Virus record (IMG/VR): IMGVR_UViG_3300042308_001511 | Location: 124,001-188,000 of that record | DNA length: 64,000 nt | Direction: 5' to 3' (one strand) | Part shown: positions 1 through 64,000 of the stretch, piece after piece | Layout of the letters: each line of letters starts with the position of its first letter | How positions within the stretch are numbered: the stretch's first letter is position 1 | Made by a program: the position numbers and the translations under genes | The notes under the pieces: model-generated | The model's database searches: none | Seen by the model: only the letters and a program-made list of their open reading frames with translations | What the model was told of the DNA's origin: nothing

Positions 1-2064
1 AGCTGGTATGGCAGTGCCTCCTGGTGTTGCATAATAATTAGAAAATGCACCACCGACCAATATCTTACCGTCATCCTGTAACTCTATACTATATGCCACA
101 TCATCGAATCCACATGTAAAAGTAGTATCTAAACTACCATCACTATTTAACCTTGCAAACCTACTTCTACTTACATCTTTATAAGTGGTAAAATTACCAC
201 TTATAAGTACTTTACCGTCAGTTTGTGCTTTAATAGTTTCTACACTAATAGATGAAACATTCCAATTTGAAGAAGAAGTGTCGAAAATTGTATTAATTGA
301 ACCAGCAGTGTTTGATGTGTCACTCGAAAGGTTACTCCATACTGATCCGGCACTTATATCCACCGTCGACATTATTAGGTACCTATTTACGTTTGATGGG
401 TATTTCCATTTCGAAACTATAATCCCACCACCAAAGATGTCACCCACATTCAAATCATTGTCAGATTTATTGAAAAGATATCTTTTATCAACCCAGGATG
501 TGTTTCCACTTGAATCCGTCCTCAAAATTTTATCATTTCGTTTACCCGTTATATTGAGTGAAAGATTTTGTGATACTGATAGTGATAAAGGGTCAATAGT
601 GTGTGTATTGGTGATACCTATATCAAACTTTCTCTTTTGTGAGTTGTAATTCTTCAATATCTCATCCGCAGTAAGCGAACGGTTATAAATTCTAAATACT
701 GCCAAATCCATTGGATTTAGGTAATTTGTATTAAGACGATGTGTACCTATCCTACCATTACCCGAATTGAAGATTCTTTTTGTTGGATCTTCTGTACCTA
801 ATTGTTGACTTAGAGTTTGTTCTTGTCCATCAATATATATTTTGTTGTTTGTATAAGAAACGTCAGTTCTCATCTCAAAAACATAATGTGCCCACCTGTC
901 GAATAAACCGAGTGTTGTGACCTGTGTCGCAGAAATTCCGTAACTATCAGTATTGTTAGTATTGTAACCCAATGTTCCACTTAGTAGATATACAGTATAT
1001 CCATTCCAACCAAAGATCATTTTACCCGTTGATCCTGGTTTAAGTCTGGCCCATATCTCAACGGTTAGTGTGTTTGTTGTACCGATAGGTGCAGAAAAAT
1101 CAATGTACTGGTTTCCAAAAAAAGAAAGATAACCATCATTTTCGGTTGAGTATGTAAGACCTACTGCGTTAGTAGACTGAAACTGAAATGCATATGATGA
1201 TGTTGCTCCAGCATTCACGACATCTCCAACTTTATTACTTCTAATTAAGTCGTTATAAGATTTCTTATTTGACATATCTATTGAGAAGACTAGACCATTA
1301 CCAACCAATTTACTCTCCATCCTAACATATCTAACACGTGCTGTAGTAGTCTTCACTGTATTCTCAAAGAATCCAGTTGTTAAGTTTAGTAACCAAGCGT
1401 TTGATGCTGATATCTCAGTAGATGTCCAATACTTTGCATTGGCTCCGGTCTGTCTTGATCCAACTTTGAAGTTGTCTTCACCAAGAACACGATTTATAAT
1501 ACCTGCGGATTGATAGATTGATTTCATCTCGTTTAAAGATGGTAGATACCAATCTCCATATCCGTTTAAAAGTGTTTCACTATACCCACCATCCGCAGCT
1601 TTTGTGGACCACCTTCCTGATGTACGTGCAATTACGAAAGTTAAAAAACCAAGGTTGTTCACATTCGAATTCACATTGGTGGTTATTAGATTCGTATTAG
1701 ACTTTCCGTTATACAAACTAGTTGCTCCTGCTAAAGACGTATCATTAAAACTCCATTTAGGATTATTATCAAACGCATCATCTGGTACAGTTCCGTCAGC
1801 ACTATATGGTATCTGTACGTCTGTTAGACTGGCAATCAAAACTTTTTCGTCTTGTCCCTCATACCATATATCAACAACTATTCCACCACCATAAAGTTCG
1901 CCAATATATCTACCCGTTTTGAAAAGTGTTTTCGGGTCGGTCCATCTAACTAAACCATTTGATCCGGAAGTAAGTATTCTTCCCGCGGCCTCATTGCCGT
2001 CTTTTATGTAGAGTTTGGTTGTTCCGTCAATCTCTATTTTTGTTGTTGATATATTAAGTGGCAT
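1..2064 (-). CDS. Tail fibre/adhesin-like protein (DUF1566/Lcl C-type-lectin-like domain, LamG-like domain, delta-60 repeat); runs off the window edge
   Basis: Absent from the ORF track because its stop lies outside the window. My translation from ATG 2064 gives MPLNISTTKIEIDG..IGELYGGGIV..DWYLPSLNE..YWTSTEISASNAW (DUF1566-like), FRIYNRSLTADEILKNYN (LamG-like end) and RLNSDGSLDTTF..QDDGKILVGGAF (delta-60-like). Confidence 0.75.
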   Translation of the reverse strand, partial: MPLNISTTKIEIDGTTKLYIKDGNEAAGRILTSGSNGLVRWTDPKTLFKTGRYIGELYGGGIVVDIWYEGQDEKVLIASLTDVQIPYSADGTVPDDAFDNNPKWSFNDTSLAGATSLYNGKSNTNLITTNVNSNVNNLGFLTFVIARTSGRWSTKAADGGYSETLLNGYGDWYLPSLNEMKSIYQSAGIINRVLGEDNFKVGSRQTGANAKYWTSTEISASNAWLLNLTTGFFENTVKTTTARVRYVRMESKLVGNGLVFSIDMSNKKSYNDLIRSNKVGDVVNAGATSSYAFQFQSTNAVGLTYSTENDGYLSFFGNQYIDFSAPIGTTNTLTVEIWARLKPGSTGKMIFGWNGYTVYLLSGTLGYNTNNTDSYGISATQVTTLGLFDRWAHYVFEMRTDVSYTNNKIYIDGQEQTLSQQLGTEDPTKRIFNSGNGRIGTHRLNTNYLNPMDLAVFRIYNRSLTADEILKNYNSQKRKFDIGITNTHTIDPLSLSVSQNLSLNITGKRNDKILRTDSSGNTSWVDKRYLFNKSDNDLNVGDIFGGGIIVSKWKYPSNVNRYLIMSTVDISAGSVWSNLSSDTSNTAGSINTIFDTSSSNWNVSSISVETIKAQTDGKVLISGNFTTYKDVSRSRFARLNSDGSLDTTFTCGFDDVAYSIELQDDGKILVGGAFSNYYATPGGTAIPA

Positions 2065-2065
2065 A

Positions 2066-3703
2066 TTATGTTATTATTTGACCTATTTTAGTAGAAACAT
2101 TGTATTTGAATAATCCAATTCTCTCTGTATTAATGTTACCATCAGGTGTTGTTGTAGTTACATTCTCCGGAACAACCTTTCCGTATGATTGTAGTTCATA
2201 TTTACTGGTGTATGTACTATTCTCCCATTTGTATAGAGCAACATTCCTTGTAATTTGTCCACCTTTATACATAGTAACACCTAAAATAACAGGATTAACA
2301 CCTGCAGCTTGCCACCATGCTCTACAATCAATTGTGAATTCTTGTTGTGTTGGAAAATGAAGTTTGAATGCATTTACGTCTACAAGTATCGATTCATAAC
2401 CTTGTCCTAAATTATCTCCTGCACTTTTTAGTATTGAGTAAGTTCCTGCAACATTATTTCCTCTACCCCATGAGTTATATTGACCAGATGGTGCCGGAAT
2501 AGTTTCTGTTACAGAAGGTGTATAGTCGTATGCATATGCTGTATCAAAACCACCATAAATTGGATTATAGTTACCGGACAACCATGGTCTAAATGAATAG
2601 TAACCAACGAAGTTGGCCGCATTCGGACCACCATTAGTTCCATTTACATAAGTACTTGCTTCATTCCATGGTGTTACTCCAGCAGTTGGTAGTATCATAC
2701 GTGTTTTTGTATCTAAGTCGGTCCCATCCGTAAATTGGTAGGTTATTACTATATATTCCGCATCAAATTGGAACTGAGGTGTCGTATCATCTGCTATTCT
2801 AAATGGTCTGGTTAGTAAAAAATTACTTTTATTATAAGGTGTAACGAGGTTACCAATGGACCCAAAATCCGTACCTGACTTTAGTATGTATGCGTATGCC
2901 TCTGTCGCACTTACCTCTGTCGAAGACCAATAACCAACACTATAAATATCACCAAACATAGATATTTCCCTCTTTGAAGAGTTGTTTGCTAGGTTTATAC
3001 CTGCTGCAATATTATTCACATAGGTAAGATTGTCGTTTGTGTCTATCAAAGACCTACCTGAATCCTGTGCATATTGACTCAAAGTTTTGTTTATTATACC
3101 TAAGTTCGTGAAGAAAGTAGAGAGTTCGTATACACTTGGTAAATACCAATCCGTCCAAATACCTGTACCATAGTCTGGATTTACGTAGTTTAGACAATGT
3201 TGTGCAGCACCGGAATATCCGCTCTTAGTTACAAAACTTGAATATATTTCAGTTAAAGGACTTATATTGGAATTGAAACCTGGTTGAGTAGTCACTATAG
3301 AACTATTACTGGCACCACTTACAGACCAACTGGCACCACAAATAGTATTTATGTTACTCCACGGTACGAGGTTCCCTATACTATAACTATTTGGTCCTGG
3401 ATTAGGTTCGAAAGGAGGGTTATCTGTGTAAAGGATAGTATTATCCACATAACTCACATCCTGTAGAGCTGCAACAAGACACTTCTCAACACCGTTCTCG
3501 ATCCAGACTGCAGTTACTATACCACCACCGAACAACTCACCTACATAGTGATTGAACTGTTTGTCCGATATCATCACGTTCTTACTTACCCACGACACCA
3601 ATCCATCAGAATCTGACTTTAATATGTAATCAACCTGTTGTTTATCGTATCTTATCGTTAGCTGATTTACGATCAAATTGTTAAAACTCAAACTATGTGA
3701 CAT
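2066..3703 (-). CDS. DUF1566/Lcl-domain tail-fibre-like protein, paralogous to the adjacent gene
   Basis: 545 aa; VGELFGGGIV, DWYLPSVYEL and YWSSTEVSATEAY motifs shared with 1..2064. Confidence 0.7.
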   Translation of the reverse strand: MSHSLSFNNLIVNQLTIRYDKQQVDYILKSDSDGLVSWVSKNVMISDKQFNHYVGELFGGGIVTAVWIENGVEKCLVAALQDVSYVDNTILYTDNPPFEPNPGPNSYSIGNLVPWSNINTICGASWSVSGASNSSIVTTQPGFNSNISPLTEIYSSFVTKSGYSGAAQHCLNYVNPDYGTGIWTDWYLPSVYELSTFFTNLGIINKTLSQYAQDSGRSLIDTNDNLTYVNNIAAGINLANNSSKREISMFGDIYSVGYWSSTEVSATEAYAYILKSGTDFGSIGNLVTPYNKSNFLLTRPFRIADDTTPQFQFDAEYIVITYQFTDGTDLDTKTRMILPTAGVTPWNEASTYVNGTNGGPNAANFVGYYSFRPWLSGNYNPIYGGFDTAYAYDYTPSVTETIPAPSGQYNSWGRGNNVAGTYSILKSAGDNLGQGYESILVDVNAFKLHFPTQQEFTIDCRAWWQAAGVNPVILGVTMYKGGQITRNVALYKWENSTYTSKYELQSYGKVVPENVTTTTPDGNINTERIGLFKYNVSTKIGQIIT

Positions 3704-3766
3704 AAAAAGTTAATTTTTCAGGTGGTGTATATTATAACCACACACTATATATAATTTATTTCATCG

Positions 3767-5575
3767 TCAAACATAATTTTGAAATACCCACTTTTTTGAA
3801 CCAGAATCAAAAACACGTAGATATCCGAGTTCATTCATTATTTCCTTTTCAGTCTTATTTGAATCAAACCCCTTCTTAACTAATATATCCTTCCTAAAAT
3901 TGAAACGATGTTCCCTTTTACCACCAACAATATAATAATAATTAGGTGTGGTATTATGTATAAATTCAAATCCTAATTTAGTATAAAGTTCACCAACACC
4001 TCTACCATTATCAGAGTAACTAACAACAGTATCAACCTCATTATTTGATAAAAAATATTTGAAAAGTTTTGACGCACCACCAACTACACTAAACCCTATT
4101 TTATTACAAAACCTAAGCAGTTCCCAACTATTTAAACTGGATTTAGTACCAAGTGATTTCCTCAATGCACCAAATGTCATCAAACTAACCAATTCATCTT
4201 TATAATATAAACCTAATTTTACTGATGAGCCAACAAATCCCTGTATGTGATTTTCATTCAAAAATGTACGAACCTCTTTATTACTAACTGTTCTAATTTC
4301 ACACTTACGTGCCCATATACTTTCAATCACACCTAACTTATTCAATATTATCGACTTTATAATATCCTTTTTGAATAACCAATCATCTTCCCAAATATGT
4401 AACAACTTAATACCTTCATTCAGACAATCATTAGTTTTGTTAATATGATAATTATTATCTTTATGTATTTCCGAATGCCAATAAAGACCATTGAACTCAA
4501 ATGCTAAATTCAATTCAGGTAATAATATATCTATCTCCCTATTTTTTAAAATAGTCTTATCTCCTTTTTTTATAATACCATCGTAATTGGTACTTATAAA
4601 TTCGAAAAGTTCTAACTCCATTTTTGATGTTCCTGATAATTTAGGATTACAATTCAAACAAATATCTTCTTCTGAATTTTTACGACTTACTAAATACTGA
4701 CGATTTATTGAAAATTCTTCATTACAAACTAAACACTTTAACCTGATGATATTATCGGTCATTCCAATATTTTTATCTCTACCGATATAAACTATTTGTT
4801 CCGGTAAATTAGAAATAATTTTTTCTGTTATATTTTTTTTATAACTATCAACTCTTTTTTCAACTATATTCGGATGTGATAGATGATGTTCAACACCCCA
4901 CTTCTCAATAGACTTTTCTTTTATTTTATCTTTTTTATAATCATTAAATTCATCAATACTACCAAATCTTTCAACTATCGAATTTCTTCTTTTCAATTCA
5001 ATTTCTAAACCTCTTTCAGAATTTACTTTGCGTAAAGAATCTCCTCGTTTCTGAATGATTATATCCCTATTTTCATTTTGAAACCATGTTGATTTACTTT
5101 TCTCCTTTATTTCGTCAGATTGTGAGGGCCATTCAACACCCCATTTACTAAACATCGAATCTTTAAATTTAGAACGAACTTCATCATTATACATATAATG
5201 TTCACCTCCCCATTTTTCTAAAATTCTTTCTTTCTGTTTATCTAAAACATCCTTAGATTTTTTAGGATTATCAACACCCCATTTCTCTATACAGGTCGCT
5301 TTCCTTAACTCAACAAAACATTTCTTTTTGCCACAACTAACTCTATATCCATTTTTGAAACCAATGAAAGACAAATGATCACCACATATACAAACCAATG
5401 GTTCGGTAATGTTATTAACAAAATAATAAACCTTTTCAGATATACTTCTTTCCGATACAAAATCAGGCAAATTACTATTCAAATATTCTAAGTAGTCTGA
5501 ATTTTTAGTGGCTTTTAGAAAAACACACAAACTACCAATATTATTATTGGCCATATCAACTATAAAATCTCTCAT
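3767..5575 (-). CDS. Hef-like homing endonuclease: K[WY]GV[DE]xP repeats, Vsr/PD-(D/E)xK-like nuclease, C-terminal GNAT/Mom-like domain
   Basis: Repeats KWGVDNP/KWGVEWP/KWGVEHH; EIDILLPELNLAFEFNGLYWH; ARKCEI..NHIQG..WELLRFC..GGASKL. Confidence 0.7.
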   Translation of the reverse strand: MRDFIVDMANNNIGSLCVFLKATKNSDYLEYLNSNLPDFVSERSISEKVYYFVNNITEPLVCICGDHLSFIGFKNGYRVSCGKKKCFVELRKATCIEKWGVDNPKKSKDVLDKQKERILEKWGGEHYMYNDEVRSKFKDSMFSKWGVEWPSQSDEIKEKSKSTWFQNENRDIIIQKRGDSLRKVNSERGLEIELKRRNSIVERFGSIDEFNDYKKDKIKEKSIEKWGVEHHLSHPNIVEKRVDSYKKNITEKIISNLPEQIVYIGRDKNIGMTDNIIRLKCLVCNEEFSINRQYLVSRKNSEEDICLNCNPKLSGTSKMELELFEFISTNYDGIIKKGDKTILKNREIDILLPELNLAFEFNGLYWHSEIHKDNNYHINKTNDCLNEGIKLLHIWEDDWLFKKDIIKSIILNKLGVIESIWARKCEIRTVSNKEVRTFLNENHIQGFVGSSVKLGLYYKDELVSLMTFGALRKSLGTKSSLNSWELLRFCNKIGFSVVGGASKLFKYFLSNNEVDTVVSYSDNGRGVGELYTKLGFEFIHNTTPNYYYIVGGKREHRFNFRKDILVKKGFDSNKTEKEIMNELGYLRVFDSGSKKWVFQNYV

Positions 5576-5635
5576 CTTTATCAAATACCTTTTAGTATAT
5601 ATCTAAAATCGGTGTATTTGTCTGTATTTATTTTT

Positions 5636-5644
5636 TAATATATA
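5636..5644 (+). promoter_or_regulatory. TAATATATA late-promoter-like motif (representative copy, upstream of the neck gene)
   Basis: Exact TAATATATA also at 7161(+), 17544(+), 18872(-), 19966(-), 20778(-), 42593(+), 45083(-), 46813(-), 57337(-), 58148(-) and 58163(+), each about 4-35 nt before a start codon; analogous to the T4 late promoter TATAAATA. Confidence 0.65.
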
Positions 5645-5669
5645 CCTATGTAAAAATAAGTAAATAATA

Positions 5670-6449
5670 ATGAGCGATTACGTACCATACCAGGGTGGGC
5701 TTACCATAGAAGAATTAGTTGATAGTGTACAAACAGAGCTTACAATCTCTTGTGCATTACCTAAATCACTTCCAGACGCACACATAAGACAGATAATAGA
5801 GAAGAAGGCACTTCCTTGGTTTTACAGGAACTACCAATACGCAGTACAGAAGATGTACTTCCTAATCAGGAAAGAAGCATTCTTCAGTGAAGAGTTCACT
5901 AAATATAATTATGTAGAGGTTCCCTGTGAGATACAATCCGTTACTTACTTATATGAGTCACGTGGTGAGAGTCTGTTTCAATTAGGAATTAACACACCTA
6001 ACCTATCTGTAAATCTGGGAGTTACAAATCAACCTTATTTATCATCGTATGTAACAACTATCGGTGAGTTAGGTATGTATAAAACACTTCTTGATAATAT
6101 GAGTGATATGTTAAACCAACTTAACAAATACACTCTAAAACACCACTTCAACTACCTAAACCACAGATTGAATATACTAACAAACGTTAAACATGACGTA
6201 ATAATGGAGGCATATGCTAATATACCACAGGAAAACCTATTCAACGACGACCTATTCTTCAAATATATTGTAGGATATTCGAAAGTCGCACTCGGGAACA
6301 TGACCGGAAGGTATACTTTCACACTTCCGGGTGGGGTCACTATGAATTCGGCAGACTTAGTATCGCAAGGTAAAGAAGAAATTAAAGAAGTAGAGGAAGA
6401 AATTAAAAATCAATCTTCATCATCGTGGTTTATAATGGTAAAACGTTAG
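5670..6449 (+). CDS. Neck protein, T4 gp13-like
   Basis: 259 aa; C-terminal LPGGVTMNSADLVSQGKEEIKEVEEEI resembles gp13-family C-termini. Confidence 0.7.
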   Translation: MSDYVPYQGGLTIEELVDSVQTELTISCALPKSLPDAHIRQIIEKKALPWFYRNYQYAVQKMYFLIRKEAFFSEEFTKYNYVEVPCEIQSVTYLYESRGESLFQLGINTPNLSVNLGVTNQPYLSSYVTTIGELGMYKTLLDNMSDMLNQLNKYTLKHHFNYLNHRLNILTNVKHDVIMEAYANIPQENLFNDDLFFKYIVGYSKVALGNMTGRYTFTLPGGVTMNSADLVSQGKEEIKEVEEEIKNQSSSSWFIMVKR

Positions 6450-6454
6450 AATAT

Positions 6455-6486
6455 AAAAAAGAGGCTAAATTTAGTCTCTTTTTTTT
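6455..6486. terminator. Intrinsic terminator, potentially bidirectional
   Basis: aaaaaagaggctaa-at-ttagtctctttttt hairpin with A and T tracts. Confidence 0.6.
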
Positions 6487-6505
6487 ATCTTTACATAAAA
6501 AAGTT

Positions 6506-6700
6506 ATGTTATACGTATTCCACGACGGTGAATATTTCGCGACTGTCAACGACAACCTGGAAATAAGGAGAGTAAAGGACATCAACCGTGCAAGCTATTG
6601 GACAGAGAAAAGGGCGGCCAAGTCCTGGGAGAAGAAAATCAAAATAAACCACCCAAAGATGGAGTTGAAAACGGCGGGTCTAACACTTATAAAAAAATGA
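6506..6700 (+). CDS. Hypothetical protein
   Basis: Internal ATG (MLYVFHDG) of ORF 6425..6700; ATGA overlap with the next gene. Confidence 0.6.
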   Translation: MLYVFHDGEYFATVNDNLEIRRVKDINRASYWTEKRAAKSWEKKIKINHPKMELKTAGLTLIKK

Positions 6701-7056
6701 AAATAAGAATCTCAACAAGACTCGTACTAATATTCGAAAAAAGAGTCATAAAGATACCTTTAAGTTACAGAGGATACCTTCAGTGTAAAAATGAAAAGTT
6801 TATCTGGGAGAAGTATAAACACACCGGTGTGCTTGCGGAACTATATTCAGAACGATTCGGTATTGTTGTGATGAAGCGTTATCCGGTGGCGAATAGGGTT
6901 CCTGAATATGTAGTATATGGTTTGAAACGTGAGATACCTGAGTTTGATATTCCGAATTGTGACCTATATCGAAAAGATAATTGGGGAATTACCGAGAATC
7001 TTGGACATATTCTAATCGACTATGGTATCAACGAAAGAATTTCTAAGATGTATTAA
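6697..7056 (+). CDS. Minimal protein-kinase-like fold protein
   Basis: RVIKIP (beta3 Lys), NE (helix C Glu), DLYRKDNWG (catalytic loop), LIDYG (DFG-like). Confidence 0.55.
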   Translation: MKIRISTRLVLIFEKRVIKIPLSYRGYLQCKNEKFIWEKYKHTGVLAELYSERFGIVVMKRYPVANRVPEYVVYGLKREIPEFDIPNCDLYRKDNWGITENLGHILIDYGINERISKMY

Positions 7057-7060
7057 AAAC

Positions 7061-7142
7061 GAAAGCACCGAGTAGCGAATTCGATGCTTTCTATAAGCTG
7101 TAACTTATACCGGTCCCAAAGATGGGGCTCTAAACCCCCCGG
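7061..7142. ncRNA. Candidate structured RNA with three abutting hairpins; family not recognised
   Basis: gaaagca/tgctttc stem (7061-7091); tataag/cttata stem (7092-7109); ccgg/ccgg enclosing gggg/cccc (7110-7142); GC-rich in an AT-rich intergenic context. Confidence 0.4.
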
Positions 7143-7173
7143 TTCATACAATATATATTATAATATATAACCT

Positions 7174-7599
7174 ATGATTAAGAAATTTGAAAATTTTGAT
7201 TTTTTACCAACGAAAAGACTTTTCCTGGACGATTGGAGAATTCCTAGAGATTGTGCAACTTATATGTGGCAGAGAAAGGTTGATTGTAGAATATTCCACG
7301 AAGAGTGGGATGTCGTAAGATCATATGGTCAGTTCGTTGCTTGGATTGAAAGTAATGGTATACCTGACGTGGTTAGTTTCGATTATGATCTCGATGATGT
7401 AGAGGAATTGAAAGAGGATCTTCCGATTGAAGAGTGGTTCAACATAGAAGAAAACTATTCGTATAAAGGTACTGACTGTCTGAGATATCTAATACGTAAA
7501 TGTCGAGAAGTAGGTAGTGTATTACCAAAATGTATAATACATTCTGCCAATCCAGACGGTTGTGATGAACTTAAACAACTAATTGACGCAAACATATAA
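7174..7599 (+). CDS. Cyclic-phosphate-processing receiver-like (cREC) domain protein with N-terminal tag
   Basis: LFLDDWRIP, WDVVRSY, VSFDYDL, IHSANPDG; starts MIKKFENF. Confidence 0.7.
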   Translation: MIKKFENFDFLPTKRLFLDDWRIPRDCATYMWQRKVDCRIFHEEWDVVRSYGQFVAWIESNGIPDVVSFDYDLDDVEELKEDLPIEEWFNIEENYSYKGTDCLRYLIRKCREVGSVLPKCIIHSANPDGCDELKQLIDANI

Positions 7600-7813
7600 G
7601 AAAGATATGAGAAAGTTTTTGGTATTTGAGACAGAAAATGATCGTAAGAAAGTCGAGGTCACAAATTCATTTATATTTGAGTCGGAGTCGGAGATAAACC
7701 GGTTCAATAGCACCGGAGAGATATCAGATAGTGAGACAGGTCTTGCACTACTTGACAAGTTCCCGGTCTACATCGCAATGGTTAGACACATTCACATAAC
7801 CTTCGAGAAATGA
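7583..7813 (+). CDS. Hypothetical protein
   Basis: 76-aa ORF within the operon; true start may be the internal ATG (MRKFLV). Confidence 0.5.
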   Translation: MTQTYKKDMRKFLVFETENDRKKVEVTNSFIFESESEINRFNSTGEISDSETGLALLDKFPVYIAMVRHIHITFEK

Positions 7814-7977
7814 AAGACTACACACCTAGAGACCTTGAATACTTCACAGAGAAGCTCTGGTCCTCTGTAGGAATACCAGAAAGATACCTCGATGGAACGA
7901 AAAACGCAGATATGTTAGAGAGAATCTTAAAAAAGAGGAAAAGGATTAGTCGTATAAAGAGTTTGTGGAAAATATAA
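7810..7977 (+). CDS. 55-aa mini-protein: portal (gp20)-like fragment plus C-terminal tag
   Basis: Below the ORF-track cutoff; MKDYTPRDLEYFTEKLWSSVGIPERYLDGTKNADMLERILKKRKRISRIKSLWKI; ATGA overlap with the upstream gene. Confidence 0.55.
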   Translation: MKDYTPRDLEYFTEKLWSSVGIPERYLDGTKNADMLERILKKRKRISRIKSLWKI

Positions 7978-8010
7978 GCAAACTTTTGATAAGTATTTCA
8001 TATATCTTTT

Positions 8011-8184
8011 ATGAGTAAATTGAAGTTGGCAACATTGTGGATTTTCATTATTGGATTTTCAACGTCTTTATTTTGTCTGATGTTATCTGATAAAAATGAT
8101 ATTGCAGGGTGGTTTTTGGCTAGTTTCTATTCATTTATATGTGTCTATTATGCCACAAAAGAACTAACAAATAATAAAAAATGA
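8011..8184 (+). CDS. Small two-TM membrane protein
   Basis: 57 aa, MSKLKLATLWIFIIGFSTSLFCLML..; ATGA overlap with 8181. Confidence 0.5.
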   Translation: MSKLKLATLWIFIIGFSTSLFCLMLSDKNDIAGWFLASFYSFICVYYATKELTNNKK

Positions 8185-8492
8185 TTAAACACGAGATAAA
8201 AGTAGAGATGAAGGATTCAGTATCCTTACGCAATCTTATAGAATCTGCATATAATATGAACGGAGAAGAAGGAACTATAATTGGTAATGAACACAGATTA
8301 TTGGTAAATCCAGTTTTGGATGATGAACTTTTTCGTGTGCTTACTGGATTACATAATAGTACAGTAAAGGTTTTCAACACAGAAGTTATTGATGGAACTA
8401 TTAGATTTATGGTTTCTGAAAAATCAGGCGAAATAAATCTTTCACCAATATCTGTACGTTGTATATGTGAAGATAGATGGATATTTTATTAA
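8181..8492 (+). CDS. Hypothetical protein
   Basis: 103-aa ORF. Confidence 0.6.
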   Translation: MIKHEIKVEMKDSVSLRNLIESAYNMNGEEGTIIGNEHRLLVNPVLDDELFRVLTGLHNSTVKVFNTEVIDGTIRFMVSEKSGEINLSPISVRCICEDRWIFY

Positions 8493-8515
8493 TAAATATA
8501 TCTAAAATGTAAGTG

Positions 8516-8677
8516 ATGATAAACGACCTGCAGGACATACTGAGGACAGTCATATACGCGCCGCCACCTAATATAGCTAGTTTTGTACATTCATTTAATG
8601 TTATACCTACACGTGTATCAGTTCGAAAGGAGAAAGCACTTCAACTTTGGTCGGATATTAAAAAATCAACTCATTGA
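8516..8677 (+). CDS. 53-aa mini-protein: possible tail-sheath C-terminal fragment plus C-terminal tag
   Basis: MINDLQDILRTVIYAPPPNIASFVHSFNVIPTRVSVRKEKALQLWSDIKKSTH; preceded by AAATATAT. Confidence 0.45.
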   Translation: MINDLQDILRTVIYAPPPNIASFVHSFNVIPTRVSVRKEKALQLWSDIKKSTH

Positions 8678-10413
8678 GTTGATTTTTCTATTATCATTTC
8701 GAATTTTATCTGTCCACAATCAAAAACCCGAACTGCACCAAACTCTGACTCCATTATTTCTACTTCTGACCTGTCTGGATCATATCCGAGCTTAACCAAT
8801 TTCGATTTTTTCCAACGTTGTTTATTAACACGTCTTTTGTCTATTAACCAAGCCCAGTTTGGTTTAGTTACACTTTTCTCAATAAATCCAATTTTGTAAT
8901 ATAGATTACCGGTGGACCATGATAAATCGGCAAAAGTTATTATTCTTGTAGGTTTGTAAGTATTTATAAAATACTTTAGTAGTTTTGAGGCACCACCTAC
9001 AATACTATATCCCAATAAACTACAAAACCTGTTTAAGTTCCATTCCGTATCCAACATTTTATTCCTTCCTTCGAAGTGATCAAAGGACATAATAGAAACT
9101 AAAGCATCATTATGATAGAGACCTATTTTCACCGATGATGCGATTTTTCCCTGTATATGGTTTTCATCTAAGAACAACAATGCCTCTGACTTTTCAACTT
9201 CACGAACTTCACAATTCCTTGCCCATATCTTCGACCCTGAATTTAAACCTATCCAATTCTTTATCTGTGACTTAACTATTTCACATCTTTCAACCCAATC
9301 ATCCTCCCAAATATTAATAATACGTATTCCCTTCTCTTTAAAATATCTCAACTTATTTATGTGATAGTTACTATCTTTATACAATTCAGAATGCCAATAC
9401 AGACCATTAAATTCTAAACCCAAATTAATATCCGGTAGATAAATATCAATTTCCATTTTGGAACGGTAATTTTGAATAATCTCACCATCATAAACCGATG
9501 AAACGTATTCATATAATTCATCTTCTAAAACTGATGCAAATCTTTCGACCGGATTACAAACCGTGCATTGTGGTTTTGATATAGACTTACGAGCATGCCA
9601 TAAATGTGAATTTGTAATATAATTGTGACCTTTATCACAAAACATTTCATATTGTCCTTTTCCAGTGTAGGATACAAAGTTATTGTCCTGATTCAAAGTA
9701 GTTTTAGTAAGCCCTTTCCTATACCTATCAAAAATACCATCACGATATTCTTTTGATTTAGTATAGTTATCAACCCCATACTTATCCAAAGTAGTACGAA
9801 TAACCTTATCCCTTATATCTTTCGACTTCATAGGATGATTAACACCAATTTTATCTATAAGTGTCTTTTGTATGTTTTCCTTTATTATATCAGATTGAAA
9901 AGGATTTTCAACTCCCCAATTATTAAGTGTTGTTTCCCTTTTTTTGTCTTTTGCCCAATCAGTCTTCGATATGTTATCAACCCCATACTTATCTAGCATC
10001 TTTTCTCTAACTTTAAAAACCATATTGGTGTAATCGTATCCTTTACGTGATTCCGCAACATTTCTTTTTACTATATCAGACTTTGAAGGGTTATCAACCC
10101 CATATTTATCCATAGAAGTTTTTCTCAAACTCTCCATTTTTATAGAACTCAATTCAGGATCAGAATTAGAACATTTTTTAGAACAATATTCCCTATAACC
10201 TCTTGAAATTGATAAAAACTTTACATTAGAACCACACATCTTACAAGTCGGTCGTATATTATTATCTAAAAGGTAAATCTTTTCCGATAGCGTATCACCT
10301 TGTAAATTAGTAACATACATCCAAAGATTAGGTAAATTCTTTTCAACCCATGACTCTTTTACGGATGATTTACTTTTATAAATTATCAATTCCTCTAAAA
10401 CATTACTCTGCAT
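8671..10413 (-). CDS. Second Hef-like homing endonuclease, paralogous to 3767..5575
   Basis: KYGVDNP-type repeats, EIDIYLPDINLGLEFNGLYWHSE, ARNCEV..NHIQG..GGASKL; start taken at MQSN. Confidence 0.7.
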   Translation of the reverse strand: MQSNVLEELIIYKSKSSVKESWVEKNLPNLWMYVTNLQGDTLSEKIYLLDNNIRPTCKMCGSNVKFLSISRGYREYCSKKCSNSDPELSSIKMESLRKTSMDKYGVDNPSKSDIVKRNVAESRKGYDYTNMVFKVREKMLDKYGVDNISKTDWAKDKKRETTLNNWGVENPFQSDIIKENIQKTLIDKIGVNHPMKSKDIRDKVIRTTLDKYGVDNYTKSKEYRDGIFDRYRKGLTKTTLNQDNNFVSYTGKGQYEMFCDKGHNYITNSHLWHARKSISKPQCTVCNPVERFASVLEDELYEYVSSVYDGEIIQNYRSKMEIDIYLPDINLGLEFNGLYWHSELYKDSNYHINKLRYFKEKGIRIINIWEDDWVERCEIVKSQIKNWIGLNSGSKIWARNCEVREVEKSEALLFLDENHIQGKIASSVKIGLYHNDALVSIMSFDHFEGRNKMLDTEWNLNRFCSLLGYSIVGGASKLLKYFINTYKPTRIITFADLSWSTGNLYYKIGFIEKSVTKPNWAWLIDKRRVNKQRWKKSKLVKLGYDPDRSEVEIMESEFGAVRVFDCGQIKFEMIIEKSTQ

Positions 10414-10520
10414 AATTTTTATATATAAAAAAAGCCATTCCATCCGTGGCAGTGAAAAAAATAAAATAAGTAAAAACAAACCGCGTAAATTTTTATAAAT
10501 AACATAAATCTAAATAAGAA

Positions 10521-11480
10521 ATGAAAGAACATATATTAGAAGAAAATAAAAGCCGGTTCGTAATGTTCCCGATAAAGTACCACGATATCTGGGAAAAATA
10601 TAAGACTGCTGAACATTCGTTCTGGACGGCCGAAGAGATTGACCTTGCACAAGACTTAACGGACTGGAATGATAAATTGAACGATGATGAGAAACACTAC
10701 ATTAAAAATGTGTTGGCATTTTTTGCAGCATCAGATGGTATTGTTAACGAGAATTTGGCCGAAAACTTTCTTAAAGAAGTTCAGTATGCTGAGGCTAAGA
10801 GTTTTTACGGTTTCCAAATAGCAATGGAAAACATACACTCTGAGACCTACTCTCTTTTGATTGATACCTACATCAAAGACGACAATGAGAAGGATAGATT
10901 ATTCAATGCAATTGATACTGTTCCTTCTGTGAAGAAGAAAGCAGATTGGGCATTGAAATGGATTGAATCAGATTCATTTGCAGAGAGATTGATTGCGTTT
11001 GCTGCTGTCGAGGGTATATTTTTCTCTGGATCTTTCTGTTCTATCTTCTGGTTGAAGAAAAGAGGACTTATGCCAGGTTTGGCATTCTCAAACGAGTTGA
11101 TTTCACGTGACGAAGGACTACACTGTGAGTTTGCATGTTTACTACACAACAAATACGTACAGAACAAAGTTAGTCAAGAGAGGATTACTCAGATTATCAT
11201 TGAGGCAGTCGAGATTGAGAAAGAGTTCGTAACTGATTCATTACCTGTATCTTTGATTGGTATGAATTCTAAACTTATGCAACAATATATCGAATTCGTT
11301 GCTGACTACTGGTTAGTGGAATTAGGTTGTAAGAGAGTTTATAATACGGACAACCCGTTCGATTTTATGGATATGCTTTCGTTACAAAACAAAGGAAATT
11401 TTTTCGAGAAGAGGGTTTCTGAATACCAAAAGCCAAAGGACAGAGAAATTGATTTCACTAGTCTTGACGAAGATTTCTAA
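10521..11480 (+). CDS. nrdB: Ribonucleotide reductase class Ia beta subunit
   Basis: [45 protein letters not shown]. Confidence 0.97.
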
Positions 11481-11485
11481 TAATT

Positions 11486-11509
11486 AGGGACTAAAAAGTC
11501 CCTTTTTTT
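11486..11509 (+). terminator. Intrinsic terminator
   Basis: agggact-aaaa-agtccct followed by a T-tract. Confidence 0.65.
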
Positions 11510-11517
11510 ATATAAAA

Positions 11518-12501
11518 ATGGTTAAAAAAGAGATTGTTTGTGTGATGGCTCATGCAACAAATGAAGAGAAAAGGACACTTCTACGTAAGTGTGTGCAATC
11601 TATTCGTTCACACGGATACGAAGTTATGATATGTTCGCATATTAATGTTCCTGACGATTTGATTGAAATATCTGACTACTTTGTACACGGTAAGAATAAT
11701 CCTATAATAACATATGACGAGTATGAAACTATAGGTGGTGGAATATTTTATTGGCAAGACTTTCCACAATATTATATGAATAAAAAGGTAGACATAAACC
11801 ACGGGCTGGCGCACCTAAGACTTATGCTTCGTGGTGCATCAATTGCTAACATAGAAGGGTATGATGTTATACATCTCATAAACTATGATTATATAATAAA
11901 CGATGTTACGGTTTTGTCAAATGCGTCAACTAAACTTGATACAAAAGATGCATACTTTTTTAGTAGGTCCAATTCTGACACAATTATAACCGGTATGATG
12001 TCTATGCGTGTTGATAGTTTACTTAAAAACTACGGACACATATTGAGTAAGCAAGATTATTGTGTCTATGGTATATCAATATTCGAAGACCTTTTCTTAC
12101 ATATCACAAAGGAGAGTGGTATGTTATATCACATAGAAGAAAGTTCTAATTTAGATGACAGAGTTGAACAGGACCTAATCAATATAACGGATGCGTATGG
12201 TCTTTACAATTGTGAAGATACGAATATTAGGATAGTTCCGTGTATTGATGATTTTGGTCAATATTACTTATTGATATCAGTTGATCAGGAACTGGAAGAA
12301 AACTACTTGAATATATACCACCGGGGAAGGTATTATAGTGTTAGTGCATCAGGCACACAATTTATTGAACTATCTGATATGCTAGAAAATGGTATAATAG
12401 TTACTCTTAGTAAAGGCCAGGTCTGCCTAAGAATCGACTCGAAAAGCAACATATCACGATGTGTAATAAAAGACACACAAATCGTGACAAAACTTATTTG
12501 A
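11518..12501 (+). CDS. Glycosyltransferase-like protein, paralogous to 50132..51148
   Basis: GT-A-like N-terminus; HGLAHLR and IHLINYD match HGLSVLR and FHRIEVD of the paralogue. Confidence 0.4.
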   Translation: MVKKEIVCVMAHATNEEKRTLLRKCVQSIRSHGYEVMICSHINVPDDLIEISDYFVHGKNNPIITYDEYETIGGGIFYWQDFPQYYMNKKVDINHGLAHLRLMLRGASIANIEGYDVIHLINYDYIINDVTVLSNASTKLDTKDAYFFSRSNSDTIITGMMSMRVDSLLKNYGHILSKQDYCVYGISIFEDLFLHITKESGMLYHIEESSNLDDRVEQDLINITDAYGLYNCEDTNIRIVPCIDDFGQYYLLISVDQELEENYLNIYHRGRYYSVSASGTQFIELSDMLENGIIVTLSKGQVCLRIDSKSNISRCVIKDTQIVTKLI

Positions 12502-12503
12502 CT

Positions 12504-13409
12504 ATGAAGATGAATGTACTTTCACTATTTGATGGCATATCGTGTGGTAGAATAGCACTCGAAAGAGCCGGTATACCTTGTAACTATTGGGCAAGTGAGA
12601 TTGATGAAAAGGCGATTGAAGTTTCTGCAAAAAACTGGCCAGAAATAGTTCATATGGGTGATGTCACCGAACTATACGATCAAATTGTAAACTTACCTAA
12701 GATAGATTTGCTTATTGGTGGTAGTCCTTGTCAATCATTTTCTAATGCTGGTAAAGGAGAAGGTTTCCAGGGTAAGAGTGGTTTGTTTTGGGAGTTTGTA
12801 AGGATAAAAGAAGCTACTGAACCGAGATACTTTATGCTTGAAAATGTAAGTATGAAGCGTGAGTGGAGAGACCAAATAAGTGAGGCACTTGGAGTTGAAC
12901 CAGTGATGATTGATAGTAAAATCGTGAGTGCACAGAACCGAAAACGATTATACTGGACAAATATACCATTGAAGGATACCATTGAAGATAGAGGACTCTA
13001 CTTAGATGATGTTGTTGAGTGGGATGTAGATCCAAAATACTGGTTACCTCAGAAGAATACAGATATTCTAAATAGGAAAGTAGATATGAAGGGAGCACCA
13101 GATTTATGTGCAATTGATGTATATAACAAAAGGTATAAGACGGATGGAAGGTGTCAGACAATTACACACCCATGTCATAATACAATTAGGCTTTGGCAAG
13201 ATGGTAAGTTTAGGAAGTTCACACCACTTGAATATGAGAGATTACAGAACGTTCCTGAAGGATATACCGCAGGTCATTCTGACACAATTAGAGGTGGCTT
13301 CTTGGCAAATGGATGGACAGTGGATGTTATATCATATATATTTGGTCAAATGTTGGAAGATATGAAGAAGGTTTATGAAAATCAAAAGTCATTTCAATAT
13401 CCCATTTAG
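12504..13409 (+). CDS. DNA (cytosine-5) methyltransferase
   Basis: LSLFDGISCG, GGSPCQSFS, LENV, QNRKRLYW, ANGW. Confidence 0.93.
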   Translation: MKMNVLSLFDGISCGRIALERAGIPCNYWASEIDEKAIEVSAKNWPEIVHMGDVTELYDQIVNLPKIDLLIGGSPCQSFSNAGKGEGFQGKSGLFWEFVRIKEATEPRYFMLENVSMKREWRDQISEALGVEPVMIDSKIVSAQNRKRLYWTNIPLKDTIEDRGLYLDDVVEWDVDPKYWLPQKNTDILNRKVDMKGAPDLCAIDVYNKRYKTDGRCQTITHPCHNTIRLWQDGKFRKFTPLEYERLQNVPEGYTAGHSDTIRGGFLANGWTVDVISYIFGQMLEDMKKVYENQKSFQYPI

Positions 13410-13949
13410 TAAATAATCTCTATTATCCTCTTTTGATTTGTGAAACCAGATTGTTTTTTGATAAGCTTTTCGTAACTCTTTCCACCCTGGAAGTGCGTCC
13501 CAATGTCCGTAGACGTGAACTGAGTCGTCCCAAATTATTATCCTCTCAATTTCGGTCTGCCTCTCGCTCGGCCAGTCTGTGTAAGTTTTTTCATTACCGT
13601 TATTATCGGTGTACGTAAACTCATACTCTCGCTTGTTCTCCCAACTTCTCCTGACGTTGTAGAAGTCAATCTCAAGTGCCATATCCAAAAGTCGGTCGTT
13701 TAGGTATATCGCAACTCTCGGATAGTGTAAAACTGCATACGATCCAGATTTCCTGTCATGCATCCACTCGATGTGTTCATAAAGGAAGAATTGGCCTTTT
13801 TTTACCTTACTACCGATGAGGTCGTATTTGTCGGTCTTCAGGTCGAATCCGTTAAAAGTCCACTCTTCGCCTCTATTATAATCAGGAAGTTCTGACGTTG
13901 GATATTTTGATACGATAAGTTCTGTTATATTCATTTCTTTTTTTTTCAC
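13389..13949 (-). CDS. Hypothetical protein with C-terminal tag
   Basis: Ends RDYLLNGILK. Confidence 0.65.
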   Translation of the reverse strand: MKKKEMNITELIVSKYPTSELPDYNRGEEWTFNGFDLKTDKYDLIGSKVKKGQFFLYEHIEWMHDRKSGSYAVLHYPRVAIYLNDRLLDMALEIDFYNVRRSWENKREYEFTYTDNNGNEKTYTDWPSERQTEIERIIIWDDSVHVYGHWDALPGWKELRKAYQKTIWFHKSKEDNRDYLLNGILK

Positions 13950-13958
13950 GAATTTAAA

Positions 13959-13989
13959 AAGAAAATCCCGTTTTCACGGGATTTTTCTT
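13959..13989. terminator. Intrinsic terminator downstream of dnaK
   Basis: aaaatcccg-ttttca-cgggatttt. Confidence 0.6.
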
Positions 13990-14003
13990 AGGTATATTTT
14001 CTA

Positions 14004-15902
14004 CTACTTCTCATTTACGTCTTCGAAGTCTACATCTTCTACCGTGCCATCACTGGTTGGTTGATCATTTGTATTTGTGTTTTCGTTTGTACTCTCTTGA
14101 TACAATCTTGTACTGATTGGTCCCCAAGTTTCGTTCAACGCTTCAATAGAACTATCAATTGCCGCAACATCTGCATCTGCGTGAGCTTTCTTAAGAATAT
14201 CTAACTTTTCGTTGATTGCATTTGTATCTTCTGTAGTTAGTTTTTCAGAAAACTCTTTGATTTGTTTTTCTGTTTGGAAAATCATACTATCTGCAGCATT
14301 TAGTTTTTCAACCTTCTCTTTTTCGAGTCTGTCTGCTTCCGCGTTAGCTTCTGCGTCTGCTTTCATTTTCTCAATCTCTTCTTTAGAAAGTTGCGATCCA
14401 CCCTCAATTCTGATAGAGTTTTGTTTACTAGTTGCTTTGTCTTTAGCAGAAACTGAAAGTATGCCATTTGCATCTATGTCAAAGGTTACTTCTATCTGCG
14501 GGATTCCTCTAGGTGATGGCATAATTCCATCGAGGTTGAATCTTCCGAGTGATCTGTTGTCTTTGGCCATTGCTCTCTCACCTTGTAAAACGTGTAACTC
14601 TACTGATGGTTGATTATCTGCCGCAGTTGAGAAAGTCTCACTTTTCTTTGTAGGGATTGTAGTATTTGCTTCAATCAACTTTGTGAAAACTCCACCCATT
14701 GTTTCGATTCCTAATGATAGTGGTGTTACGTCTAATAATAACACATCTGTAATACCACCTGTCAATACAGCACCTTGAATTGCAGCACCCAATGCCACAA
14801 CTTCGTCTGGATTTACTGAACGGTTAGGTTTTTTACCTACATATTGTTCGATTGCATCCTGAATTGCAGGAATTCTAGTAGAACCACCCACCAAAATTAC
14901 TTCATCGATATCTGATGGTTTCAAGCCTGCGTTTTTAAGTGCAGATTTTGCACATCCGATTGCTCTGTCCACAAGTTTTGCGGTCATTTGTTCGAACTTT
15001 GCTTTAGTTAATTTCTTCACAAAGTGTAAAGGAAGTCCGTCTTTTGCAGTGATATATGGAAGGTTGATTTCAGACTCAGAAGTAGATGAAAGTTCAATTT
15101 TTGCTTTCTCCGCAGCATCCTTCAACCTTTGAAGTGCCATAGGATCTTTTGATAAATCCATTGAGTTCTCTGATTTGAACTCAGTTATCATCCAATCAAT
15201 AATTGCGTTATCAAAGTCATCACCTCCTAAGTGAGTATCACCATCAGTAGATTTTACTTCAAAAACACCATCACCAATTTCCAATACCGAAACATCGTGT
15301 GTACCACCACCGCAGTCAAATACTAATATTTTAGATTCATTGTCTTTTTTGTCTAAACCATATGCAAGTGCTGCTGCTGTAGGTTCGTTGATAATTCTTT
15401 CTACTTTCAAACCAGCAATCTCACCTGCTTCAATAGTAGCAGTTCTTTCTGCATCACCAAAGTATGCAGGAACTGTAATAACTGCTCGGGTAACTTCGTA
15501 TCCTAAATAGTCTTCTGCGGTTTTTTTCATTTTTTGTAGAATCATCGCAGAAATCTCTTGTGGTGTGTATTCACGTCCATCAATGTTAACAACCGGAACA
15601 TTACTAGCAGATTTCTTTACTTCATAAGGAACTCTTCCAACTTCGTCGGTACAAACAGAGTGGTCTTTTCCGATGAATCTCTTAATTGAGTAGATTGTGT
15701 TTTTTGGGTTTGTTACTGCCTGTCTTTTTGCAGGGTCTCCAATTTTTCTATCGTTGTTAGAGAAAGATACGATTGATGGTGTCGTTCTTCTACCCTCTGC
15801 GTTGGAGATTACTACTGGCTCCCCGCCTTCTACCACTGCGACGCACGAGTTTGTTGTCCCGAGGTCAATTCCGATGATTACATCTTTTTTACTCATAGTC
15901 AT
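14004..15902 (-). CDS. dnaK: Chaperone DnaK (Hsp70)
   Basis: [32 protein letters not shown], acidic VEDVDFED tail. Confidence 0.98.
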
Positions 15903-15947
15903 TTATTTTTATTTTTATTTTTACTTATCAAAAACTACACCAAAACA

Positions 15948-16022
15948 AAAACCTGACATAATTTTTATTTGTTGTCAGGTTTTATGACATAATATTCTAT
16001 TTGTTGTCAGGTTTTATGACAT
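15948..16022. repeat. Two 25-bp direct repeats, each containing TGTCA-N7-TGACA, plus an inverted half-copy, upstream of dnaK
   Basis: tatttgttgtcaggttttatgacat at 15966-15990 and 15998-16022; aaaacctgaca at 15948-15958. Confidence 0.85.
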
Positions 16023-16060
16023 TTCACAAATATTATTGTTGTTTATTTTATTTTATTTTC

Positions 16061-16068
16061 TATATTTG
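16061..16068 (+). promoter_or_regulatory. Bacteroidota-type -7 promoter element TAnnTTTG (representative copy)
   Basis: TATATTTG or TATCTTTG also at 17027, 20807, 20869, 24587, 27538(-), 36502(-), 39139(-), 48957, 51165, 51629 and 53867, upstream of gene starts. Confidence 0.65.
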
Positions 16069-16085
16069 TTTTTAAAAATATCTAA

Positions 16086-17006
16086 ATGGGAAGCTTTTAC
16101 CTTACGTGCTCGATTTCGCACATGACTCTAACAAATCAAAAGACCAGTGTCCAACTTTTGATACCGAAGATGGACTACAAAGGAAACACCGAACTCAAAG
16201 AGCACAAAAACCTTATATGTACCAATGACGGTGCACAAGCATTCTTCTCGCCTTTCGGATTTCCAATCAAAGGAGAATACTATGACTATGGATACATCGA
16301 CGAGATTCAGAGAGATAAGAATGTTGAACAACTCGAAGAGTTCTTTGGTGGTAGTATAGATGATATAATCAAACACATTGGTAGAAAACGCGACTGGACA
16401 CCACCGAAGAACGAGCAGATTTACGAGCAACTACACATGACCTTTTTCCGTACAGAGGTACTCGAGTTTCTGGAGAGGGGATGGGACACAATAAATCTGA
16501 CCGACCCGTATGATTACTCGGGCGACGCCTACCTTAAGAAGTTCATAGAACTCGTTACAAAAGCACCGACCATGTTGCAGAAAGCGGAGGTTATCGAGAA
16601 GAGGTCAAAAGGTGAGGAGCTGACAGAGGACGAGTATGAAATTATGTTCCACTCGGAATACGAAGTCTTCGGATCGAGCAACTGTTACATAAAGTCCACG
16701 ATGGACAGGAACTTCTTGAAACTGCTCGGGGTGGACATAGAGGTGCAGTTAAACGACGTACTGAAACAGTCTACTTTCTTGACAAGATTTGGATGGGGGT
16801 TAGACAGGATACTTCTACCTTCGGTCTATGGATCACAGGAAACCAACTTCACGGAGACGTACTTACTGAACGACTTCGTCAACGACCTACTAGTACAGGA
16901 TATGGAAAACGAATACGATGACTATGACGAAGATGGTAACTCCGAGAAAGAGAGGATAATCAAATCACATAACAGGAACAAATCACTAAGAGAATTAGGA
17001 ATATGA
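16086..17006 (+). CDS. Hypothetical protein with C-terminal tag
   Basis: 306 aa, ends RNKSLRELGI. Confidence 0.7.
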   Translation: MGSFYLTCSISHMTLTNQKTSVQLLIPKMDYKGNTELKEHKNLICTNDGAQAFFSPFGFPIKGEYYDYGYIDEIQRDKNVEQLEEFFGGSIDDIIKHIGRKRDWTPPKNEQIYEQLHMTFFRTEVLEFLERGWDTINLTDPYDYSGDAYLKKFIELVTKAPTMLQKAEVIEKRSKGEELTEDEYEIMFHSEYEVFGSSNCYIKSTMDRNFLKLLGVDIEVQLNDVLKQSTFLTRFGWGLDRILLPSVYGSQETNFTETYLLNDFVNDLLVQDMENEYDDYDEDGNSEKERIIKSHNRNKSLRELGI

Positions 17007-17038
17007 TAAACTTATGTTATTTTTAGTATATTTGTAAT

Positions 17039-17476
17039 ATGAGAATATACATCGATATGGACGACACTTTGTGTAATTACACAAAGGCGATAAAAGAAGC
17101 TAAGGCCAAGAACCCGTCACAACCTTACCCACAATCACAATGGGGTTTTTTCAATGACTTAGAACCGATACCTGGTGCTATTGATGCGGTTGAAGGTCTC
17201 AAACGTTTAGGACACGATGTTTGGTTACTTTCACGACCTTCTACTAAGAATTTGAACTGTTATAGTGAGAAAGCTTATTGGGTTCAGAAGTATTTAGGTG
17301 ATGATATGGTCGAGAGACTTATACTGGCTTGTGATAAGTCTTTGGTAAAGGGTGATTTTTTGGTGGATGACCAGGGAGGTTTCGGTCAAGAGGATTTTGA
17401 GGGTGAATGGCTTAGGTTTGGTTCTGATAAGTTTCCGGATTGGAACACCGTTTTACACTATATTCTAAAAAAATAA
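17039..17476 (+). CDS. 5'(3')-deoxyribonucleotidase (NT5C-type HAD)
   Basis: IDMDDTL, EKAYWV, GDFLVDD. Confidence 0.85.
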   Translation: MRIYIDMDDTLCNYTKAIKEAKAKNPSQPYPQSQWGFFNDLEPIPGAIDAVEGLKRLGHDVWLLSRPSTKNLNCYSEKAYWVQKYLGDDMVERLILACDKSLVKGDFLVDDQGGFGQEDFEGEWLRFGSDKFPDWNTVLHYILKK

Positions 17477-17556
17477 TTTAAATAATTTTAGTAGTAAACG
17501 TGTAGTGTTTCGATGATTTTGTAATTATTTCTAAGTGGTGTATTAATATATACATT

Positions 17557-17799
17557 ATGAAGAAAGAGGTTATAAAGTCTATACGAATAATGGGTGTCGG
17601 TACTACTGAGATACTAATGGACTTTGACCTTAGTGTTGGTATGTTTAACTCAATAGAGTGGGTTCCGGAAACCAATCGTGTTATTATACATATGTTCTCA
17701 GAATTCTCAGATTTCGAATTAAGTGTAGATTGGGAAGACTTATCTTTTGAAGATCAATTAGAAGTATACGTAATACTCAACTCAATACTTTATAATTGA
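17557..17799 (+). CDS. Small acidic hypothetical protein
   Basis: 80 aa, TAATATATA upstream. Confidence 0.55.
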   Translation: MKKEVIKSIRIMGVGTTEILMDFDLSVGMFNSIEWVPETNRVIIHMFSEFSDFELSVDWEDLSFEDQLEVYVILNSILYN

Positions 17800-18293
17800 C
17801 GTTTTTGTCTTTCGAGTTCTAAGTATGCTTTAATATCTTCGTAAGTAACCTGTCCTGGGTTTGTGAATATTTTATTAGGATCACCTTTTACATTTTCCTC
17901 TAACTTACGTAGTTCATTGAGTTTTTTTAACTCGTCGTATTTATCATCACACTCCTTTAGTATTTTGCCCAAATACGCATCGACACCTTTTTTTAAAATA
18001 AATTCTTCGTCAAAATCAAATATAAACTCCTGGAAATTTTCCCCATAGTATATTGCCATAACTGGTTCATTTATATACATATCTAAGTAAAACTTTATAT
18101 CACCTACATTTCCCTGACCATATATAGATGTTTGATATGTGTTATTATAGAAGTATGCGAATTTATCACTATCGTTATATACTCTACCACCATTTTTTTC
18201 TATCGTCGGTACCAATCCAAGATTTACCCTAAAGTAATTAGATGATTTAAATTTGTTGACTATTTCTCTGTTTGTTACTATGTTCAATCCCAT
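17790..18293 (-). CDS. Hypothetical protein
   Basis: 167-aa ORF. Confidence 0.6.
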   Translation of the reverse strand: MGLNIVTNREIVNKFKSSNYFRVNLGLVPTIEKNGGRVYNDSDKFAYFYNNTYQTSIYGQGNVGDIKFYLDMYINEPVMAIYYGENFQEFIFDFDEEFILKKGVDAYLGKILKECDDKYDELKKLNELRKLEENVKGDPNKIFTNPGQVTYEDIKAYLELERQKRQL

Positions 18294-18321
18294 AGTTTAT
18301 TTATAATGTTTTGTGTTCTTT

Positions 18322-18867
18322 CTATTTAGTCTCTATATCGAGTTCTTCGGTTTCTTCACCATCGACCTCTATTTTTAATTTTACTAACATATCCTCATCA
18401 ACCTCATCAATCTTTACAGTTTTTTTAGGTAGTTCTTTGATAAGTTGGTCTGCAGAGTTGTATCTTTTTATCTTGACTTTACAATTCTCTATGTCTTCGC
18501 TACCGAAGTCTTTTGTAAGGTCTTTCTGAACTGCATCCTTTAAGTCTATTGTGAATATTATAGAGTACCAGTTTTCTCCGTCATCGAGTCTGCATGAAAG
18601 TGTAGATGCAATCTTAGAAATTTCTGCATCAACCAGACTTGTTCCATAATCTGCAAAGGATATCTTCTTATCTGCTGCTGCTTTCTTTTCACCTTTACTT
18701 TTTGCCTGACTGAAACTTATAATTTCGTACTCTTCTGGTTCTTCACTATCTTCTGGAAAAATCTTCATTATTTTTTCCTTTATAGTCTTAAGTGCTTGTT
18801 CGGCATGGAACTCAGGAGTCTCATCCATTCCCTCTTTTAAATACTCTGTAAATTTTATTATCTTCAT
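18322..18867 (-). CDS. Acidic hypothetical protein with N-terminal tag
   Basis: Starts MKIIKFTEYLKE. Confidence 0.65.
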   Translation of the reverse strand: MKIIKFTEYLKEGMDETPEFHAEQALKTIKEKIMKIFPEDSEEPEEYEIISFSQAKSKGEKKAAADKKISFADYGTSLVDAEISKIASTLSCRLDDGENWYSIIFTIDLKDAVQKDLTKDFGSEDIENCKVKIKRYNSADQLIKELPKKTVKIDEVDEDMLVKLKIEVDGEETEELDIETK

Positions 18868-18888
18868 ATCTTATATATTATTCTTTTA

Positions 18889-19200
18889 CTATGTAAGTGA
18901 TTGTATTTGAGACATATAATCTGTAACCTGTGATGTACTTAGACTACCTATTGTTCCTGATGCAACTATAGTTGTATCGCAATAATTTCCCTCGGAATCA
19001 AGAACTCTTATTTCGAAAAGACCGGAAGATCCACCAATAGTTTGAGGTCCTCTTGCGACTTGTACACCGAAACCATTTACAAATTGTATTCTTGCGTACA
19101 TTCCCAGGTCCGGAACAGCTGGGTACATTTTGACCCATGTGTCATAATCCTCTGGTGCAACTGGTCTTGCCTTCCATTCTAAATCGTTGAAAGTGTACAT
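18889..19200 (-). CDS. Phage hypothetical protein
   Basis: 103-aa ORF with FVNGFGVQV..GLFEIRVL motif. Confidence 0.6.
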   Translation of the reverse strand: MYTFNDLEWKARPVAPEDYDTWVKMYPAVPDLGMYARIQFVNGFGVQVARGPQTIGGSSGLFEIRVLDSEGNYCDTTIVASGTIGSLSTSQVTDYMSQIQSLT

Positions 19201-19208
19201 ATTCTAAT

Positions 19209-19961
19209 TTATTTTTTGTAATATGGTTCTAAATAAATCTTTATCGCCTTGTTTATACTGGCATCCGAGGCTTCGAGATCTTCCACGTCAAGATCTTGTA
19301 AATCATTCTTTATTCTTTGTCTGACATCGCCCAAACTCATGTAAGTTAAGTTTACATTAGACTCATCTGAGAATAGTTTCAAAAACATTACGTTGTGTGA
19401 CTCTGATCCAAATGGTATATTAATGTTTTGGTCGACTATCGGATAAAGTGTTTTTAGTATGTTCAGAACTCTCTGTGTCTGCGTTGCTTCGGGTCCATTT
19501 GGGAGCTCCTGGAACGATGAAACTCTTTTCGGTAGTGAGAATGCCATCCTGATGGATATGAGTGCTTCTACGTCGTCTAATAACCTTTCCAGTTTTGTCT
19601 CTACATCTTCGTCTGATTTGAAGCTCACTGTCTTCTGATCAACCAGGTGCATATTTGCATTGTTCGCGAATGAATATTGTTTGGCGTATAGTATTACCGT
19701 GACGTAAGGTTTGAGACCGTCACCTTCGCAAAGTCTGATGATATTACACAATCTCTCTGTTACCTGTTCTACTTTTCCTTCGAGTAAACTGATGTGCTCG
19801 GACTTGTTCTCAAACGGTGTATCTGACATAATCTCAACATCAAGTCTTTCACCTTCAACATAAACGTTGGATGTGTACCCGTCAGGTAGATCATACATAA
19901 CCTCCTTTGTTGTATTCAGTATGTAGTCCATCCCACCAAAGCTCTCGAATCTCTTTATCAT
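19209..19961 (-). CDS. Hypothetical protein with N-terminal tag
   Basis: Starts MIKRFESF. Confidence 0.65.
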   Translation of the reverse strand: MIKRFESFGGMDYILNTTKEVMYDLPDGYTSNVYVEGERLDVEIMSDTPFENKSEHISLLEGKVEQVTERLCNIIRLCEGDGLKPYVTVILYAKQYSFANNANMHLVDQKTVSFKSDEDVETKLERLLDDVEALISIRMAFSLPKRVSSFQELPNGPEATQTQRVLNILKTLYPIVDQNINIPFGSESHNVMFLKLFSDESNVNLTYMSLGDVRQRIKNDLQDLDVEDLEASDASINKAIKIYLEPYYKK

Positions 19962-20020
19962 GTTGTATATATTAAAAAGTTTTAGTATATTTCTGGGAAA
20001 GGAAGTGATATGGGTGTGTA

Positions 20021-20054
20021 TGAAAAAACCTCTCGTTTCTGAGAGGTTTTTTCA
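20021..20054. terminator. Intrinsic terminator, potentially bidirectional
   Basis: tgaaaaaacctctc-gtttct-gagaggttttttca, perfect 14-bp inverted repeat. Confidence 0.7.
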
Positions 20055-20058
20055 ATTT

Positions 20059-20760
20059 TTAGTTAGTAGAAAATTTCATAGTATTTGTAAAATAATCTTT
20101 ATTCTTACTTACCCAACCAGTTTCATTTAATTCATCTACCCATTGTTGTAGAGTAATCATTTTCATTGGATTTTTAAAAGAAACCAAATCTTCTTGTGGA
20201 ACTTCTGAAATATCTTCATCTATAATTATTTCTGAATCATCAATCGGATTCCATTTTTGTTGTGGAATAGAATACTGACTATTCTTCATAGTTAGTACAG
20301 GAACATCTTTTGTTAAATCAAATTCATAATCTGATTTCTTAACACTAGAACCAGGTTTCAAACCGATTGTGAAATTATTCACAATATCATCTTTTGCCAT
20401 AATAGATAGCCAAGAAATTGTATCCGGAACTTGTAGAGTTTTAGCTTTCTCGTCTGTTAACTCAACCAATACTTCAGAATTTTGCAAAAGCACAATTTTC
20501 GCTAACCCTGGAGTATATTGTAAGTAATCTATTGGGTTACTCATTTCTTCTTTACCTGGATTAGCACCACCAAGATAATGTATGTTATACAAATTACCCT
20601 TTGGTTGTATTGCATTTTTAGTTAAAAATTCTTGCATAACTTTACCTTTTTCGGATTTACCTTTAACTAAAGTTTCTATTTTTTTAAAAATATTTTCATT
20701 TATGCCAAGTATCCATTTCTTGTCATCTATGAATTTTTCGTACAATTTTATGTTCTTCAT
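20059..20760 (-). CDS. Hypothetical protein with N-terminal tag
   Basis: Starts MKNIKLYEKF. Confidence 0.65.
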   Translation of the reverse strand: MKNIKLYEKFIDDKKWILGINENIFKKIETLVKGKSEKGKVMQEFLTKNAIQPKGNLYNIHYLGGANPGKEEMSNPIDYLQYTPGLAKIVLLQNSEVLVELTDEKAKTLQVPDTISWLSIMAKDDIVNNFTIGLKPGSSVKKSDYEFDLTKDVPVLTMKNSQYSIPQQKWNPIDDSEIIIDEDISEVPQEDLVSFKNPMKMITLQQWVDELNETGWVSKNKDYFTNTMKFSTN

Positions 20761-20881
20761 AAGTATTTTATTTTTCGTATATATTATATTTCACTGTCAA
20801 AAAACGTATATTTGTAGATATTTCGAATATTATTTTTTTTGTATATTCTATTTCTGAAACTAAAATCGTATATTTGTTAAT

Positions 20882-21799
20882 ATGAACATAGGATACTGCT
20901 GCATACCTCTCGGTTGTAACGAGGGAAAGAAAAAGAAAGACCACCTACTCGTAAACCGAGGTATGGTGAAGAAAACGTTTGAAGCAAAGGGACTTCCCTA
21001 CGCATCACAACTTATCGTTGAGAACCTTAAAGACACACTGAAGGTTCTACAATATAACCTGACACAAGGTATCATGGTTTATCGTATGTCATCCGACTCG
21101 TTCCCGTGGATGAGTGAGTACCGATTCGAAGACCTACCAGACTTCACCAGTATCAAAAGACAACTCGAGATAATCGGAAAGTTCATAAAGGACAACACCA
21201 TACGTGTTAGTTACCATCCAGGTCCCTTTAATGTTTTGGCAAGTGAAAACGAATCGGTGGTCATAAAGACTATTGATGAGTTGAACAAGCACGCGGAACT
21301 TATGGATCTTATGGGTCTTGACCAGACAAGACAATATCCAATCAACATACACATAAACACAACCAAGCCGACCAGAGAGGACGCTGCTCAGAGATTCGTT
21401 GATAAGTTCGAACTACTTTCAGATTCGTGTAAGGCCAGGTTAACATTAGAGAACGACGATAGTCCTAACCAATACTCGGTGAAAATACTAAACGATTTGG
21501 TTTATTCTAAAATAGGTATTCCAATTGTGTTTGATCAGCACCACTTCAACTATGGACCACAAGATCAGAGTATGGAAGAAGCTCTTAGATTGGCACTTTC
21601 TACATGGGGTGATATTAGACCACTTACACATATGAGTTCGCCTAAGACTCATGAGGATTCAAAAGGTAGGGCTACTGCTCATGCAGACTACATATATGAA
21701 AAGATTGAGACGTTCGGTTTTGAATTTGATGTAGAAATCGAGGCTAAGGCGAAAGACCTTGCAGTTATAAAATATAGAGAACAATACCTAAAATCATAA
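20882..21799 (+). CDS. uvsE: UV damage endonuclease
   Basis: IGYCCI, YRMSSDSFP, HPGPFNVL, LENDD, FDQHH, AHADY, EAKAKD. Confidence 0.92.
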   Translation: MNIGYCCIPLGCNEGKKKKDHLLVNRGMVKKTFEAKGLPYASQLIVENLKDTLKVLQYNLTQGIMVYRMSSDSFPWMSEYRFEDLPDFTSIKRQLEIIGKFIKDNTIRVSYHPGPFNVLASENESVVIKTIDELNKHAELMDLMGLDQTRQYPINIHINTTKPTREDAAQRFVDKFELLSDSCKARLTLENDDSPNQYSVKILNDLVYSKIGIPIVFDQHHFNYGPQDQSMEEALRLALSTWGDIRPLTHMSSPKTHEDSKGRATAHADYIYEKIETFGFEFDVEIEAKAKDLAVIKYREQYLKS

Positions 21800-21801
21800 T
21801 T

Positions 21802-22008
21802 ATGTTAAATACAATCGCTTATATAGCATCTGCGTTTATACTATTTTCTTTCACGTTGAAGGATCAGAAAAAATTACGTATATTCAACTCGATAGGTGCC
21901 ATACTATTCATTTTCTACTCGTATATGAAAGCAGATTATCCAGTTGTATTCATTAACTCTGCAATTGTGTTAATAAACCTTTACTACATTATATTCAATA
22001 AAAAATAG
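21802..22008 (+). CDS. Small inner-membrane protein (YgjV-like)
   Basis: Three hydrophobic segments; LRIFNSIGA motif. Confidence 0.6.
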   Translation: MLNTIAYIASAFILFSFTLKDQKKLRIFNSIGAILFIFYSYMKADYPVVFINSAIVLINLYYIIFNKK

Positions 22009-22010
22009 AT

Positions 22011-22517
22011 ATGAAATTATTTGACATATTCAAAAAGAAGAAGCCTGTACAGCAGGAGACTATTCCGAACAAAAAGAAGAAACTGGTGCTCGACAAGGAG
22101 ATGGATTTTCCTGAGTTAGAGAAGTTCGACGAAGATAGATATCTAGCAGACACCTTCGAAGATGTGTTCCGGGCGATACGTTACGACGGTTGGAAGCGCG
22201 AGTTCACGAGTTACGGCGAGATGCACTTCTCGAAGGATCGCGTCCAGGTGAAGATACACTTCTCGGACTGGAGGACGTTCTACATAAAGAGGATCGAGTT
22301 ATATTCCGGATACACTACCTTCATATACAAGGACGAACTGGACGTGGACCACTATAATATGTTCTACGAGATCTACCGTGACTTCGTCATTAAACAGAAC
22401 GAGGTAAAGAAGAATAACATTGAGAAGAGTATGGCACAGATACGCAACGCACTGGGTAAGGACGTACTAAGGGACAGTAAGATTGATATGCTACTGAACT
22501 CGGATGATGTTGAATAG
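22011..22517 (+). CDS. Hypothetical protein with C-terminal tag
   Basis: Ends RDSKIDMLLNSDDVE. Confidence 0.65.
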   Translation: MKLFDIFKKKKPVQQETIPNKKKKLVLDKEMDFPELEKFDEDRYLADTFEDVFRAIRYDGWKREFTSYGEMHFSKDRVQVKIHFSDWRTFYIKRIELYSGYTTFIYKDELDVDHYNMFYEIYRDFVIKQNEVKKNNIEKSMAQIRNALGKDVLRDSKIDMLLNSDDVE

Positions 22518-22672
22518 TATAATAGTAAAATAAAAGAACATATGGCTGATAGTATTATGATTATGGAGTTCGCAATAAGGGATTTCATCGATGGGCAAGA
22601 GTTAGTTGAGTCGTTAGAAGATAGAAAGACAGAAGTTTCTGCAAGTCTTTACGGAATTGATTTAGTTGATAT

Positions 22673-23554
22673 ATGGAACTAATGGAACAAAGTAGACCAA
22701 TCAACGTTCTTTCACTATTCGACGGAATGTCTTGTGGACAGATTGCTATTAACAAACTCGGAATAAAGTACGACAACTACTTCGCTTCTGAGATTGATAA
22801 ATGGGCTATGCAGATAACGAAGAAGAACTACCCAAACACGATCCACATTGGGGACGTAAGGGAAGTTAAGGGTACGGACCTTCCAGAAATAGATCTTCTA
22901 ATCGGCGGTAGTCCTTGTCAGTCATTTTCGAATGCAGGTAATGGAAAGGGATTTGAAGGTAAGAGTGGAATCTTCTGGGAGTATGTTAGACTACTCAAAG
23001 AAGTCAAACCGAAATACTTTATGCTTGAAAACGTAAGGATGAAAAAGGAATGGCAGGATGTCATCACCGAAGCATTAGGAGTTGAACCAATTATGATAAA
23101 TTCCAGCCTCGTGAGCGCACAGAACCGTCCTAGGTTTTACTGGACAAATATACCAGGTATAGGACAACCAGAAGATAAAGGATATGTAACACGAGACATT
23201 CTTGAAAAAGACGAGGATGTAGATACCGCATATCAACTCACAACAACAGCTCTAGCTTATATGGATAGAGAAAGAAACGGAAAGTCTAGGTGGAACTACC
23301 ACAAAAATCCATTAGACGGAAAAGCAGCTTGTGTAGTTGCAGGTTATGCCAAAATGGCAGGATTTGCAGTTTTAGATTACAGAAACTTAGGAAAACCATG
23401 TAGGAGATTAACACCGAGAGAGTGTGAGAGGTTACAAACGGTCCCTGATGACTACACAGAAGGAGTTTCAAAGACACAAAGATATTTAATGATTGGTAAC
23501 GGATGGACAGTAGACGTTATCGCTCACATACTATCATACATGAAATTAGACTAA
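22673..23554 (+). CDS. DNA (cytosine-5) methyltransferase, second paralogue
   Basis: LSLFDGMSCG, GGSPCQSFS, LENV, QNRPRFYW, IGNGW. Confidence 0.93.
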   Translation: MELMEQSRPINVLSLFDGMSCGQIAINKLGIKYDNYFASEIDKWAMQITKKNYPNTIHIGDVREVKGTDLPEIDLLIGGSPCQSFSNAGNGKGFEGKSGIFWEYVRLLKEVKPKYFMLENVRMKKEWQDVITEALGVEPIMINSSLVSAQNRPRFYWTNIPGIGQPEDKGYVTRDILEKDEDVDTAYQLTTTALAYMDRERNGKSRWNYHKNPLDGKAACVVAGYAKMAGFAVLDYRNLGKPCRRLTPRECERLQTVPDDYTEGVSKTQRYLMIGNGWTVDVIAHILSYMKLD

Positions 23555-23558
23555 AAAT

Positions 23559-23819
23559 ATGCCAGAAAGAAGTGATAACTACGTGGATTTAGTTCCTCAC
23601 CACAGAAGAAAGGGAAATGATTTCTCAAATGATGCCGAATTAGCATTCAAAGATTATATAGCTGATGTAACCACCGTTAAAGATTTGAAGTACTTCACAA
23701 ATAAAGAACAGTATTTTACGCGTGCTCTGAAGGATGCTTACATCTCAGGTTGGAACCAACATAAATACGTTAGTGGAAAGATGTACACCATTGAAGAGGT
23801 GAAAGAAATAGTGAATTAA
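23559..23819 (+). CDS. Hypothetical protein
   Basis: 86-aa ORF in operon. Confidence 0.55.
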   Translation: MPERSDNYVDLVPHHRRKGNDFSNDAELAFKDYIADVTTVKDLKYFTNKEQYFTRALKDAYISGWNQHKYVSGKMYTIEEVKEIVN

Positions 23820-23824
23820 AGAAT

Positions 23825-24007
23825 ATGGAACAAACCGCAGTAGAATGGTTGGCTGAAGAGTTTAGAGATACAATCCTTAAAGAATATGGAGAAGTAAGAT
23901 TTTTAGAACTTGTTGAATATGCCAAAGAAATGGAAGAACAAAGGTTAGAGAAGTTGAAAGACTTTGATACATGGAAAGAATGGAAGAATAAAACTAAAAC
24001 AACATAA
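23825..24007 (+). CDS. Small phage protein (QTAVEWL-type)
   Basis: MEQTAVEWL..AKEME. Confidence 0.55.
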   Translation: MEQTAVEWLAEEFRDTILKEYGEVRFLELVEYAKEMEEQRLEKLKDFDTWKEWKNKTKTT

Positions 24008-24008
24008 T

Positions 24009-24548
24009 ATGGCAAACTATTGTTCATTTGACACAAACATCAGTGGAGAACCAGAAAAACTGACGGAACTCTACAAAAGACTAGGTGATGACGGACGTAT
24101 AGGATTCGACGACTATGAAAAGTTGTTCGACGAGGCTGCACCTGAAGGATTCAATTGGGGATCCAAATGGATCGAGTACAGTGTGAGCTATGGTGAAGGT
24201 CAAGACTGGATGTCAATCATCGGAGATACTGCTTGGTATCCCGCATCCGGACTGTGGCAGAGAATCTCAGAAAAGTACGAAACATCAGTAGACACAACAT
24301 ACTCAGAACCAGGAGGAAACTTCGCAGGAAAGGATAGTTGGGAAAACGGTGAGAAGACATTCAGTGAGGAGATGACATACACAGAACATCTCTACTACAA
24401 TGATTACGAATACTTTTGGGACAACATCACCAATGAATGTGTTGGGTTGGATCTCGAAGATGTGATTGACGGACTCGGATCCATCTACGAAAAGATGAGT
24501 GACACAGAGAAACAGAGGATTGTGGAAATACACACCGCGGAGAACTAA
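24009..24548 (+). CDS. YubB/DUF1281-like ferredoxin-fold protein
   Basis: NWGSKW, GDTAWYP, YSEPGGNFAG. Confidence 0.6.
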   Translation: MANYCSFDTNISGEPEKLTELYKRLGDDGRIGFDDYEKLFDEAAPEGFNWGSKWIEYSVSYGEGQDWMSIIGDTAWYPASGLWQRISEKYETSVDTTYSEPGGNFAGKDSWENGEKTFSEEMTYTEHLYYNDYEYFWDNITNECVGLDLEDVIDGLGSIYEKMSDTEKQRIVEIHTAEN

Positions 24549-24549
24549 T

Positions 24550-24585
24550 AAAAAAAGAGATTGTTTCTACAATCTCTTTTTTTTT
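24550..24585. terminator. Intrinsic terminator
   Basis: aaaaaagagattgt-ttct-acaatctctttttt. Confidence 0.65.
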
Positions 24586-24739
24586 CTATATTTGTATAAA
24601 AAATATAATATGAACAACCATAGAATAAATATGAACAAGATAAAAGTTCCTAAAAGATACGCAAAACAATACAATATAGATAGTTACCTAAAATCTTTTC
24701 TAAGTGAACTACGTATAAGTCTCTGTTGATATATAAATT

Positions 24740-25180
24740 ATGGTAACACAAAGAGATTTCAATAGGGACTTACTCAGGAAGGGTGAGCTTATATGCAGAA
24801 ACAGCCAGTTCTGTAAAGGAAAAGAAGTAGGTATACACAATCGTATGTTTGGTGGTGATTTACTACAAGAATTAGACTCCGTTTGTGCAGTTTTTGCGGC
24901 TGAAGTCTGTGACACTCCATGGATTGTAACCAAATCAATGAATGTTGAGTTTGTAAGTGAAGTGAGACCGAACCAGATTTACAAAACATACGTTGGTATA
25001 AAAAAAATTGGTGGTACTTCTATAACATTAGTCGCTGAGATACGAACTCATTCAGTAGATACTGAAAAAGAGAAACTTGCTATAAAATGTGAGACGGTTT
25101 TTGTACGTATAAACGAATATGGAGAGGCTATAAAGATAAACGACAATGTTCGTACAAACTACCCAGAACTTTCTAAATGA
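24740..25180 (+). CDS. Hotdog-fold acyl-CoA thioesterase (YciA-like)
   Basis: MFGGDLLQELD, VTKSM, IGGTSI, VFVRI. Confidence 0.8.
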   Translation: MVTQRDFNRDLLRKGELICRNSQFCKGKEVGIHNRMFGGDLLQELDSVCAVFAAEVCDTPWIVTKSMNVEFVSEVRPNQIYKTYVGIKKIGGTSITLVAEIRTHSVDTEKEKLAIKCETVFVRINEYGEAIKINDNVRTNYPELSK

Positions 25181-26262
25181 AATATGACTATATAATTGCA
25201 GGTGCCGGTTTCTTCGGTTCTATATGTGCAAGTGAACTTAATAAAAGAGGTAAAAAGGTACTTGTTGTTGAGAGTAGAAATCATATAGGTGGTAATTGTT
25301 TTACCGAAAGTGTAGATAATATCAATATACATACTTATGGACCTCATGTTTTTCATACGTCAAATGAGATGGTTTGGGAATGGATAAACCAATATGTTGA
25401 ATTCAATGACTTTAAATTGAATGTTGTTGCCAATTATAAAGGAGATGTTTACTCATTACCATTCAATATGTGGACTTTCTCAAAGATGTGGGGTATATCT
25501 ACACCAGAGGAGGCACGTAAAATAATTGATGAACAATCGAAGGATATATTGGATCCAAAAAACTTGGAAGAGCAAGCTATAAAGTTAGTTGGTAAAGACA
25601 TCTACGAAAAATTGATAAAAGGTTATACAACTAAACAATGGATGAAAAGTCCTGATTTACTTCCTAAGGAAATAATAAAAAGATTACCTGTTAGATTCAC
25701 ATATGATAACAATTACTTCTATGATAAATATCAAGGAATACCGATAGGTGGTTATACACAAATATTTGAAAAACTATTAGATGGTATAGAAGTTAGACTG
25801 AATACCGATTATTTAAAGGATGATATGCCCGAACATGATAAGGTAATATTTACTGGACCAATAGATAAGTTTTTCAATTACAAATATGGTCAATTAGAGT
25901 ATAAAACAACTAGGTTTGAACATATTAGACTTGATACTACCAATGCACAGGGTACTGCTACGGTTAACTATACAGATGTGGAAACTCCTTATACGAGAAC
26001 GATTGAACATAGACATTTTGAAAAAAGTGAAAGTGATGTCACCTGGTTTACGTATGAATATCCACACCCTTATAAGCCAGACGAAACTGAACCATACTAC
26101 CCTGTTAATGATACTTCGAACAACGAGATATACACAAGATATACACAAGATGCAGAAAAAATAAAGGATCGTGTATTGTTCGGTGGTAGATTAGGTGAGT
26201 ATAAATACTATGATATGCATCAGGTTATCGAGCATGCTCTTAATTTTGTTAATAAGATATAA
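25177..26262 (+). CDS. glf: UDP-galactopyranose mutase
   Basis: GAGFFG, HIGGNC, YGPHVFHT, GYTTKQW, RLPVR, EPYYP, GRLGEYKYYDMH. Confidence 0.96.
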   Translation: MKYDYIIAGAGFFGSICASELNKRGKKVLVVESRNHIGGNCFTESVDNINIHTYGPHVFHTSNEMVWEWINQYVEFNDFKLNVVANYKGDVYSLPFNMWTFSKMWGISTPEEARKIIDEQSKDILDPKNLEEQAIKLVGKDIYEKLIKGYTTKQWMKSPDLLPKEIIKRLPVRFTYDNNYFYDKYQGIPIGGYTQIFEKLLDGIEVRLNTDYLKDDMPEHDKVIFTGPIDKFFNYKYGQLEYKTTRFEHIRLDTTNAQGTATVNYTDVETPYTRTIEHRHFEKSESDVTWFTYEYPHPYKPDETEPYYPVNDTSNNEIYTRYTQDAEKIKDRVLFGGRLGEYKYYDMHQVIEHALNFVNKI

Positions 26263-26264
26263 TT

Positions 26265-26486
26265 ATGATTTATATTTATAAACCACGTAGTGAATGGCAC
26301 AGAAGATTTGATTTAACTGAAAATAAATCATATGACTGTGAATGGAATGGTCAAATGGTTTATTCATCTGATGGTATTTACTTTAAGTTGATTAGTGATT
26401 TAGACAAAGAGATTGAGGTTCATGAAAGTCATTTCATACCACTTGATAAATTTCGAGAAAATAAATTAAAAGAAATAGGGAAATGA
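26265..26486 (+). CDS. Small hypothetical protein with C-terminal tag
   Basis: Ends RENKLKEIGK. Confidence 0.6.
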   Translation: MIYIYKPRSEWHRRFDLTENKSYDCEWNGQMVYSSDGIYFKLISDLDKEIEVHESHFIPLDKFRENKLKEIGK

Positions 26487-26525
26487 AAAAAGTCGGCGAA
26501 TACCGACTTCTTTTCTAACAAAAAA

Positions 26526-26756
26526 CTATAGTCCTATATCACGAAACCTTTTTTCCCTAATACGTTCTATAAATTCTGCCTTAGTCTCCAAATTTATCTG
26601 TTCGGTATTGTAGAAGCCACCTTTAGTTGATGTTATACTATATAGATGACCGACGGTATCAATATTTGCCTCGCCTACTATACCAATCCAGTTAGTAGGT
26701 CCATATGGTGAGTTATATGTAAATGTGGCACCAATTGGCCAGTCATCTGGCATCAT
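26526..26756 (-). CDS. Small hypothetical protein with C-terminal tag
   Basis: Ends REKRFRDIGL. Confidence 0.6.
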   Translation of the reverse strand: MMPDDWPIGATFTYNSPYGPTNWIGIVGEANIDTVGHLYSITSTKGGFYNTEQINLETKAEFIERIREKRFRDIGL

Positions 26757-27394
26757 AATCCAAGTTCATTTAGTTTCAATTCTCTCAATACACTTTTATC
26801 AGGTTCCCAACCATAAAGATAAGTGTGATTCGGATTTACACCGACTGCATTCCATTTATCTATCAATTCTTCGGATTGGTAATTGATATGATTATTGTTA
26901 CTAATACCAATAAAACCTGTTGTTGTAGGTTCAAAACCATCCGCGAAAAAATCCTGTATGAAACAAGAGAACTCTTCGAGTATTATTTGTGCATGATCCT
27001 CTTCACGTCGTTCATCGTCATCGTCATCAAACCTTTGCTGTTTCATTCTTCCGAGCTTCACCAATTCATCTATTACGTCGCCGATAACGTCCGAGTTTCC
27101 GAATGGTCTTTTATAACCCATATTGGTTCCCTCATCACCTTCTTCTATATAGATTGTAGATAATAATGCCATATGAACATCTATGTTCTCTGAGTATTTT
27201 TCTACAACAGATTTTTTTGGCTTTGCTGTGATTGCCAACATCTGCATCTCTGTACTAAGATTTGTATCCCATGTAACCATATGTGAGTAATACGAACTTT
27301 CGGTTACACATGATTCTACACTACGTATCTCGTCGAGTTGTTTCTGAGTTATATTTATTCGTTCACCGGTTTTAGGCATATAAAGGTTTCTCAT
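26753..27394 (-). CDS. Hypothetical protein with C-terminal tag
   Basis: Ends RELKLNELGL. Confidence 0.65.
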   Translation of the reverse strand: MRNLYMPKTGERINITQKQLDEIRSVESCVTESSYYSHMVTWDTNLSTEMQMLAITAKPKKSVVEKYSENIDVHMALLSTIYIEEGDEGTNMGYKRPFGNSDVIGDVIDELVKLGRMKQQRFDDDDDERREEDHAQIILEEFSCFIQDFFADGFEPTTTGFIGISNNNHINYQSEELIDKWNAVGVNPNHTYLYGWEPDKSVLRELKLNELGL

Positions 27395-27544
27395 AATTAT
27401 TCTTTTAGTTCATTGGCTTTCATCTCTAAGTATTCATCCATAGAAAATCCTTCTGGAAGATTTTCTAAATCATATCCATATTCGTTTTGTAATTCTATAA
27501 CTAAGTCTTTGATGCGTCCCATATCTTTTCGTTTTTACAAATAT

Positions 27545-27575
27545 AAAAAAACCATCCAAATTGGATGGTTTTTTT
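27545..27575. terminator. Intrinsic terminator, potentially bidirectional
   Basis: aaaaaaccatccaa-a-ttggatggtttttt. Confidence 0.65.
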
Positions 27576-27585
27576 CGAAAATTTA

Positions 27586-28011
27586 TTAGTCTATCGTTTC
27601 GTATTTTATAATTTCTATTCCGGCATTTCTTAGAAAGTCTAAACCAGTGGTATCTTTATAGTCCTCACCATACACAAGTCTCTTTATCCCAGATTGTAGT
27701 ATGAGACGTGAGCAATCCCTACAGGGACTGTGTGTTTGGTATATTGTAGCACCATCACAAGACTGGCCGTTACGTGCACACTTAAGTATTGCATTGGCTT
27801 CACCGTGGATCACTTCCCATTTAGTCTCACCATTATCAAGTTCGCAAGAATTATCGAACCCGGTTGGTGTCCCATTGTAACCATCAGAGACAATCATTCC
27901 GTTTTTGACTATGAGTGCACCCACTTGTTTTCGTGTGCAGTGAGAAAGCTTGGCCCACTCTCTGGCCATTCTTAGATATGTTCTGTCGTATCTTTGCTGC
28001 TTATCCCCCAT
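27586..28011 (-). CDS. dCMP deaminase
   Basis: SHCTRKQVGA, GYNGTP, HGEANAI, SPCRDC. Confidence 0.93.
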   Translation of the reverse strand: MGDKQQRYDRTYLRMAREWAKLSHCTRKQVGALIVKNGMIVSDGYNGTPTGFDNSCELDNGETKWEVIHGEANAILKCARNGQSCDGATIYQTHSPCRDCSRLILQSGIKRLVYGEDYKDTTGLDFLRNAGIEIIKYETID

Positions 28012-28175
28012 AATTCTTTTATTTTCTCTTTACGTTTTTCACTTTTGAATAGATCCTGCCATTTGTCTGCGATGAAACTACTGACCACAAGATGGTTCGC
28101 ACTACCACGGTTCGCTGATTTGGCAATTGTGTTGCTCGCTTGTAGTATTTTCCCAATCAGGTCCTTCTGATTCAT
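27972..28175 (-). CDS. 67-aa mini-protein: major capsid (gp23)-like fragment plus C-terminal tag
   Basis: LIGKILQASNTIAKSANRGSANHLVVSS followed by RKEKIKELW; 1-nt overlap with the nusG stop. Confidence 0.55.
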   Translation of the reverse strand: MNQKDLIGKILQASNTIAKSANRGSANHLVVSSFIADKWQDLFKSEKRKEKIKELWGISSKDTTEHI

Positions 28176-28738
28176 TAGTCTGTTCTTTTATCTACTTGTA
28201 GTGGACTGAGATCGATAACATTTACTCTTCCAAAGATTGATACTGCCACACTTACTTTTTTATCGTTAGCAGATTCTACCTTACCGTTGAAGCCGTTGAA
28301 TGGTCCGTCGAGTATGGTTACTTCTTCACCAGGTAAGAATATGTTGGTATCAACTTCTTTCATTTCTTTTTCTTTCTCTTGATCACCCAACATCCTGGTC
28401 ACTTCGTTTACGGTAAGAGGTATAATTTCTCCGGCTCTGTTAGTTAGAAAGCCACCAACACCATTCATACCTTTCATAAAATATTTTAGTTCACCGACTG
28501 CGGTGGTCTCCACAAACACATAGCTTGGGAATTTTACTTTGTCACGTTTCATCTTCTTACCATTCTTTAAGTAAAATGATGTCTCGATTGGTACAATTAC
28601 TTGTTGAACAATACCCATTAGGTCACCGACCTCGGACTCTTTTTGTAGTTTCTCACCCACCGAACGTTCTTTATTCGTTGCTACTCTGATTACATACCAG
28701 TTTGTCTTTGTGGATCTTTCTGTCTTTGTTGCTTCCAT
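28175..28738 (-). CDS. nusG: Transcription elongation factor NusG
   Basis: WYVIRV, FPSYVFVE, GVGGF, KOW domain ILDGPFNGFNG..SIFGR. Confidence 0.92.
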   Translation of the reverse strand: MEATKTERSTKTNWYVIRVATNKERSVGEKLQKESEVGDLMGIVQQVIVPIETSFYLKNGKKMKRDKVKFPSYVFVETTAVGELKYFMKGMNGVGGFLTNRAGEIIPLTVNEVTRMLGDQEKEKEMKEVDTNIFLPGEEVTILDGPFNGFNGKVESANDKKVSVAVSIFGRVNVIDLSPLQVDKRTD

Positions 28739-28867
28739 TTTATTTTAGTTGTTTTCTTATTCCGTAACCTATTACTTTATTATCCATTATTATGGATGTT
28801 ATTTCAACTCCTAATACTTTTCTAAGAATTGGATTGAACCATCTTTTGAACAAGGTACTATGTGTTT

Positions 28868-29287
28868 TCATTTACCGTTCTGTTTTTCGAGTTTTATGAG
28901 GTGTGTTAGTTCCTCTTTTATAATCTCTGGGTATCTCCTACATAAGTAGTTGAGGTCGTGTTCATCAATTTTTAGGTGTTTTCTGAGTGACTTACTTTCT
29001 TTGTCAGTGAGACCTTCTTTTTCCTTTTTAGGTGATTTTGACCAAAAGTTGTCTGGATAAGGTTGTGTTTTCATAAACTGAAACCAAAGTTCCATAGCAG
29101 TAACTTTGTCTATGTTTTTGAGATTCAGTAACTGTGCTTTCTCTGGATAAGTCTTCGAGAAATAACGGTTGAAAATAAAAAAGTTCAATTCCTTAATTTC
29201 ATCAGTTATTTTGTTTCCCTCCCGGTCGTATATCCAATCCTTCTTTATTCTGAACATCGCGTTCGCCACATCCGTTATCTTCGCCAT
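28868..29287 (-). CDS. Possible clamp-loader small subunit (T4 gp62-like)
   Basis: FFIFNRYFS..AQLLN..FW.K pattern and size resemble the gp62 family. Confidence 0.4.
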   Translation of the reverse strand: MAKITDVANAMFRIKKDWIYDREGNKITDEIKELNFFIFNRYFSKTYPEKAQLLNLKNIDKVTAMELWFQFMKTQPYPDNFWSKSPKKEKEGLTDKESKSLRKHLKIDEHDLNYLCRRYPEIIKEELTHLIKLEKQNGK

Positions 29288-29702
29288 CTATCAAATCGTT
29301 TATGAGTTTGTGTCTATTCCATTTCCTGTCAACCATCGACAAGAAGTCTAGTCCGAATATTTCTATCATCTCATCATCGGAAAGTTCATCACTGAAAGTT
29401 GTTCCAATTGGAACTCTCTGACCATCAGACTGCACCAATACGAACTCACCGGTCTTATTACAATATTCGTGACCGACTAATCCGTACCTGGTGGGGTCTT
29501 GTATCCTAAGTTTGATGTCTGATATCCTCTTTGGTAGATATTCTTGTTCATCATTACAGACACACCATTGACAATAGTAACAGAGTATCCTGAGAAGTGT
29601 ACTATCCCGCTGGTGCCATCCGAATACCGGTGCCACTACACTTATCCATTGAACGTAGTAGTGGTCAAGCCGGCTATTATCGAAAATTTCGGTAGATGAC
29701 AT
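29202..29702 (-). CDS. Hypothetical protein with near-C-terminal tag
   Basis: RHKLINDLI followed by a tail overlapping the next gene. Confidence 0.55.
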   Translation of the reverse strand: MSSTEIFDNSRLDHYYVQWISVVAPVFGWHQRDSTLLRILCYYCQWCVCNDEQEYLPKRISDIKLRIQDPTRYGLVGHEYCNKTGEFVLVQSDGQRVPIGTTFSDELSDDEMIEIFGLDFLSMVDRKWNRHKLINDLIDGEDNGCGERDVQNKEGLDIRPGGKQNN

Positions 29703-31309
29703 TAGAGTATCTCTCTTTCGTAAATAGTATCAGTTTTAGGTGCAGCAGAAAGTATATCTTCTGAAGTTCCGTCCTGGAATTGTCTGAAGTTCTCTACAAA
29801 TTCATTCGCCAATGATGTACAAGCACGATCATATTCACTCACATCTGACCATGTATTTCTAGGATTTAGTATTTCTGAAGGAACACCCTCACAATTAGTA
29901 GGAATACTAAGATTGAATACTGGAAGTTTATCAAAAACAACATTATCCAATTTACCCTCAATCGCGGCAGTTATCATTGCTCTTGTATAAGAAAGTTTCA
30001 TCCTGTTACCGATACCATAAGGTCCACCAGTCCATCCAGTGTTTACTAACCAAACTTTTATATCAGATCCATTCAACTTTTCACCTAACATCTCAGCATA
30101 TTTAGCTGGATGTAGTGGAAGGAATGCCTTACCAAAACAAGCCGAGAATGTTGTTGTTGGTTCTGTTACACCCATCTCAGTACCTGCAACCTTTGCAGTG
30201 TATCCTGACATAAAGTGGTACATAGCTTGTTCTTTTGTCAATCTGGAAATTGGAGGAAGTACACCAAATGCATCAGCAGTAAGAAAGAAAACATTTTTAG
30301 GTGAAACACCGGTAGATGGTACTACAATGTTATCGATGTGATGTATCGGATAAGATACACGTGTGTTCTCAGTTATACCTCTTCCAGAATAATCTGGTTG
30401 ATTAGAACCATTATGGAACTCTACATTTTCAAGTAATGCACCTGGTCTTATAGCGTCATATATCTGTTGTTCTTTCTCTCTGGAGATGTCAATAACTTTG
30501 GCGTAACATCCACCCTCGAAATTGAATATACCATCGTTAGACCAGCCGTGTTCATCATCACCAATCAACCTTCTTTTTGGGTCCGATGAAAGTGTTGTCT
30601 TTCCGGTTCCTGAAAGTCCGAAGAAAATAGCAGTATCGCCTTCGTCACCTACATTAGCTGAACAGTGCATAGAAAGAACGTTTTTCTCGTGTGGTAGTAT
30701 ATAATTTAGTACAGAGAATATTCCTTTTTTAATCTCACCGGTATATCCTGTTCCACCGATAAGTATTCTTTTATGTGTGAAACTAATTGCTGCGAAGTTC
30801 TTTTGTCTGGTTCCATCGGTTGTAGGATCCGATTCGAAACCTGGTAAACAAAGTATATTCCATTCTGGTGAGAAACTACTAAGTTGTTCGGTCGTTGGTC
30901 TGATAAACATATTATGACTGAATATGTCTGACCACGGAAGTTCACATATTGTTCTTAGTGACATTCTATTGTTCTCATCTGCACAAGCAAATGCGTCTCT
31001 TACCCAAAGTTCTCTTTCGTTTGCATATGTCGTAGCTTTACTCCATAAACCTTCGAAATTTTCGGTAGTCATAGGTATGTTTATATCACCCCACCAAACG
31101 GTTGTATCGGTGTTCTGATCTTTTACTATGAATCTATCCTTCGGTGATCTTCCTGTAAAAGCACCGGTATTGATAGCGAGTGTACCATTTTCAGCGAGTG
31201 TACCCATCGATGCCTCTATGGTATGTTTGACAGAATCTGACGGGTTGGTGTTCCAGTTTGTTTTATCGGAATTTATTCCGATTGATTGTAGTTGATTTCT
31301 TTGGATCAT
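29702..31309 (-). CDS. pckA: Phosphoenolpyruvate carboxykinase (ATP)
   Basis: TGRSPKDR, YTGEIKK, MHCSAN, GLSGTGKTT, IGDDEHGW, NFEGGCYAK, ENTR. Confidence 0.97.
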   Translation of the reverse strand: MIQRNQLQSIGINSDKTNWNTNPSDSVKHTIEASMGTLAENGTLAINTGAFTGRSPKDRFIVKDQNTDTTVWWGDINIPMTTENFEGLWSKATTYANERELWVRDAFACADENNRMSLRTICELPWSDIFSHNMFIRPTTEQLSSFSPEWNILCLPGFESDPTTDGTRQKNFAAISFTHKRILIGGTGYTGEIKKGIFSVLNYILPHEKNVLSMHCSANVGDEGDTAIFFGLSGTGKTTLSSDPKRRLIGDDEHGWSNDGIFNFEGGCYAKVIDISREKEQQIYDAIRPGALLENVEFHNGSNQPDYSGRGITENTRVSYPIHHIDNIVVPSTGVSPKNVFFLTADAFGVLPPISRLTKEQAMYHFMSGYTAKVAGTEMGVTEPTTTFSACFGKAFLPLHPAKYAEMLGEKLNGSDIKVWLVNTGWTGGPYGIGNRMKLSYTRAMITAAIEGKLDNVVFDKLPVFNLSIPTNCEGVPSEILNPRNTWSDVSEYDRACTSLANEFVENFRQFQDGTSEDILSAAPKTDTIYEREIL

Positions 31310-31331
31310 TTTGGTTGTTTTTGGTTTTTGG

Positions 31332-32300
31332 TTATGCTCTTTCGAATGTCTTTTCCATTTTTTCTACAATTTCAGGTGGTAGATTTTCTACCCTGAGGTC
31401 TATTAGTTTTAGGTTGTGTTCAATTCTGTCTACAATGTCTACAATTTTACCTTTACTAAGTTTCTTCTTTTCACAGATTAGATCTGCGATGTTTTCATTA
31501 AGGTCTGGGTCTTTGAGATTGATTTCACCGAATTCTGATACGTAACTATCGTATATACCCTTTGCACCCTTTGCACCTATACCTCTAGTCCTTCCGTTTT
31601 TGGTTTGTTGCCAAACTGATGCTATATTGTCACTCTGATCACCTGATATAATTTTTATCATAAGTGATTCTATTCGGTCAATCTCATTAACTTCATATTT
31701 GTTTAAGAATCTATTCATCATCATTATGAATTCTGAATTGTCGTTCAAATTGAATATGTCATCTGATGGTAGTCTATTTACAGAGTTAATAAAAATCATA
31801 TAATTTTTCGGCATAAACAATTTCTCTTTATTGTGCATCTCATTCGTCATAATGTTGATGAACAATGGTTCCAGTGAGAAGTTAAGCATTTGTTTAATAT
31901 CGTAATCATTAGATACTACAATTGTGGATCTACCGTATTGATTCGCTCTTTCCACTAAGAAAGAAATCCAATCATCTCCTTCTACATGTGGTGCTTCTAA
32001 GGTCCTACATCCAGGAATTGATTGTTTGAATAGTGCATAAGTTTCATAAACAAAGTTCCAGTCTATGTCTGTGTCCTTCTTTCTATTGGCCTTGTATCCT
32101 GTGGTATATTGTTTTCTCCAGGACTTTTCTTTTGAATCGGAAACCAAATATATGTTGGTGAAAGGGAACCACTTCCTGTAGTTCGCAACAGTGTTTTCTA
32201 ATGCTCTTATGAGGCCGCCATAGAGCAAATTATTCTTGTGAAGTGTGAACACCAACTTAGATAGTATGTAGTTTCCGTCTATTATAAGATCAACTAACAT
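31332..32300 (-). CDS. T4 RNase H-like 5'-3' exonuclease
   Basis: IIDGN, SWRK..YKANR, EGDD, SNDYD, GDQSDNI. Confidence 0.85.
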   Translation of the reverse strand: MLVDLIIDGNYILSKLVFTLHKNNLLYGGLIRALENTVANYRKWFPFTNIYLVSDSKEKSWRKQYTTGYKANRKKDTDIDWNFVYETYALFKQSIPGCRTLEAPHVEGDDWISFLVERANQYGRSTIVVSNDYDIKQMLNFSLEPLFINIMTNEMHNKEKLFMPKNYMIFINSVNRLPSDDIFNLNDNSEFIMMMNRFLNKYEVNEIDRIESLMIKIISGDQSDNIASVWQQTKNGRTRGIGAKGAKGIYDSYVSEFGEINLKDPDLNENIADLICEKKKLSKGKIVDIVDRIEHNLKLIDLRVENLPPEIVEKMEKTFERA

Positions 32301-32402
32301 TTATATTGTATGTTTTTCACTTATATAGAAAAAAAAGTATAGCTTGTTTCAATACTGGTCTTATGTTGTGTCGTGTAGTACTTAAAAATTTATATATAGT
32401 GT

Positions 32403-33683
32403 ATGAAATATTTGAAGAGATTTTTAGAAACATCTAATAAAGAGTATTCTGTTTTTGATACTGAAGGTTGGAAGAAACTTCTTCCAAAAAAATTAGTAGT
32501 TGTTACACAAAATGGTAGTTGGGAATTAGAGAGACCGGATGGTGATTATGGTATGAATCATGCCACAAATATATCGGGTTTGATGAATGGTCTTCAGATA
32601 GACTATACACAAAATACACCTTCTAAAGAAGGTGGTGATGTTAATAGAGATGGTGAACCTGATCATTTAGTCTTTGATATAAACATCGTTAAGAACAATG
32701 ATGGTACACATGCCAATCCTGACACACTAAAGTTAGATGTTGATATAACATACGGGGATAGTATGATGGTAGAGTTTACAATAGAAAAACCTAATCGTGT
32801 TGAGGTAATACACTACACTGGAATTGGTTCTTTACAAGATTCTGATACTTATTTCGGATTTGAAGACGAATCATTGAAAGAATTAGTACAGTTTTTTAAT
32901 TCTTGGGGTTATAATCTATCTACAAAAGACTTAACATTCATCGATAAATATCCTGATTCTTATATACCAAAGAAAACTAATGAGACAATTGAGTTGAACC
33001 CATCGGGTGATAGGTTCGCATTAATTGTTAACAATTCAATACCGCAAGAAAACAGATTTTTAGAAAATGTCATTAAGTATCTTGATTTCAGAGGTATAAA
33101 ATGGAAAATTGCATCTACTCCAGAAGAAATTAGTAAATGTGTTGAAGATTTTGACTTATTATTTGTAATATCTACTGGTTCTGAGAGGAGTATTTCTAAA
33201 GGAGAAATTACGGGTAATGCAAAAGTTTTGGAAAGTCTCGATATACCAGTTCTTGCCATAGGTTATGGTATGCTTGAAATTGCTAATAGAAATGGTGTGG
33301 ATGTCTATACTACAGAATCTTTGATTCATGGATCGTATGTATTAGAAGAATATGAGACACATAATATTTTCGCAGGTATTGATATGGAAACGGCTAAATT
33401 TTCTTTCTCTTTTTGTGAATTTTTAAAAGAATGTCCTATCGGTTTTAGTGTTGTTGCAAAAAAAGGTGGAATTCCTGTGGCGTTTGCTGATGATGATAAG
33501 AGAATATATGGAGTTTTATTTCATCCAGAAGACATAGATTATACCTATAAGATGATTGATAATTTTGTGGAATTATGTGGTGATTCTGTGGGTAGTGATG
33601 TAGAACAATTGAAAGATAGAATGAAAATAAAAGGTGTGATTGAGAGTTATTCTGAATTTAATAGAAAAAAATATATATACTAA
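32403..33683 (+). CDS. N-tagged protein with a degenerate class I glutamine amidotransferase domain
   Basis: Starts MKYLKRFLE; PVLAIGYGM (Gly at the nucleophile-Cys position) and YGVLFHPE. Confidence 0.6.
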   Translation: MKYLKRFLETSNKEYSVFDTEGWKKLLPKKLVVVTQNGSWELERPDGDYGMNHATNISGLMNGLQIDYTQNTPSKEGGDVNRDGEPDHLVFDINIVKNNDGTHANPDTLKLDVDITYGDSMMVEFTIEKPNRVEVIHYTGIGSLQDSDTYFGFEDESLKELVQFFNSWGYNLSTKDLTFIDKYPDSYIPKKTNETIELNPSGDRFALIVNNSIPQENRFLENVIKYLDFRGIKWKIASTPEEISKCVEDFDLLFVISTGSERSISKGEITGNAKVLESLDIPVLAIGYGMLEIANRNGVDVYTTESLIHGSYVLEEYETHNIFAGIDMETAKFSFSFCEFLKECPIGFSVVAKKGGIPVAFADDDKRIYGVLFHPEDIDYTYKMIDNFVELCGDSVGSDVEQLKDRMKIKGVIESYSEFNRKKYIY

Positions 33684-33698
33684 TAAAAAAAGAACGAT

Positions 33699-34433
33699 AT
33701 GAGATACTTAAAGCACTTCGAAAGACTGAATTATAGCTCCTACAGTAACGTGGCCAGGGAGCTAAGGAGACAATCGCCCAAAGAGAACAAGGAGAGGGCA
33801 GACGACCTTCTCGACCACGCGGAACGTATGGAGCTAAACAAGGTTAGGCAAGAGCTCTCAGGAGTTATTTCGCCAATATGGATAAGGATAACTGATACGG
33901 AAGGAAACGGTAATTCAGGCTCCAAAAAAAGTGGAGTCGGCCGGTTCTACGCTGTGCCATATCCGGAGTACGAACTATTCTGGGAAAACATCGAGGACGG
34001 TAGTGTCACTGAAATACCCTTCAATTTGGTCATAACACCTGTTGACGAGGAAGCCGAGAAAGTCTGCAGGGAAGTTATGCCAGAGGGACCGGATCTTTCC
34101 TTGTCAGGCATAGCTGCGATGTGGCTTACGATTGAGCTAAAGCTCGAGCCTGGCACATACGAGTTGGGCAGGATGAAGCTGGTCAATATGGACCCGTACG
34201 TCTACGGAAGATGTGAATTAGGTTCGGAGCCGAAGCTAAGAAGACCAGCCTACGGCACTGTCATGAACACACTACAAAAGATGTTCACGGACAAGTCCGG
34301 CGAGTTCTACCAGGAGTTCGAGGAAAGGGTAATCGCGGGAATGGGACTATCATCTGGTCACGGCCTATCTATGAATAAAATCGCGAAACACCTTAAATCC
34401 CTCAGTGTGAACAAAGGATTTATGGCAGACTAA
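33699..34433 (+). CDS. N-tagged hypothetical protein (family with 58176 and 59508)
   Basis: MRYLKHFERL..Y..A..L..RA..L; C-terminal GLSSGHGL resembles GLSSDYGL of 59508. Confidence 0.65.
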   Translation: MRYLKHFERLNYSSYSNVARELRRQSPKENKERADDLLDHAERMELNKVRQELSGVISPIWIRITDTEGNGNSGSKKSGVGRFYAVPYPEYELFWENIEDGSVTEIPFNLVITPVDEEAEKVCREVMPEGPDLSLSGIAAMWLTIELKLEPGTYELGRMKLVNMDPYVYGRCELGSEPKLRRPAYGTVMNTLQKMFTDKSGEFYQEFEERVIAGMGLSSGHGLSMNKIAKHLKSLSVNKGFMAD

Positions 34434-34434
34434 T

Positions 34435-35025
34435 ATGAGATACATTAAACTATACGAAGAGTTCAAACACGACGAGATTTATGACGTGATGATGTCTATA
34501 TGTGATACGATTCCCTTTAAAGAATCAACACAATACCCTTCCACCGAGATGGTTAGGGTCTATGAGACTGATTTACCTGTACATTTCGATCCTAAGCAAT
34601 ATGAGGAATACCTTGATGGGTGTACCATCACATCGTATGCATTGACAACGGAAGAATATAACATAGTCTTCATAAAGGGTGATTTGAAAGAGGCCGCACT
34701 TTCCTGGTTGAACGAAGTATACGGGAAACTAATACCAGTAGTCCGTCCTGATGGTGGCGTTTGGGATCATGAAAAAATATGTTATATTGATGGTGATAGA
34801 AGACCATTATTTATGTTAGTTCAACAAAAAGTATGGATCGAAGAAGATAGAATTTGGCGATTCCTTAGCATGCACTTTGGTATAAAATATAAGGAAATGC
34901 AGGATCTTGTGAGAATTTGGTTATCACAGACTTATAAGTTGAGTGGATACACACCTGTACGTACGAGTTTAGATGGATCTATTGGCGTTTTGGAATTATT
35001 TAACCCTAACACAGACACTAACTAA
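34435..35025 (+). CDS. N-tagged hypothetical protein, paralogue of 42882..43424
   Basis: MRYIKLYEEF.HDEIYDVMMSICDT nearly identical in both. Confidence 0.7.
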   Translation: MRYIKLYEEFKHDEIYDVMMSICDTIPFKESTQYPSTEMVRVYETDLPVHFDPKQYEEYLDGCTITSYALTTEEYNIVFIKGDLKEAALSWLNEVYGKLIPVVRPDGGVWDHEKICYIDGDRRPLFMLVQQKVWIEEDRIWRFLSMHFGIKYKEMQDLVRIWLSQTYKLSGYTPVRTSLDGSIGVLELFNPNTDTN

Positions 35026-35656
35026 AAGCCATAACCTTAGTCATAAACTCGAACAGGTCGTTTGTGTGCTTCCTAACCGCGTCCTGATGATTACGCAGTC
35101 CGTAGTTGTTCTCAACGAATCTCATCTTCCAATCAATCACCTCCATATAGTCCGATACCTTTATCCCGTCGAAGTCGTGTGAGTAGTTGTGGTTGTCAGT
35201 TCCTATTATATCGAACCACGTATGGAAGTAGTCAAACTTCTTGTGTCCGTAAGAGTCATAGCCACCATAGTGACCAGTGTGAAAATCAACCGTGCACACT
35301 GTGTTCTCAACAGTTACCTTATTGAAGTCGTTCATACCACAAAACTTCATAAAGTTATCACGTGTCAACAACCAGTCCTGATCCGCACCAGCCCTGTCGA
35401 AAACAGGCTTTCCGTTCAAAGTGTACAGAGACAACGCACTGGAACCCGTCAGTATTCCGTCCAGGCTGTTAATCTGAAACAAGAACTTCTTTTTGTTTCT
35501 TTTGAAGATAGAGGTCTTCATGAACCTCCTCTTCCTGTCAACGAGTGTAGGTAATATCTCAGGTCCGTCACCGAGTGCCTGAGTGCACTTGAAGTCACGT
35601 AGCCACGACTTCACTTCCAAAGCCTTAGGATCCGTTAGATTATTGTTTAGTGTCAT
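35018..35656 (-). CDS. Possible Pol-beta-superfamily nucleotidyltransferase
   Basis: ILTGSSAL followed by DQD (hG[GS]..DxD pattern). Confidence 0.4.
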   Translation of the reverse strand: MTLNNNLTDPKALEVKSWLRDFKCTQALGDGPEILPTLVDRKRRFMKTSIFKRNKKKFLFQINSLDGILTGSSALSLYTLNGKPVFDRAGADQDWLLTRDNFMKFCGMNDFNKVTVENTVCTVDFHTGHYGGYDSYGHKKFDYFHTWFDIIGTDNHNYSHDFDGIKVSDYMEVIDWKMRFVENNYGLRNHQDAVRKHTNDLFEFMTKVMAFS

Positions 35657-36189
35657 AGTATCGAGTTTATCTGTATCTCACGCCATAATGTCGACCACTC
35701 GGCTCTCACATCTTCTGGGTATGTCCAGACTTCGTTACCACCATTGTAGTAGTCTGTGTAGTAGTAGAAGACCGATTTAGTCATACCGTCGTAAACCTCC
35801 TTAGCGATTTCCATACACTCGTTCTCCGAAATCCATTCACACAAATTCTTTATTAGGTCGAAATCAACCTTCGTTGATACTTTACGCCAATTTGCGTTTA
35901 TATAAGTCCTAAGGTAGTGTCTGATTGTTCTTTCTTTCCAACTGCTCACTCCGGATGGGTCAGCATCGTCAGGATAAGCCATAAAGAATTTGACGTCCTT
36001 TTTCTGTGCCTCTTTTATGACTTTCAATACCTGTCTCGTTATTTTCAGGTCTAAGAATATGTAGGCTTGGTCGTCGAGGTTGAAATAAGCCACAGGTAAC
36101 CATATGCCATTATACCGGTAGTAAAGCATTCCATTGCTTCTAACCTCATAATCGGCACCGTTGCCAGGTATCAAATCATCAATCTTCAT
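35653..36189 (-). CDS. Hypothetical protein with C-terminal tag
   Basis: Ends REIQINSIL. Confidence 0.65.
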   Translation of the reverse strand: MKIDDLIPGNGADYEVRSNGMLYYRYNGIWLPVAYFNLDDQAYIFLDLKITRQVLKVIKEAQKKDVKFFMAYPDDADPSGVSSWKERTIRHYLRTYINANWRKVSTKVDFDLIKNLCEWISENECMEIAKEVYDGMTKSVFYYYTDYYNGGNEVWTYPEDVRAEWSTLWREIQINSIL

Positions 36190-36496
36190 AGTATTCCTTC
36201 ATTATATAACGGAATTCTCTTTTGTCGGCAATTCTGGACTTTCCGACGGTCATCCACTCGTGCCAATCCGAACCGCGGTTTGGAGAGTATCTCTTTCTCT
36301 GACTACGCCAGGGAGAACCCTGTGACATTACTCTTTGTGTCAACTTCGTACCGAACCAGTCTAACCAATTAGGATTTTGTATATCAACTTCGTTTGCATC
36401 TCTGAATCGATAAACACGGAAACGCCTAGCAAAGAAGCGAAGCCTCTTCCGCATAATCTTTTCTTCGATATGTCGTCGCCAGGCAATACCCCTCAT
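36179..36496 (-). CDS. Basic hypothetical protein
   Basis: Start MRGIAW just after the TATATTTG element at 36502-36509. Confidence 0.55.
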   Translation of the reverse strand: MRGIAWRRHIEEKIMRKRLRFFARRFRVYRFRDANEVDIQNPNWLDWFGTKLTQRVMSQGSPWRSQRKRYSPNRGSDWHEWMTVGKSRIADKREFRYIMKEYYED

Positions 36497-36526
36497 AAAG
36501 GCAAATATAAGGAAAATATATAACCT

Positions 36527-36778
36527 ATGGATGAGAATACAAAAGAAAAGTTGATAGAACTCGGTTTCACATACAACAAATCCGAAGAACATTGTATGAT
36601 GAAACATGGAAAGGGTAGATTGATTGTTTGGAAGAACTTGTCTACACCAGGATACTGTCTCGCTTATGATGATAAGAAAGGAATGTCAATACTAATGAGA
36701 ACAAACATAGATATTATATGTGAGGAAATTAGGTCTCTAATAAGAGATGCACGCATCGATGAAGTACTGGGAAATTAA
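36527..36778 (+). CDS. Small hypothetical protein with C-terminal tag
   Basis: Ends RDARIDEVLGN. Confidence 0.6.
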   Translation: MDENTKEKLIELGFTYNKSEEHCMMKHGKGRLIVWKNLSTPGYCLAYDDKKGMSILMRTNIDIICEEIRSLIRDARIDEVLGN

Positions 36779-36808
36779 ACCAAAGAATAAAATCTGCATA
36801 TATACACA

Positions 36809-38662
36809 TTGAGTATGAAAAAGATAGAAGAAAAATACAAAAAACTCGATGACATTGATCACGTACTAGCCAGACCGGGCATGTACGTCGGTTCCATAAA
36901 GCCACACACCGCTAACAAATGGATACTCGACGAGAGTAAGATGACTCAGAAAGAACTCACATATAACCCTGGGTTTCTTAAAATATTTGACGAGATTGTC
37001 ACCAATTCAGTCGATGAAAGTAAACGTGAAGGTACAAGACTAAACACTATAAAGGTCTCTGTCAATAAAGAAACAGGTGAGGTATCCGTTTGGGATAACG
37101 GTGGAATACCTGTTGTGATGCACCAAGAGCATAAAGAATGGATCCCGGAAATGATATTCTCAAATTTGAAGGCAGGTTCCAACTTCGATGATACCGAGGC
37201 CAGGTCGTGGGCAGGGACTAACGGTGTGGGTTCAAGTTTGACCAATATTTATTCTAATAAGTTTGAAATCTCAACTTGTGATGGTAAGAATCATTTTTTA
37301 CAGATATTCACCAACAATATGCGTGAGAGAACTGAACCAGTTATAAAGAAGTCAAAACAGAATCACACTAAGATAACTTTTCAAACTGACTTCAACAGGT
37401 TCGGACTTTCTGGTATTGATGATGATCATATGTTGATGTTAGAGAAAAGAGTTTATGACTTAGCAGCATGTAATACTAACGTAAGAATATTCTTCAACGA
37501 CACACTCATAAACTTTAAAACATTCGAAGATTATGTGAAACTTTATACCGATGAATACTTCTATGAAACCAAAAAAGATGCTACCTGGTCATTGGCTGTG
37601 GCACCATCGGATAATGGTTTCCAGCAAATAAGTTTCGTGAATTCAACTGAGACTTATGATGGCGGTACACACATCGACTACATACTCAACCAGATAATAT
37701 CACAGATGCGTGAGTTCTTTCTCAAAAAACATAAAGTAGATATCAAACCTAATGAGTTGAAGGGACATATGACAATTTTTCTTAACTCTACGGTAATAAA
37801 CCCATCATTCTCATCACAGACAAAAGAGAAGTTGATTACAGAATCGAAAGAATTTGGAACAACCTATGAAGTAGATAAGAAGACTATACAAGCTATACTC
37901 AAATCTGAAATAGTGAATTCTATTCTCGATTGGATCCAACAGAAGAAGAGTGCCGAGGATAGTAAACTACAAAGAGAACTAAACAAAAAACTTAGTAAAC
38001 TTAAAGTCGATAAGTTGATTGATGCAAAAGGTAAAGACAGATGGAAGTGTTCATTGGGATTATTCGAAGGTGACTCTGCAAGTTCAGCATACCGGAAATA
38101 TAGAACACCAGAATTGATGGGTGCGTTTGCACTCAGAGGTAAGTTTATAAATGTTTCGGAACTAACCAACCAAAAATTGGTACAGAACAACGAGGCAGTG
38201 AATCTTATGGCGGCGATTGGACTTAAGTTGGGACAACCGATTGATTTGAAAACGTTGAGATATGGAAAGATACTCATTTACACTGATGCGGATGTCGATG
38301 GTAACTCTATCTCCGGTCTTTTGATAAACTTTTTTCACAAGTATTGGCCGGATATGTTTGATCGTAGAATGATATACAAAGTTGAAACTCCAATTGTTGC
38401 GGTGACACCTAAAACGAAGGGAGATAAGAAGAAACTGTTCTATACACAGACCGAGTATAACGAGTGGGAGAAAACTGCGAATATGAAGAATTGGGAGATT
38501 GCATACAAAAAAGGTCTTGGTGCACTTGTGGATGATGAGTATAGGGACATTATAACCAATCCACGTCTGACACTTATTACACGTGACGAAGCATCATCTA
38601 AATCGCTTACGAATTGGTTCGGAAAAAGTCCAGAGGCGAGAAAAGAGGAACTACTTAAATAG
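36809..38662 (+). CDS. DNA topoisomerase II large subunit (ATPase + TOPRIM; T4 gp39+gp60-like)
   Basis: HVLARPGMYVGS, EIVTNSVDE, GTNGVG, EGDSA, ALRGK, TDADVDG, YKKGLG. Confidence 0.95.
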   Translation: MSMKKIEEKYKKLDDIDHVLARPGMYVGSIKPHTANKWILDESKMTQKELTYNPGFLKIFDEIVTNSVDESKREGTRLNTIKVSVNKETGEVSVWDNGGIPVVMHQEHKEWIPEMIFSNLKAGSNFDDTEARSWAGTNGVGSSLTNIYSNKFEISTCDGKNHFLQIFTNNMRERTEPVIKKSKQNHTKITFQTDFNRFGLSGIDDDHMLMLEKRVYDLAACNTNVRIFFNDTLINFKTFEDYVKLYTDEYFYETKKDATWSLAVAPSDNGFQQISFVNSTETYDGGTHIDYILNQIISQMREFFLKKHKVDIKPNELKGHMTIFLNSTVINPSFSSQTKEKLITESKEFGTTYEVDKKTIQAILKSEIVNSILDWIQQKKSAEDSKLQRELNKKLSKLKVDKLIDAKGKDRWKCSLGLFEGDSASSAYRKYRTPELMGAFALRGKFINVSELTNQKLVQNNEAVNLMAAIGLKLGQPIDLKTLRYGKILIYTDADVDGNSISGLLINFFHKYWPDMFDRRMIYKVETPIVAVTPKTKGDKKKLFYTQTEYNEWEKTANMKNWEIAYKKGLGALVDDEYRDIITNPRLTLITRDEASSKSLTNWFGKSPEARKEELLK

Positions 38663-38713
38663 AATTTAATTCTTACTAAATATAACAACAAATATGAGAA
38701 GTAAATCTTTTCA

Positions 38714-39133
38714 TTAATTTCTAATTAGTATTTGCCGACAGATTTCGTACTCCTCTTTTGTAAAACCTAACCAACTACGACATTTGACTACATTATCCAG
38801 ACCAACGGATTCAATATCTCTTGTGTTATCGTCTATTATTATGTAATTGTCACACGGGTTCTCTCTAAGATACTCTTGTATTTCTAAACCTCTGCCGTCA
38901 TTCAATACTGGTGTTACACCATGTATCTCGGTGGTTATACCATGATATTCGAATATTCTTTGTATTTCTTTCTGAGAGTGTTTGACTCTCCATGTAGAAG
39001 TTATTATTGGTTTTAGATTGAATTCCTGACAAAGGTTATCATACAATTCACATGATAACGAGTTCCAGTCATTTCTGGTCACCGTATTTAGGACACCATC
39101 GATGTCAGTGAATATGTATATAGTTTTGTTCAT
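38714..39133 (-). CDS. HAD phosphatase of the RNA-repair ('Swiss army knife') type
   Basis: FTDIDGVLN, ITSTWR, RGLEIQEYL, YIIIDD, GFT. Confidence 0.8.
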   Translation of the reverse strand: MNKTIYIFTDIDGVLNTVTRNDWNSLSCELYDNLCQEFNLKPIITSTWRVKHSQKEIQRIFEYHGITTEIHGVTPVLNDGRGLEIQEYLRENPCDNYIIIDDNTRDIESVGLDNVVKCRSWLGFTKEEYEICRQILIRN

Positions 39134-39184
39134 TTGAACAAAGATATGAAAAAATTTACTTTGTTCCTATTCTTGGATCTACAT

Positions 39185-39298
39185 CGAACCAATTAGTTAA
39201 TGATGTGGATGATGAGTATAGGGACATTATAACCAATCCACGTCTGACACTTATAACTAGAGATGATGTAGCATCCACATCATTAACTAATTGGTTCG
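39185..39298. repeat. Perfect 27-bp inverted repeat (39185-39211 and 39272-39298)
   Basis: cgaaccaattagttaatgatgtggatg is the reverse complement of catccacatcattaactaattggttcg. Confidence 0.9.
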
Positions 39299-39339
39299 GT
39301 AAAAGTCCAGAGGCGAGAAAAGAGGAACTGCTTAAGTAA
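39204..39339 (+). pseudogene. Diverged duplicate of the last 44 residues plus stop of the topoisomerase large subunit
   Basis: Aligns without gaps to 38527..38662; first 51 nt identical; only 4 amino-acid differences. Confidence 0.9.
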
Positions 39340-39349
39340 ATTTAAGTAT

Positions 39350-40015
39350 TTATATAATATTAGGTTCATCAAACCTATTAACTCTTGATTTTATGGGAGT
39401 AGCATCAAAAAGAACTAACTCACCATCACTATTATATCCTAAATTAAAATTATGAAAGTCTAATTTAGGTAGGTCTTTTAAATTAAAGTAACAATTCCAA
39501 ATTTGAGTTACTAGTTTTTTAGAAAATGGTTTATCTAAATTATATTCTTCTTCTATACTATTAATATAATCTTCTTTTTCCAAACTACCCCAGTTGTAAA
39601 AAATTATATCAGTTGCTAAAACGGCCAATGATTCATATACTCGACCATATTTCATTTTATTAAAAAAATCATTTAATCCTTCTACTCTATCCATTATAAT
39701 CACCCAAAGCATTAAACCTTTAGCTTGATATCTAAAAACATTATAATATTTAACAACTGATATATTAACATTTTTTATTAAATCCAATGCCATTTTTGCC
39801 TCTCTTTTATCGGTTGTTACTTTTAAGACTTTATTATCAAAGGAGTAAGCATTTCCATATGAACCACTTGATAAAAATTTAACTTTATTTATATCAATAT
39901 TTAACTTTTGACAAATATCACCTAATTCAATTTTGGATAATGAAATTGATTTTGAACCATATGGGTGTTTGGGTTTCAAATATCTAAATTCTTTTAACTC
40001 CTTTAAGTATTTCAT
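39350..40015 (-). CDS. Protein-kinase-like protein with N-terminal tag
   Basis: LSSGSYGNAY, VLKVT..E, DFHNFNLG, LFDA; starts MKYLKELKEF. Confidence 0.65.
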   Translation of the reverse strand: MKYLKELKEFRYLKPKHPYGSKSISLSKIELGDICQKLNIDINKVKFLSSGSYGNAYSFDNKVLKVTTDKREAKMALDLIKNVNISVVKYYNVFRYQAKGLMLWVIIMDRVEGLNDFFNKMKYGRVYESLAVLATDIIFYNWGSLEKEDYINSIEEEYNLDKPFSKKLVTQIWNCYFNLKDLPKLDFHNFNLGYNSDGELVLFDATPIKSRVNRFDEPNII

Positions 40016-40865
40016 ATTCTTCTTTTAGAGGTATTCTTGGATCTACATCGAACCTATCACTGATATAATCTTTTAGTTCGTTCTCAATGTAATGATCCGG
40101 AACTTCCATATCATCAGGTTCGGAATCCATTTTCACAATTATGTGTTTATTGAAATCTTCCAGAACTTCTGGTTTTATAGCATCTACGAAACCATCAGAA
40201 ACAACAAAAGCACGTGAGAACCTATCTTTTACATCGAAATCACCTTCTGGAACTTTCATATAATAGGTTACAAAAGTTTTTAGGAAATCAACATATTTAG
40301 AATCTGATTCAACGTGTTTTAGAACCGGTTTTATTATTTTATTGAACGTTCTGGAAGTACCTAATACCAATCCAATTACTGCCAACATAGGATAAAAAGG
40401 TGCCAACAAAAGTGGTATGGCTCTTGGAACTGCTTGCCAGACTGCCTTCTTTGCATCCATTGCGATTTTTGCTTCTTTTGCATCTGCGAATATTGCTCTT
40501 AACATACCGAATGTAAACTTACCACCGCTATTTACAAGATAGTCTTTTAACTTACCTCTTTTTGATAATGAAACCTGCGTAGCAATTTCGTCATCCAATA
40601 ATAGTTCGGAGACCTTTTCAGCCTTTTTGGCTTTTAGTGCCGACCAAAAACGCGTGCTCGATAGAAGATAATCAGAATACCCAAGTTCTTTCAACATAAA
40701 TTTGGCTCGGTCTTCGGTCAAATCAATCAAATTGTTAGCCACACCTAAAAGTCTTTCTTTGTTGGCTGTTTCCGATGCTACCTTTCTGAGTTCAGATTTT
40801 AGATTGTCATCCCTAAGTAGTAGACTCTCGACCACAAAATTTTCATATACTTTAAGCTTTCTCAT
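39984..40865 (-). CDS. N-tagged hypothetical protein with a hydrophobic segment
   Basis: Likely start MRKLKVYENF at 40865, after TTATATATA. Confidence 0.65.
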   Translation of the reverse strand: MRKLKVYENFVVESLLLRDDNLKSELRKVASETANKERLLGVANNLIDLTEDRAKFMLKELGYSDYLLSSTRFWSALKAKKAEKVSELLLDDEIATQVSLSKRGKLKDYLVNSGGKFTFGMLRAIFADAKEAKIAMDAKKAVWQAVPRAIPLLLAPFYPMLAVIGLVLGTSRTFNKIIKPVLKHVESDSKYVDFLKTFVTYYMKVPEGDFDVKDRFSRAFVVSDGFVDAIKPEVLEDFNKHIIVKMDSEPDDMEVPDHYIENELKDYISDRFDVDPRIPLKEEYEILKGVKRI

Positions 40866-40907
40866 ACAGACTATATATAAAAGAACCGAAAGCCGATATA
40901 TACAAGC

Positions 40908-42248
40908 ATGAGTCAAAAATCGATAACAGACTTCCTAGCGGATGAGTACAAAGAGTTCGCAATGTACACAATTGAGGGTCGAGCCATACCATCCGTCATA
41001 GATGGTTTCAAGCCGACTGCCAGGAAGATAATACACGTAAGTGCCAACATTTGGCGAACTGGACAAGAGAAACCATTGAAGGTATTCCAACTTTCTGGTA
41101 AAGTGGCGTCGGATGCATTTTACCATCATGGATCTTCCAGTTTGGAAAACGCCATCATAACAATGGCACAGAAGTTTAAAAATAACGCTCCACTTCTTGA
41201 AGAGATAGGACAATTTGGATCTCTGAGATCTCCTCAGGCTGCGGCACCTCGATATATTGGAACCAAACTGAACAACAATTTCAGGTTACTCTACAAAGAC
41301 TTTGAACTACTCGACTTCAAAGAAGAGGAAGGTGAAGCGATTGAACCAAAATACTTTTTACCAATTATACCGACAGTATTGATTAATGGATCACAAGGTA
41401 TATCTGTTGGGTTCACTTCAAATGTATTGAACAGAGATGTGAAGGGTATAACAGATGCTTGTATTGATATATTGAAAGGTAAAGAACCAAGAGAAGTCAA
41501 ACCGTCACTCAATGAATTTACTGGTGAATTTACAAGAGATGTTGATAATCACAAAAGGTGGTTGATACGTGGTAAGTTTCAACGAGTAAATACTTCTACT
41601 ATTAGAATAACGGAATTACCACCATCATTGACATATGAGAAATATGAAGAGATTCTTGATGAATTATGTGAGAAAAAGAAGATTGTATCTTACGATGATA
41701 ATTGTGCTGACAACGTTGATTTTACTATAAAATTCACAAGATCTGACTTAGAATCATTAGACGATGAAAAAATTGTAAAGTTATTGAAACTTGAAGAGGC
41801 AGAAACGGAAGCCTTCTCTACTTTGGATGAGAATGGTAAACTTAAAATATTCAATAGTGCATCTGATATAATAAAATACTTTGTAGAATTCAGACTCAAC
41901 TACTATCATAAGAGGAAAGCATTCTTACTTGATAGAATGAATAAAGACCTCAAAATTCTTAGTAATAGAGGAAGATTCATCAAGGCAATACTCGATGAAA
42001 AGTTGAAGATAAACAATGTTCCTAAGGCAGAGATAGTAAAGGGTATAGAGTTACTCGGATTAGACCTGATAGAAGGAAACTATGATTACTTACTCAGGAT
42101 GCCAATCTACTCATTGACACAGGAACTTTTCGAGAAATTAAAAGCAGATTTCACTGCAAAAAAGGTAGAGATAAAGAAATTAGAAGAAACCGAACCTAAG
42201 GATATGTACTTAGACGACTTAGACGAGTTGAAAAGAAAGTTCAAATGA
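40908..42248 (+). CDS. DNA topoisomerase II medium subunit (T4 gp52-like)
   Basis: RAIPSVIDGFKP, YHHG, AAAPRY (catalytic Tyr), ITELP. Confidence 0.95.
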   Translation: MSQKSITDFLADEYKEFAMYTIEGRAIPSVIDGFKPTARKIIHVSANIWRTGQEKPLKVFQLSGKVASDAFYHHGSSSLENAIITMAQKFKNNAPLLEEIGQFGSLRSPQAAAPRYIGTKLNNNFRLLYKDFELLDFKEEEGEAIEPKYFLPIIPTVLINGSQGISVGFTSNVLNRDVKGITDACIDILKGKEPREVKPSLNEFTGEFTRDVDNHKRWLIRGKFQRVNTSTIRITELPPSLTYEKYEEILDELCEKKKIVSYDDNCADNVDFTIKFTRSDLESLDDEKIVKLLKLEEAETEAFSTLDENGKLKIFNSASDIIKYFVEFRLNYYHKRKAFLLDRMNKDLKILSNRGRFIKAILDEKLKINNVPKAEIVKGIELLGLDLIEGNYDYLLRMPIYSLTQELFEKLKADFTAKKVEIKKLEETEPKDMYLDDLDELKRKFK

Positions 42249-42592
42249 TGGCTGAAATGTGGACAATCATATCACATATAGAGTCTCCATTTATGGAGGA
42301 AGGTTCAATAATATTTGAGATGCAGGATTCTTATTGGTACCTCGAAGCAGATCCTTACAAAATACGAGAGGTTGTGAATATGCCATCTTATATTGTTTCG
42401 GATTGGCTTTGGGCTAACAGGAAACCACTTGATGAGAAAACGATCGAATCACATATAATTCGAAAAGAGGCCGAAGCCAAATATGACTCAATGCAAGCCA
42501 AACCTGGAAGTCCGAGTCTTATATTAGAAAGTCTTAGAGCATTGAAGAGGGACCTTTTGATTGGTCTGGTGTTAAGAAACGATTCTGAATAA
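42245..42592 (+). CDS. Hypothetical protein with C-terminal tag
   Basis: Ends RDLLIGLVLRNDSE. Confidence 0.6.
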   Translation: MMAEMWTIISHIESPFMEEGSIIFEMQDSYWYLEADPYKIREVVNMPSYIVSDWLWANRKPLDEKTIESHIIRKEAEAKYDSMQAKPGSPSLILESLRALKRDLLIGLVLRNDSE

Positions 42593-42621
42593 TAATATAT
42601 ACAAAAAACTTTTATATTGAG

Positions 42622-42882
42622 ATGAAACACTTAAATTCGTACAAAACCTTCGAGAATATGGAAAGAGATAGTATGCAAAGAGACATTTGCGACAGATGTG
42701 AGCAACCTCCTATAAATAATACTACAATAATGAGTAAGTTCAACACGCAAGTAATCTGTATGCCGTGCAAAAAAAAAGAGATGAAACACACTAAATACGA
42801 AGACGCGTGTAAAGCAGAAAAGCAAGCAAATGATAAAGGTGATTATAACTTCAAAGGGATAGGAAAGCCAGATGATTTATAA
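42622..42882 (+). CDS. Small CxxC..CxxC zinc-binding protein with N-terminal tag
   Basis: CDRC..ICMPC; starts MKHLNSYKTFE. Confidence 0.6.
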   Translation: MKHLNSYKTFENMERDSMQRDICDRCEQPPINNTTIMSKFNTQVICMPCKKKEMKHTKYEDACKAEKQANDKGDYNFKGIGKPDDL

Positions 42883-43424
42883 TGAGATACATTAAGCTTT
42901 ACGAAGAGTTCGGACACGACGAGATTTACGACGTGATGATGTCCATATGCGATACTGTCTCTTTTAAAGAGTCGGATGTTTACCCTTCCACCGAAAGTAT
43001 CAGGGTCTACGAGACATCTGAACCCGTAGAGTTCGATCCTAATCAATATGAGGAATACCTGGAGGGTTGGACTATCAGACGCTTCATAATTGCTAATTGG
43101 GTTGTAATAGGCGGTAAAAATATTATTGCTTTCATAAAGGGAGACTATAAAGAGGCTAGTATATCCTGGTTGAAAGAAGTATATGGGAATCTAAAACCAA
43201 AGGAGCAAGATGGTAATATCTATTATAGAGATGGTGAAAGCGAACCTTTATTTTACTATTACAAATACAACACCGGGTACTACTACGTCAACCATAAAAG
43301 AATTTGGTCACTTTTTGAATATTTCGGTCTAAAAAAAGATGAAATAAGGAAATTGATAAGTGTTTGGCTTAGAGATATCTATAATTTAAGTGAACTCGCA
43401 CCTGATCCAAAATATTATATGTAG
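42882..43424 (+). CDS. N-tagged hypothetical protein, paralogue of 34435..35025
   Basis: Starts MRYIKLYEEF. Confidence 0.7.
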   Translation: MRYIKLYEEFGHDEIYDVMMSICDTVSFKESDVYPSTESIRVYETSEPVEFDPNQYEEYLEGWTIRRFIIANWVVIGGKNIIAFIKGDYKEASISWLKEVYGNLKPKEQDGNIYYRDGESEPLFYYYKYNTGYYYVNHKRIWSLFEYFGLKKDEIRKLISVWLRDIYNLSELAPDPKYYM

Positions 43425-43446
43425 AAAAAGAAGTCTGCAATAAACA

Positions 43447-44070
43447 ATGACTAACATTTTTCCATATCTTTACCGAATGGAAAACAGATTCACTGCAAAG
43501 ATGGAGCCAATAACACGAGCTCTAATACTTACAAACATACTCATATTCATCATCGAACTCGTACTAAGTTCATACGGAATGGAATCGTGGTTCAAACCAT
43601 TAATATTCGATTGTGCCAACATATTACCTCATCAGTTTATCACTTACCAGTTCTTACATAATAGTATAAACCATCTCTACAACAACCTGATTGTACTATA
43701 CTTTTTCGGACCCGCTTGTGAGAGGTTCTTAGGAAAGACTAAGTTCATATTATTATACCTATTATTCGGTGTGATTGCAGTATTTTCACATATGTTACTT
43801 AGTGGTCGTAGCGACACCATAGTCGGTGCATCTGGATCTATATTTGGCATAGTCGCACTTTTCACACTGATAGAAAAATCCTACTTGTACATTAGAGAAC
43901 GAAAAATCCTACCTATCGCTGCAATATCATTCATACTAATAGCAATGGAACTTCCACATATATTTGATCATGATAAAATTGGACATATGGCACATATGGG
44001 TGGTGTCGTATCGGGTGTGATAACATACTTTGTATTTAGGCCTAAAAAAGATTCAGAGTTTCCTGAATAG
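43447..44070 (+). CDS. Rhomboid-family intramembrane serine protease
   Basis: FLH..HLYNN, VGASG, AHMGG, multiple TM segments. Confidence 0.9.
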   Translation: MTNIFPYLYRMENRFTAKMEPITRALILTNILIFIIELVLSSYGMESWFKPLIFDCANILPHQFITYQFLHNSINHLYNNLIVLYFFGPACERFLGKTKFILLYLLFGVIAVFSHMLLSGRSDTIVGASGSIFGIVALFTLIEKSYLYIRERKILPIAAISFILIAMELPHIFDHDKIGHMAHMGGVVSGVITYFVFRPKKDSEFPE

Positions 44071-44078
44071 TATTTCTA

Positions 44079-45059
44079 CTATATTTTTTTACCGAAACTA
44101 TCAAATGAATGTATCCTTCCGTATGTCTTTGATTCGAAAGAAGGACTTAGAGTTCTTCCTTTTCTTTTTGTGGCTCTATCGATATTAAATTTATCCATCT
44201 CTTCGTGGTAACCTTTCCAGAAATCTTGTATCTCTTTATTGAAAAATGCCTTAACTGAATCTACTGCATTTCTGTATATCTCAGGCATTTTTTTAAAACC
44301 ATTTATCATTTTTATAAATGGCCAAGTACATATAAACAACGCTACAGCTGATATTTTTTTAGCTTTTCCACCTGAACTCTCCATAAGTCGGGAAACCTTC
44401 TCTGCAAATTCAGAAAACCACTTAACACCAGATTTTTTGGCATCTATTATTGATTTTTTGATAGATTCATAACTCTTAGAAACCCATCCTTTCATCTGTG
44501 TAATTTTTTCCCTAGTAGAAATAAAGAACGACTCTATTTTAGAAGTTATGTCGGTAAAAAGTTTCTGACAAGCGGTTTTGAATTCTGCTATCTTTTCTTT
44601 TGATGCCTCTATAGCATTGAATATAGTAATCTTTGTGTTGTCATATACTTCAGAAACCTTTGTTTTGAATGCATCATAACCATTTGATAATGCTTTACCT
44701 GCGGCAGATAAGCCTTGACTAACTTTGTTTTTGATATCTTTGAAGAAATTACCTATAGATTCCCATGCATTTTTAGCCAATTCTTTACCTTTATTCCACA
44801 TATCTGAACCTTTAGACTTTACTTTATCTAAATTCTGTTTGAAACTATCCCAACCATCAACGGCTTTATCTTTGGCACCAGTGAATAAATTTTTTGTTTT
44901 GGCTATTGTTTTACCAATAAAACTGCCCAATCCTTCATTCATACCATTCTCGAAACCCATTATAAGAATTTTTCTATCCTCTGATGATATTGACTCGTCA
45001 AGTCTGTAGACTTTGTCGTATATGTCTTGTATAGTTGATTTGAAAACTTGAAATTCCAT
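44079..45059 (-). CDS. Helical (apolipoprotein-like) repeat protein
   Basis: Amphipathic K/A-rich helices; ends IHSFDSFGKKI. Confidence 0.55.
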   Translation of the reverse strand: MEFQVFKSTIQDIYDKVYRLDESISSEDRKILIMGFENGMNEGLGSFIGKTIAKTKNLFTGAKDKAVDGWDSFKQNLDKVKSKGSDMWNKGKELAKNAWESIGNFFKDIKNKVSQGLSAAGKALSNGYDAFKTKVSEVYDNTKITIFNAIEASKEKIAEFKTACQKLFTDITSKIESFFISTREKITQMKGWVSKSYESIKKSIIDAKKSGVKWFSEFAEKVSRLMESSGGKAKKISAVALFICTWPFIKMINGFKKMPEIYRNAVDSVKAFFNKEIQDFWKGYHEEMDKFNIDRATKRKGRTLSPSFESKTYGRIHSFDSFGKKI

Positions 45060-45134
45060 TATAAATAAGTTTTGTTTTTTTGTATATATTAATTTCTGAT
45101 GGTATTTAATGCAACATCATGATATAAAGATATA

Positions 45135-45872
45135 TTATTTGTTCCCTCTTAAAAAATCTTTGAATTTATCTACTCCTTCTTTTATAGATTCGAATATTCC
45201 AAAGTGTGTAGAGAATGATTTCCACTCTTTTTTGTAGCCATCTTTTGTTTCGTCTTTTTCGTCTTGTAAGTACTGCCAATTACCACTTAGTATCTTTGGT
45301 GTTTTGAATCCGAAAAAATTGAGTACTTCTTTTTCTAATTCAATTGATTCTTTACCGTTCCAGTTGTGTCCTACTGCGATTACTCCGGCTTCTTTATCTT
45401 TTAGTAAATTTGATTCACCTAATGTGGTATGTCTGTTTTCGATCCATGTTAATCTTTCAATCAATGTTGAATATACTGCGTTCATTTTACCCCATCTGAT
45501 AGATCCGAAGAATATTACTATTTCTGCGTCGAGTATTGCGTTTGCAACTTTATGCATTTCATCCGTAGGATTATTTATCGATGCCCAACATCTTATTTGT
45601 CCGGTTGGATTCTTCTTTCTATCTTTCAGAATTGCATCTTTTATACCACAGTGGTTTCCACCGTGTGTTGATACGTTTCCTTCACACGGAAATATTTTTA
45701 GTCTGGATACGTTTATAATTTCTACTGATTTTATATGTTTTGTTAATTCGTTAGCAAGTAGTGACGATTTTGGTTGTTCTTCTAAACCTTCCCATCTATT
45801 AGAAGTTGTAAGTAACAATACTTTTTTGTCACATTTTGATAAGTAATCAATTAGTTTTTTGTAATTCATCAT
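45135..45872 (-). CDS. Flavodoxin-like / NADPH-dependent FMN reductase-family protein
   Basis: PKSSLLA, IFPCEGNVS..CG..RCW, FFGSIRWG, LIERL. Confidence 0.7.
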   Translation of the reverse strand: MMNYKKLIDYLSKCDKKVLLLTTSNRWEGLEEQPKSSLLANELTKHIKSVEIINVSRLKIFPCEGNVSTHGGNHCGIKDAILKDRKKNPTGQIRCWASINNPTDEMHKVANAILDAEIVIFFGSIRWGKMNAVYSTLIERLTWIENRHTTLGESNLLKDKEAGVIAVGHNWNGKESIELEKEVLNFFGFKTPKILSGNWQYLQDEKDETKDGYKKEWKSFSTHFGIFESIKEGVDKFKDFLRGNK

Positions 45873-45883
45873 TTTCTATATAT

Positions 45884-46780
45884 TTACAATAATGATTCTA
45901 TTTTTGATAGCATCTCGTTTAATTTGTTTGTATAGAATGATGGATCTCTTCTGTATGTTTCCGTTGATGTGTATGAACCTGAATTTATTATGGATCCTGA
46001 GTATTCCATAAATTCGAACAGTATTGATCTTATTGATGAATCTTTGTTGTTAGACTCTTCTTTGAATAATTTGGATTCTTTCTCATCGAGTTCTTTTTCC
46101 CTTTTTGATAAAATCAACATATCTTCTTCAATCTTCTTCTTCATCTCTTTGTACTTTGCATCTGTCTTTTCGGTTGTACTCAATATATGTAAGTCTATTT
46201 TGTTTGCTTCCTCTTTTAGTTCTGCTTCCCTAATGTCTAGTTTTTCTGACTTATCAGTTAACTCTTTTGTTTTTTGGTCTAATTTTTCGGATTTTTTAGA
46301 AATAAGATTGTACTCTGTTTTTGTTTCTTTGTCTCTTCTTTCTGCTTTGGCCATTAGTTCATCGGCCTGTTCTTTTATTGAGTTGACTTCTGCCATTTTC
46401 TTCTCAATCTCTTTCTCTTTTTTGAATAAGATGGTGTCTTTTTCTTCTAATTGTTTTTCTTTAACACTATCAACATTTGTTACAACACTTTCTCCTACAC
46501 TACTAAGTATCATTTCTTCTATAAAAGGTATTAATTTTTTACCTAATTGTGCAGGTTGTGGCATTTTGTTGGATCTCATATAAGAGAGTAGTTCTGCTTT
46601 CCAATCTACTACTTCAAAGAATTCTGGATTATTATCTACTATGTCTCTATCGATTGGTATAACCTCGTTTTTGACTTTATAGTTGTATTCTTCCAGTATT
46701 GTACCTGACTTTAGTATAAATATCTTTTTGTCTGGAGATACGTACTGAAACTCACTTATTAGTTTGTGCTTTGCTTTCAT
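45884..46780 (-). CDS. Coiled-coil protein
   Basis: Long E/K-rich segment. Confidence 0.6.
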   Translation of the reverse strand: MKAKHKLISEFQYVSPDKKIFILKSGTILEEYNYKVKNEVIPIDRDIVDNNPEFFEVVDWKAELLSYMRSNKMPQPAQLGKKLIPFIEEMILSSVGESVVTNVDSVKEKQLEEKDTILFKKEKEIEKKMAEVNSIKEQADELMAKAERRDKETKTEYNLISKKSEKLDQKTKELTDKSEKLDIREAELKEEANKIDLHILSTTEKTDAKYKEMKKKIEEDMLILSKREKELDEKESKLFKEESNNKDSSIRSILFEFMEYSGSIINSGSYTSTETYRRDPSFYTNKLNEMLSKIESLL

Positions 46781-46857
46781 AATAAAAAAAATTGTTTTTT
46801 TTCGTATTTCTTTATATATTAGTGCTAAACTCTTTCACTATGTTGAATAATAACTTT

Positions 46858-47067
46858 ATGCACAAAGGAGATAAACTAATATGTACAAAAGAAGTACGTA
46901 ACTACTTAGGTTGGTTACTTTTCGAGAAAGGTAAAGAGTATGATGTATTGTATGTAGATCATAATGATATTAAAGTGATGGTTTGTATTAACCATACACT
47001 CTATGGTAATGAGTATAACTCTTTCCCAATTGAATGGGTAAGAGAACATTTCGTGCACAAAAAATAG
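46858..47067 (+). CDS. Small beta-rich (SH3-like) protein
   Basis: KGDKLIC..FEKGKEY..HF; similar pattern in 47078 and 26265. Confidence 0.5.
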   Translation: MHKGDKLICTKEVRNYLGWLLFEKGKEYDVLYVDHNDIKVMVCINHTLYGNEYNSFPIEWVREHFVHKK

Positions 47068-47077
47068 AGCCTATGGC

Positions 47078-47299
47078 TTGGAAGAAATTGAGTTTGAGGC
47101 GATATGCGTCAGGACATACTTCTGTGAGAAGATGGGAGGAACAGTAAGGTTCAAAAGGGGTGACCGTGTGAGATACAAAAAGTTTGGTAACTTCGTTATA
47201 ATAGACGGGTGTCTGGACGTGTTCAAAACACAGTTCGAGAGGTACTTCAAAGACGTGTCGGATTTGAGAGAGGAAAGGATTAACGAGATACTTGATTGA
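47078..47299 (+). CDS. Small protein with C-terminal tag
   Basis: Ends REERINEILD. Confidence 0.6.
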   Translation: MEEIEFEAICVRTYFCEKMGGTVRFKRGDRVRYKKFGNFVIIDGCLDVFKTQFERYFKDVSDLREERINEILD

Positions 47300-47972
47300 T
47301 ATGAACTATGAATTTTTGAGCGTGGAAGATATGGTCATTGCTGTGTCGGATACGCTTTCCTTCGTATGTAGGGGAATAACGAACACGGTTGATGGGCAGA
47401 CGCTCAGGTTCTACGACCGTGAGCTCGTCGTCATTGGTAAAGAGAAGGCGATTGCGAAGCGTGTCTTCTACGTTCCGGATCAACACGCTGGTAAGGTCAC
47501 ACGTATGAGAAGGGTGACTACAGGTGAGGAGTACGACCGTGACGTTAAGTGTTGGAGGAAGGTTATCCCAGATCGAGAGATTTACAGCGGTGGGTATATG
47601 GACGTCAGTACAACCAAAGAGCTCAACTTCGGCTACTACACCAAAACCACAAAGACTGACCACGTCAGCATAGGTATCTGGTCTGCCAGTTATGGCATAC
47701 AGAAGGATCAATTGAGGAGTGCACTAACTGAGTTCATCGGAGGACTATCCAAAAGTAAGAGGAAGACACTTAGTAGAGCGATTATCAAATATCAGAACAG
47801 ACTTGAACTCTTCAAAAGACTATGTAAGATATTCAGGATAACAGTTCCAGTCGAAGTCGGACAGAAGCGAGTAGAGATGTCGTTCTACGGTGTCGAGTCG
47901 ATACCGACAAAGGAGGAGGAAAGAGATAGAATAATAGCGGACATAATAAGTTCGAAACGAATAATAGAATAG
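47292..47972 (+). CDS. Hypothetical protein with C-terminal tag
   Basis: Ends RDRIIADIISSKRIIE. Confidence 0.6.
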   Translation: MIDMNYEFLSVEDMVIAVSDTLSFVCRGITNTVDGQTLRFYDRELVVIGKEKAIAKRVFYVPDQHAGKVTRMRRVTTGEEYDRDVKCWRKVIPDREIYSGGYMDVSTTKELNFGYYTKTTKTDHVSIGIWSASYGIQKDQLRSALTEFIGGLSKSKRKTLSRAIIKYQNRLELFKRLCKIFRITVPVEVGQKRVEMSFYGVESIPTKEEERDRIIADIISSKRIIE

Positions 47973-47973
47973 T

Positions 47974-48738
47974 ATGGAAGGAACTGGTAAACTCAGAATG
48001 AGTGATAGCTACATATTCGGCTGGAATAGCAGAATATATGAGGCACCCAAGGATATGAACGTTATGGTATCTGCTGTTTACACGAACGGTACTGGTATAG
48101 ATGTGAAAATAAGACCGAATATCAGTAATGGTATGATAACGCCATCGATGGGTGAAACAACCGATGAGGTTCTTTTGGACCCACCGGTGAAATACAAAAT
48201 TGTGTTCTCGGTGTCGAAGGATTGTATAGAAGAGTTCGACGAGATAATGAATATGTTGTTGGAACGAAATTTCGACAACGAGGTCTGGAAGAATTCAAAA
48301 AAGAAAGAGACTGTGGTTACTACTAAATCAGTGGTAAAGACTCAGACGGATCACAGGATAGGTAAGGTCGATTATGTACGTTACGAGTGGAAAATGATTG
48401 GATCTCTTTCTGAGGTTATGGCACTATGTTATATTATAGAGAGTTCGGTTGATATATTTGGTAAGTGCTGGGGTGTGACCGAGGATGGTGAGAAGGTTTG
48501 TCAGATGAAGTATCCGATTGGAAGTATTGTATGTGTGGATAACGACAAGTCTACCGATTTCCTGGTATTGGATTGGCACTTCGACCTGTTGAGTCCAAAT
48601 TTCCATCATAGTTATGATGTGGTTTCCATAGTTGAGAAACCGGGTTCAGCGGTTGTTGGTTATGACAGGAGACAGATTGTGAATGAGAGTAGAATTTCGT
48701 GGTCGAGGAACAGTAGAATTGATGACATATTAGAATGA
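47974..48738 (+). CDS. Hypothetical protein with C-terminal tag
   Basis: Ends RNSRIDDILE. Confidence 0.65.
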   Translation: MEGTGKLRMSDSYIFGWNSRIYEAPKDMNVMVSAVYTNGTGIDVKIRPNISNGMITPSMGETTDEVLLDPPVKYKIVFSVSKDCIEEFDEIMNMLLERNFDNEVWKNSKKKETVVTTKSVVKTQTDHRIGKVDYVRYEWKMIGSLSEVMALCYIIESSVDIFGKCWGVTEDGEKVCQMKYPIGSIVCVDNDKSTDFLVLDWHFDLLSPNFHHSYDVVSIVEKPGSAVVGYDRRQIVNESRISWSRNSRIDDILE

Positions 48739-48950
48739 GTATCTACGATAGCTACGATGCTAATAAACTTAGTTGGTCTAAATTGACTGAGGAGGTGTTC
48801 TATAACGGCGTTCCGTTGGGTATGACGATGGAACAACTGGCAGACTATAAGGTTATGACCGGCGGTGGAAACATATTGACTATAATAATGGATAGGTATT
48901 ATGAGGTTTTACCGGATTGGCGTAATGGTAGGCTTGACGAGATACTTTAA
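48735..48950 (+). CDS. Small protein with C-terminal tag
   Basis: Ends RNGRLDEIL. Confidence 0.6.
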   Translation: MSIYDSYDANKLSWSKLTEEVFYNGVPLGMTMEQLADYKVMTGGGNILTIIMDRYYEVLPDWRNGRLDEIL

Positions 48951-48961
48951 TTTTACTATAT

Positions 48962-49465
48962 TTGCTTATGAGGAAGTGGAACGATTTTGAGTTGACCGAC
49001 TATCTCCGTGAAGAGAGGATGAACTGCTATTATTTCTGGTCCAAAGGAAAGATAACTAGGAAAAAATCTCACGAAGGAATATACGAACAGAACCTAGCTG
49101 GAACCTGTGAGTGGAACGGCATCAGACTCAAAAACGGGTTCAACATAATATTCAACAGATTCTTAATAAAATATACTATGGAAGGAAAATGGAACGGCCA
49201 AAGTAAAGCTGAATATTTGAAAAATTATAAAAGAATAGAAGATATCATCTCTAAATCAGATGGTGATGTTGATAAACAAGAGAAACTTGCAAAATTACAA
49301 GCCAATAAAATAAAAGATGAATGGAAAGCCATAAACCGAGCAATTGCAGCAAAAGATATGGATTATGAAAATATCTTTGAAATTTTCTTCCAAAGAGCCT
49401 ACGAATTAGGATCCGTATCAAAACAGGAATATAGAGAATACCAAATGGATAAACTGGGTATATGA
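48962..49465 (+). CDS. Hypothetical protein with C-terminal tag (start uncertain)
   Basis: Ends REYQMDKLGI. Confidence 0.55.
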   Translation: MLMRKWNDFELTDYLREERMNCYYFWSKGKITRKKSHEGIYEQNLAGTCEWNGIRLKNGFNIIFNRFLIKYTMEGKWNGQSKAEYLKNYKRIEDIISKSDGDVDKQEKLAKLQANKIKDEWKAINRAIAAKDMDYENIFEIFFQRAYELGSVSKQEYREYQMDKLGI

Positions 49466-49613
49466 TAGTTCTGTACAATATAATTGTGGTCTTCGTTCTG
49501 GCGTTGATTGTGAAACTTGGTGTCACTTACACTGATTATGAAGAGTATTTTGTTGCACTTGGTGTCATAGACATAGTCTACCTCAGTTGTGTTATTATGT
49601 ATATTTTTATTAA

Positions 49614-50084
49614 CTAAATAGTACGTTGGCTACGAAATCTGTCCTCTTGTCTTCGGAGAAGTTTATCTAAGTCGGTCTCAATTATAGATCTCCTTATATT
49701 TTCAGCATCATTCATACGACGATCCATCTCGGTGTCAAAAGACTCACATACATTACAAGCACTTTTGTATGATATATGTAATTCGTATAAATTATTACCA
49801 CTATCAGTCACGTCCATTATAGTAAGAACAGAATCATCGTTTGTACCATTCGCAGACTGAAAAACCATAAGTAAGTCACCTTTCTCTATTTGTCTAACAC
49901 CATAGCTATTTACACCTAAACGACATTCTTTGTCTTTTAGAAGCATTTTCCAAAGTCTTATAGCTTTCTCTTGGTATGGAGATATTTTGTATTGTTTCTC
50001 GGGATACATTGTTGCACCGAATCTACGTGTTAAACGTCTCCAACTAACTTTCAGTCTTTTTATTCTCCAACTTATAACAATCAT
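49614..50084 (-). CDS. Hypothetical protein
   Basis: 156-aa ORF. Confidence 0.55.
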   Translation of the reverse strand: MIVISWRIKRLKVSWRRLTRRFGATMYPEKQYKISPYQEKAIRLWKMLLKDKECRLGVNSYGVRQIEKGDLLMVFQSANGTNDDSVLTIMDVTDSGNNLYELHISYKSACNVCESFDTEMDRRMNDAENIRRSIIETDLDKLLRRQEDRFRSQRTI

Positions 50085-50131
50085 AATAAAGTTTACTTTT
50101 ATGTTCTATAAAACGTTGGACATTTGTTTAG

Positions 50132-51148
50132 TCAATTAATAACTACATAGGATTTTTTTCCAAACGTTGAGTCGGTGTAAATCAATTCGCCATTTTCATA
50201 CACATCCATTGATATTGCATTATTAGGTACTATGTTATATTGCCAATATCCTTTTCCATATAGTGTGTGTGATATTTCTAAATAATTTCCTGAGTCGTCT
50301 TTGATAGTCATACTTCTTTCTCGTGTTCCATCTTTGTAGTTATATGATAGAATTGTGAATTCTCCGGTGTCTGTACCATTCCTGTTTGTCCTGTAGAAAC
50401 CTGTTGTGCAGCCATTGTGTGTTGATGGTAGGTTACTTTGTGAAGTTTCGGTATTCCATACGGTGTCTGTAAAATATTTTTGCATATTATTACCGTCTTC
50501 TCTTATGACGTTAGTAGCTTTATTGTCTATTGCGTGTCTCAGGAAGTCTTCAACATTTTTGTATCTATCTGAGTTCATCTGATTTTTAAGGTAATCGACG
50601 TAGTCTTGTTGAGTTTCTATCTCTGGTATGTCAGAGATGAAAGAATCTATTGAGAAATACATATAATGGAAAGAAACATCGGTCTCATTGAAGAATAATA
50701 GACCTTTTTTACCTAATTCTTCTACCCTTTCTGGTATACTCATCATCATATTCATAGATTCTGCGCCCATCATATCATCTACTTCGATACGATGGAAATG
50801 TGTGTATCCGTATGCTTTTGCAATTCTTACTGCTTTTCCTAAATTTCTCAATACGGATAGACCATGTCTTTGTACTCCTGGTGTGAATTCGTATATTTCA
50901 ATCTGTTGGAACAGTTTGTATAGAACTATGTCATCTGATGGCATATCGGAAAACAACCTATTCTCTTTATCGTAGAGGTAAAGATCCAACGACTCTATTG
51001 TCTGTTTTGGTACTGGTGTGTTAGATATAAGCATCACCTTACCACCACGAATTTTTATTTCATTTATACGTTGATCTAATTTTTCCTGTAGTGCATCGGA
51101 TTGTACGAAGCAGTCAATTATGAAAATTGGTTTTATTTCTAACATCAA
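50132..51148 (-). CDS. Glycosyltransferase-like protein, paralogue of 11518..12501
   Basis: ISNTPVP..YDKEN, HGLSVL, FHRIEVDD. Confidence 0.4.
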   Translation of the reverse strand: MMLEIKPIFIIDCFVQSDALQEKLDQRINEIKIRGGKVMLISNTPVPKQTIESLDLYLYDKENRLFSDMPSDDIVLYKLFQQIEIYEFTPGVQRHGLSVLRNLGKAVRIAKAYGYTHFHRIEVDDMMGAESMNMMMSIPERVEELGKKGLLFFNETDVSFHYMYFSIDSFISDIPEIETQQDYVDYLKNQMNSDRYKNVEDFLRHAIDNKATNVIREDGNNMQKYFTDTVWNTETSQSNLPSTHNGCTTGFYRTNRNGTDTGEFTILSYNYKDGTRERSMTIKDDSGNYLEISHTLYGKGYWQYNIVPNNAISMDVYENGELIYTDSTFGKKSYVVIN

Positions 51149-51207
51149 ATTGATTCTTTTTATTTATATTTGTATCTGTACTTATATTATTAAAAAGATC
51201 AATCTAC

Positions 51208-51603
51208 ATGAAGAAACTTTTTCTGGATGACATTAGGTCACCAAAAGATGCAATCGGTTTAGTACCTTCACATATGAACCAGTTCTACTGGGCCAATGAC
51301 TGGGACGTAGTTCGTAGTCACGACGAGTTTGTTGATTGGATCGTAACGAATGGTGTTCCTGACTTTGTTAGTTTTGACCACGACTTAGCAGATGAGCACT
51401 ACATCGACTTTATGGGTTTGTCTGATGGTAAAGAGAAAACTGAAACAACTGAGAAAACTGGATACGAGTCTGCAAAATGGCTTGTTTACCACTGTCTCGA
51501 TAAAGGTGTCGGTTTACCCGAATACCAAGTTCACTCGGCAAATCCAGTTGGTAAAGCAAACATACAGGGTTATTTAGAGAATGCGAAAAAACATCTACTC
51601 TGA
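51208..51603 (+). CDS. Cyclic-phosphate-processing receiver-like (cREC) domain protein, untagged copy
   Basis: LFLDDIRSP, WDVVRS, VSFDHDL, TGYESAKWL, VHSANPVG. Confidence 0.78.
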   Translation: MKKLFLDDIRSPKDAIGLVPSHMNQFYWANDWDVVRSHDEFVDWIVTNGVPDFVSFDHDLADEHYIDFMGLSDGKEKTETTEKTGYESAKWLVYHCLDKGVGLPEYQVHSANPVGKANIQGYLENAKKHLL

Positions 51604-51666
51604 TTGTAGCGGAACGGAATTTGTTCCTTATATTTGTAAAATATATAGAAAAGTAAAAGAAAAACT

Positions 51667-53259
51667 ATGATAATAAAAAACATCCACGAGAAACTTCTGA
51701 ACGGTATCCAGACGATGCTTATCGACACGAAGATCAATTTACCTTACTATGGTGAGTTTAACCTCCACATATCGTTCCACGAGCAGGACAGTATCGGTAC
51801 CTGTGCGGTAAACGTTACTGGTAAAGGTATGAACTTCTACTATAGTCCGAAGTTCCTTGAGAATATGTCTCAAAAAGAAGTAAACTTTATCACGCTTCAC
51901 GAGGACTTCCACCTTTTGTTTGATCACCCGAAACGTACAGTTTCAGGACAATATGATCACAAAATGTCCAACATTGTTCAGGATATGATTATCAACCACA
52001 TCATCTGGGAAGACATCCCACATGCATTTGTTGAAATTCCTAAGTCTCCAGATGGAAAGAATATGGCTCTTTTTGTGCCTAAAGAATACACTGGTAAACT
52101 TATCTTCGAGGAACTTTATGAGTGGATGAAAGAAGAGAAAGAGAAGTGGCAGAAAGAGCAAAAGAAAAACTGCGAGTGTTCTACTTGTAACGGGACTGGT
52201 AAGAAACAAGATCAGAAACAAAAAGGTCAGGGTAACCAACAAGGACAAGATCAAGGTGATCAGGGACAACCACAACAAGGTAAAGGTAACCAACCTGGTG
52301 ATGGTGAAGGACAACCTGGTGATGGTCAAGGTGATGGTGAAGGACAACCTGGTGATGGTCAAGGTGAAGGTCAAGGACAGGGTCAACCACAAAAAGGACA
52401 AGGTGGTGGTCAAGGTCAGGGTAATCAACCTGGTGATGGCGAACCGTGCCCAGACTGTGATGGAACTGGAAACCAAGGTGGTAAAGACTCTAGTGGTAAA
52501 CCATCTTATGGTCCTTATGGTAAGAATCCTAAAAAAGATGGTGAAGGATTGGACACTTGGTCTAAAGAACAAATCTTCCAAGATATGGAGAACGGGACTG
52601 GTGAATACCTTGATAAACACATCGGTGATGAGGTGCCTGAAGAGATGAGAAACGCGATGGTGAAGGATGTTATGGAGAGATTGGCTGCACGTGGATTGGC
52701 TGCTGGTAATATGGAAACAACCTTGAACAAGTTGCGTAAAAAGAGAAAAGACTACTTGAAAGAAATCAAACGAAGTGTTTCAAACATCATATTCGGAACA
52801 CAGAAGGTGAGAACAATCATCAAGCCAAACCGTAAGGGTATCTCCGGGTTGAAAGGTAATAAGAAGATCAAGACTGCAATCAACGTAATCTTGGATACTT
52901 CTGGATCGATGGGAAATACGTTCGAAAAAGTACTTTCTTACATATATAGAAATGATATCTCAGTAAATATGATTCAAGCAGATACACAGGTGAACTGGGT
53001 AGACAAGTTCATGGATAAAAAGAAAGTCGAGAGAATGAAAATCTCAGGACTTGGAGGAACTGCACTTATGCCAGCGGTTGATTATGTTGTAGAACACTTC
53101 AACAAATACAATACATGTATCCTCACGGACGGTTATTGTGATAGTTTGGATCTTTCAAAACTAAACGGAAAGGTGCTTATCATCTCAATCGGGACAAAGG
53201 TTCCAATTACAAAAGGTAACAATAAAGTCAAACAAATAGTCGTAGATATCGACCAATAA
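51667..53259 (+). CDS. Metallopeptidase-VWA protein (DUF2201-type)
   Basis: HEDFH (HExxH), DMIIN, G/Q-rich linker, MIDAS DTSGSM..GGT..TDG. Confidence 0.85.
   Translation: MIIKNIHEKLLNGIQTMLIDTKINLPYYGEFNLHISFHEQDSIGTCAVNVTGKGMNFYYSPKFLENMSQKEVNFITLHEDFHLLFDHPKRTVSGQYDHKMSNIVQDMIINHIIWEDIPHAFVEIPKSPDGKNMALFVPKEYTGKLIFEELYEWMKEEKEKWQKEQKKNCECSTCNGTGKKQDQKQKGQGNQQGQDQGDQGQPQQGKGNQPGDGEGQPGDGQGDGEGQPGDGQGEGQGQGQPQKGQGGGQGQGNQPGDGEPCPDCDGTGNQGGKDSSGKPSYGPYGKNPKKDGEGLDTWSKEQIFQDMENGTGEYLDKHIGDEVPEEMRNAMVKDVMERLAARGLAAGNMETTLNKLRKKRKDYLKEIKRSVSNIIFGTQKVRTIIKPNRKGISGLKGNKKIKTAINVILDTSGSMGNTFEKVLSYIYRNDISVNMIQADTQVNWVDKFMDKKKVERMKISGLGGTALMPAVDYVVEHFNKYNTCILTDGYCDSLDLSKLNGKVLIISIGTKVPITKGNNKVKQIVVDIDQ
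52291..52440 (+). repeat. Coding low-complexity repeat (QPGDG[EQ]G units)
   Basis: caacctggtgatgg occurs four times. Confidence 0.8.
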
Positions 53260-53288
53260 AAAAGCCAGTCTCAGGACTGGCTTTTTTT
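53258..53288. terminator. Bidirectional terminator between convergent genes
   Basis: aaaaagccagtc-tcag-gactggcttttt. Confidence 0.75.
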
Positions 53289-53817
53289 ATAAATTGTATT
53301 TTGAGAATAGTTCATCAAAATTGGTGGAACATAGTAAAGGACATAATTGTTTTATCTCTTCGTCTTCAAAATCCCACCATTTTAGTTTTAAAAGTTTATT
53401 TATAACTTCGTCGTCAAATCGTTTTTTTATGAATTTTGCGGGATTTCCACCTACTATGGTATATGGTTCTATATCCTTTACTACGTGTGAGTTATTTGCA
53501 ACTACCGCACCATCTCCGATATTGACACCGGACATTATTGTTACGTTTGCACCAATCCAAACGTCATTTCCTATGATAACACTTCCTTTGGTATGTGGGT
53601 GACCTTCTCCTGAAAATGTATTGAATACGTCTCTGTACATATGACCAAATGGATAAGTAGTTATCCAATCACTTCTGTGATTCCCACCTGTGAATATTTT
53701 TAAACCTTTTGCGATACTACAGAAAGATCCGATTTCAACAAACTCTTCTGGTGTGTAAACGTTCATATCTATATTATTTTGATCGATATATGAGTATTTG
53801 CCTATTTTTCTTATCAT
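53287..53817 (-). CDS. CatB/Vat-like hexapeptide O-acetyltransferase
   Basis: IGSFCSIA, TTYPF, IGNDVWIG, VGGNPAK, KWWD. Confidence 0.9.
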   Translation of the reverse strand: MIRKIGKYSYIDQNNIDMNVYTPEEFVEIGSFCSIAKGLKIFTGGNHRSDWITTYPFGHMYRDVFNTFSGEGHPHTKGSVIIGNDVWIGANVTIMSGVNIGDGAVVANNSHVVKDIEPYTIVGGNPAKFIKKRFDDEVINKLLKLKWWDFEDEEIKQLCPLLCSTNFDELFSKYNL

Positions 53818-53894
53818 AAATTGTTTTTATTTTGTTTTATATTTTGTTTTTATTATATGTTTTTATTATATTTGTAAAACAAAACTAAAACGAT

Positions 53895-54500
53895 ATGATA
53901 GACTTCGGCCAATACACAATCGAGGAACTTGCAAATGCACTTTATCTTAAGATGGAGGGTGAGGGTTTTTCTAAGGGTACTGATAAAACGAAATGGAGAG
54001 AACCAATCGTTGCTGAGAAACTTGGTCATAAGGCACACGCTAAAATTTCTTCGGGTAAGGGAACTGATGGATATGGATCTGATGCATTCGATCCTACATC
54101 TACTGAGTATTGTGAGTATAAATCGCAAGCGATTGAGGATGGGCAGTTGAGAAACCTTTTACAGGAGAGTAAGACTTTGAAGAATGGTAATGTGAAAGAG
54201 TATGTTTCGTTGAGTATCACTGGTGTTTATAATGGATTCAATAACAACTTTGATGTTGCATCTGTTGAGTATGCTAAGAAGTCTCACTATTTCTCTATTT
54301 TTTACAAAGAGAGATGCGTTCTTGTTATAAAAGTGAATACTGATCACGTAATGTCTACTTTGATTTCGAACTATGAAAAGTTTGCAGCAAACGGTTCTAA
54401 GGGTACTACGAATCTAAATAGTGTTACTATTAGTCTTTCTGATAAACATCTTTACGAAATTGCATATAAAGACTATGAATTCTTTAATCAAAAACACTGA
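53895..54500 (+). CDS. Putative type II restriction endonuclease (PD-(D/E)xK)
   Basis: WRE..GSDAFD..EYKS catalytic-like pattern; overlaps the downstream methyltransferase. Confidence 0.5.
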   Translation: MIDFGQYTIEELANALYLKMEGEGFSKGTDKTKWREPIVAEKLGHKAHAKISSGKGTDGYGSDAFDPTSTEYCEYKSQAIEDGQLRNLLQESKTLKNGNVKEYVSLSITGVYNGFNNNFDVASVEYAKKSHYFSIFYKERCVLVIKVNTDHVMSTLISNYEKFAANGSKGTTNLNSVTISLSDKHLYEIAYKDYEFFNQKH

Positions 54501-55221
54501 TTGTCTTGATTTTATCAAGACACTCGAAGACAACAGCGTGGATATGGTACTTACTGATCCACCGTATTTCATTGGTTTCGACGGCGGTAAAGGCTGGGAC
54601 TCTCAATGGAAATCAGAGAAAGAATACCTCGACTGGTGTGACGAATGGTCACGTGAGTGTGTGCGTGTTTTAAAACCGGGACGTATGATGATAGTCTGGG
54701 GTACTCTAAAAACTGATACCTTCATTAAACATAAACTTATGCTTAGTGGTTATGAGGGTATGTTCTCACAGAACGAAATTGTTTGGTCCTACAACTGGGG
54801 TGGACGAGTTAAGAACAACTTTGCACGCAAGCATGAGTATGCCTGGTGTTATAGTAAGGGTAAGGAGTTCTTATTCAACGATGCCGAGATTCGTGTTGAA
54901 CGAAAACTTAAAAAGAACATTAGGACTGGAAAGGACTTCGAACAGGGAACAATTCCTACGTGTATCTGGGAGAAGAACAATCACACTACTTCTAAGGACT
55001 ATTGTGGTTGGCATCCTACTACAAAGAATATCGAAATTCTTGAAAGGATGATTAGTGCTTATACTAATCCTGGTGACTTTGTGTTGGATATCTTTATGGG
55101 ATCTGGATCTACTGCTATTGCTGCGGAGAGATGTGGTAGGAACTACATTGGTTGTGAAAGGGATGAAGAGTACTATGAGAAGTCACTTATTAGGATAGAG
55201 GAAATGAAAGATTTGGTGTGA
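54475..55221 (+). CDS. DNA N6-adenine/N4-cytosine methyltransferase (beta class)
   Basis: TDPPY, HPTTK, LDIFMGSGST; start MNSLIKN. Confidence 0.92.
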   Translation: MNSLIKNTDCLDFIKTLEDNSVDMVLTDPPYFIGFDGGKGWDSQWKSEKEYLDWCDEWSRECVRVLKPGRMMIVWGTLKTDTFIKHKLMLSGYEGMFSQNEIVWSYNWGGRVKNNFARKHEYAWCYSKGKEFLFNDAEIRVERKLKKNIRTGKDFEQGTIPTCIWEKNNHTTSKDYCGWHPTTKNIEILERMISAYTNPGDFVLDIFMGSGSTAIAAERCGRNYIGCERDEEYYEKSLIRIEEMKDLV

Positions 55222-56894
55222 CTTATAAAAGAATTTATATTCTAACACCACCAGGTGTGGTTACGGGTGGACCTGAAGCTATTTACCAATTATGTGATTC
55301 AATCAATTCGTTGGGAGGTAATTGTTTTATACTTTTTAAGTATGAACATTTAAATCCTTTTCCGGAAGAATATCATCACTATAATATAAATCAATGCTAT
55401 TATAGTGATGATATAAACAAATCTGATAATTTAATAATAGTTCCTGAGATATGGACGGGAAGTCTTTATGAAGATGGTTATAATAATATGTCTAAGGCTA
55501 TTTGGTGGCTTAGTGTAGATAATTGTTATGATCGTGATTATATTCAATTGACGGATGATGTTCTACATTTATACCAATCTGAATATGCAAAATCGTTTCT
55601 CAGTGGTAGAGGTTTAGTTAATATTTTTCCACTATTTGATTATATCAATGATGATTTTTTATTAACAGAGAATTTTGATAAAAAAAATATTATTTGTTAT
55701 TCTACTAAGGGTGAAGTGGAGGCTAAACAAATAATGGAGTATTTACCAGAATATGATTTTGTTATGCTGAAAGATATGACAAGATTAGATGTTATTAATA
55801 AGTTGAAAGACTCTAAAGTTTATATAGATTTTGGAAATCACCCTGGTAAAGATAGAATGCCTAGAGAATCTGCGGTATTTGGTAATTGTTTAATAACAAA
55901 TCGTAGGGGTTCTGCTAATTTCAAAGAAGATATTCAAATACCAGATAGTTACAAATTATCCGAATTTGATCTAGTACAAATTTCAGAGTTGATAAGAGAT
56001 TGTATTGATAATTACGTTATTAGAAATTTGGATTTTTTTGATTATCGAAATATAATCAAAGGACAGAAAGATGAGTTTTTTGACCAAGTAAAAAAGTTAT
56101 TTATAATGGAAAAAGAAGAGATTTCTGATAACTTTATCGATAAACAGACAATTGATAGATGGTTTAGTTCTAAAACGGTTTGTGATTCTCAATTATCATC
56201 GTTTGTTAATAACAATCAGTTTACTAATAAGAATCCAAATTATACGGATATTTGTAAAACTTTGTTTAGGTGTGATGATGTTTATCAAAATTATGTAATT
56301 AAAGAGAGAAGACCTTTGATGTATTATCCACCACATATAGGAAGCTCAACTATACGTAAGATGGTTGATATGTTGGGACATCTTCCTAAATTAGGAATTG
56401 AAGTTGGAAGTTTTATTGGATCTAGTGCGGTATTTCTTGGTGATTTTATGAGAATATCCGGTGGTGTTCTTGTGTGTGTTGATACATGGTGTGGTGATAT
56501 CAATATGTGGCTTTTAGATTCTTTTCAAGATACTATGGCAAAATATGATGGTGATCCTAAAATATATGAATTATTTATGCAGAATATTATAGATAATAAA
56601 TTACAAGGTACGGTAATTCCTTTGCGTTTAACTTCTATAATTGCAGCACGAATGCTCAGAATATTGAATTATGAGATTGATTTTGTTTATGTTGATTCTG
56701 CACATGAGGCAGGTGAGACTTTTATGGAACTTATGCTTTATCATGATATTCTTAAGGATGGTGGTGTTTTGTTCGGTGATGATTATGAAGGTTTCCCAGC
56801 TGTTAAATATGACGTTGACTTATTTTGTAAACGTTTTGGTTATGTTCTCGAATTCACTGGTGATGGTGATACGTGGATGATAAAAAAATGTTAA
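55218..56894 (+). CDS. Glycosyltransferase-like domain fused to a class I SAM methyltransferase
   Basis: TGGPEA..WWLSVDN..HPGKDRMPRE; IEVGSFIGSS, CVDTW, YVDSAH, GGVLFGDDY. Confidence 0.75.
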   Translation: MTYKRIYILTPPGVVTGGPEAIYQLCDSINSLGGNCFILFKYEHLNPFPEEYHHYNINQCYYSDDINKSDNLIIVPEIWTGSLYEDGYNNMSKAIWWLSVDNCYDRDYIQLTDDVLHLYQSEYAKSFLSGRGLVNIFPLFDYINDDFLLTENFDKKNIICYSTKGEVEAKQIMEYLPEYDFVMLKDMTRLDVINKLKDSKVYIDFGNHPGKDRMPRESAVFGNCLITNRRGSANFKEDIQIPDSYKLSEFDLVQISELIRDCIDNYVIRNLDFFDYRNIIKGQKDEFFDQVKKLFIMEKEEISDNFIDKQTIDRWFSSKTVCDSQLSSFVNNNQFTNKNPNYTDICKTLFRCDDVYQNYVIKERRPLMYYPPHIGSSTIRKMVDMLGHLPKLGIEVGSFIGSSAVFLGDFMRISGGVLVCVDTWCGDINMWLLDSFQDTMAKYDGDPKIYELFMQNIIDNKLQGTVIPLRLTSIIAARMLRILNYEIDFVYVDSAHEAGETFMELMLYHDILKDGGVLFGDDYEGFPAVKYDVDLFCKRFGYVLEFTGDGDTWMIKKC

Positions 56895-56957
56895 TAAAAT
56901 ATCTAAGTAGAGCCACCAAACGGTGGTTTTTCTTTTTAATTGTAATCTCGTCGAGTA

Positions 56958-57332
56958 CTATATAGAGACGTATGCGTCTATAAACTCTTCACCACTTTGG
57001 TATTTCACCAGAGTTCTGTTGTATCCGTCCATCACCTCTCCGTTTAGTATGACAATCGGGTTGTCTATCTCGTCGTAGTGTGGTACGTAATCCTCTTCCT
57101 CATATCTGTCCGCGTCATTCTCTACGTATTCTCTTAGGTCTGGATCACTTTCGAGAAGATCTTCTATTCTCATCTCTCTCAGTTCGAAGTCACGACCTTC
57201 TCTTTCTATCAACGTCAGGAAGTAGTCTGGGATTGTTGTCACCGGGTTGTCTGATACCTTCTTTATGTAATCGATTATCTCTTCTGAACTAAGTCTGTTC
57301 GAGCTATGTTCTAAAAATGTCATTATTCTCAT
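56958..57332 (-). CDS. ParB/sulfiredoxin-like domain protein with N-terminal tag
   Basis: PIVI..VMDGYNR; starts MRIMTFLE. Confidence 0.6.
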   Translation of the reverse strand: MRIMTFLEHSSNRLSSEEIIDYIKKVSDNPVTTIPDYFLTLIEREGRDFELREMRIEDLLESDPDLREYVENDADRYEEEDYVPHYDEIDNPIVILNGEVMDGYNRTLVKYQSGEEFIDAYVSI

Positions 57333-57390
57333 TACTTATATATTATTCCTGTTGTGCAACATATTAACATCTGTTCATATAATATTCTCT

Positions 57391-57891
57391 ATGAGTATTA
57401 TTATGACACACAACGCGATATTTATTGGTAAAGTAGATACTGATAACCAGAATGAGAGGTATAGTTTTTCGTGTAACCTCAGAATTGACGAGACTAACGG
57501 ACAGAGTACTGCGGTTATGATGAGGTCTTCAAATGAGGGTACTCTGAGGTTCAAAAATATAAAAGACAAAATTTCATCTCTTGGTAAATTAGAGAGGTTT
57601 GATATGGTGGTATTCACTTCTATCTGGTCGAAGACGACAGTTTGTGATGTTTATGCGATAGAGTTCGTTGACTATAAGAAAAAGGTCAGTATGAATGAGT
57701 TTAACGACCTTGGTTTAGGACCTAATATAGATGAGAGACTCGAGGTTAGGCTGAGTGGAGGTTGGACTATTGATGTCGGTAATCGTGATAAACTTGCTGG
57801 TATAGTGGTTGGTTTTGGCGAACCATTCCCATCTGAGAATGATTTGGCGGCAATCCGTCGTGAAATGAAGTTAGGTGGTCTTTTAGGTTAG
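57391..57891 (+). CDS. Hypothetical protein with C-terminal tag
   Basis: Ends REMKLGGLLG; start taken at the internal ATG (MSIIM). Confidence 0.6.
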   Translation: MSIIMTHNAIFIGKVDTDNQNERYSFSCNLRIDETNGQSTAVMMRSSNEGTLRFKNIKDKISSLGKLERFDMVVFTSIWSKTTVCDVYAIEFVDYKKKVSMNEFNDLGLGPNIDERLEVRLSGGWTIDVGNRDKLAGIVVGFGEPFPSENDLAAIRREMKLGGLLG

Positions 57892-58143
57892 TACCTTGAT
57901 TATATCATCTAAGTCTGTGTATCCTATGTTACCATCTTTGTCTCTTACCGTTATTTTTTTTTCCGCATCAATATCAATAGGTTCAATCTCATCTTTTTTG
58001 TTGTGATTTTTTAACCCTTCGATGTTACTTACAAAAATCTTATTTCCGTTTTCGATTGCCTTTTGTATATGTTCGGTAGTTATGAGGTCTCCCTCTCCGT
58101 TGTTTACAAAGGTCTCGTATTTCATTATTTTTTTATTTTTCAT
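57883..58143 (-). CDS. Small N-tagged protein
   Basis: Starts MKNKKIMKYETF. Confidence 0.6.
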   Translation of the reverse strand: MKNKKIMKYETFVNNGEGDLITTEHIQKAIENGNKIFVSNIEGLKNHNKKDEIEPIDIDAEKKITVRDKDGNIGYTDLDDIIKVLT

Positions 58144-58175
58144 TGTTTATATATTAAGATTGTAATATATAGTAT

Positions 58176-59504
58176 ATGAAACATTTGAGAAGATTTGACG
58201 AAGAGCTCAGCCCGGGTGTGTATAATAGAGCAGCCGAGGAAAAAGCAAAAATACACGGTGACGTGGAAGCTGCTAAGGCACTCAGGGACTGGGCCAAAAA
58301 ATCCGAGTCCGGTGGAAAGGGCTACGACATAGTGTATACTTGTGTAAGAGAGGGACGTCCTCTTTACACGGGGATTGAATACACCGCGAACATGGTGAAG
58401 CCGACGGTGGCCGGTGTATTCTTCGGATCGGTACTTGAATACCCGAAGAACAGAATTGGTGAGAACACAGCAGACTCTATACTGTCTGATTGGAAATCGA
58501 ACGGCAGGTCGCTCTCGGTCAGCATGGTCGTGAACTTCGAGAAGACCGAAGTCGTGGACAGGTCGTGGACCTACGAGGTTACAATCATCGGTAGCAAGAT
58601 TGGTGAGGCAAATGACCAGGTACAAACTTTCAAGATAGAAAAGGAACAGGAGCACTCGGCATTGATTGCACTCGGCCAGGCTATAAAGGCTGCCTACCCT
58701 AAAATCATCGGTAGTCCGCTTAGGAGCGACGCGGTGAGGTGGAAGATTGTGAAAGGACCGACGCTCGGCGTCGTAAAGGGTGGTGAGATGATGAATAAGA
58801 TAAGCGGTGTAGGTTGGCACAATAAGTTCAAAGACTATACGAGCACGCTCTCGACCTTCGTCATCGAGGTTAGGCTTTCCCGCTCGACCTATGGTATGAA
58901 CGACCAGTATGCATGCCATGCGTGTGGAGGTGCAGTCACAATGGATTGTTACGACTGTGATGGTGAGGGCTCGGTATGGAGTGATGATGCAGACGACAAT
59001 GTAACGTGTACGACCTGTAACGGAACAGGCACAATCACATGCGAGGAGTGCGACGGCGAGGATATGGTGGCAAAAGTATCTCCGTTCAAGTTTTTCGAAG
59101 ACACTTTCTATCCTGAGGTCACGATGAGACCTATACCCGGCAATCTGACCTACAACAGGGACGAGACTTATTCGCAGTACCCTTGGATTGGTATGTTCAT
59201 GGCCAGGGACGACGCGAGGAGGTTCCTGAGCGACAACTGGGAGAGGCTCATAAACGAGGATACTAGATCGAAGTTCGGTAAAAACGGAGGCGTAGGATCT
59301 TTCTACGAAGCAATAACAGACCTCGTGAAGGAGGCGGTCGACGTGAACGACAATAAGGCGATGGATTATATGCAGGAGGCGATTGTCGCGGTGGAGAACA
59401 TCAGTGTTGCAGCGATGGTACAGGACAAGGATGCCAAGTTGGCCGTGGAATCCGCCAATAGAAATTTCAGGAACATATCGACTTACAGACCGAAAAACAA
59501 ATAG
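58176..59504 (+). CDS. N-tagged protein with a DnaJ-type zinc finger
   Basis: MKHLRRFDEEL; CHACGG, CYDCDGEG, CTTCNGTG, CEECDG. Confidence 0.7.
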   Translation: MKHLRRFDEELSPGVYNRAAEEKAKIHGDVEAAKALRDWAKKSESGGKGYDIVYTCVREGRPLYTGIEYTANMVKPTVAGVFFGSVLEYPKNRIGENTADSILSDWKSNGRSLSVSMVVNFEKTEVVDRSWTYEVTIIGSKIGEANDQVQTFKIEKEQEHSALIALGQAIKAAYPKIIGSPLRSDAVRWKIVKGPTLGVVKGGEMMNKISGVGWHNKFKDYTSTLSTFVIEVRLSRSTYGMNDQYACHACGGAVTMDCYDCDGEGSVWSDDADDNVTCTTCNGTGTITCEECDGEDMVAKVSPFKFFEDTFYPEVTMRPIPGNLTYNRDETYSQYPWIGMFMARDDARRFLSDNWERLINEDTRSKFGKNGGVGSFYEAITDLVKEAVDVNDNKAMDYMQEAIVAVENISVAAMVQDKDAKLAVESANRNFRNISTYRPKNK

Positions 59505-59507
59505 ATT

Positions 59508-60428
59508 ATGAAATACCTAAGAAGATACAACGAAGAACTTGAACCAAGTACCTATAGAAAGGCTGCGGATAAACTAATAAAAAGGGGTAGATACCACAGA
59601 AAAAGAGGCCAGGATATGCAAGAATACGCGTCTCTTGTCGATTGGAGAAGACTAAGAGACAGATGCAAGCGTGCCGGAATACTAACGCTTAGACTCGAGA
59701 CAAGTGTGAAACCTCCAAGCGGTCAGGCAACCCCGGACTACGTTGGAGAGTTCCACCCTGTTGTCGAACTTGGACTCGATATGTTTTCGGATGAGTTGCA
59801 CGCAAGGGATTTAAATAGTGTAAACACTCCGCCGGAGAATCCAGTAAAGGGTGATAGTTATTTAGTTGGTAGAGAGCCAACTGGTGCTTGGTCTGAAAAG
59901 GCTGGTTATATGGCAGAATGGGACCGTAATCAATGGGTATTTACGTCACCACACTTTGTGATACCACTACATTGGTTCGTAAGTGCGGTTCCGACAACGG
60001 AGGAAGGCTATGAGCAAGCACACGCTGCTGCCAAGAAGAAGGTTGAGTGGCACAGAGCCAGGGGACCATACGATAAGAACTATGGGTTTCCCCTGGCCTT
60101 CTTTCACTTTGACATCATCTTCTCGGGTGGTAGCTACGAATTCGGTACGTCTCAGTTTTACTCCAGAGACGATTTGCAAGTGGATGCACACTTAGAAGAC
60201 AGGTCTGGATCAGGAAGGATCAGGTCAGAGATACTCTGGCAACTGGATGAGAAGTGTGGTGAATCATATAGTTGCCACGTTGGTGGTAAAAAACACGATT
60301 TTTCAAATCCAATCGAAGCGTTTAACGGTCTACTTCAATACTATGGTCTCTCTTCGGACTACGGACTTGAGTCAAAGGCAGTCTACGATTATGTGAAGAA
60401 GATACCAGGTAATTTTTTCACATGTTAA
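59508..60428 (+). CDS. N-tagged protein with a DUF2793-like insert
   Basis: MKYLRRYNEEL; TPPENPVKGDSYLVGREPTGAW..W..QWVFTSP. Confidence 0.65.
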   Translation: MKYLRRYNEELEPSTYRKAADKLIKRGRYHRKRGQDMQEYASLVDWRRLRDRCKRAGILTLRLETSVKPPSGQATPDYVGEFHPVVELGLDMFSDELHARDLNSVNTPPENPVKGDSYLVGREPTGAWSEKAGYMAEWDRNQWVFTSPHFVIPLHWFVSAVPTTEEGYEQAHAAAKKKVEWHRARGPYDKNYGFPLAFFHFDIIFSGGSYEFGTSQFYSRDDLQVDAHLEDRSGSGRIRSEILWQLDEKCGESYSCHVGGKKHDFSNPIEAFNGLLQYYGLSSDYGLESKAVYDYVKKIPGNFFTC

Positions 60429-60496
60429 AATGAGAGGCCAAATGGCCTCTTTTCTTTTGTTGAAATTTACTACATTAGCATAACGATATATAAAAC

Positions 60497-61672
60497 ATGA
60501 AAAAGAAGATAATGAGTTATGATGTTTTCTTGGAGAATAAATCCACGGAAATGCCATTACCACAAGACGTTCTCGATATAGCTGCGGCATATACTGCAGC
60601 TGGGAAGGAGATATACGTTGTTGGTGGTGCAGTTCGAGACTTCCGAAAGGGTGTTGAACCAAAAGACTATGATTTGGTAACTAATGCACTACCGGAGGAG
60701 TCCAAACAGATACTAAAAGGTTTCTGTGTTTCTGATGAACAGGGTAAGAATTTTGGAGTACTTAGAGTATACACTGAATCGGAACCAGAAGGTTACGAGA
60801 TTGCTTCTTTTAGAAGAGATATCGCCAAAGGAAGAGACACAAAGGGTGAAGACCAAAAGGTTGATATGGGTCCTGATGTTACCATTGAAGATGACGTTAT
60901 GAGACGTGACCTTACTATGAATGCATTATTCTATGATATTGCTAAGAAAGAGATAGTCGACTTAGTTGGTGGTATGGATGATATAAGTGGTAACCAGATT
61001 AGAGCTGTTGGTGATGCATCACAGAGGTTCGTTGAGGATAGATTGAGGATAATGAGAGTGATAAGATTCGCTGCTAGAACGAATGGTATTATTGAAGAAA
61101 AAACCGCGGATGCTATTAGAAAAGATAACAGATTAAGAGACGTAGGGCCAACTGATGATGTATCTCAGGAAAGAATCTGGGAAGAGATGATGAAGGCTTG
61201 GAAACAAGCCAAAGATTATACACAATACCTTTCTTACTTCAAAGAGTTTGATATGTGGAGTCAAGTTTTTCCAGGTGTTAAAGTTTCTGATCCGGTAAAT
61301 AGTGCTGACTTTTCGGTAGTTATTGCATCTCTTCTAAGAGATAATCCTTCTGATTATCTTGATAAAAAACTCGTTCAGGATTTCAGGATTGATACATCAT
61401 TAGCAAAAAAGATTGTTTTTCTTGTTTCACTTAGAGATTTTGATGCTGAGAAGGTACTTGACTACTGGAAGAAAAGACAGTCTTCTGGTATATCTGATCA
61501 GACAATATTAGAGTGGTTAACGAAAACTGCGGTTGAACGACAAGATGTTATTAAGTTTGTGGATTGGAAACCTTCTGTAAAGTCAGAGGAACTCATAAAT
61601 AAAGGCTTCGCTGGTAAAGCATTGGGTGAGGAGATTAGAAGGTTAGAGGTAGAGAATTTCAAAGGTAAATAG
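60497..61672 (+). CDS. Class II tRNA nucleotidyltransferase (CCA-adding / poly(A) polymerase family), N-tagged
   Basis: VGGAVRD, KDYD, RRDLTMNA, RFVEDRLR, VSQERIW. Confidence 0.88.
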   Translation: MKKKIMSYDVFLENKSTEMPLPQDVLDIAAAYTAAGKEIYVVGGAVRDFRKGVEPKDYDLVTNALPEESKQILKGFCVSDEQGKNFGVLRVYTESEPEGYEIASFRRDIAKGRDTKGEDQKVDMGPDVTIEDDVMRRDLTMNALFYDIAKKEIVDLVGGMDDISGNQIRAVGDASQRFVEDRLRIMRVIRFAARTNGIIEEKTADAIRKDNRLRDVGPTDDVSQERIWEEMMKAWKQAKDYTQYLSYFKEFDMWSQVFPGVKVSDPVNSADFSVVIASLLRDNPSDYLDKKLVQDFRIDTSLAKKIVFLVSLRDFDAEKVLDYWKKRQSSGISDQTILEWLTKTAVERQDVIKFVDWKPSVKSEELINKGFAGKALGEEIRRLEVENFKGK

Positions 61673-61685
61673 AATATATACGAAC

Positions 61686-62162
61686 ATGAGTATAAAGAAA
61701 TATGATGGATTCAGAGAATCAGTTGACTACACGTTGGCTCTGATAAATGCAGAAGCTGATATTGATAAATATCAAACACCACAATTGAATACCGTTGATG
61801 ATAAATACAACGAAGAATTTGTAAAATATCTATGGGAAATTGCAGAAATAAGACGTATCGACTCGATTGGTGGTACTGAGGCAGAGCCTGGTATGAGAAG
61901 GTATTGTATCGATGGTAAGGTAGACTTTGAGGACGTGGTACATATGGCACCAACTGCTATTGCTTGTGGAATAAAGGTCTGTAAGTATCCGATGGGTTCC
62001 TATATGGAATACCAGACGTGGCCTGGTGGATACATTGAAGGTTTTATAAGAATGGATAGTGATGATCCAAGATTTGGTGAGTATATTGTTTGGACTTATA
62101 TAAAGATGGATAAACTAAGAGACATAATTGAGAAATTTGAAAATAAAATAAAACTTTTTTAA
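61686..62162 (+). CDS. N-tagged hypothetical protein
   Basis: Starts MSIKKYDGFRE. Confidence 0.6.
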   Translation: MSIKKYDGFRESVDYTLALINAEADIDKYQTPQLNTVDDKYNEEFVKYLWEIAEIRRIDSIGGTEAEPGMRRYCIDGKVDFEDVVHMAPTAIACGIKVCKYPMGSYMEYQTWPGGYIEGFIRMDSDDPRFGEYIVWTYIKMDKLRDIIEKFENKIKLF

Positions 62163-62623
62163 TGAGAATTGAATATATCAAAGATATTAATGGTCAAAAT
62201 TATTTGGCTATAAAAGTCAAATTATCAAATATACAACCATTTTTGGATAGACTTGAATCTGAATTAGGTGAAGACTTTTTATTATACACTGGTAACCAAA
62301 TTGCAAGAGATGGTGGTAAATATCATATAACTGTTATAAACGTTATGGATTACGGAAGATTGGTAAAATCTTTGGGGATGGATAAATTTTTATCAGGACT
62401 TGAGCCTATTTTGGAATATGAAATAGATGATTTGGATATGTTAGGTGTTGGAAAAGCAGAGTCTAAAGGTAACACTTCATATTTTGTAGTTTGTGAATCT
62501 GATAAATTAGATGCGGTGAGGACAAGATTTGGATTACCTAAACAGGACTTTCATATTACTTTAGGATTTGATAAAAAAGATGTTTTTGGTGTTACTAAGG
62601 ACAAAAGTTCTTTGTTAGACTAA
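62162..62623 (+). CDS. 2H phosphoesterase (RNA-repair type)
   Basis: Two HxT motifs: YHITV and DFHITLGF. Confidence 0.8.
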   Translation: MRIEYIKDINGQNYLAIKVKLSNIQPFLDRLESELGEDFLLYTGNQIARDGGKYHITVINVMDYGRLVKSLGMDKFLSGLEPILEYEIDDLDMLGVGKAESKGNTSYFVVCESDKLDAVRTRFGLPKQDFHITLGFDKKDVFGVTKDKSSLLD

Positions 62624-62668
62624 AAATGGGTTTTACACTATGATATATAATCAAAAAAATAGACACGA

Positions 62669-62953
62669 ATGAGGCTTTACACTTACTATAGCATCGACGA
62701 GTGCAACAATACCAAAAGACTGAAGAAAGAGCTCAATATATATGACCATCAGGGAAAGATTGAGTATGATTTTGACCGTGTTAATTCGATATTGAAAATT
62801 GAGGATTTGGATCTTGAGGACAATGATGTAGAATATCTAATTGAATTATTCGAAGATCTTGAGGTGTATCCGAATATGGATATGGATGGTGATGATGGTG
62901 ACGACGATGATAATTACGGATACTATGATCGTGATGATGATGACGATTACTAA
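62669..62953 (+). CDS. Highly acidic small protein
   Basis: D/E-rich with a poly-Asp tail. Confidence 0.6.
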   Translation: MRLYTYYSIDECNNTKRLKKELNIYDHQGKIEYDFDRVNSILKIEDLDLEDNDVEYLIELFEDLEVYPNMDMDGDDGDDDDNYGYYDRDDDDDY

Positions 62954-62955
62954 AT

Positions 62956-62987
62956 AAAAAAAGAAGGCGATTGGCCTTCTTTTTTTA
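62956..62987. terminator. Bidirectional terminator
   Basis: aaaaaaagaaggc-gattg-gccttcttttttt. Confidence 0.75.
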
Positions 62988-62990
62988 TTA

Positions 62991-63218
62991 TTAGTGGTTT
63001 ATGATTTCGAAAAGTTGGTCTTTTAGTTTCAACCTTTTTTTTCTCAATAGTGTAAGTTCATCATCTGTGTAAACCTCGTTGGATTCCAACCGATGTATAT
63101 CTTTATCGACTTTATGATAATCGTCGAAAAGTTTTCTGAAGTGATTGTCGCTAATCTTTAAATCGTGTATGCGTTGGTCATGCTTCTCAAATTCGTGGTG
63201 TAAATCGTGCTTTTCCAT
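62991..63218 (-). CDS. YdcH/DUF465-family protein
   Basis: HEF..IHDLK..HFRKLFDDYH..RLKLKD. Confidence 0.75.
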   Translation of the reverse strand: MEKHDLHHEFEKHDQRIHDLKISDNHFRKLFDDYHKVDKDIHRLESNEVYTDDELTLLRKKRLKLKDQLFEIINH

Positions 63219-63296
63219 AATACTTCCTTATTTTTGTATATAAGTTATATACATTATGTGCAGTTTGGTTTTTTCTTAAAATAAATATATAAATCA

Positions 63297-63560
63297 GTGA
63301 AAAATTTGATTTTTGTCATATTGTTGTTTATTAGTCTTTCGACATTGTCACAGAAGACTAAAAAACCTATTGTTAGAGACAGTATAGTTGAGATTATTTA
63401 CACAGATGGAACTCATCGAAAGATGGTTTGGGTAAATGATAGCACCGTAATGTTAGTTATGAGTGATGTTAAAGGTCGTGGCTTCTCTAAGGCATACATA
63501 GATCCGGAATTTGCCACCAGAGAAAAAAGAATTTATTTTATAATAAAATTCGAGGACTAA
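63297..63560 (+). CDS. Small protein with a signal peptide
   Basis: MKNLIFVILLFISLSTLSQ. Confidence 0.55.
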   Translation: MKNLIFVILLFISLSTLSQKTKKPIVRDSIVEIIYTDGTHRKMVWVNDSTVMLVMSDVKGRGFSKAYIDPEFATREKRIYFIIKFED

Positions 63561-64000
63561 GACATCTTATTACTTTTCCTTAGGTTATCTTCCCAATAAA
63601 GAGGTTGGAAGTTAGTGTAATGGTTTAACTTGTAGACTTCCTCTTCGTTCTGTGCGGACGATATTGGTATGATGTGATCCATATGCCAATAAGTTCCCTG
63701 GTTTTCCCAACACATGTTTTCGTCGAATTGTGATTCGAGATGTAGTTTAAACTCCTCGAAGGTACATCCCAGTATTTCTATGGTCTTTTTTGATTTTTCG
63801 GTAAAGCATCTTTTTACCGAGTTTCTTATAAGTGAACGTATATTGAATTTCATTTTGAAGAAAGGATCGGTTTTGAGTTTTTCGGTTACGTATTCTTTCT
63901 TTTTTTCTTTTTGATTGTTAGTGTGGTAGTTTTCTCTTTTTTTTATTTTTAAGAGCTCTTTTTTATCAGTAGAAAGATTTCGATAATATTCTTTTTTCCT
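63557..64000 (-). CDS. HNH-type homing endonuclease (5' end outside the window)
   Basis: Frame is open to the window edge; LGCT..HLE.QF..WHMDHIIP..HYTNFQPL..NLRKSNK. Confidence 0.8.
   Translation of the reverse strand, partial: RKKEYYRNLSTDKKELLKIKKRENYHTNNQKEKKKEYVTEKLKTDPFFKMKFNIRSLIRNSVKRCFTEKSKKTIEILGCTFEEFKLHLESQFDENMCWENQGTYWHMDHIIPISSAQNEEEVYKLNHYTNFQPLYWEDNLRKSNKMS

What the first reader, a model, noticed from the sequence alone, without database searches (positions are those of the whole stretch)
13389..57891. A shared C-terminal peptide tag on about 16 otherwise unrelated proteins
Seen: the consensus R-[DEN]-x-x-[IL]-x-x-[ILV]-[LG] lies within a few residues of the stop in 13389 (RDYLLNGIL), 16086 (RNKSLRELG), 22011 (RDSKIDMLL), 26265 (RENKLKEIG), 26526 (REKRFRDIG), 26753 (RELKLNELG), 35653 (REIQINSIL), 36527 (RDARIDEVL), 42245 (RDLLIGLVL), 47078 (REERINEIL), 47292 (RDRIIADII), 47974 (RNSRIDDIL), 48735 (RNGRLDEIL), 48962 (REYQMDKLG) and 57391 (REMKLGGLL). 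A looser copy (RHKLINDLI) lies about 24 aa before the stop in 29202. The bodies (71-306 aa) share no obvious similarity and the codons differ, so this is a protein-level signal rather than a DNA repeat. It is absent from every recognisable enzyme here and never co-occurs with the N-terminal tag. Five consecutive genes (47078-49465) carry it. Inference: an amphipathic docking helix used as a portable address for a common phage or host hub (scaffold or compartment, RNA polymerase, protease adaptor), or a degron.
Basis: partly seen in the sequence, partly recalled or inferred. Interest (0 to 1): 0.85.

Follow-up and report, generated by a model that had tools for sequence, protein, structure and literature searches.

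The report
Shared C-terminal address tag, huge phages
About one in seven genes in this stretch of a giant Bacteroidota-type phage encodes a small unknown protein ending in the same ten-residue peptide, apparently a portable address label, and related phages put it on at least 150 unrelated protein families.

Summary
All 15 cited ORFs end in R-[DEN]-x-[KRQ]-[LI]-x-x-[LI]-[L/G/I]. Eleven of 13 strict matches in the window lie within 6 residues of a C-terminus (binomial 6e-15; shuffles give 0.03).

The bodies are unrelated by BLASTP and HHalign and have no significant Pfam or PHROG hit. Orthologues keep the tag through many synonymous changes, so selection acts on the peptide.

The window is part of a 344-kb phage contig. 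In related huge-phage contigs I found 268 tagged proteins in 150 body families. A pattern scan found 56 viral stretches, but in 596 Gb of cellular genomes only one phage-like fragment.

In the complete 635-kb relative LR745206.1:
- 83 of 990 ORFs carry the tag.
- They cluster in arrays.
- None lies in the 160-kb T4-like structural and replication core.
- None of the 70 proteins with an N-terminal tag resembling the T4 capsid-targeting sequence also carries it (p=0.003).

Best reading: a portable C-terminal docking peptide for one clade-specific receptor. The receptor is unidentified. Candidates are the prohead interior (cargo loading), a phage AAA+/VWA-peptidase or Hsp70 machine, or the sliding clamp (PIP-like spacing). 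I found no prior description.

The parts
13389..13949 (-). 186-aa ORFan immediately downstream of the phage dnaK; tag RDYLLNGIL+K encoded at 13395-13421
   Evidence: 21.5 bits; orthologues keep it in L049 and LR745206 (RDIQLNRLL)
16086..17006 (+). 306-aa ORFan divergent from dnaK; tag RNKSLRELG+I at 16974-17000
   Evidence: 19.6 bits; no significant Pfam or PHROG hit
22011..22517 (+). 168-aa ORFan; tag RDSKIDMLL at 22470-22496, followed by a 6-aa polar tail
   Evidence: 21.5 bits
26265..26486 (+). 73-aa ORFan; tag RENKLKEIG+K at 26454-26480
   Evidence: 17.6 bits
26526..26756 (-). 76-aa ORFan; tag REKRFRDIG+L at 26532-26558
   Evidence: 19.5 bits; LR745206 orthologue ends RDRRLNDIGI
26753..27394 (-). 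213-aa ORFan; tag RELKLNELG+L at 26759-26785
   Evidence: 22 bits; LR745206 orthologue carries the other subtype, RNIKIEKIL+DI
35653..36189 (-). 178-aa protein conserved next to topoisomerase II in the clade; tag REIQINSIL at 35656-35682, ending at the C-terminus
   Evidence: 19 orthologues, tag region among the most conserved; AF2 pLDDT 89 with the tag at the end of helix 159-177; no PDB fold match
36527..36778 (+). 83-aa ORFan; tag RDARIDEVL+GN at 36743-36769
   Evidence: 22.3 bits; homologue in L018 ends RDKRLSELLGE
42245..42592 (+). 115-aa ORFan overlapping the stop of topo II subunit A; tag RDLLIGLVL at 42548-42574, followed by 5 aa
   Evidence: 15.7 bits
47078..47299 (+). 73-aa ORFan, first of five consecutive tagged genes; tag REERINEIL+D at 47267-47293
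   Evidence: L002 orthologue identical in tag, synonymous changes
47292..47972 (+). 226-aa ORFan; weakest member, tag RDRIIADII at 47922-47948, followed by 7 aa
   Evidence: 14.1 bits; leave-one-out -3.2; conserved in L002 as RDRIISDLI
47974..48738 (+). 254-aa ORFan; tag RNSRIDDIL+E at 48706-48732
   Evidence: 13 homologues at 59-98% identity keep R, N, R, I, D, I, L invariant
48735..48950 (+). 71-aa ORFan; tag RNGRLDEIL at 48921-48947, ending at the C-terminus
   Evidence: 25 bits; L002 orthologue has a diverged body and RERRIDEIL
48962..49465 (+). 167-aa ORFan; tag REYQMDKLG+I at 49433-49459
57352..57891 (+). about 166-179-aa ORFan; tag REMKLGGLL+G at 57859-57885
   Evidence: L002 orthologue has the same 15 terminal residues with 10 synonymous codon changes
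29202..29702 (-). 166-aa ORF with a doubtful tag-like peptide RHKLINDLI at 29289-29315, 28 aa before the stop
   Evidence: 13 bits, outside the usual 0-10 aa distance; not counted as a member
56958..57332 (-). 124-aa ORF with the only strong internal match, REMRIEDLL at 57153-57179 (residues 52-60)
   Evidence: 18 bits; internal hits occur at chance level overall

Best explanation
The peptide is a portable C-terminal address label, a short linear docking motif. Each carrier is a small, fast-evolving accessory protein (median about 100-140 aa) of a clade of huge, AT-rich phages with a T4-like core. Its last 10-12 residues follow the consensus (K-S-E-h)-R-[D/E/N]-x-[K/R/Q]-[L/I]-[N/D/K]-[E/D/K]-[L/I]-[L | G-I/L], usually followed by 0-2 residues and then the stop.

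Shown:
- The signal is at protein level, is tied to the C-terminus, and is under strong purifying selection.
- It sits on at least 150 unrelated bodies.
- The LG-I and IL-x subtypes interchange between orthologues.
- Carriers cluster in translationally coupled gene arrays outside the structural and replication core.
- Carriers never also bear the N-terminal M-K-Y-L-K-x-F tag.

Inferred: the segment forms one to two turns of amphipathic helix. Its aliphatic positions 5, 8 and 9/10 plug into a hydrophobic groove of a single receptor, while R1, K4 and the acidic or amide position 2 give specificity. The receptor is probably phage-encoded, because the tag is confined to one phage clade, is missing from a sister group, and is absent from cellular genomes.

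Receptor, in my order of preference:
1. About 0.3: an assembly intermediate of the T4-like head, so that tagged proteins are loaded as cargo and co-injected. This would be the C-terminal counterpart of the T4 capsid-targeting sequence and of encapsulin cargo-loading peptides.
2. About 0.25: a phage remodelling or proteolysis machine, either the MoxR-type AAA+ with the DUF2201 VWA-metallopeptidase or DnaK/DnaJ/GrpE.
3. About 0.1: the phage sliding clamp.
For: Positional enrichment: window, 11 of 13 hits at the C-terminus, P=6e-15. In 43 related loci, 98 of 105 PSSM hits lie within 10 aa of the end and 80 within 0-2 aa. In the complete genome LR745206.1, 83 hits are C-terminal against 19 internal in 201,185 aa.

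Protein-level selection: synonymous codon turnover with invariant residues. The tag is invariant in 13 homologues at 59-98% identity. Window versus LR745206 orthologue pairs are 6 tagged-tagged, 29 untagged-untagged and 0 discordant, at 27-51% body identity.

Portability: 150 body families, HHalign <8% between families, and no significant domain hits apart from 4 small DUF-type ones.

Helix: in the AF2 model the tag ends helix 159-177 at pLDDT about 85-93.

Clade restriction: 56 viral stretches, against only one phage-like fragment among cellular genomes. The tag is absent from the group whose topo II is about 55% identical, L033-L037 and L041.

Class behaviour: exclusion from the 100-260 kb T4-like core; clustering of 18 adjacent pairs against 6.9 expected; mutual exclusion with the N-tag, p=0.003.

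Precedent: T4 internal proteins are a diverse set sharing only a capsid-targeting sequence (PMC3012670, PMC9026906). T4 IpI starts MKTFKEF, like the N-tag here.
Against: No receptor was identified and no binding was tested.

Against the cargo variant:
- About 6-7% of tagged proteins have N-terminal transmembrane helices with the tag predicted to face the cytoplasm.
- Tagged proteins are mostly acidic (median pI 5.3), whereas from memory the T4 internal proteins are basic.
- 83 C-tagged plus 70 N-tagged proteins would make a very large virion cargo.

Against a freely exposed peptide: in the one confident model the tag continues a long, well-predicted helix and may pack on the body. I could not inspect the coordinates.

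Ile at position 8 is always ATA, and Gly at position 9 is mostly GGA or GGG. This hints at an additional nucleotide-level constraint near the overlapping start of the next gene.
Confidence: 0.7

Rival explanations
1. Degron or tethering peptide. The tag hands the protein to an AAA+ unfoldase, protease or chaperone, for timed removal or remodelling of early accessory proteins. Alternatively, tagged proteins act as adaptors that bring their own targets to that machine.
For: Terminal location, as in known C-terminal degrons and the SspB tether (established knowledge). It would work for soluble and membrane-anchored carriers alike. The clade encodes a MoxR-type AAA+, a DUF2201 metallopeptidase/VWA protein at 51667-53259 and a complete DnaK/DnaJ/GrpE set. 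Tagged genes lie directly after dnaK and between grpE and dnaJ.
Against: The last residue and the distance to the carboxylate vary, with 0-10 aa of polar tail, unlike ssrA-type pore recognition. Conserved acidic residues fit DnaK substrate rules poorly (memory). Adjacency to chaperone genes is only suggestive, given that 8-16% of genes are tagged and that they cluster.
Confidence: 0.2
2. PIP-box-like sliding-clamp-binding motif. The tag docks proteins on the phage's (or host's) DNA sliding clamp.
For: The spacing [D/E/N]-x-x-[L/I]-x-x-[L/I]-[L] equals Q-x-x-[LIM]-x-x-[FY]-[FY]. Distant orthologues of the 35653 family end in R-Q-I-K-L-N-[IL]-F-F, a canonical PIP box. T4 places its clamp-binding peptides at the C-termini of gp43 and gp55. 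The clade has gp43- and gp44-like genes.
Against: No tag is present on any recognisable replication protein examined: FEN/RNase H-like, topo II subunits, the gp44-like clamp loader and the gp55-like sigma. The carriers are ORFans, some of them membrane-anchored. No clamp gene was found. A different peptide that resembles the T4 motif, L(P)FD[LI]V, follows the gp55-like gene in relatives. More than 80 clients per genome would compete with the replisome.
Confidence: 0.1
3. Remnant of common ancestry or a structural cap. All carriers descend from one fast-evolving family, or convergently use the same terminal helix as part of their fold.
For: Some carriers are clear tandem paralogues, such as the 11 copies in L110. 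In the 35653-family model the helix is long and confidently predicted.
Against: Lengths run from about 40 to 730 aa. Some carriers have TM helices and others do not. BLASTP and HHalign find nothing between families. Conservation is confined to about 10 residues anchored to the stop codon rather than to any upstream element.
Confidence: 0.05
4. Nucleic-acid-level element. The conserved 3' end serves translational coupling or initiation of the next gene, or is a recombination cassette boundary, and the peptide is a by-product.
For: Among tagged genes, 22% end in ATGA overlaps, against 9% of others. Ile at position 8 is ATA in 9 of 9 cases, and Gly-9 codons give an AGGA-like string 4 nt before the next ATG.
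Against: Arg is encoded by AGA, AGG, CGT and CGA, and Leu by five codons. Orthologues change many third and first positions without changing the peptide. The tag is equally present on convergent and last-in-operon genes such as 26265 and 26526. Stop-codon usage is not distinctive (p=0.08).
Confidence: 0.03

Closest known systems
Capsid targeting sequence (CTS) of phage T4 internal proteins (IPI, IPII, IPIII, Alt)
   Same: A roughly 10-residue terminal peptide is the only thing shared by a diverse, fast-evolving set of small phage proteins. It is portable to foreign proteins (PMC3012670, PMC9026906). The phage here has T4-like head genes.
   Different: The T4 CTS is N-terminal, is removed by the prohead protease and marks only a handful of proteins. 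This tag is C-terminal, has an unrelated sequence and marks 8-16% of genes. The separate N-terminal tag of this clade (M-K-Y-L-K-x-F) is the one that resembles the T4 CTS.
Encapsulin cargo-loading (targeting) peptides
   Same: They are short C-terminal peptides that dock unrelated cargo proteins to the inner face of an HK97-fold shell (PMC7925596, PMC8346489). Phage capsids share that fold.
   Different: The consensus is different. Encapsulins usually have one or a few cargos encoded next to the shell gene. Here dozens of carriers are scattered in arrays far from the capsid gene, and encapsidation is untested.
PIP box and T4-type C-terminal clamp-binding peptides
   Same: Terminal location, identical hydrophobic spacing and many possible clients for one ring-shaped hub. 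Distant orthologues show a canonical Q-x-x-L-x-x-F-F.
   Different: The main clade has D/E/N instead of Q and aliphatic or Gly residues instead of the aromatic pair. The tag is absent from the replication enzymes examined. T4's own motif (S-L-D-F-L-F/Y) is different.
C-terminal degrons and adaptor tethers of AAA+ proteases (ssrA tag, SspB ClpX-binding tail)
   Same: A short C-terminal peptide determines the fate of otherwise unrelated proteins.
   Different: There is no resemblance to the known motifs (recalled from memory). The last residues are variable and polar extensions are tolerated. No stability data exist.
Encapsulation peptides of bacterial microcompartments
   Same: These are amphipathic helices, placed at either the N- or the C-terminus, that address unrelated enzymes to one protein shell. 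This parallels the mutually exclusive N- and C-tags seen here.
   Different: I saw no microcompartment shell genes. The carriers here are not enzymes. The comparison rests on memory of that literature.

Membership tests
T4-type capsid targeting sequence | Located at the extreme N-terminus as a 10-19 aa propeptide | tested here: not met
   The tag lies 0-10 aa from the C-terminus; no strict match starts within the first 7 residues
T4-type capsid targeting sequence | Sequence M-K-T-[FY]-[KQ]-E-F with hydrophobic residues at positions 4 and 7, followed by an [LI]-x-E cleavage site | tested here: not met
   The C-tag consensus is R-[DEN]-x-K-[LI]-x-x-[LI]-[LG]. [LI]-x-E occurs inside only about a third of tags (E at position 7 in 21 of 59). 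T4 IpI N-terminus.
T4-type capsid targeting sequence | Directs the protein into the prohead core | not testable with these tools
   No virion proteome or cultured relative is available
Encapsulin cargo-loading peptide | Short peptide at the C-terminus of otherwise unrelated cargo | tested here: met
Encapsulin cargo-loading peptide | Cargo gene adjacent to an HK97-fold shell gene; binds the shell interior | tested here: not met
   In LR745206.1 the gp23-like capsid gene lies at 200.7-202.4 kb, inside the 160-kb zone that has no tagged gene. Binding itself is not testable.
PIP box / clamp-binding motif | Q-x-x-[LIM]-x-x-[FY]-[FY] | tested here: not met
   In 59 families position 2 is D, E or N (never Q) and positions 8-9 are L/I and L/G/I. 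It is met only in distant orthologues of one family.
PIP box / clamp-binding motif | Present on polymerase, nuclease or other replisome clients of the clamp | tested here: not met
   No tag on the FEN/RNase H-like protein, topo II subunits, gp44-like or gp55-like proteins. The C-terminal part of the polymerase was not found.
PIP box / clamp-binding motif | A sliding clamp is encoded or available | tested here: inconclusive
   A gp44-like clamp loader is present. T4 gp45 finds no homologue by phmmer or tblastn.
ssrA-type / ClpX C-terminal degron | Conserved non-polar last residues with the free carboxylate at a fixed distance | tested here: not met
   The residue after the motif is K, E, D, N, I, L or G, and the tail length is 0-8 aa across the 59 family representatives and up to 10 in the wider set
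ssrA-type / ClpX C-terminal degron | Confers instability | not testable with these tools
   Needs fusion-protein half-life measurements
Single homologous protein family (paralogues) | Detectable similarity or a shared profile outside the motif | tested here: not met
   BLASTP and HHalign <8% probability

The most novel reading that the evidence does not exclude
These huge phages may run a proteome-wide two-label addressing system. A T4-CTS-like N-terminal tag sits on about 7% of proteins and this C-terminal tag on another 8-16%, never together. In this reading the C-tag loads dozens of unrelated small effector proteins into the giant capsid for co-injection as a pre-packed host-takeover or anti-defence arsenal. 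Alternatively it routes them to a phage-built compartment or machine. Either way, one short peptide would define the whole accessory 'effectorome' of the clade and would be a ready-made handle for delivering foreign cargo.
Probability: 0.25. Interest if true: 0.9.

Novelty: new variant of a known kind. Interest (0 to 1): 0.8.

Why it matters
Most genes of huge phages are small ORFans with no handle for study. A ten-residue label sorts about a tenth of the proteome of a widespread gut and environmental phage clade into one functional class, covering at least 150 families. That gives a direct experimental entry point: peptide pull-down, tag fusions, and a phyletic search for the receptor. If the receptor is the prohead, the tag identifies the injected protein arsenal and offers a portable packaging signal for Bacteroidota phages. 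If it is a protease, chaperone or clamp, it reveals a hub through which the phage controls dozens of effectors. The scale is unusual for phages: T4's capsid-targeting sequence marks only a handful of proteins.

Tried and rejected
- Pfam, PHROGs and NCBIfam on 15 window carriers, 36 + 102 family representatives and the array beyond the window. Only 4 hits to small, mostly uncharacterised families.
- AF2 of the 47974 family was unusable (pLDDT 43).
- The AF2 model of the 35653 family was good but matched no PDB fold. Profile searches against PDB sequences were empty.
- Search for the hub:
  - I walked the source contig and a near-identical relative left and right.
  - I searched the complete relative LR745206.1 with T4 gp43, 44, 45, 55 and 62 and with T4 head and tail proteins.
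  - A clamp loader, a polymerase fragment, the portal, the capsid protein and the terminase were found. No clamp, scaffold or prohead protease was found.
  - Candidates next to the clamp loader turned out to be gp15-like or unknown.
  - A conserved 205-207-aa protein next to the AAA+ gene has no match.
- Stop-codon hypothesis (termination stalling or read-through): stop usage is not distinctive.
- Candidate tag in 63297: rejected (2.5 bits).
- Literature: six full-text searches found no description of this tag. The Jug-phage paper (PMC12880540) does not mention it and no supplements are held.
- Membrane-targeting helix: considered and set aside, because of the conserved acidic residues and because some carriers already have TM anchors.

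Full report
**1. The observation.** Translating the 16 cited ORFs shows every quoted peptide at the stated place. I made a simple non-overlapping gene set: 95 ORFs, 94% coverage, 19,929 aa. Eleven of these end 0-6 residues before the stop, two are internal and none is N-terminal.

If matches fell uniformly along the proteins, the chance of at least 11 of 13 landing there is 6e-15. Two thousand residue shuffles give a mean of 0.03 C-terminal matches. Among 284 ORFs of at least 50 aa that are not in the gene set there is a single match, which is the real small gene 36527.

An 11-column scoring matrix built from the 15 peptides separates members (14-25 bits) from all other positions. The exceptions are one internal site in 56958(-) and the weak, misplaced copy in 29202(-).

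**2. Protein level, not DNA level.**
- Arg is encoded by AGA, AGG, CGA and CGT, and Leu by five codons.
- Seven orthologue pairs between the window and a relative at about 63% identity (L002) keep the peptide while changing many codons synonymously. In 57352, 10 of the last 15 codons change.
- Thirteen database homologues of 47974 (59-98% identical) have R, N, R, I, D, I and L invariant.
- Two small oddities remain. Ile at position 8 is ATA in 9 of 9 cases (genome usage 51%), and Gly at position 9 is mostly GGA or GGG.
- Tagged genes end in ATGA overlaps more often than other genes, 22% against 9%. Some nucleotide-level constraint from the next gene's start may therefore be superimposed.
- Stop-codon usage is not distinctive (p=0.08).

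**3. The bodies are unrelated and unknown.**
- Window all-vs-all BLASTP finds no similarity between tagged proteins beyond the tag itself.
- HHalign between seven multi-member families, with the last 14 residues removed, gives <8% probability for every pair.
- No tagged protein has a significant Pfam, PHROG or NCBIfam hit. Four of 102 further family representatives hit small, mostly uncharacterised families.
- Many untagged proteins of the window do match families. These include Hsp70, PEPCK, both topoisomerase II subunits, the RNR small chain, methylases, dCMP deaminase, NusG, UvdE, a FEN-like nuclease, rhomboid and a CCA/polyA polymerase.

**4. Where the window comes from.**
- It is positions 124,001-188,000 of a 344,083-bp viral contig, IMGVR_UViG_3300042308_001511, which is JGI 3300042308 Ga0453162_0000001.
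- The closest GenBank records are the complete uncultured huge-phage genomes LR745206.1 (634,780 bp) and LR756502.1, with topo II B 73% identical. Lak megaphages are distant at 38%.
- The recently described Bacteroides 'Jug' phages (PMC12880540) are a plausible neighbourhood. That paper does not mention the tag.

**5. The tag is a clade-wide system.**
- *Related loci.* In 43 loci around topo II homologues (1126 ORFs, 236,962 aa) the window-derived matrix finds 105 hits of at least 12 bits. Eighty are 0-2 aa from the end, 18 are 3-10 aa from it, and only 7 are internal.
- *Beyond the window.* Just right of the window, 12-13 of 18 consecutive small genes carry the tag, mostly as R-[DN]-x-K-L-x-E-L-G-I. 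Two of them have N-terminal TM helices. Left of the window, two tagged genes sit between grpE and dnaJ.
- *Pattern scan.* A degenerate DNA pattern for R-[DN]-x-K-L-x-E-L-G-I plus a stop finds 56 stretches in the viral collection. Almost all lie at the ends of 25-212-aa ORFs, on contigs of 4-483 kb with 22-40% GC. In 596 Gb of bacterial and archaeal genomes it finds three stretches. Two are chance matches. The third is a 4.2-kb phage-like fragment with 11 tandem tagged paralogues.
- *Pooled counts.* I counted 268 tagged proteins in 150 body families.
- *Consensus.* Over 59 families: K at -4 (22 of 59), R1 and [DEN]2 in all, [KRQ]4 in 85%, [LI]5 in 95%, [NDK]6, [EDK]7, [LI]8 in 97%, and L, G or I at 9. 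When position 9 is Gly, an Ile or Leu follows in 18 of 19 cases, and in 15 of those it is the last residue. Tail length is 0-2 aa in 46 of 59.
- *Sister groups.* A sister group whose topo II is about 55% identical (L033-L037, L041) has none in about 180 ORFs. More distant orthologues of the 35653 family end in R-Q-I-K-L-N-[IL]-F-F.

**6. Whole-genome view (LR745206.1).**
- Of 990 ORFs, 83 (8.4%) carry the tag at the C-terminus. Nineteen internal hits in 201,185 aa are what chance allows at this threshold.
- Tagged genes are adjacent more often than expected: 18 pairs against 6.9, with a maximum of 15 in 2000 permutations.
- No tagged gene lies between 100 and 260 kb. That zone holds the T4-like core: homologues of gp5, UvsW, gp47, gp19, gp18, gp17, gp44, gp4, gp20, gp23 and gp43.
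- Window versus LR745206 orthologue pairs are 6 tagged-tagged, 29 untagged-untagged and none discordant, at 27-51% body identity. In one pair the ending switches from L-G-L to I-L-D-I, so the two subtypes are interchangeable.
- Tagged proteins are small (median 110 aa in this genome, 139 aa in the topo II loci) and mostly acidic (median pI 5.3, the same as other small proteins). About 7% have TM helices, which is no different from the background.

**7. The second label.**
- Many proteins start M-[KR]-[YH]-[LI]-[KR]-x-[FY]-[NDE]-E.
- In LR745206.1, 70 ORFs do so, against 5 matches beyond residue 30 in 171,485 aa.
- None of the 70 has the C-tag, whereas about 6 would be expected by chance (Fisher p=0.003).
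- T4 IpI begins MKTFKEF. In T4 the first 10 residues of the internal proteins are the capsid-targeting sequence, with positions 4 and 7 critical (PMC9026906). The N-tag therefore looks like a T4-type CTS.
- N-tagged genes also occur inside the core zone, unlike C-tagged genes.

**8. Structure.** AF2 on the 19-member 35653 family gives pLDDT 89 and pTM 0.84. The tag forms the end of a 19-residue C-terminal helix. The fold matches nothing in the PDB. The 47974 family model failed. On a helical wheel, L/I5, L/I8, R1, K4 and K-4 fall on one face and D/E2, N/D6 and E7 on the other. This wheel was drawn by hand from the consensus and was not computed.

**9. What it most likely is.** Everything shown fits a portable, terminal docking peptide read by one receptor. 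The general class is known: the T4 CTS, encapsulin cargo-loading peptides, microcompartment encapsulation peptides, PIP boxes and degrons. This sequence, its C-terminal use in a phage and its scale are not, as far as six full-text searches could tell.

The receptor is inferred to be phage-encoded. The tag is restricted to one clade, is missing from a sister group and is absent from cellular genomes. I rank the candidates as follows.
- **(a) Prohead or capsid cargo loading, about 0.3.** For: the T4-like head genes, the T4 precedent of diverse internal proteins that share only a tag, the small size of the carriers, and mutual exclusion with a CTS-like N-tag, as if one ticket were enough. Against: TM-anchored carriers, acidic pI, and the sheer number of carriers.
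- **(b) Hand-off to a phage AAA+/VWA-metallopeptidase or to the phage DnaK/DnaJ/GrpE system, about 0.25.** For: these genes are present and interleaved with tagged genes, and it would work for membrane proteins. Against: the tag is unlike known degrons or Hsp70 substrates.
- **(c) Sliding clamp, about 0.1.** For: the PIP-like spacing and canonical PIP boxes in distant orthologues. Against: no replication enzyme carries the tag, no clamp was found, and a different, T4-like peptide follows the gp55-like gene.

Chance, common ancestry and a purely nucleotide-level role are each unlikely, for the reasons given above.

**10. Limits.**
- Gene calls are my own greedy ORF calls, except where the collection's calls were available.
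- The matrix was trained on the window and applied to relatives that include orthologues, so counts of proteins are not independent events. That is why I give family counts.
- The loci fetched by the pattern scan were chosen for containing a tag, so their density (155 of 1043 ORFs) is biased. The unbiased figures are 8.4% (LR745206.1) and 15-16 of 96 (window).
- No binding, localisation or stability data exist.

Noticed in passing
window 32403, 33699, 34435, 39350, 42882, 58176, 59508 (looser: 7174, 18322, 19209, 20059, 39984, 42622); LR745206.1 genome-wide: An N-terminal tag, M-[KR]-[YH]-[LI]-[KR]-x-[FY]-[NDE]-E, sits on about 7% of proteins (70 of 990 in LR745206.1). It is almost never internal and never occurs with the C-tag. 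It resembles the T4 capsid-targeting sequence (IpI starts MKTFKEF).
   Followed up: partly
window 14004-15902 (-); L049 15998-17044 and 18486-19025 (just left of the window): The phage encodes a complete Hsp70 system: DnaK (Pfam E=2.6e-249), a full-length DnaJ and GrpE. Tagged ORFans lie directly downstream of dnaK and between grpE and dnaJ.
   Followed up: partly
window 51667-53259 (+); L047 15505-16662 (contig 191.7-192.8 kb): A DUF2201 metallopeptidase/VWA protein and a MoxR-type AAA+ ATPase, with a conserved 205-207-aa partner of unknown fold, recur across the clade. This may be a remodelling machine and a candidate tag receptor.
   Followed up: partly
window 29702-31309 (-), 43447-44070 (+), 25177-26262 (+), 60497-61672 (+); L050 13671-15275: Unusual auxiliary genes for a phage: ATP-dependent PEP carboxykinase, a rhomboid protease, UDP-galactopyranose mutase, a CCA/polyA polymerase and a class I (Gln/Glu-type) tRNA synthetase.
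   Followed up: no
window 3767-5584 (-), 8671-10479 (-); L047 13373-15292: Three roughly 600-aa paralogues with DUF7487 (one also Mom-like) are scattered between conserved genes. One separates the AAA+ gene from its partner. They may be mobile or selfish inserts.
   Followed up: no
LR745206.1 189151-189649; L063, L091, L096, L106: A 121-aa gp55-like late sigma (Sigma70_r2, E=0.005) always ends G-x-G-L-H-S-L. A conserved peptide, L(P)FD[LI]V..PGF, is encoded just downstream in another frame, or in L091 in the same frame after the stop. It resembles T4's C-terminal clamp-binding S-L-D-F-L-[FY]. This may reflect a frameshift, read-through or intron.
   Followed up: partly
tag codons, e.g. window 16995-17006, 26475-26486, 49454-49465: Ile at tag position 8 is ATA in 9 of 9 cases (51% genome-wide). 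Gly-9 is usually GGA or GGG, which gives AGGA about 4 nt before the ATG of the overlapping next gene. This looks like a secondary nucleotide-level constraint.
   Followed up: partly
L110 (JAQVPR010000238.1, 4.2 kb, binned as Cloacimonadota): Eleven tandem, translationally coupled 63-77-aa paralogues (MKVICI...FITL[DE]EYR[ND]K[KR]LxELGI) all carry the tag. The contig looks like a mis-binned phage fragment.
   Followed up: partly
window 36179-36607 (-) versus 36527-36778 (+): The longest-ORF call on the minus strand overlaps the tagged gene 36527. The relative's gene call starts at an internal Met (MRGIAWRR), which removes the overlap, so both genes are probably real and divergent.
   Followed up: yes

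What the first reader, a model, noticed from the sequence alone, without database searches (positions are those of the whole stretch)
38527..40054. Two alleles of a variable cassette captured in tandem, joined by a template-switch scar
Seen order: topo 3' end A, HAD gene(-), 3' end of gene X allele A, 27-bp inverted patch (39185-39211 = reverse complement of 39272-39298), topo 3' end B (39204-39339), kinase gene(-), gene X allele B. The gene X allele-A end reads ..FDVDPRIGTK*, and 39168-39190 is identical to 40032-40054. Topo end B differs mostly at synonymous sites, as expected for a functional allele from another strain. The junctions use microhomologies (cgaacc; tgtggatg). Inference: the slot between the topo subunits is a hot spot holding either a HAD phosphatase or a kinase, and a double template switch fused both versions. 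It could equally be an amplification or assembly chimera of two co-occurring strains.
Basis: partly seen in the sequence, partly recalled or inferred. Interest (0 to 1): 0.6.

Follow-up and report, generated by a model that had tools for sequence, protein, structure and literature searches.

The report
Two gene cassettes fused in tandem
In a 344-kb freshwater phage, one variable slot beside the topoisomerase gene holds both of its alternative cassettes (a phosphatase and a kinase-like gene) in tandem; the join is a real recombination scar found in several independent lake and river samples, and it follows a known kind of mechanism.

Summary
The window comes from a 344-kb IMG/VR phage record. 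The last 135 nt of the large topoisomerase subunit gene (topoL) occur twice (38527-38662 and 39204-39339), and 23 nt of the gene X 3' end occur twice. A perfect 27-bp inverted patch sits at the joint.

Single-cassette forms exist in public metagenomes. HAD-only contigs equal the window minus 39194-40031. One kinase-only contig has the kinase gene 10 nt from an intact topoL. The tandem form, with the same junction letters, is in at least five other samples built by three assembly routes. In two runs, contigs span the junction at flat depth.

End B differs from end A mostly at synonymous sites, so it once belonged to a working gene. The 221-aa gene is protein-kinase-like by fold and motifs.

In this lineage topoL, together with an 83-aa gene, is inverted relative to 34 of 34 related loci. 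That inversion creates the convergent topoL/gene X junction where the cassettes sit.

The best explanation is one illegitimate recombination between two haplotypes through two microhomology-guided strand switches. This is an ordinary kind of event, but it is unusually well documented here.

The parts
36527..36778 (+). g83, an 83-aa gene upstream of topoL and co-oriented with it; probably part of the inverted segment
   Evidence: It is present upstream of topoL in the tandem and HAD-type loci (L052, L053, L059, L061-L063, L065). A weak homologue lies between gene X and topoL in the non-inverted locus L017.
36809..38662 (+). topoL, the large (GyrB-like, Toprim + TOPRIM_C) subunit of a type II topoisomerase; intact; ends with end A
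   Evidence: Pfam DNA_gyraseB, Toprim, TOPRIM_C and HATPase_c. It is inverted relative to 34 of 34 related loci.
38527..38662 (+). End A: the working 3' end of topoL; its first 51 nt (38527-38577) are identical to 39204-39254
38663..38713 (.). Spacer between topoL and HAD; in other strains it holds inserts (a 253-nt insert with an 80-aa gene; a longer spacer, 174 nt instead of 51, with a 47-aa ORF)
38714..39133 (-). HAD-family phosphatase gene (cassette A)
   Evidence: PF18143 HAD_SAK_2, 73.9 bits against a cut-off of 27.5; phrog_1818. The tract 38666-39193 is 99.6% identical to the HAD-only contigs, while the flanks are about 96%.
39156..39190 (-). 35-nt remnant of the gene X 3' end, allele A (tail ..PRIGTK-stop)
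   Evidence: In HAD-only contigs the same letters are the true end of a 281-aa gene X.
39185..39211 (.). 27-nt inverted patch, the reverse complement of 39272-39298; bounded by microhomologies of 6 nt (39185-39190) and 8 nt (39204-39211)
   Evidence: It is absent from the HAD-only and kinase-only contigs.
39204..39339 (+). End B: dead remnant of the last 44 codons plus stop of another topoL allele
   Evidence: Most differences from end A are synonymous. It is collinear with topoL plus the kinase gene in L082 and L069. The frame closes 71 codons upstream of its stop.
39350..40015 (-). kin, a 221-aa protein-kinase-like gene (cassette B); GC 0.25 against about 0.36-0.40 around it
   Evidence: N-lobe Z 10.1 to APH(4)-Ia, and all top 50 matches are kinase-fold proteins. 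K65, E72, D186, N191 and D204 are invariant. GC. No hit in any family library.
39984..40865 (-). Gene X (293 aa, function unknown), allele B tail, overlapping the kin start
   Evidence: It is conserved next to topoM in many relatives. A 4-nt indel after 40014 in other strains ends it just before kin.
40908..42248 (+). topoM, the GyrA-like subunit
   Evidence: PF00521, E 1e-88

Best explanation
This is a real, inherited tandem of two alternative accessory cassettes. In this phage lineage topoL is flipped, so that it converges on gene X. The gap between the two genes holds either a HAD phosphatase (type A) or a kinase-like gene (type B). One illegitimate recombination joined a type A genome, 35 nt into the end of gene X, to a type B genome, 135 nt before the topoL stop. 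The product keeps both cassettes plus a dead copy of each gene end. The join was made by a growing DNA end that paired at 6 nt with the opposite strand of the type B topoL end, copied 21 further bases backwards, then paired at 8 nt about 70 nt upstream and went on forwards. This left a perfect 27-bp inverted repeat. Shown: the structure, its reality, the single-cassette forms, and the microhomologies. Inferred: that a single event made it, whether it happened at a replication fork or during repair of a break, and that coinfection brought the two types together.
For: The repeats and the inverted patch are exact. HAD-only contigs equal the window minus 39194-40031. The kinase-only contig L082 has kin 10 nt from an intact topoL, and another contig has at least 107 open codons after kin, whereas the tandem frame closes after 71. 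The tandem contigs L052, L053, L054 and L057 carry identical junction letters apart from one SNP (L056, which stops inside end B, agrees over the part it covers), although their working topoL ends differ. In the likely source run a 686-nt contig spans 38548-39233 at depth 15.2, with flanks at 15 and 14.6. In an unrelated study a 721-nt contig spans 38666-39375 at depth 30.5, with flanks at 30.5 and 29.6. The patch is absent from both single-cassette forms. End B shows purifying-selection-type differences.
Against: No genome with exactly the end B allele as its working topoL end was found. The first 51 nt of end B resemble type A alleles more than L082, so end B is itself a mosaic. The 51-nt repeat unitig in the source run has depth 17 where about 30 is expected; this is unexplained. 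Only contigs could be laid, not raw reads. One event cannot be told apart from two (a plain join followed by a local template switch).
Confidence: 0.75

Rival explanations
1. Assembly or amplification chimera of two co-occurring strains, each with one cassette.
For: Both single-cassette forms do occur in the same kind of samples. The contigs of the source run break at the 51-nt repeat.
Against: The junction has only 6- and 8-nt overlaps, too short for a k-mer assembler to invent. The same junction is in JGI, ENA and Logan assemblies of different samples. Depth is flat across both cassettes in two runs. One strain has a 9-nt deletion inside the patch, so the structure has evolved.
Confidence: 0.02
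2. Two steps: a plain microhomology join of the gene X end to the topoL end, followed later by a local short-range template switch that made the inverted repeat perfect.
For: Short template switches that create perfect hairpins are a documented mutation class (PMC5453318, PMC8794818). The strain in run X10 has a different patch, 9 nt shorter.
Against: The 9-nt loss lies between two copies of a 6-nt direct repeat and looks like a later slip. No tandem contig without the patch was seen.
Confidence: 0.15
3. The HAD-only contigs seen today derive from the tandem, by deletion between the 23-nt gene X repeats. A deletion between the 51-nt repeats would likewise give a kinase-only form carrying end B, but none was found.
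For: The HAD tract is 99.6% identical between the window and the HAD-only contigs, while the flanks are about 96%, and the breakpoint lies exactly in the repeat.
Against: The tandem needs an earlier type A genome to supply the gene X allele-A end. L082 does not carry end B, so it is not a deletion product.
Confidence: 0.15
4. A selected, functional element: the hairpin and the repeats act as a regulated switch or an RNA signal between kin and HAD.
For: The stem is strong. The junction is conserved in five contigs. The 9-nt deletion in X10 is in frame.
Against: There is no recombinase within 5 kb, no Rfam family above threshold and no terminator-like tail. The conservation is explained by recent common descent.
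Confidence: 0.05

Closest known systems
Short-range template-switch mutations (four-point model; quasi-palindrome switching), PMC5453318 and PMC8794818
   Same: The new segment is the exact reverse complement of nearby sequence. It creates a perfect hairpin-forming repeat and has short homologies at the switch points.
   Different: The first switch starts in another gene about 840 nt away, or on another genome. The event therefore also makes a tandem duplication of two different alleles, not only a local cluster of changes.
Microhomology-mediated tandem duplication by illegitimate recombination or break-induced replication, long known for phage T4 rII duplications (my own knowledge, not checked here)
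   Same: There are duplicated gene ends on both sides, one new joint at a few shared bases, and the product is tolerated by the phage genome.
   Different: The two copies come from diverged haplotypes and carry unrelated genes. The joint contains an inverted insert.
Hyperplastic regions and PeSL-mediated modular shuffling in T4-type phages (PMC2839356, PMC4122927)
   Same: A slot between conserved core genes where small accessory genes are swapped among close relatives.
   Different: No shared promoter/stem-loop motif flanks the cassettes here. The exchange points are the ends of the flanking genes themselves.
Homing-endonuclease traffic at T4 topoisomerase genes (the mobA / gene 39-60 cassette; my own knowledge, not checked here)
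   Same: The same gene family is a target of selfish elements. Relatives carry inteins in topoL and topoM, and a free-standing HNH/NUMOD4 gene next to topoL.
   Different: The window itself has no endonuclease gene at the locus. A break made by one is only a conjecture for what started the event.

Membership tests
Short-range template-switch mutation | The inserted letters are an exact reverse complement of a nearby stretch | tested here: met
   27 of 27, 39185-39211 against 39272-39298
Short-range template-switch mutation | Pre-event sequences without the patch exist | tested here: met
   HAD-only and kinase-only contigs lack it
Short-range template-switch mutation | Departure and return lie within one short local stretch of the same locus | tested here: not met
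   The departure point is the gene X end, about 840 nt away in a type B genome or on a second genome
Tandem duplication by illegitimate (microhomology) recombination | Both flanking sequences are duplicated, with one novel joint at a short homology | tested here: met
   135 nt of topoL and 23 nt of gene X are duplicated; homologies of 6 and 8 nt
Tandem duplication by illegitimate (microhomology) recombination | Single-copy parental arrangements exist | tested here: met
   L059 and others (HAD only); L082 (kinase only)
Tandem duplication by illegitimate (microhomology) recombination | The joint is on single molecules at full depth | tested here: met
   Contigs span it at depth 15.2 against 15 and 14.6, and at 30.5 against 30.5 and 29.6; these are contigs only, no raw reads
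PeSL-type modular shuffling | A conserved promoter plus stem-loop motif flanks the exchanged module | tested here: not met
   There are no shared flanking motifs beyond the gene-end repeats; promoter- and terminator-like sites are at chance level
Homing-endonuclease mobile cassette | An endonuclease gene in or beside the cassette | tested here: not met
   None in the window within 5 kb. An HNH_3/NUMOD4 gene is present only in HAD-only relatives
Site-specific inversion or shufflon | A recombinase gene and inverted crossover sites at the segment ends | tested here: not met
   No recombinase family; no long inverted repeat brackets topoL
Protein-kinase-like superfamily (for the 221-aa gene) | Kinase N-lobe fold | tested here: met
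   Residues 23-113: Z 10.1, rmsd 2.4 over 83 residues to APH(4)-Ia; all top 50 matches are kinase-fold; all listed Foldseek matches are kinase-fold proteins but weak
Protein-kinase-like superfamily (for the 221-aa gene) | Catalytic set: glycine loop, Lys, Glu, D-x4-N, metal-binding Asp | tested here: inconclusive
   G51..Y57, K65, E72, D186, N191 and D204 are invariant in 6 sequences, but the C-lobe model has pLDDT under 50 and there is no Pfam hit
HAD_SAK_2 (PF18143) | Score above Pfam's gathering cut-off | tested here: met
   73.9 bits against 27.5; covers 1-138 of 139 profile positions

The most novel reading that the evidence does not exclude
The tandem is not only a scar but a standing toggle. 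The 51-nt and 23-nt direct repeats would let recombination drop either cassette again, so that one lineage keeps producing HAD-only, kinase-only and double forms. The flipped topoL and the hypervariable patch near its end would then mark a break-prone site driven by the endonucleases and inteins seen in relatives.
Probability: 0.1. Interest if true: 0.6.

Novelty: new member of a known kind. Interest (0 to 1): 0.4.

Why it matters
Phage mosaicism is usually inferred from end products. Here the recombinant, forms of both single-cassette types and the exact joint are all visible in natural populations. The case can therefore serve as a worked example of how illegitimate, strand-switching recombination stacks accessory genes next to an essential gene. 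It also flags a lineage in which an essential topoisomerase gene has been inverted in place, and a small kinase-like gene that moves between phage lineages whose core genes are only about 72% identical.

Tried and rejected
An exact 32-nt search for the end B core in IMG/VR found nothing. The kinase protein found nothing in metagenome contigs or viral contigs, probably because near relatives are withheld there. A search with the last 107 residues of topoL, and the members of its best hit's cluster, gave further alleles of the variable patch but none with the end B letters. L057 first looked kinase-only, but its 71-codon frame fits the tandem. An apparent head-to-tail kin-kin joint (40018 to 39346) turned out to be a different lineage in which kin is followed by a 227/237-aa gene that begins with the same five residues. 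Pfam, PHROGs, NCBIfam and PADLOC gave nothing for kin or gene X. Rfam gave only a sub-threshold match to a generic hairpin model.
Full report
Source and anatomy. The window is bases 124001-188000 of a single 344,083-base IMG/VR virus record, estimated 91% complete. Its nearest GenBank phage matches are uncultured huge phages at about 71% nucleotide identity over the topoisomerase genes. The genes at the locus are:
- g83 (36527-36778, +);
- topoL, a GyrB-like large topoisomerase subunit with Toprim and TOPRIM_C (36809-38662, +);
- a HAD_SAK_2 phosphatase (38714-39133, -);
- a 221-aa gene called kin here (39350-40015, -);
- gene X (39984-40865, -);
- topoM, GyrA-like (40908-42248, +).

Check of the observation.
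- The last 135 nt of topoL recur at 39204-39339, and the first 51 nt of the two copies are identical.
- 39168-39190 equals 40032-40054.
- 39185-39211 is the perfect reverse complement of 39272-39298 across a 60-nt spacer. As single-stranded DNA this folds far better than shuffles (z -6.6).
- The two topoL ends differ at 18 nt. 14 of these lie in 38578-38611, and 12 of the 16 changed codons are synonymous. End B therefore evolved as part of a working gene before it was cut off.
- The open frame that holds end B closes 71 codons upstream of its stop and has no start before the GTG at 39205. I read it as a dead remnant.

Is it real? Twenty runs from nine freshwater studies hold the stretch. All are kept as contigs, so no read pairs could be seen.
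- In the likely source run the contigs break only at the 51-nt exact repeat, as a k=31 graph must. A 686-nt contig runs without a difference from 38548 to 39233, across end A, HAD, the gene X remnant, the patch and the start of end B. Its depth is 15.2, with flanks at 15 and 14.6.
- In a run of another study, a diverged strain carries one 721-nt contig from 38666 to 39375. It has 28 differences and a 9-nt deletion inside the patch. Its depth is 30.5, with flanks at 30.5 and 29.6.
- Exact-protein look-ups fetched tandem contigs from other samples, assembled by JGI, ENA submitters and Logan (L052-L058). Where they cover the joint, the letters are the same apart from one SNP at 39269.
- Overlaps of 6 and 8 nt are too short for an assembler to create.
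- One oddity remains: the 51-nt repeat unitig of the source run is listed at depth 17 rather than about 30.

The single-cassette forms.
- HAD-only contigs from at least five samples (L059, L061-L064, L066, L067) read topoM, gene X (281 aa, ending ..GTK), HAD, an 80-aa gene, topoL. They equal the window with 39194-40031 removed, and the breakpoint lies inside the gene X repeat. The HAD tract is 99.6% identical, while the flanks are about 96%.
- L082 is kinase-only: gene X, kin, then an intein-bearing topoL on the other strand, with 10 nt between the stops, exactly as between kin and end B.
- A further 1.1-kb contig, for which no DNA was served, has at least 107 open codons after kin. That is too many for the tandem form.
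- A distant phage (L069, kin 65% identical) also has kin converging on the topoL stop, and it aligns collinearly with kin plus end B.
- L082's topoL end is nevertheless a third allele. It shares with end B only the last 65 nt or so, the spacer and kin. I did not find the exact end B parent.

The joint. In natural HAD-only sequence, gene X continues after cgaacc. In the tandem, the patch follows instead, and the patch's source strand also reads cgaacc at that point. At the other side, tgtggatg is shared by the patch and by topoL. A growing 3' end that left gene X of a type A genome would give exactly these letters if it:
1. paired with the opposite strand of a type B topoL end;
2. copied 21 further bases;
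3. re-paired about 70 nt upstream on the proper strand.
A fold-back of a broken end at the 7-8 nt inverted homology, followed by a switch into a type A genome, gives the same product. I cannot tell the two apart. The patch is absent from both single-cassette forms. End B is identical in all tandem contigs, while their working topoL genes differ by up to 15%. This points to one founding event that has since spread or diverged.

- In 34 of 34 related IMG/VR loci that show both subunit genes at 65-75% protein identity, the order is topoM on one strand and then (gene X,) topoL and the window's 36179 and 35653 homologues on the other strand.
- In four more distant loci, topoL is followed directly by topoM.
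- In the window and all its close haplotypes the flanks are collinear with these relatives, but topoL is flipped, probably together with g83. No long inverted repeat or recombinase explains the flip.
- The flip creates the convergent topoL/gene X gap in which the cassettes lie.

The neighbourhood is generally restless.
- Inteins occur in topoL and topoM of relatives.
- An HNH/NUMOD4 endonuclease gene lies beside topoL in HAD-only genomes.
- Indels of 250 nt and other sizes occur between HAD and topoL.
- topoL itself is a mosaic of 57-100% identity tracts between otherwise roughly 96% identical genomes.
- kin is low in GC (0.25). It is 96% identical in protein to the kin of a lineage whose topo genes are only about 72% identical in DNA and not inverted (L068, L072-L081). 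There it sits between gene X and a 227/237-aa gene. It has therefore moved laterally.

The genes. The label 'kinase' is supported.
- The model's N-terminal half matches kinase N-lobes (Z 10.1), and every one of the top 50 matches is kinase-fold.
- The lysine, the glutamate, D-x4-N and the metal-binding aspartate are invariant.
- A feature search points to clusters that include T7-type phage kinases.
- The C-lobe model is poor and no family library hits it, so activity is unproven.
- HAD is a clear HAD_SAK_2 member.

Comparison and verdict. The joint works like a template-switch mutation (PMC5453318, PMC8794818) combined with a microhomology tandem duplication. It is not a PeSL-type exchange (PMC2839356, PMC4122927), not a homing cassette in the window, and not a site-specific switch (see the membership rows). 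It is a new, well-documented instance of known processes. I rate it of moderate interest, mainly as a natural case in which the recombinant and forms of both single-cassette types can all be read.

Step left out.

Noticed in passing
window 36527-38662, compared with L004-L050: topoL, probably together with g83, is inverted in place relative to 34 of 34 related loci, while both flanks stay collinear. No bracketing inverted repeat or recombinase was found.
   Followed up: partly
L052 (topoM), L053 and L082 (topoL); run X10 at window 38253/38324: Relatives carry inteins or other 1.3-1.6-kb inserts in both topoisomerase genes. Many database fragments begin with an intein end (..SHN) followed by the extein.
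   Followed up: partly
L059 8799-9656 (also L061-L063): A free-standing HNH_3/NUMOD4 endonuclease gene and a 57-aa gene lie upstream of topoL in HAD-only genomes. The topoL 5' half next to them is only 57-64% identical to the window's.
   Followed up: partly
window 39350-40015; L068, L072-L081: kin has GC 0.25. It is 96% identical in protein to the kin of a lineage whose topo genes are about 72% identical in DNA, where it is followed by a 227/237-aa gene that starts with the same five residues. This indicates lateral transfer of kin plus the 3' half of gene X.
   Followed up: partly
window 40014-40018: Other strains have 4 extra bases (TATT) here. Gene X then stops just before the kin start, instead of overlapping kin by 32 nt as in the window.
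   Followed up: no
window 38594-38611 (topoL residues about 594-600): This is a short hypervariable patch of topoL with at least four protein alleles in public data, flanked by near-identical DNA. It might be a target or immunity site for an endonuclease.
   Followed up: no
window 38666-38669: This is the breakpoint of a 253-nt indel that carries an 80-aa gene in HAD-only contigs and in L065. L052 has a longer, different spacer with a 47-aa ORF at the same place.
   Followed up: partly
window 39204-39254, run X1: The unitig of the 51-nt exact repeat is listed at depth 17, although two copies at about 15 each should give about 30.
   Followed up: no
L057 1-54: This 963-nt contig begins with the patch plus the gene X remnant joined directly to kin. 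It is either a mis-join at the 23-nt repeat or a form with a further repeat unit.
   Followed up: no
window 43447-44070: A phage-encoded rhomboid-family protease gene (PF01694, E 9e-26) lies about 1.2 kb downstream of topoM, after three small genes, and is conserved in the related haplotypes.
   Followed up: no
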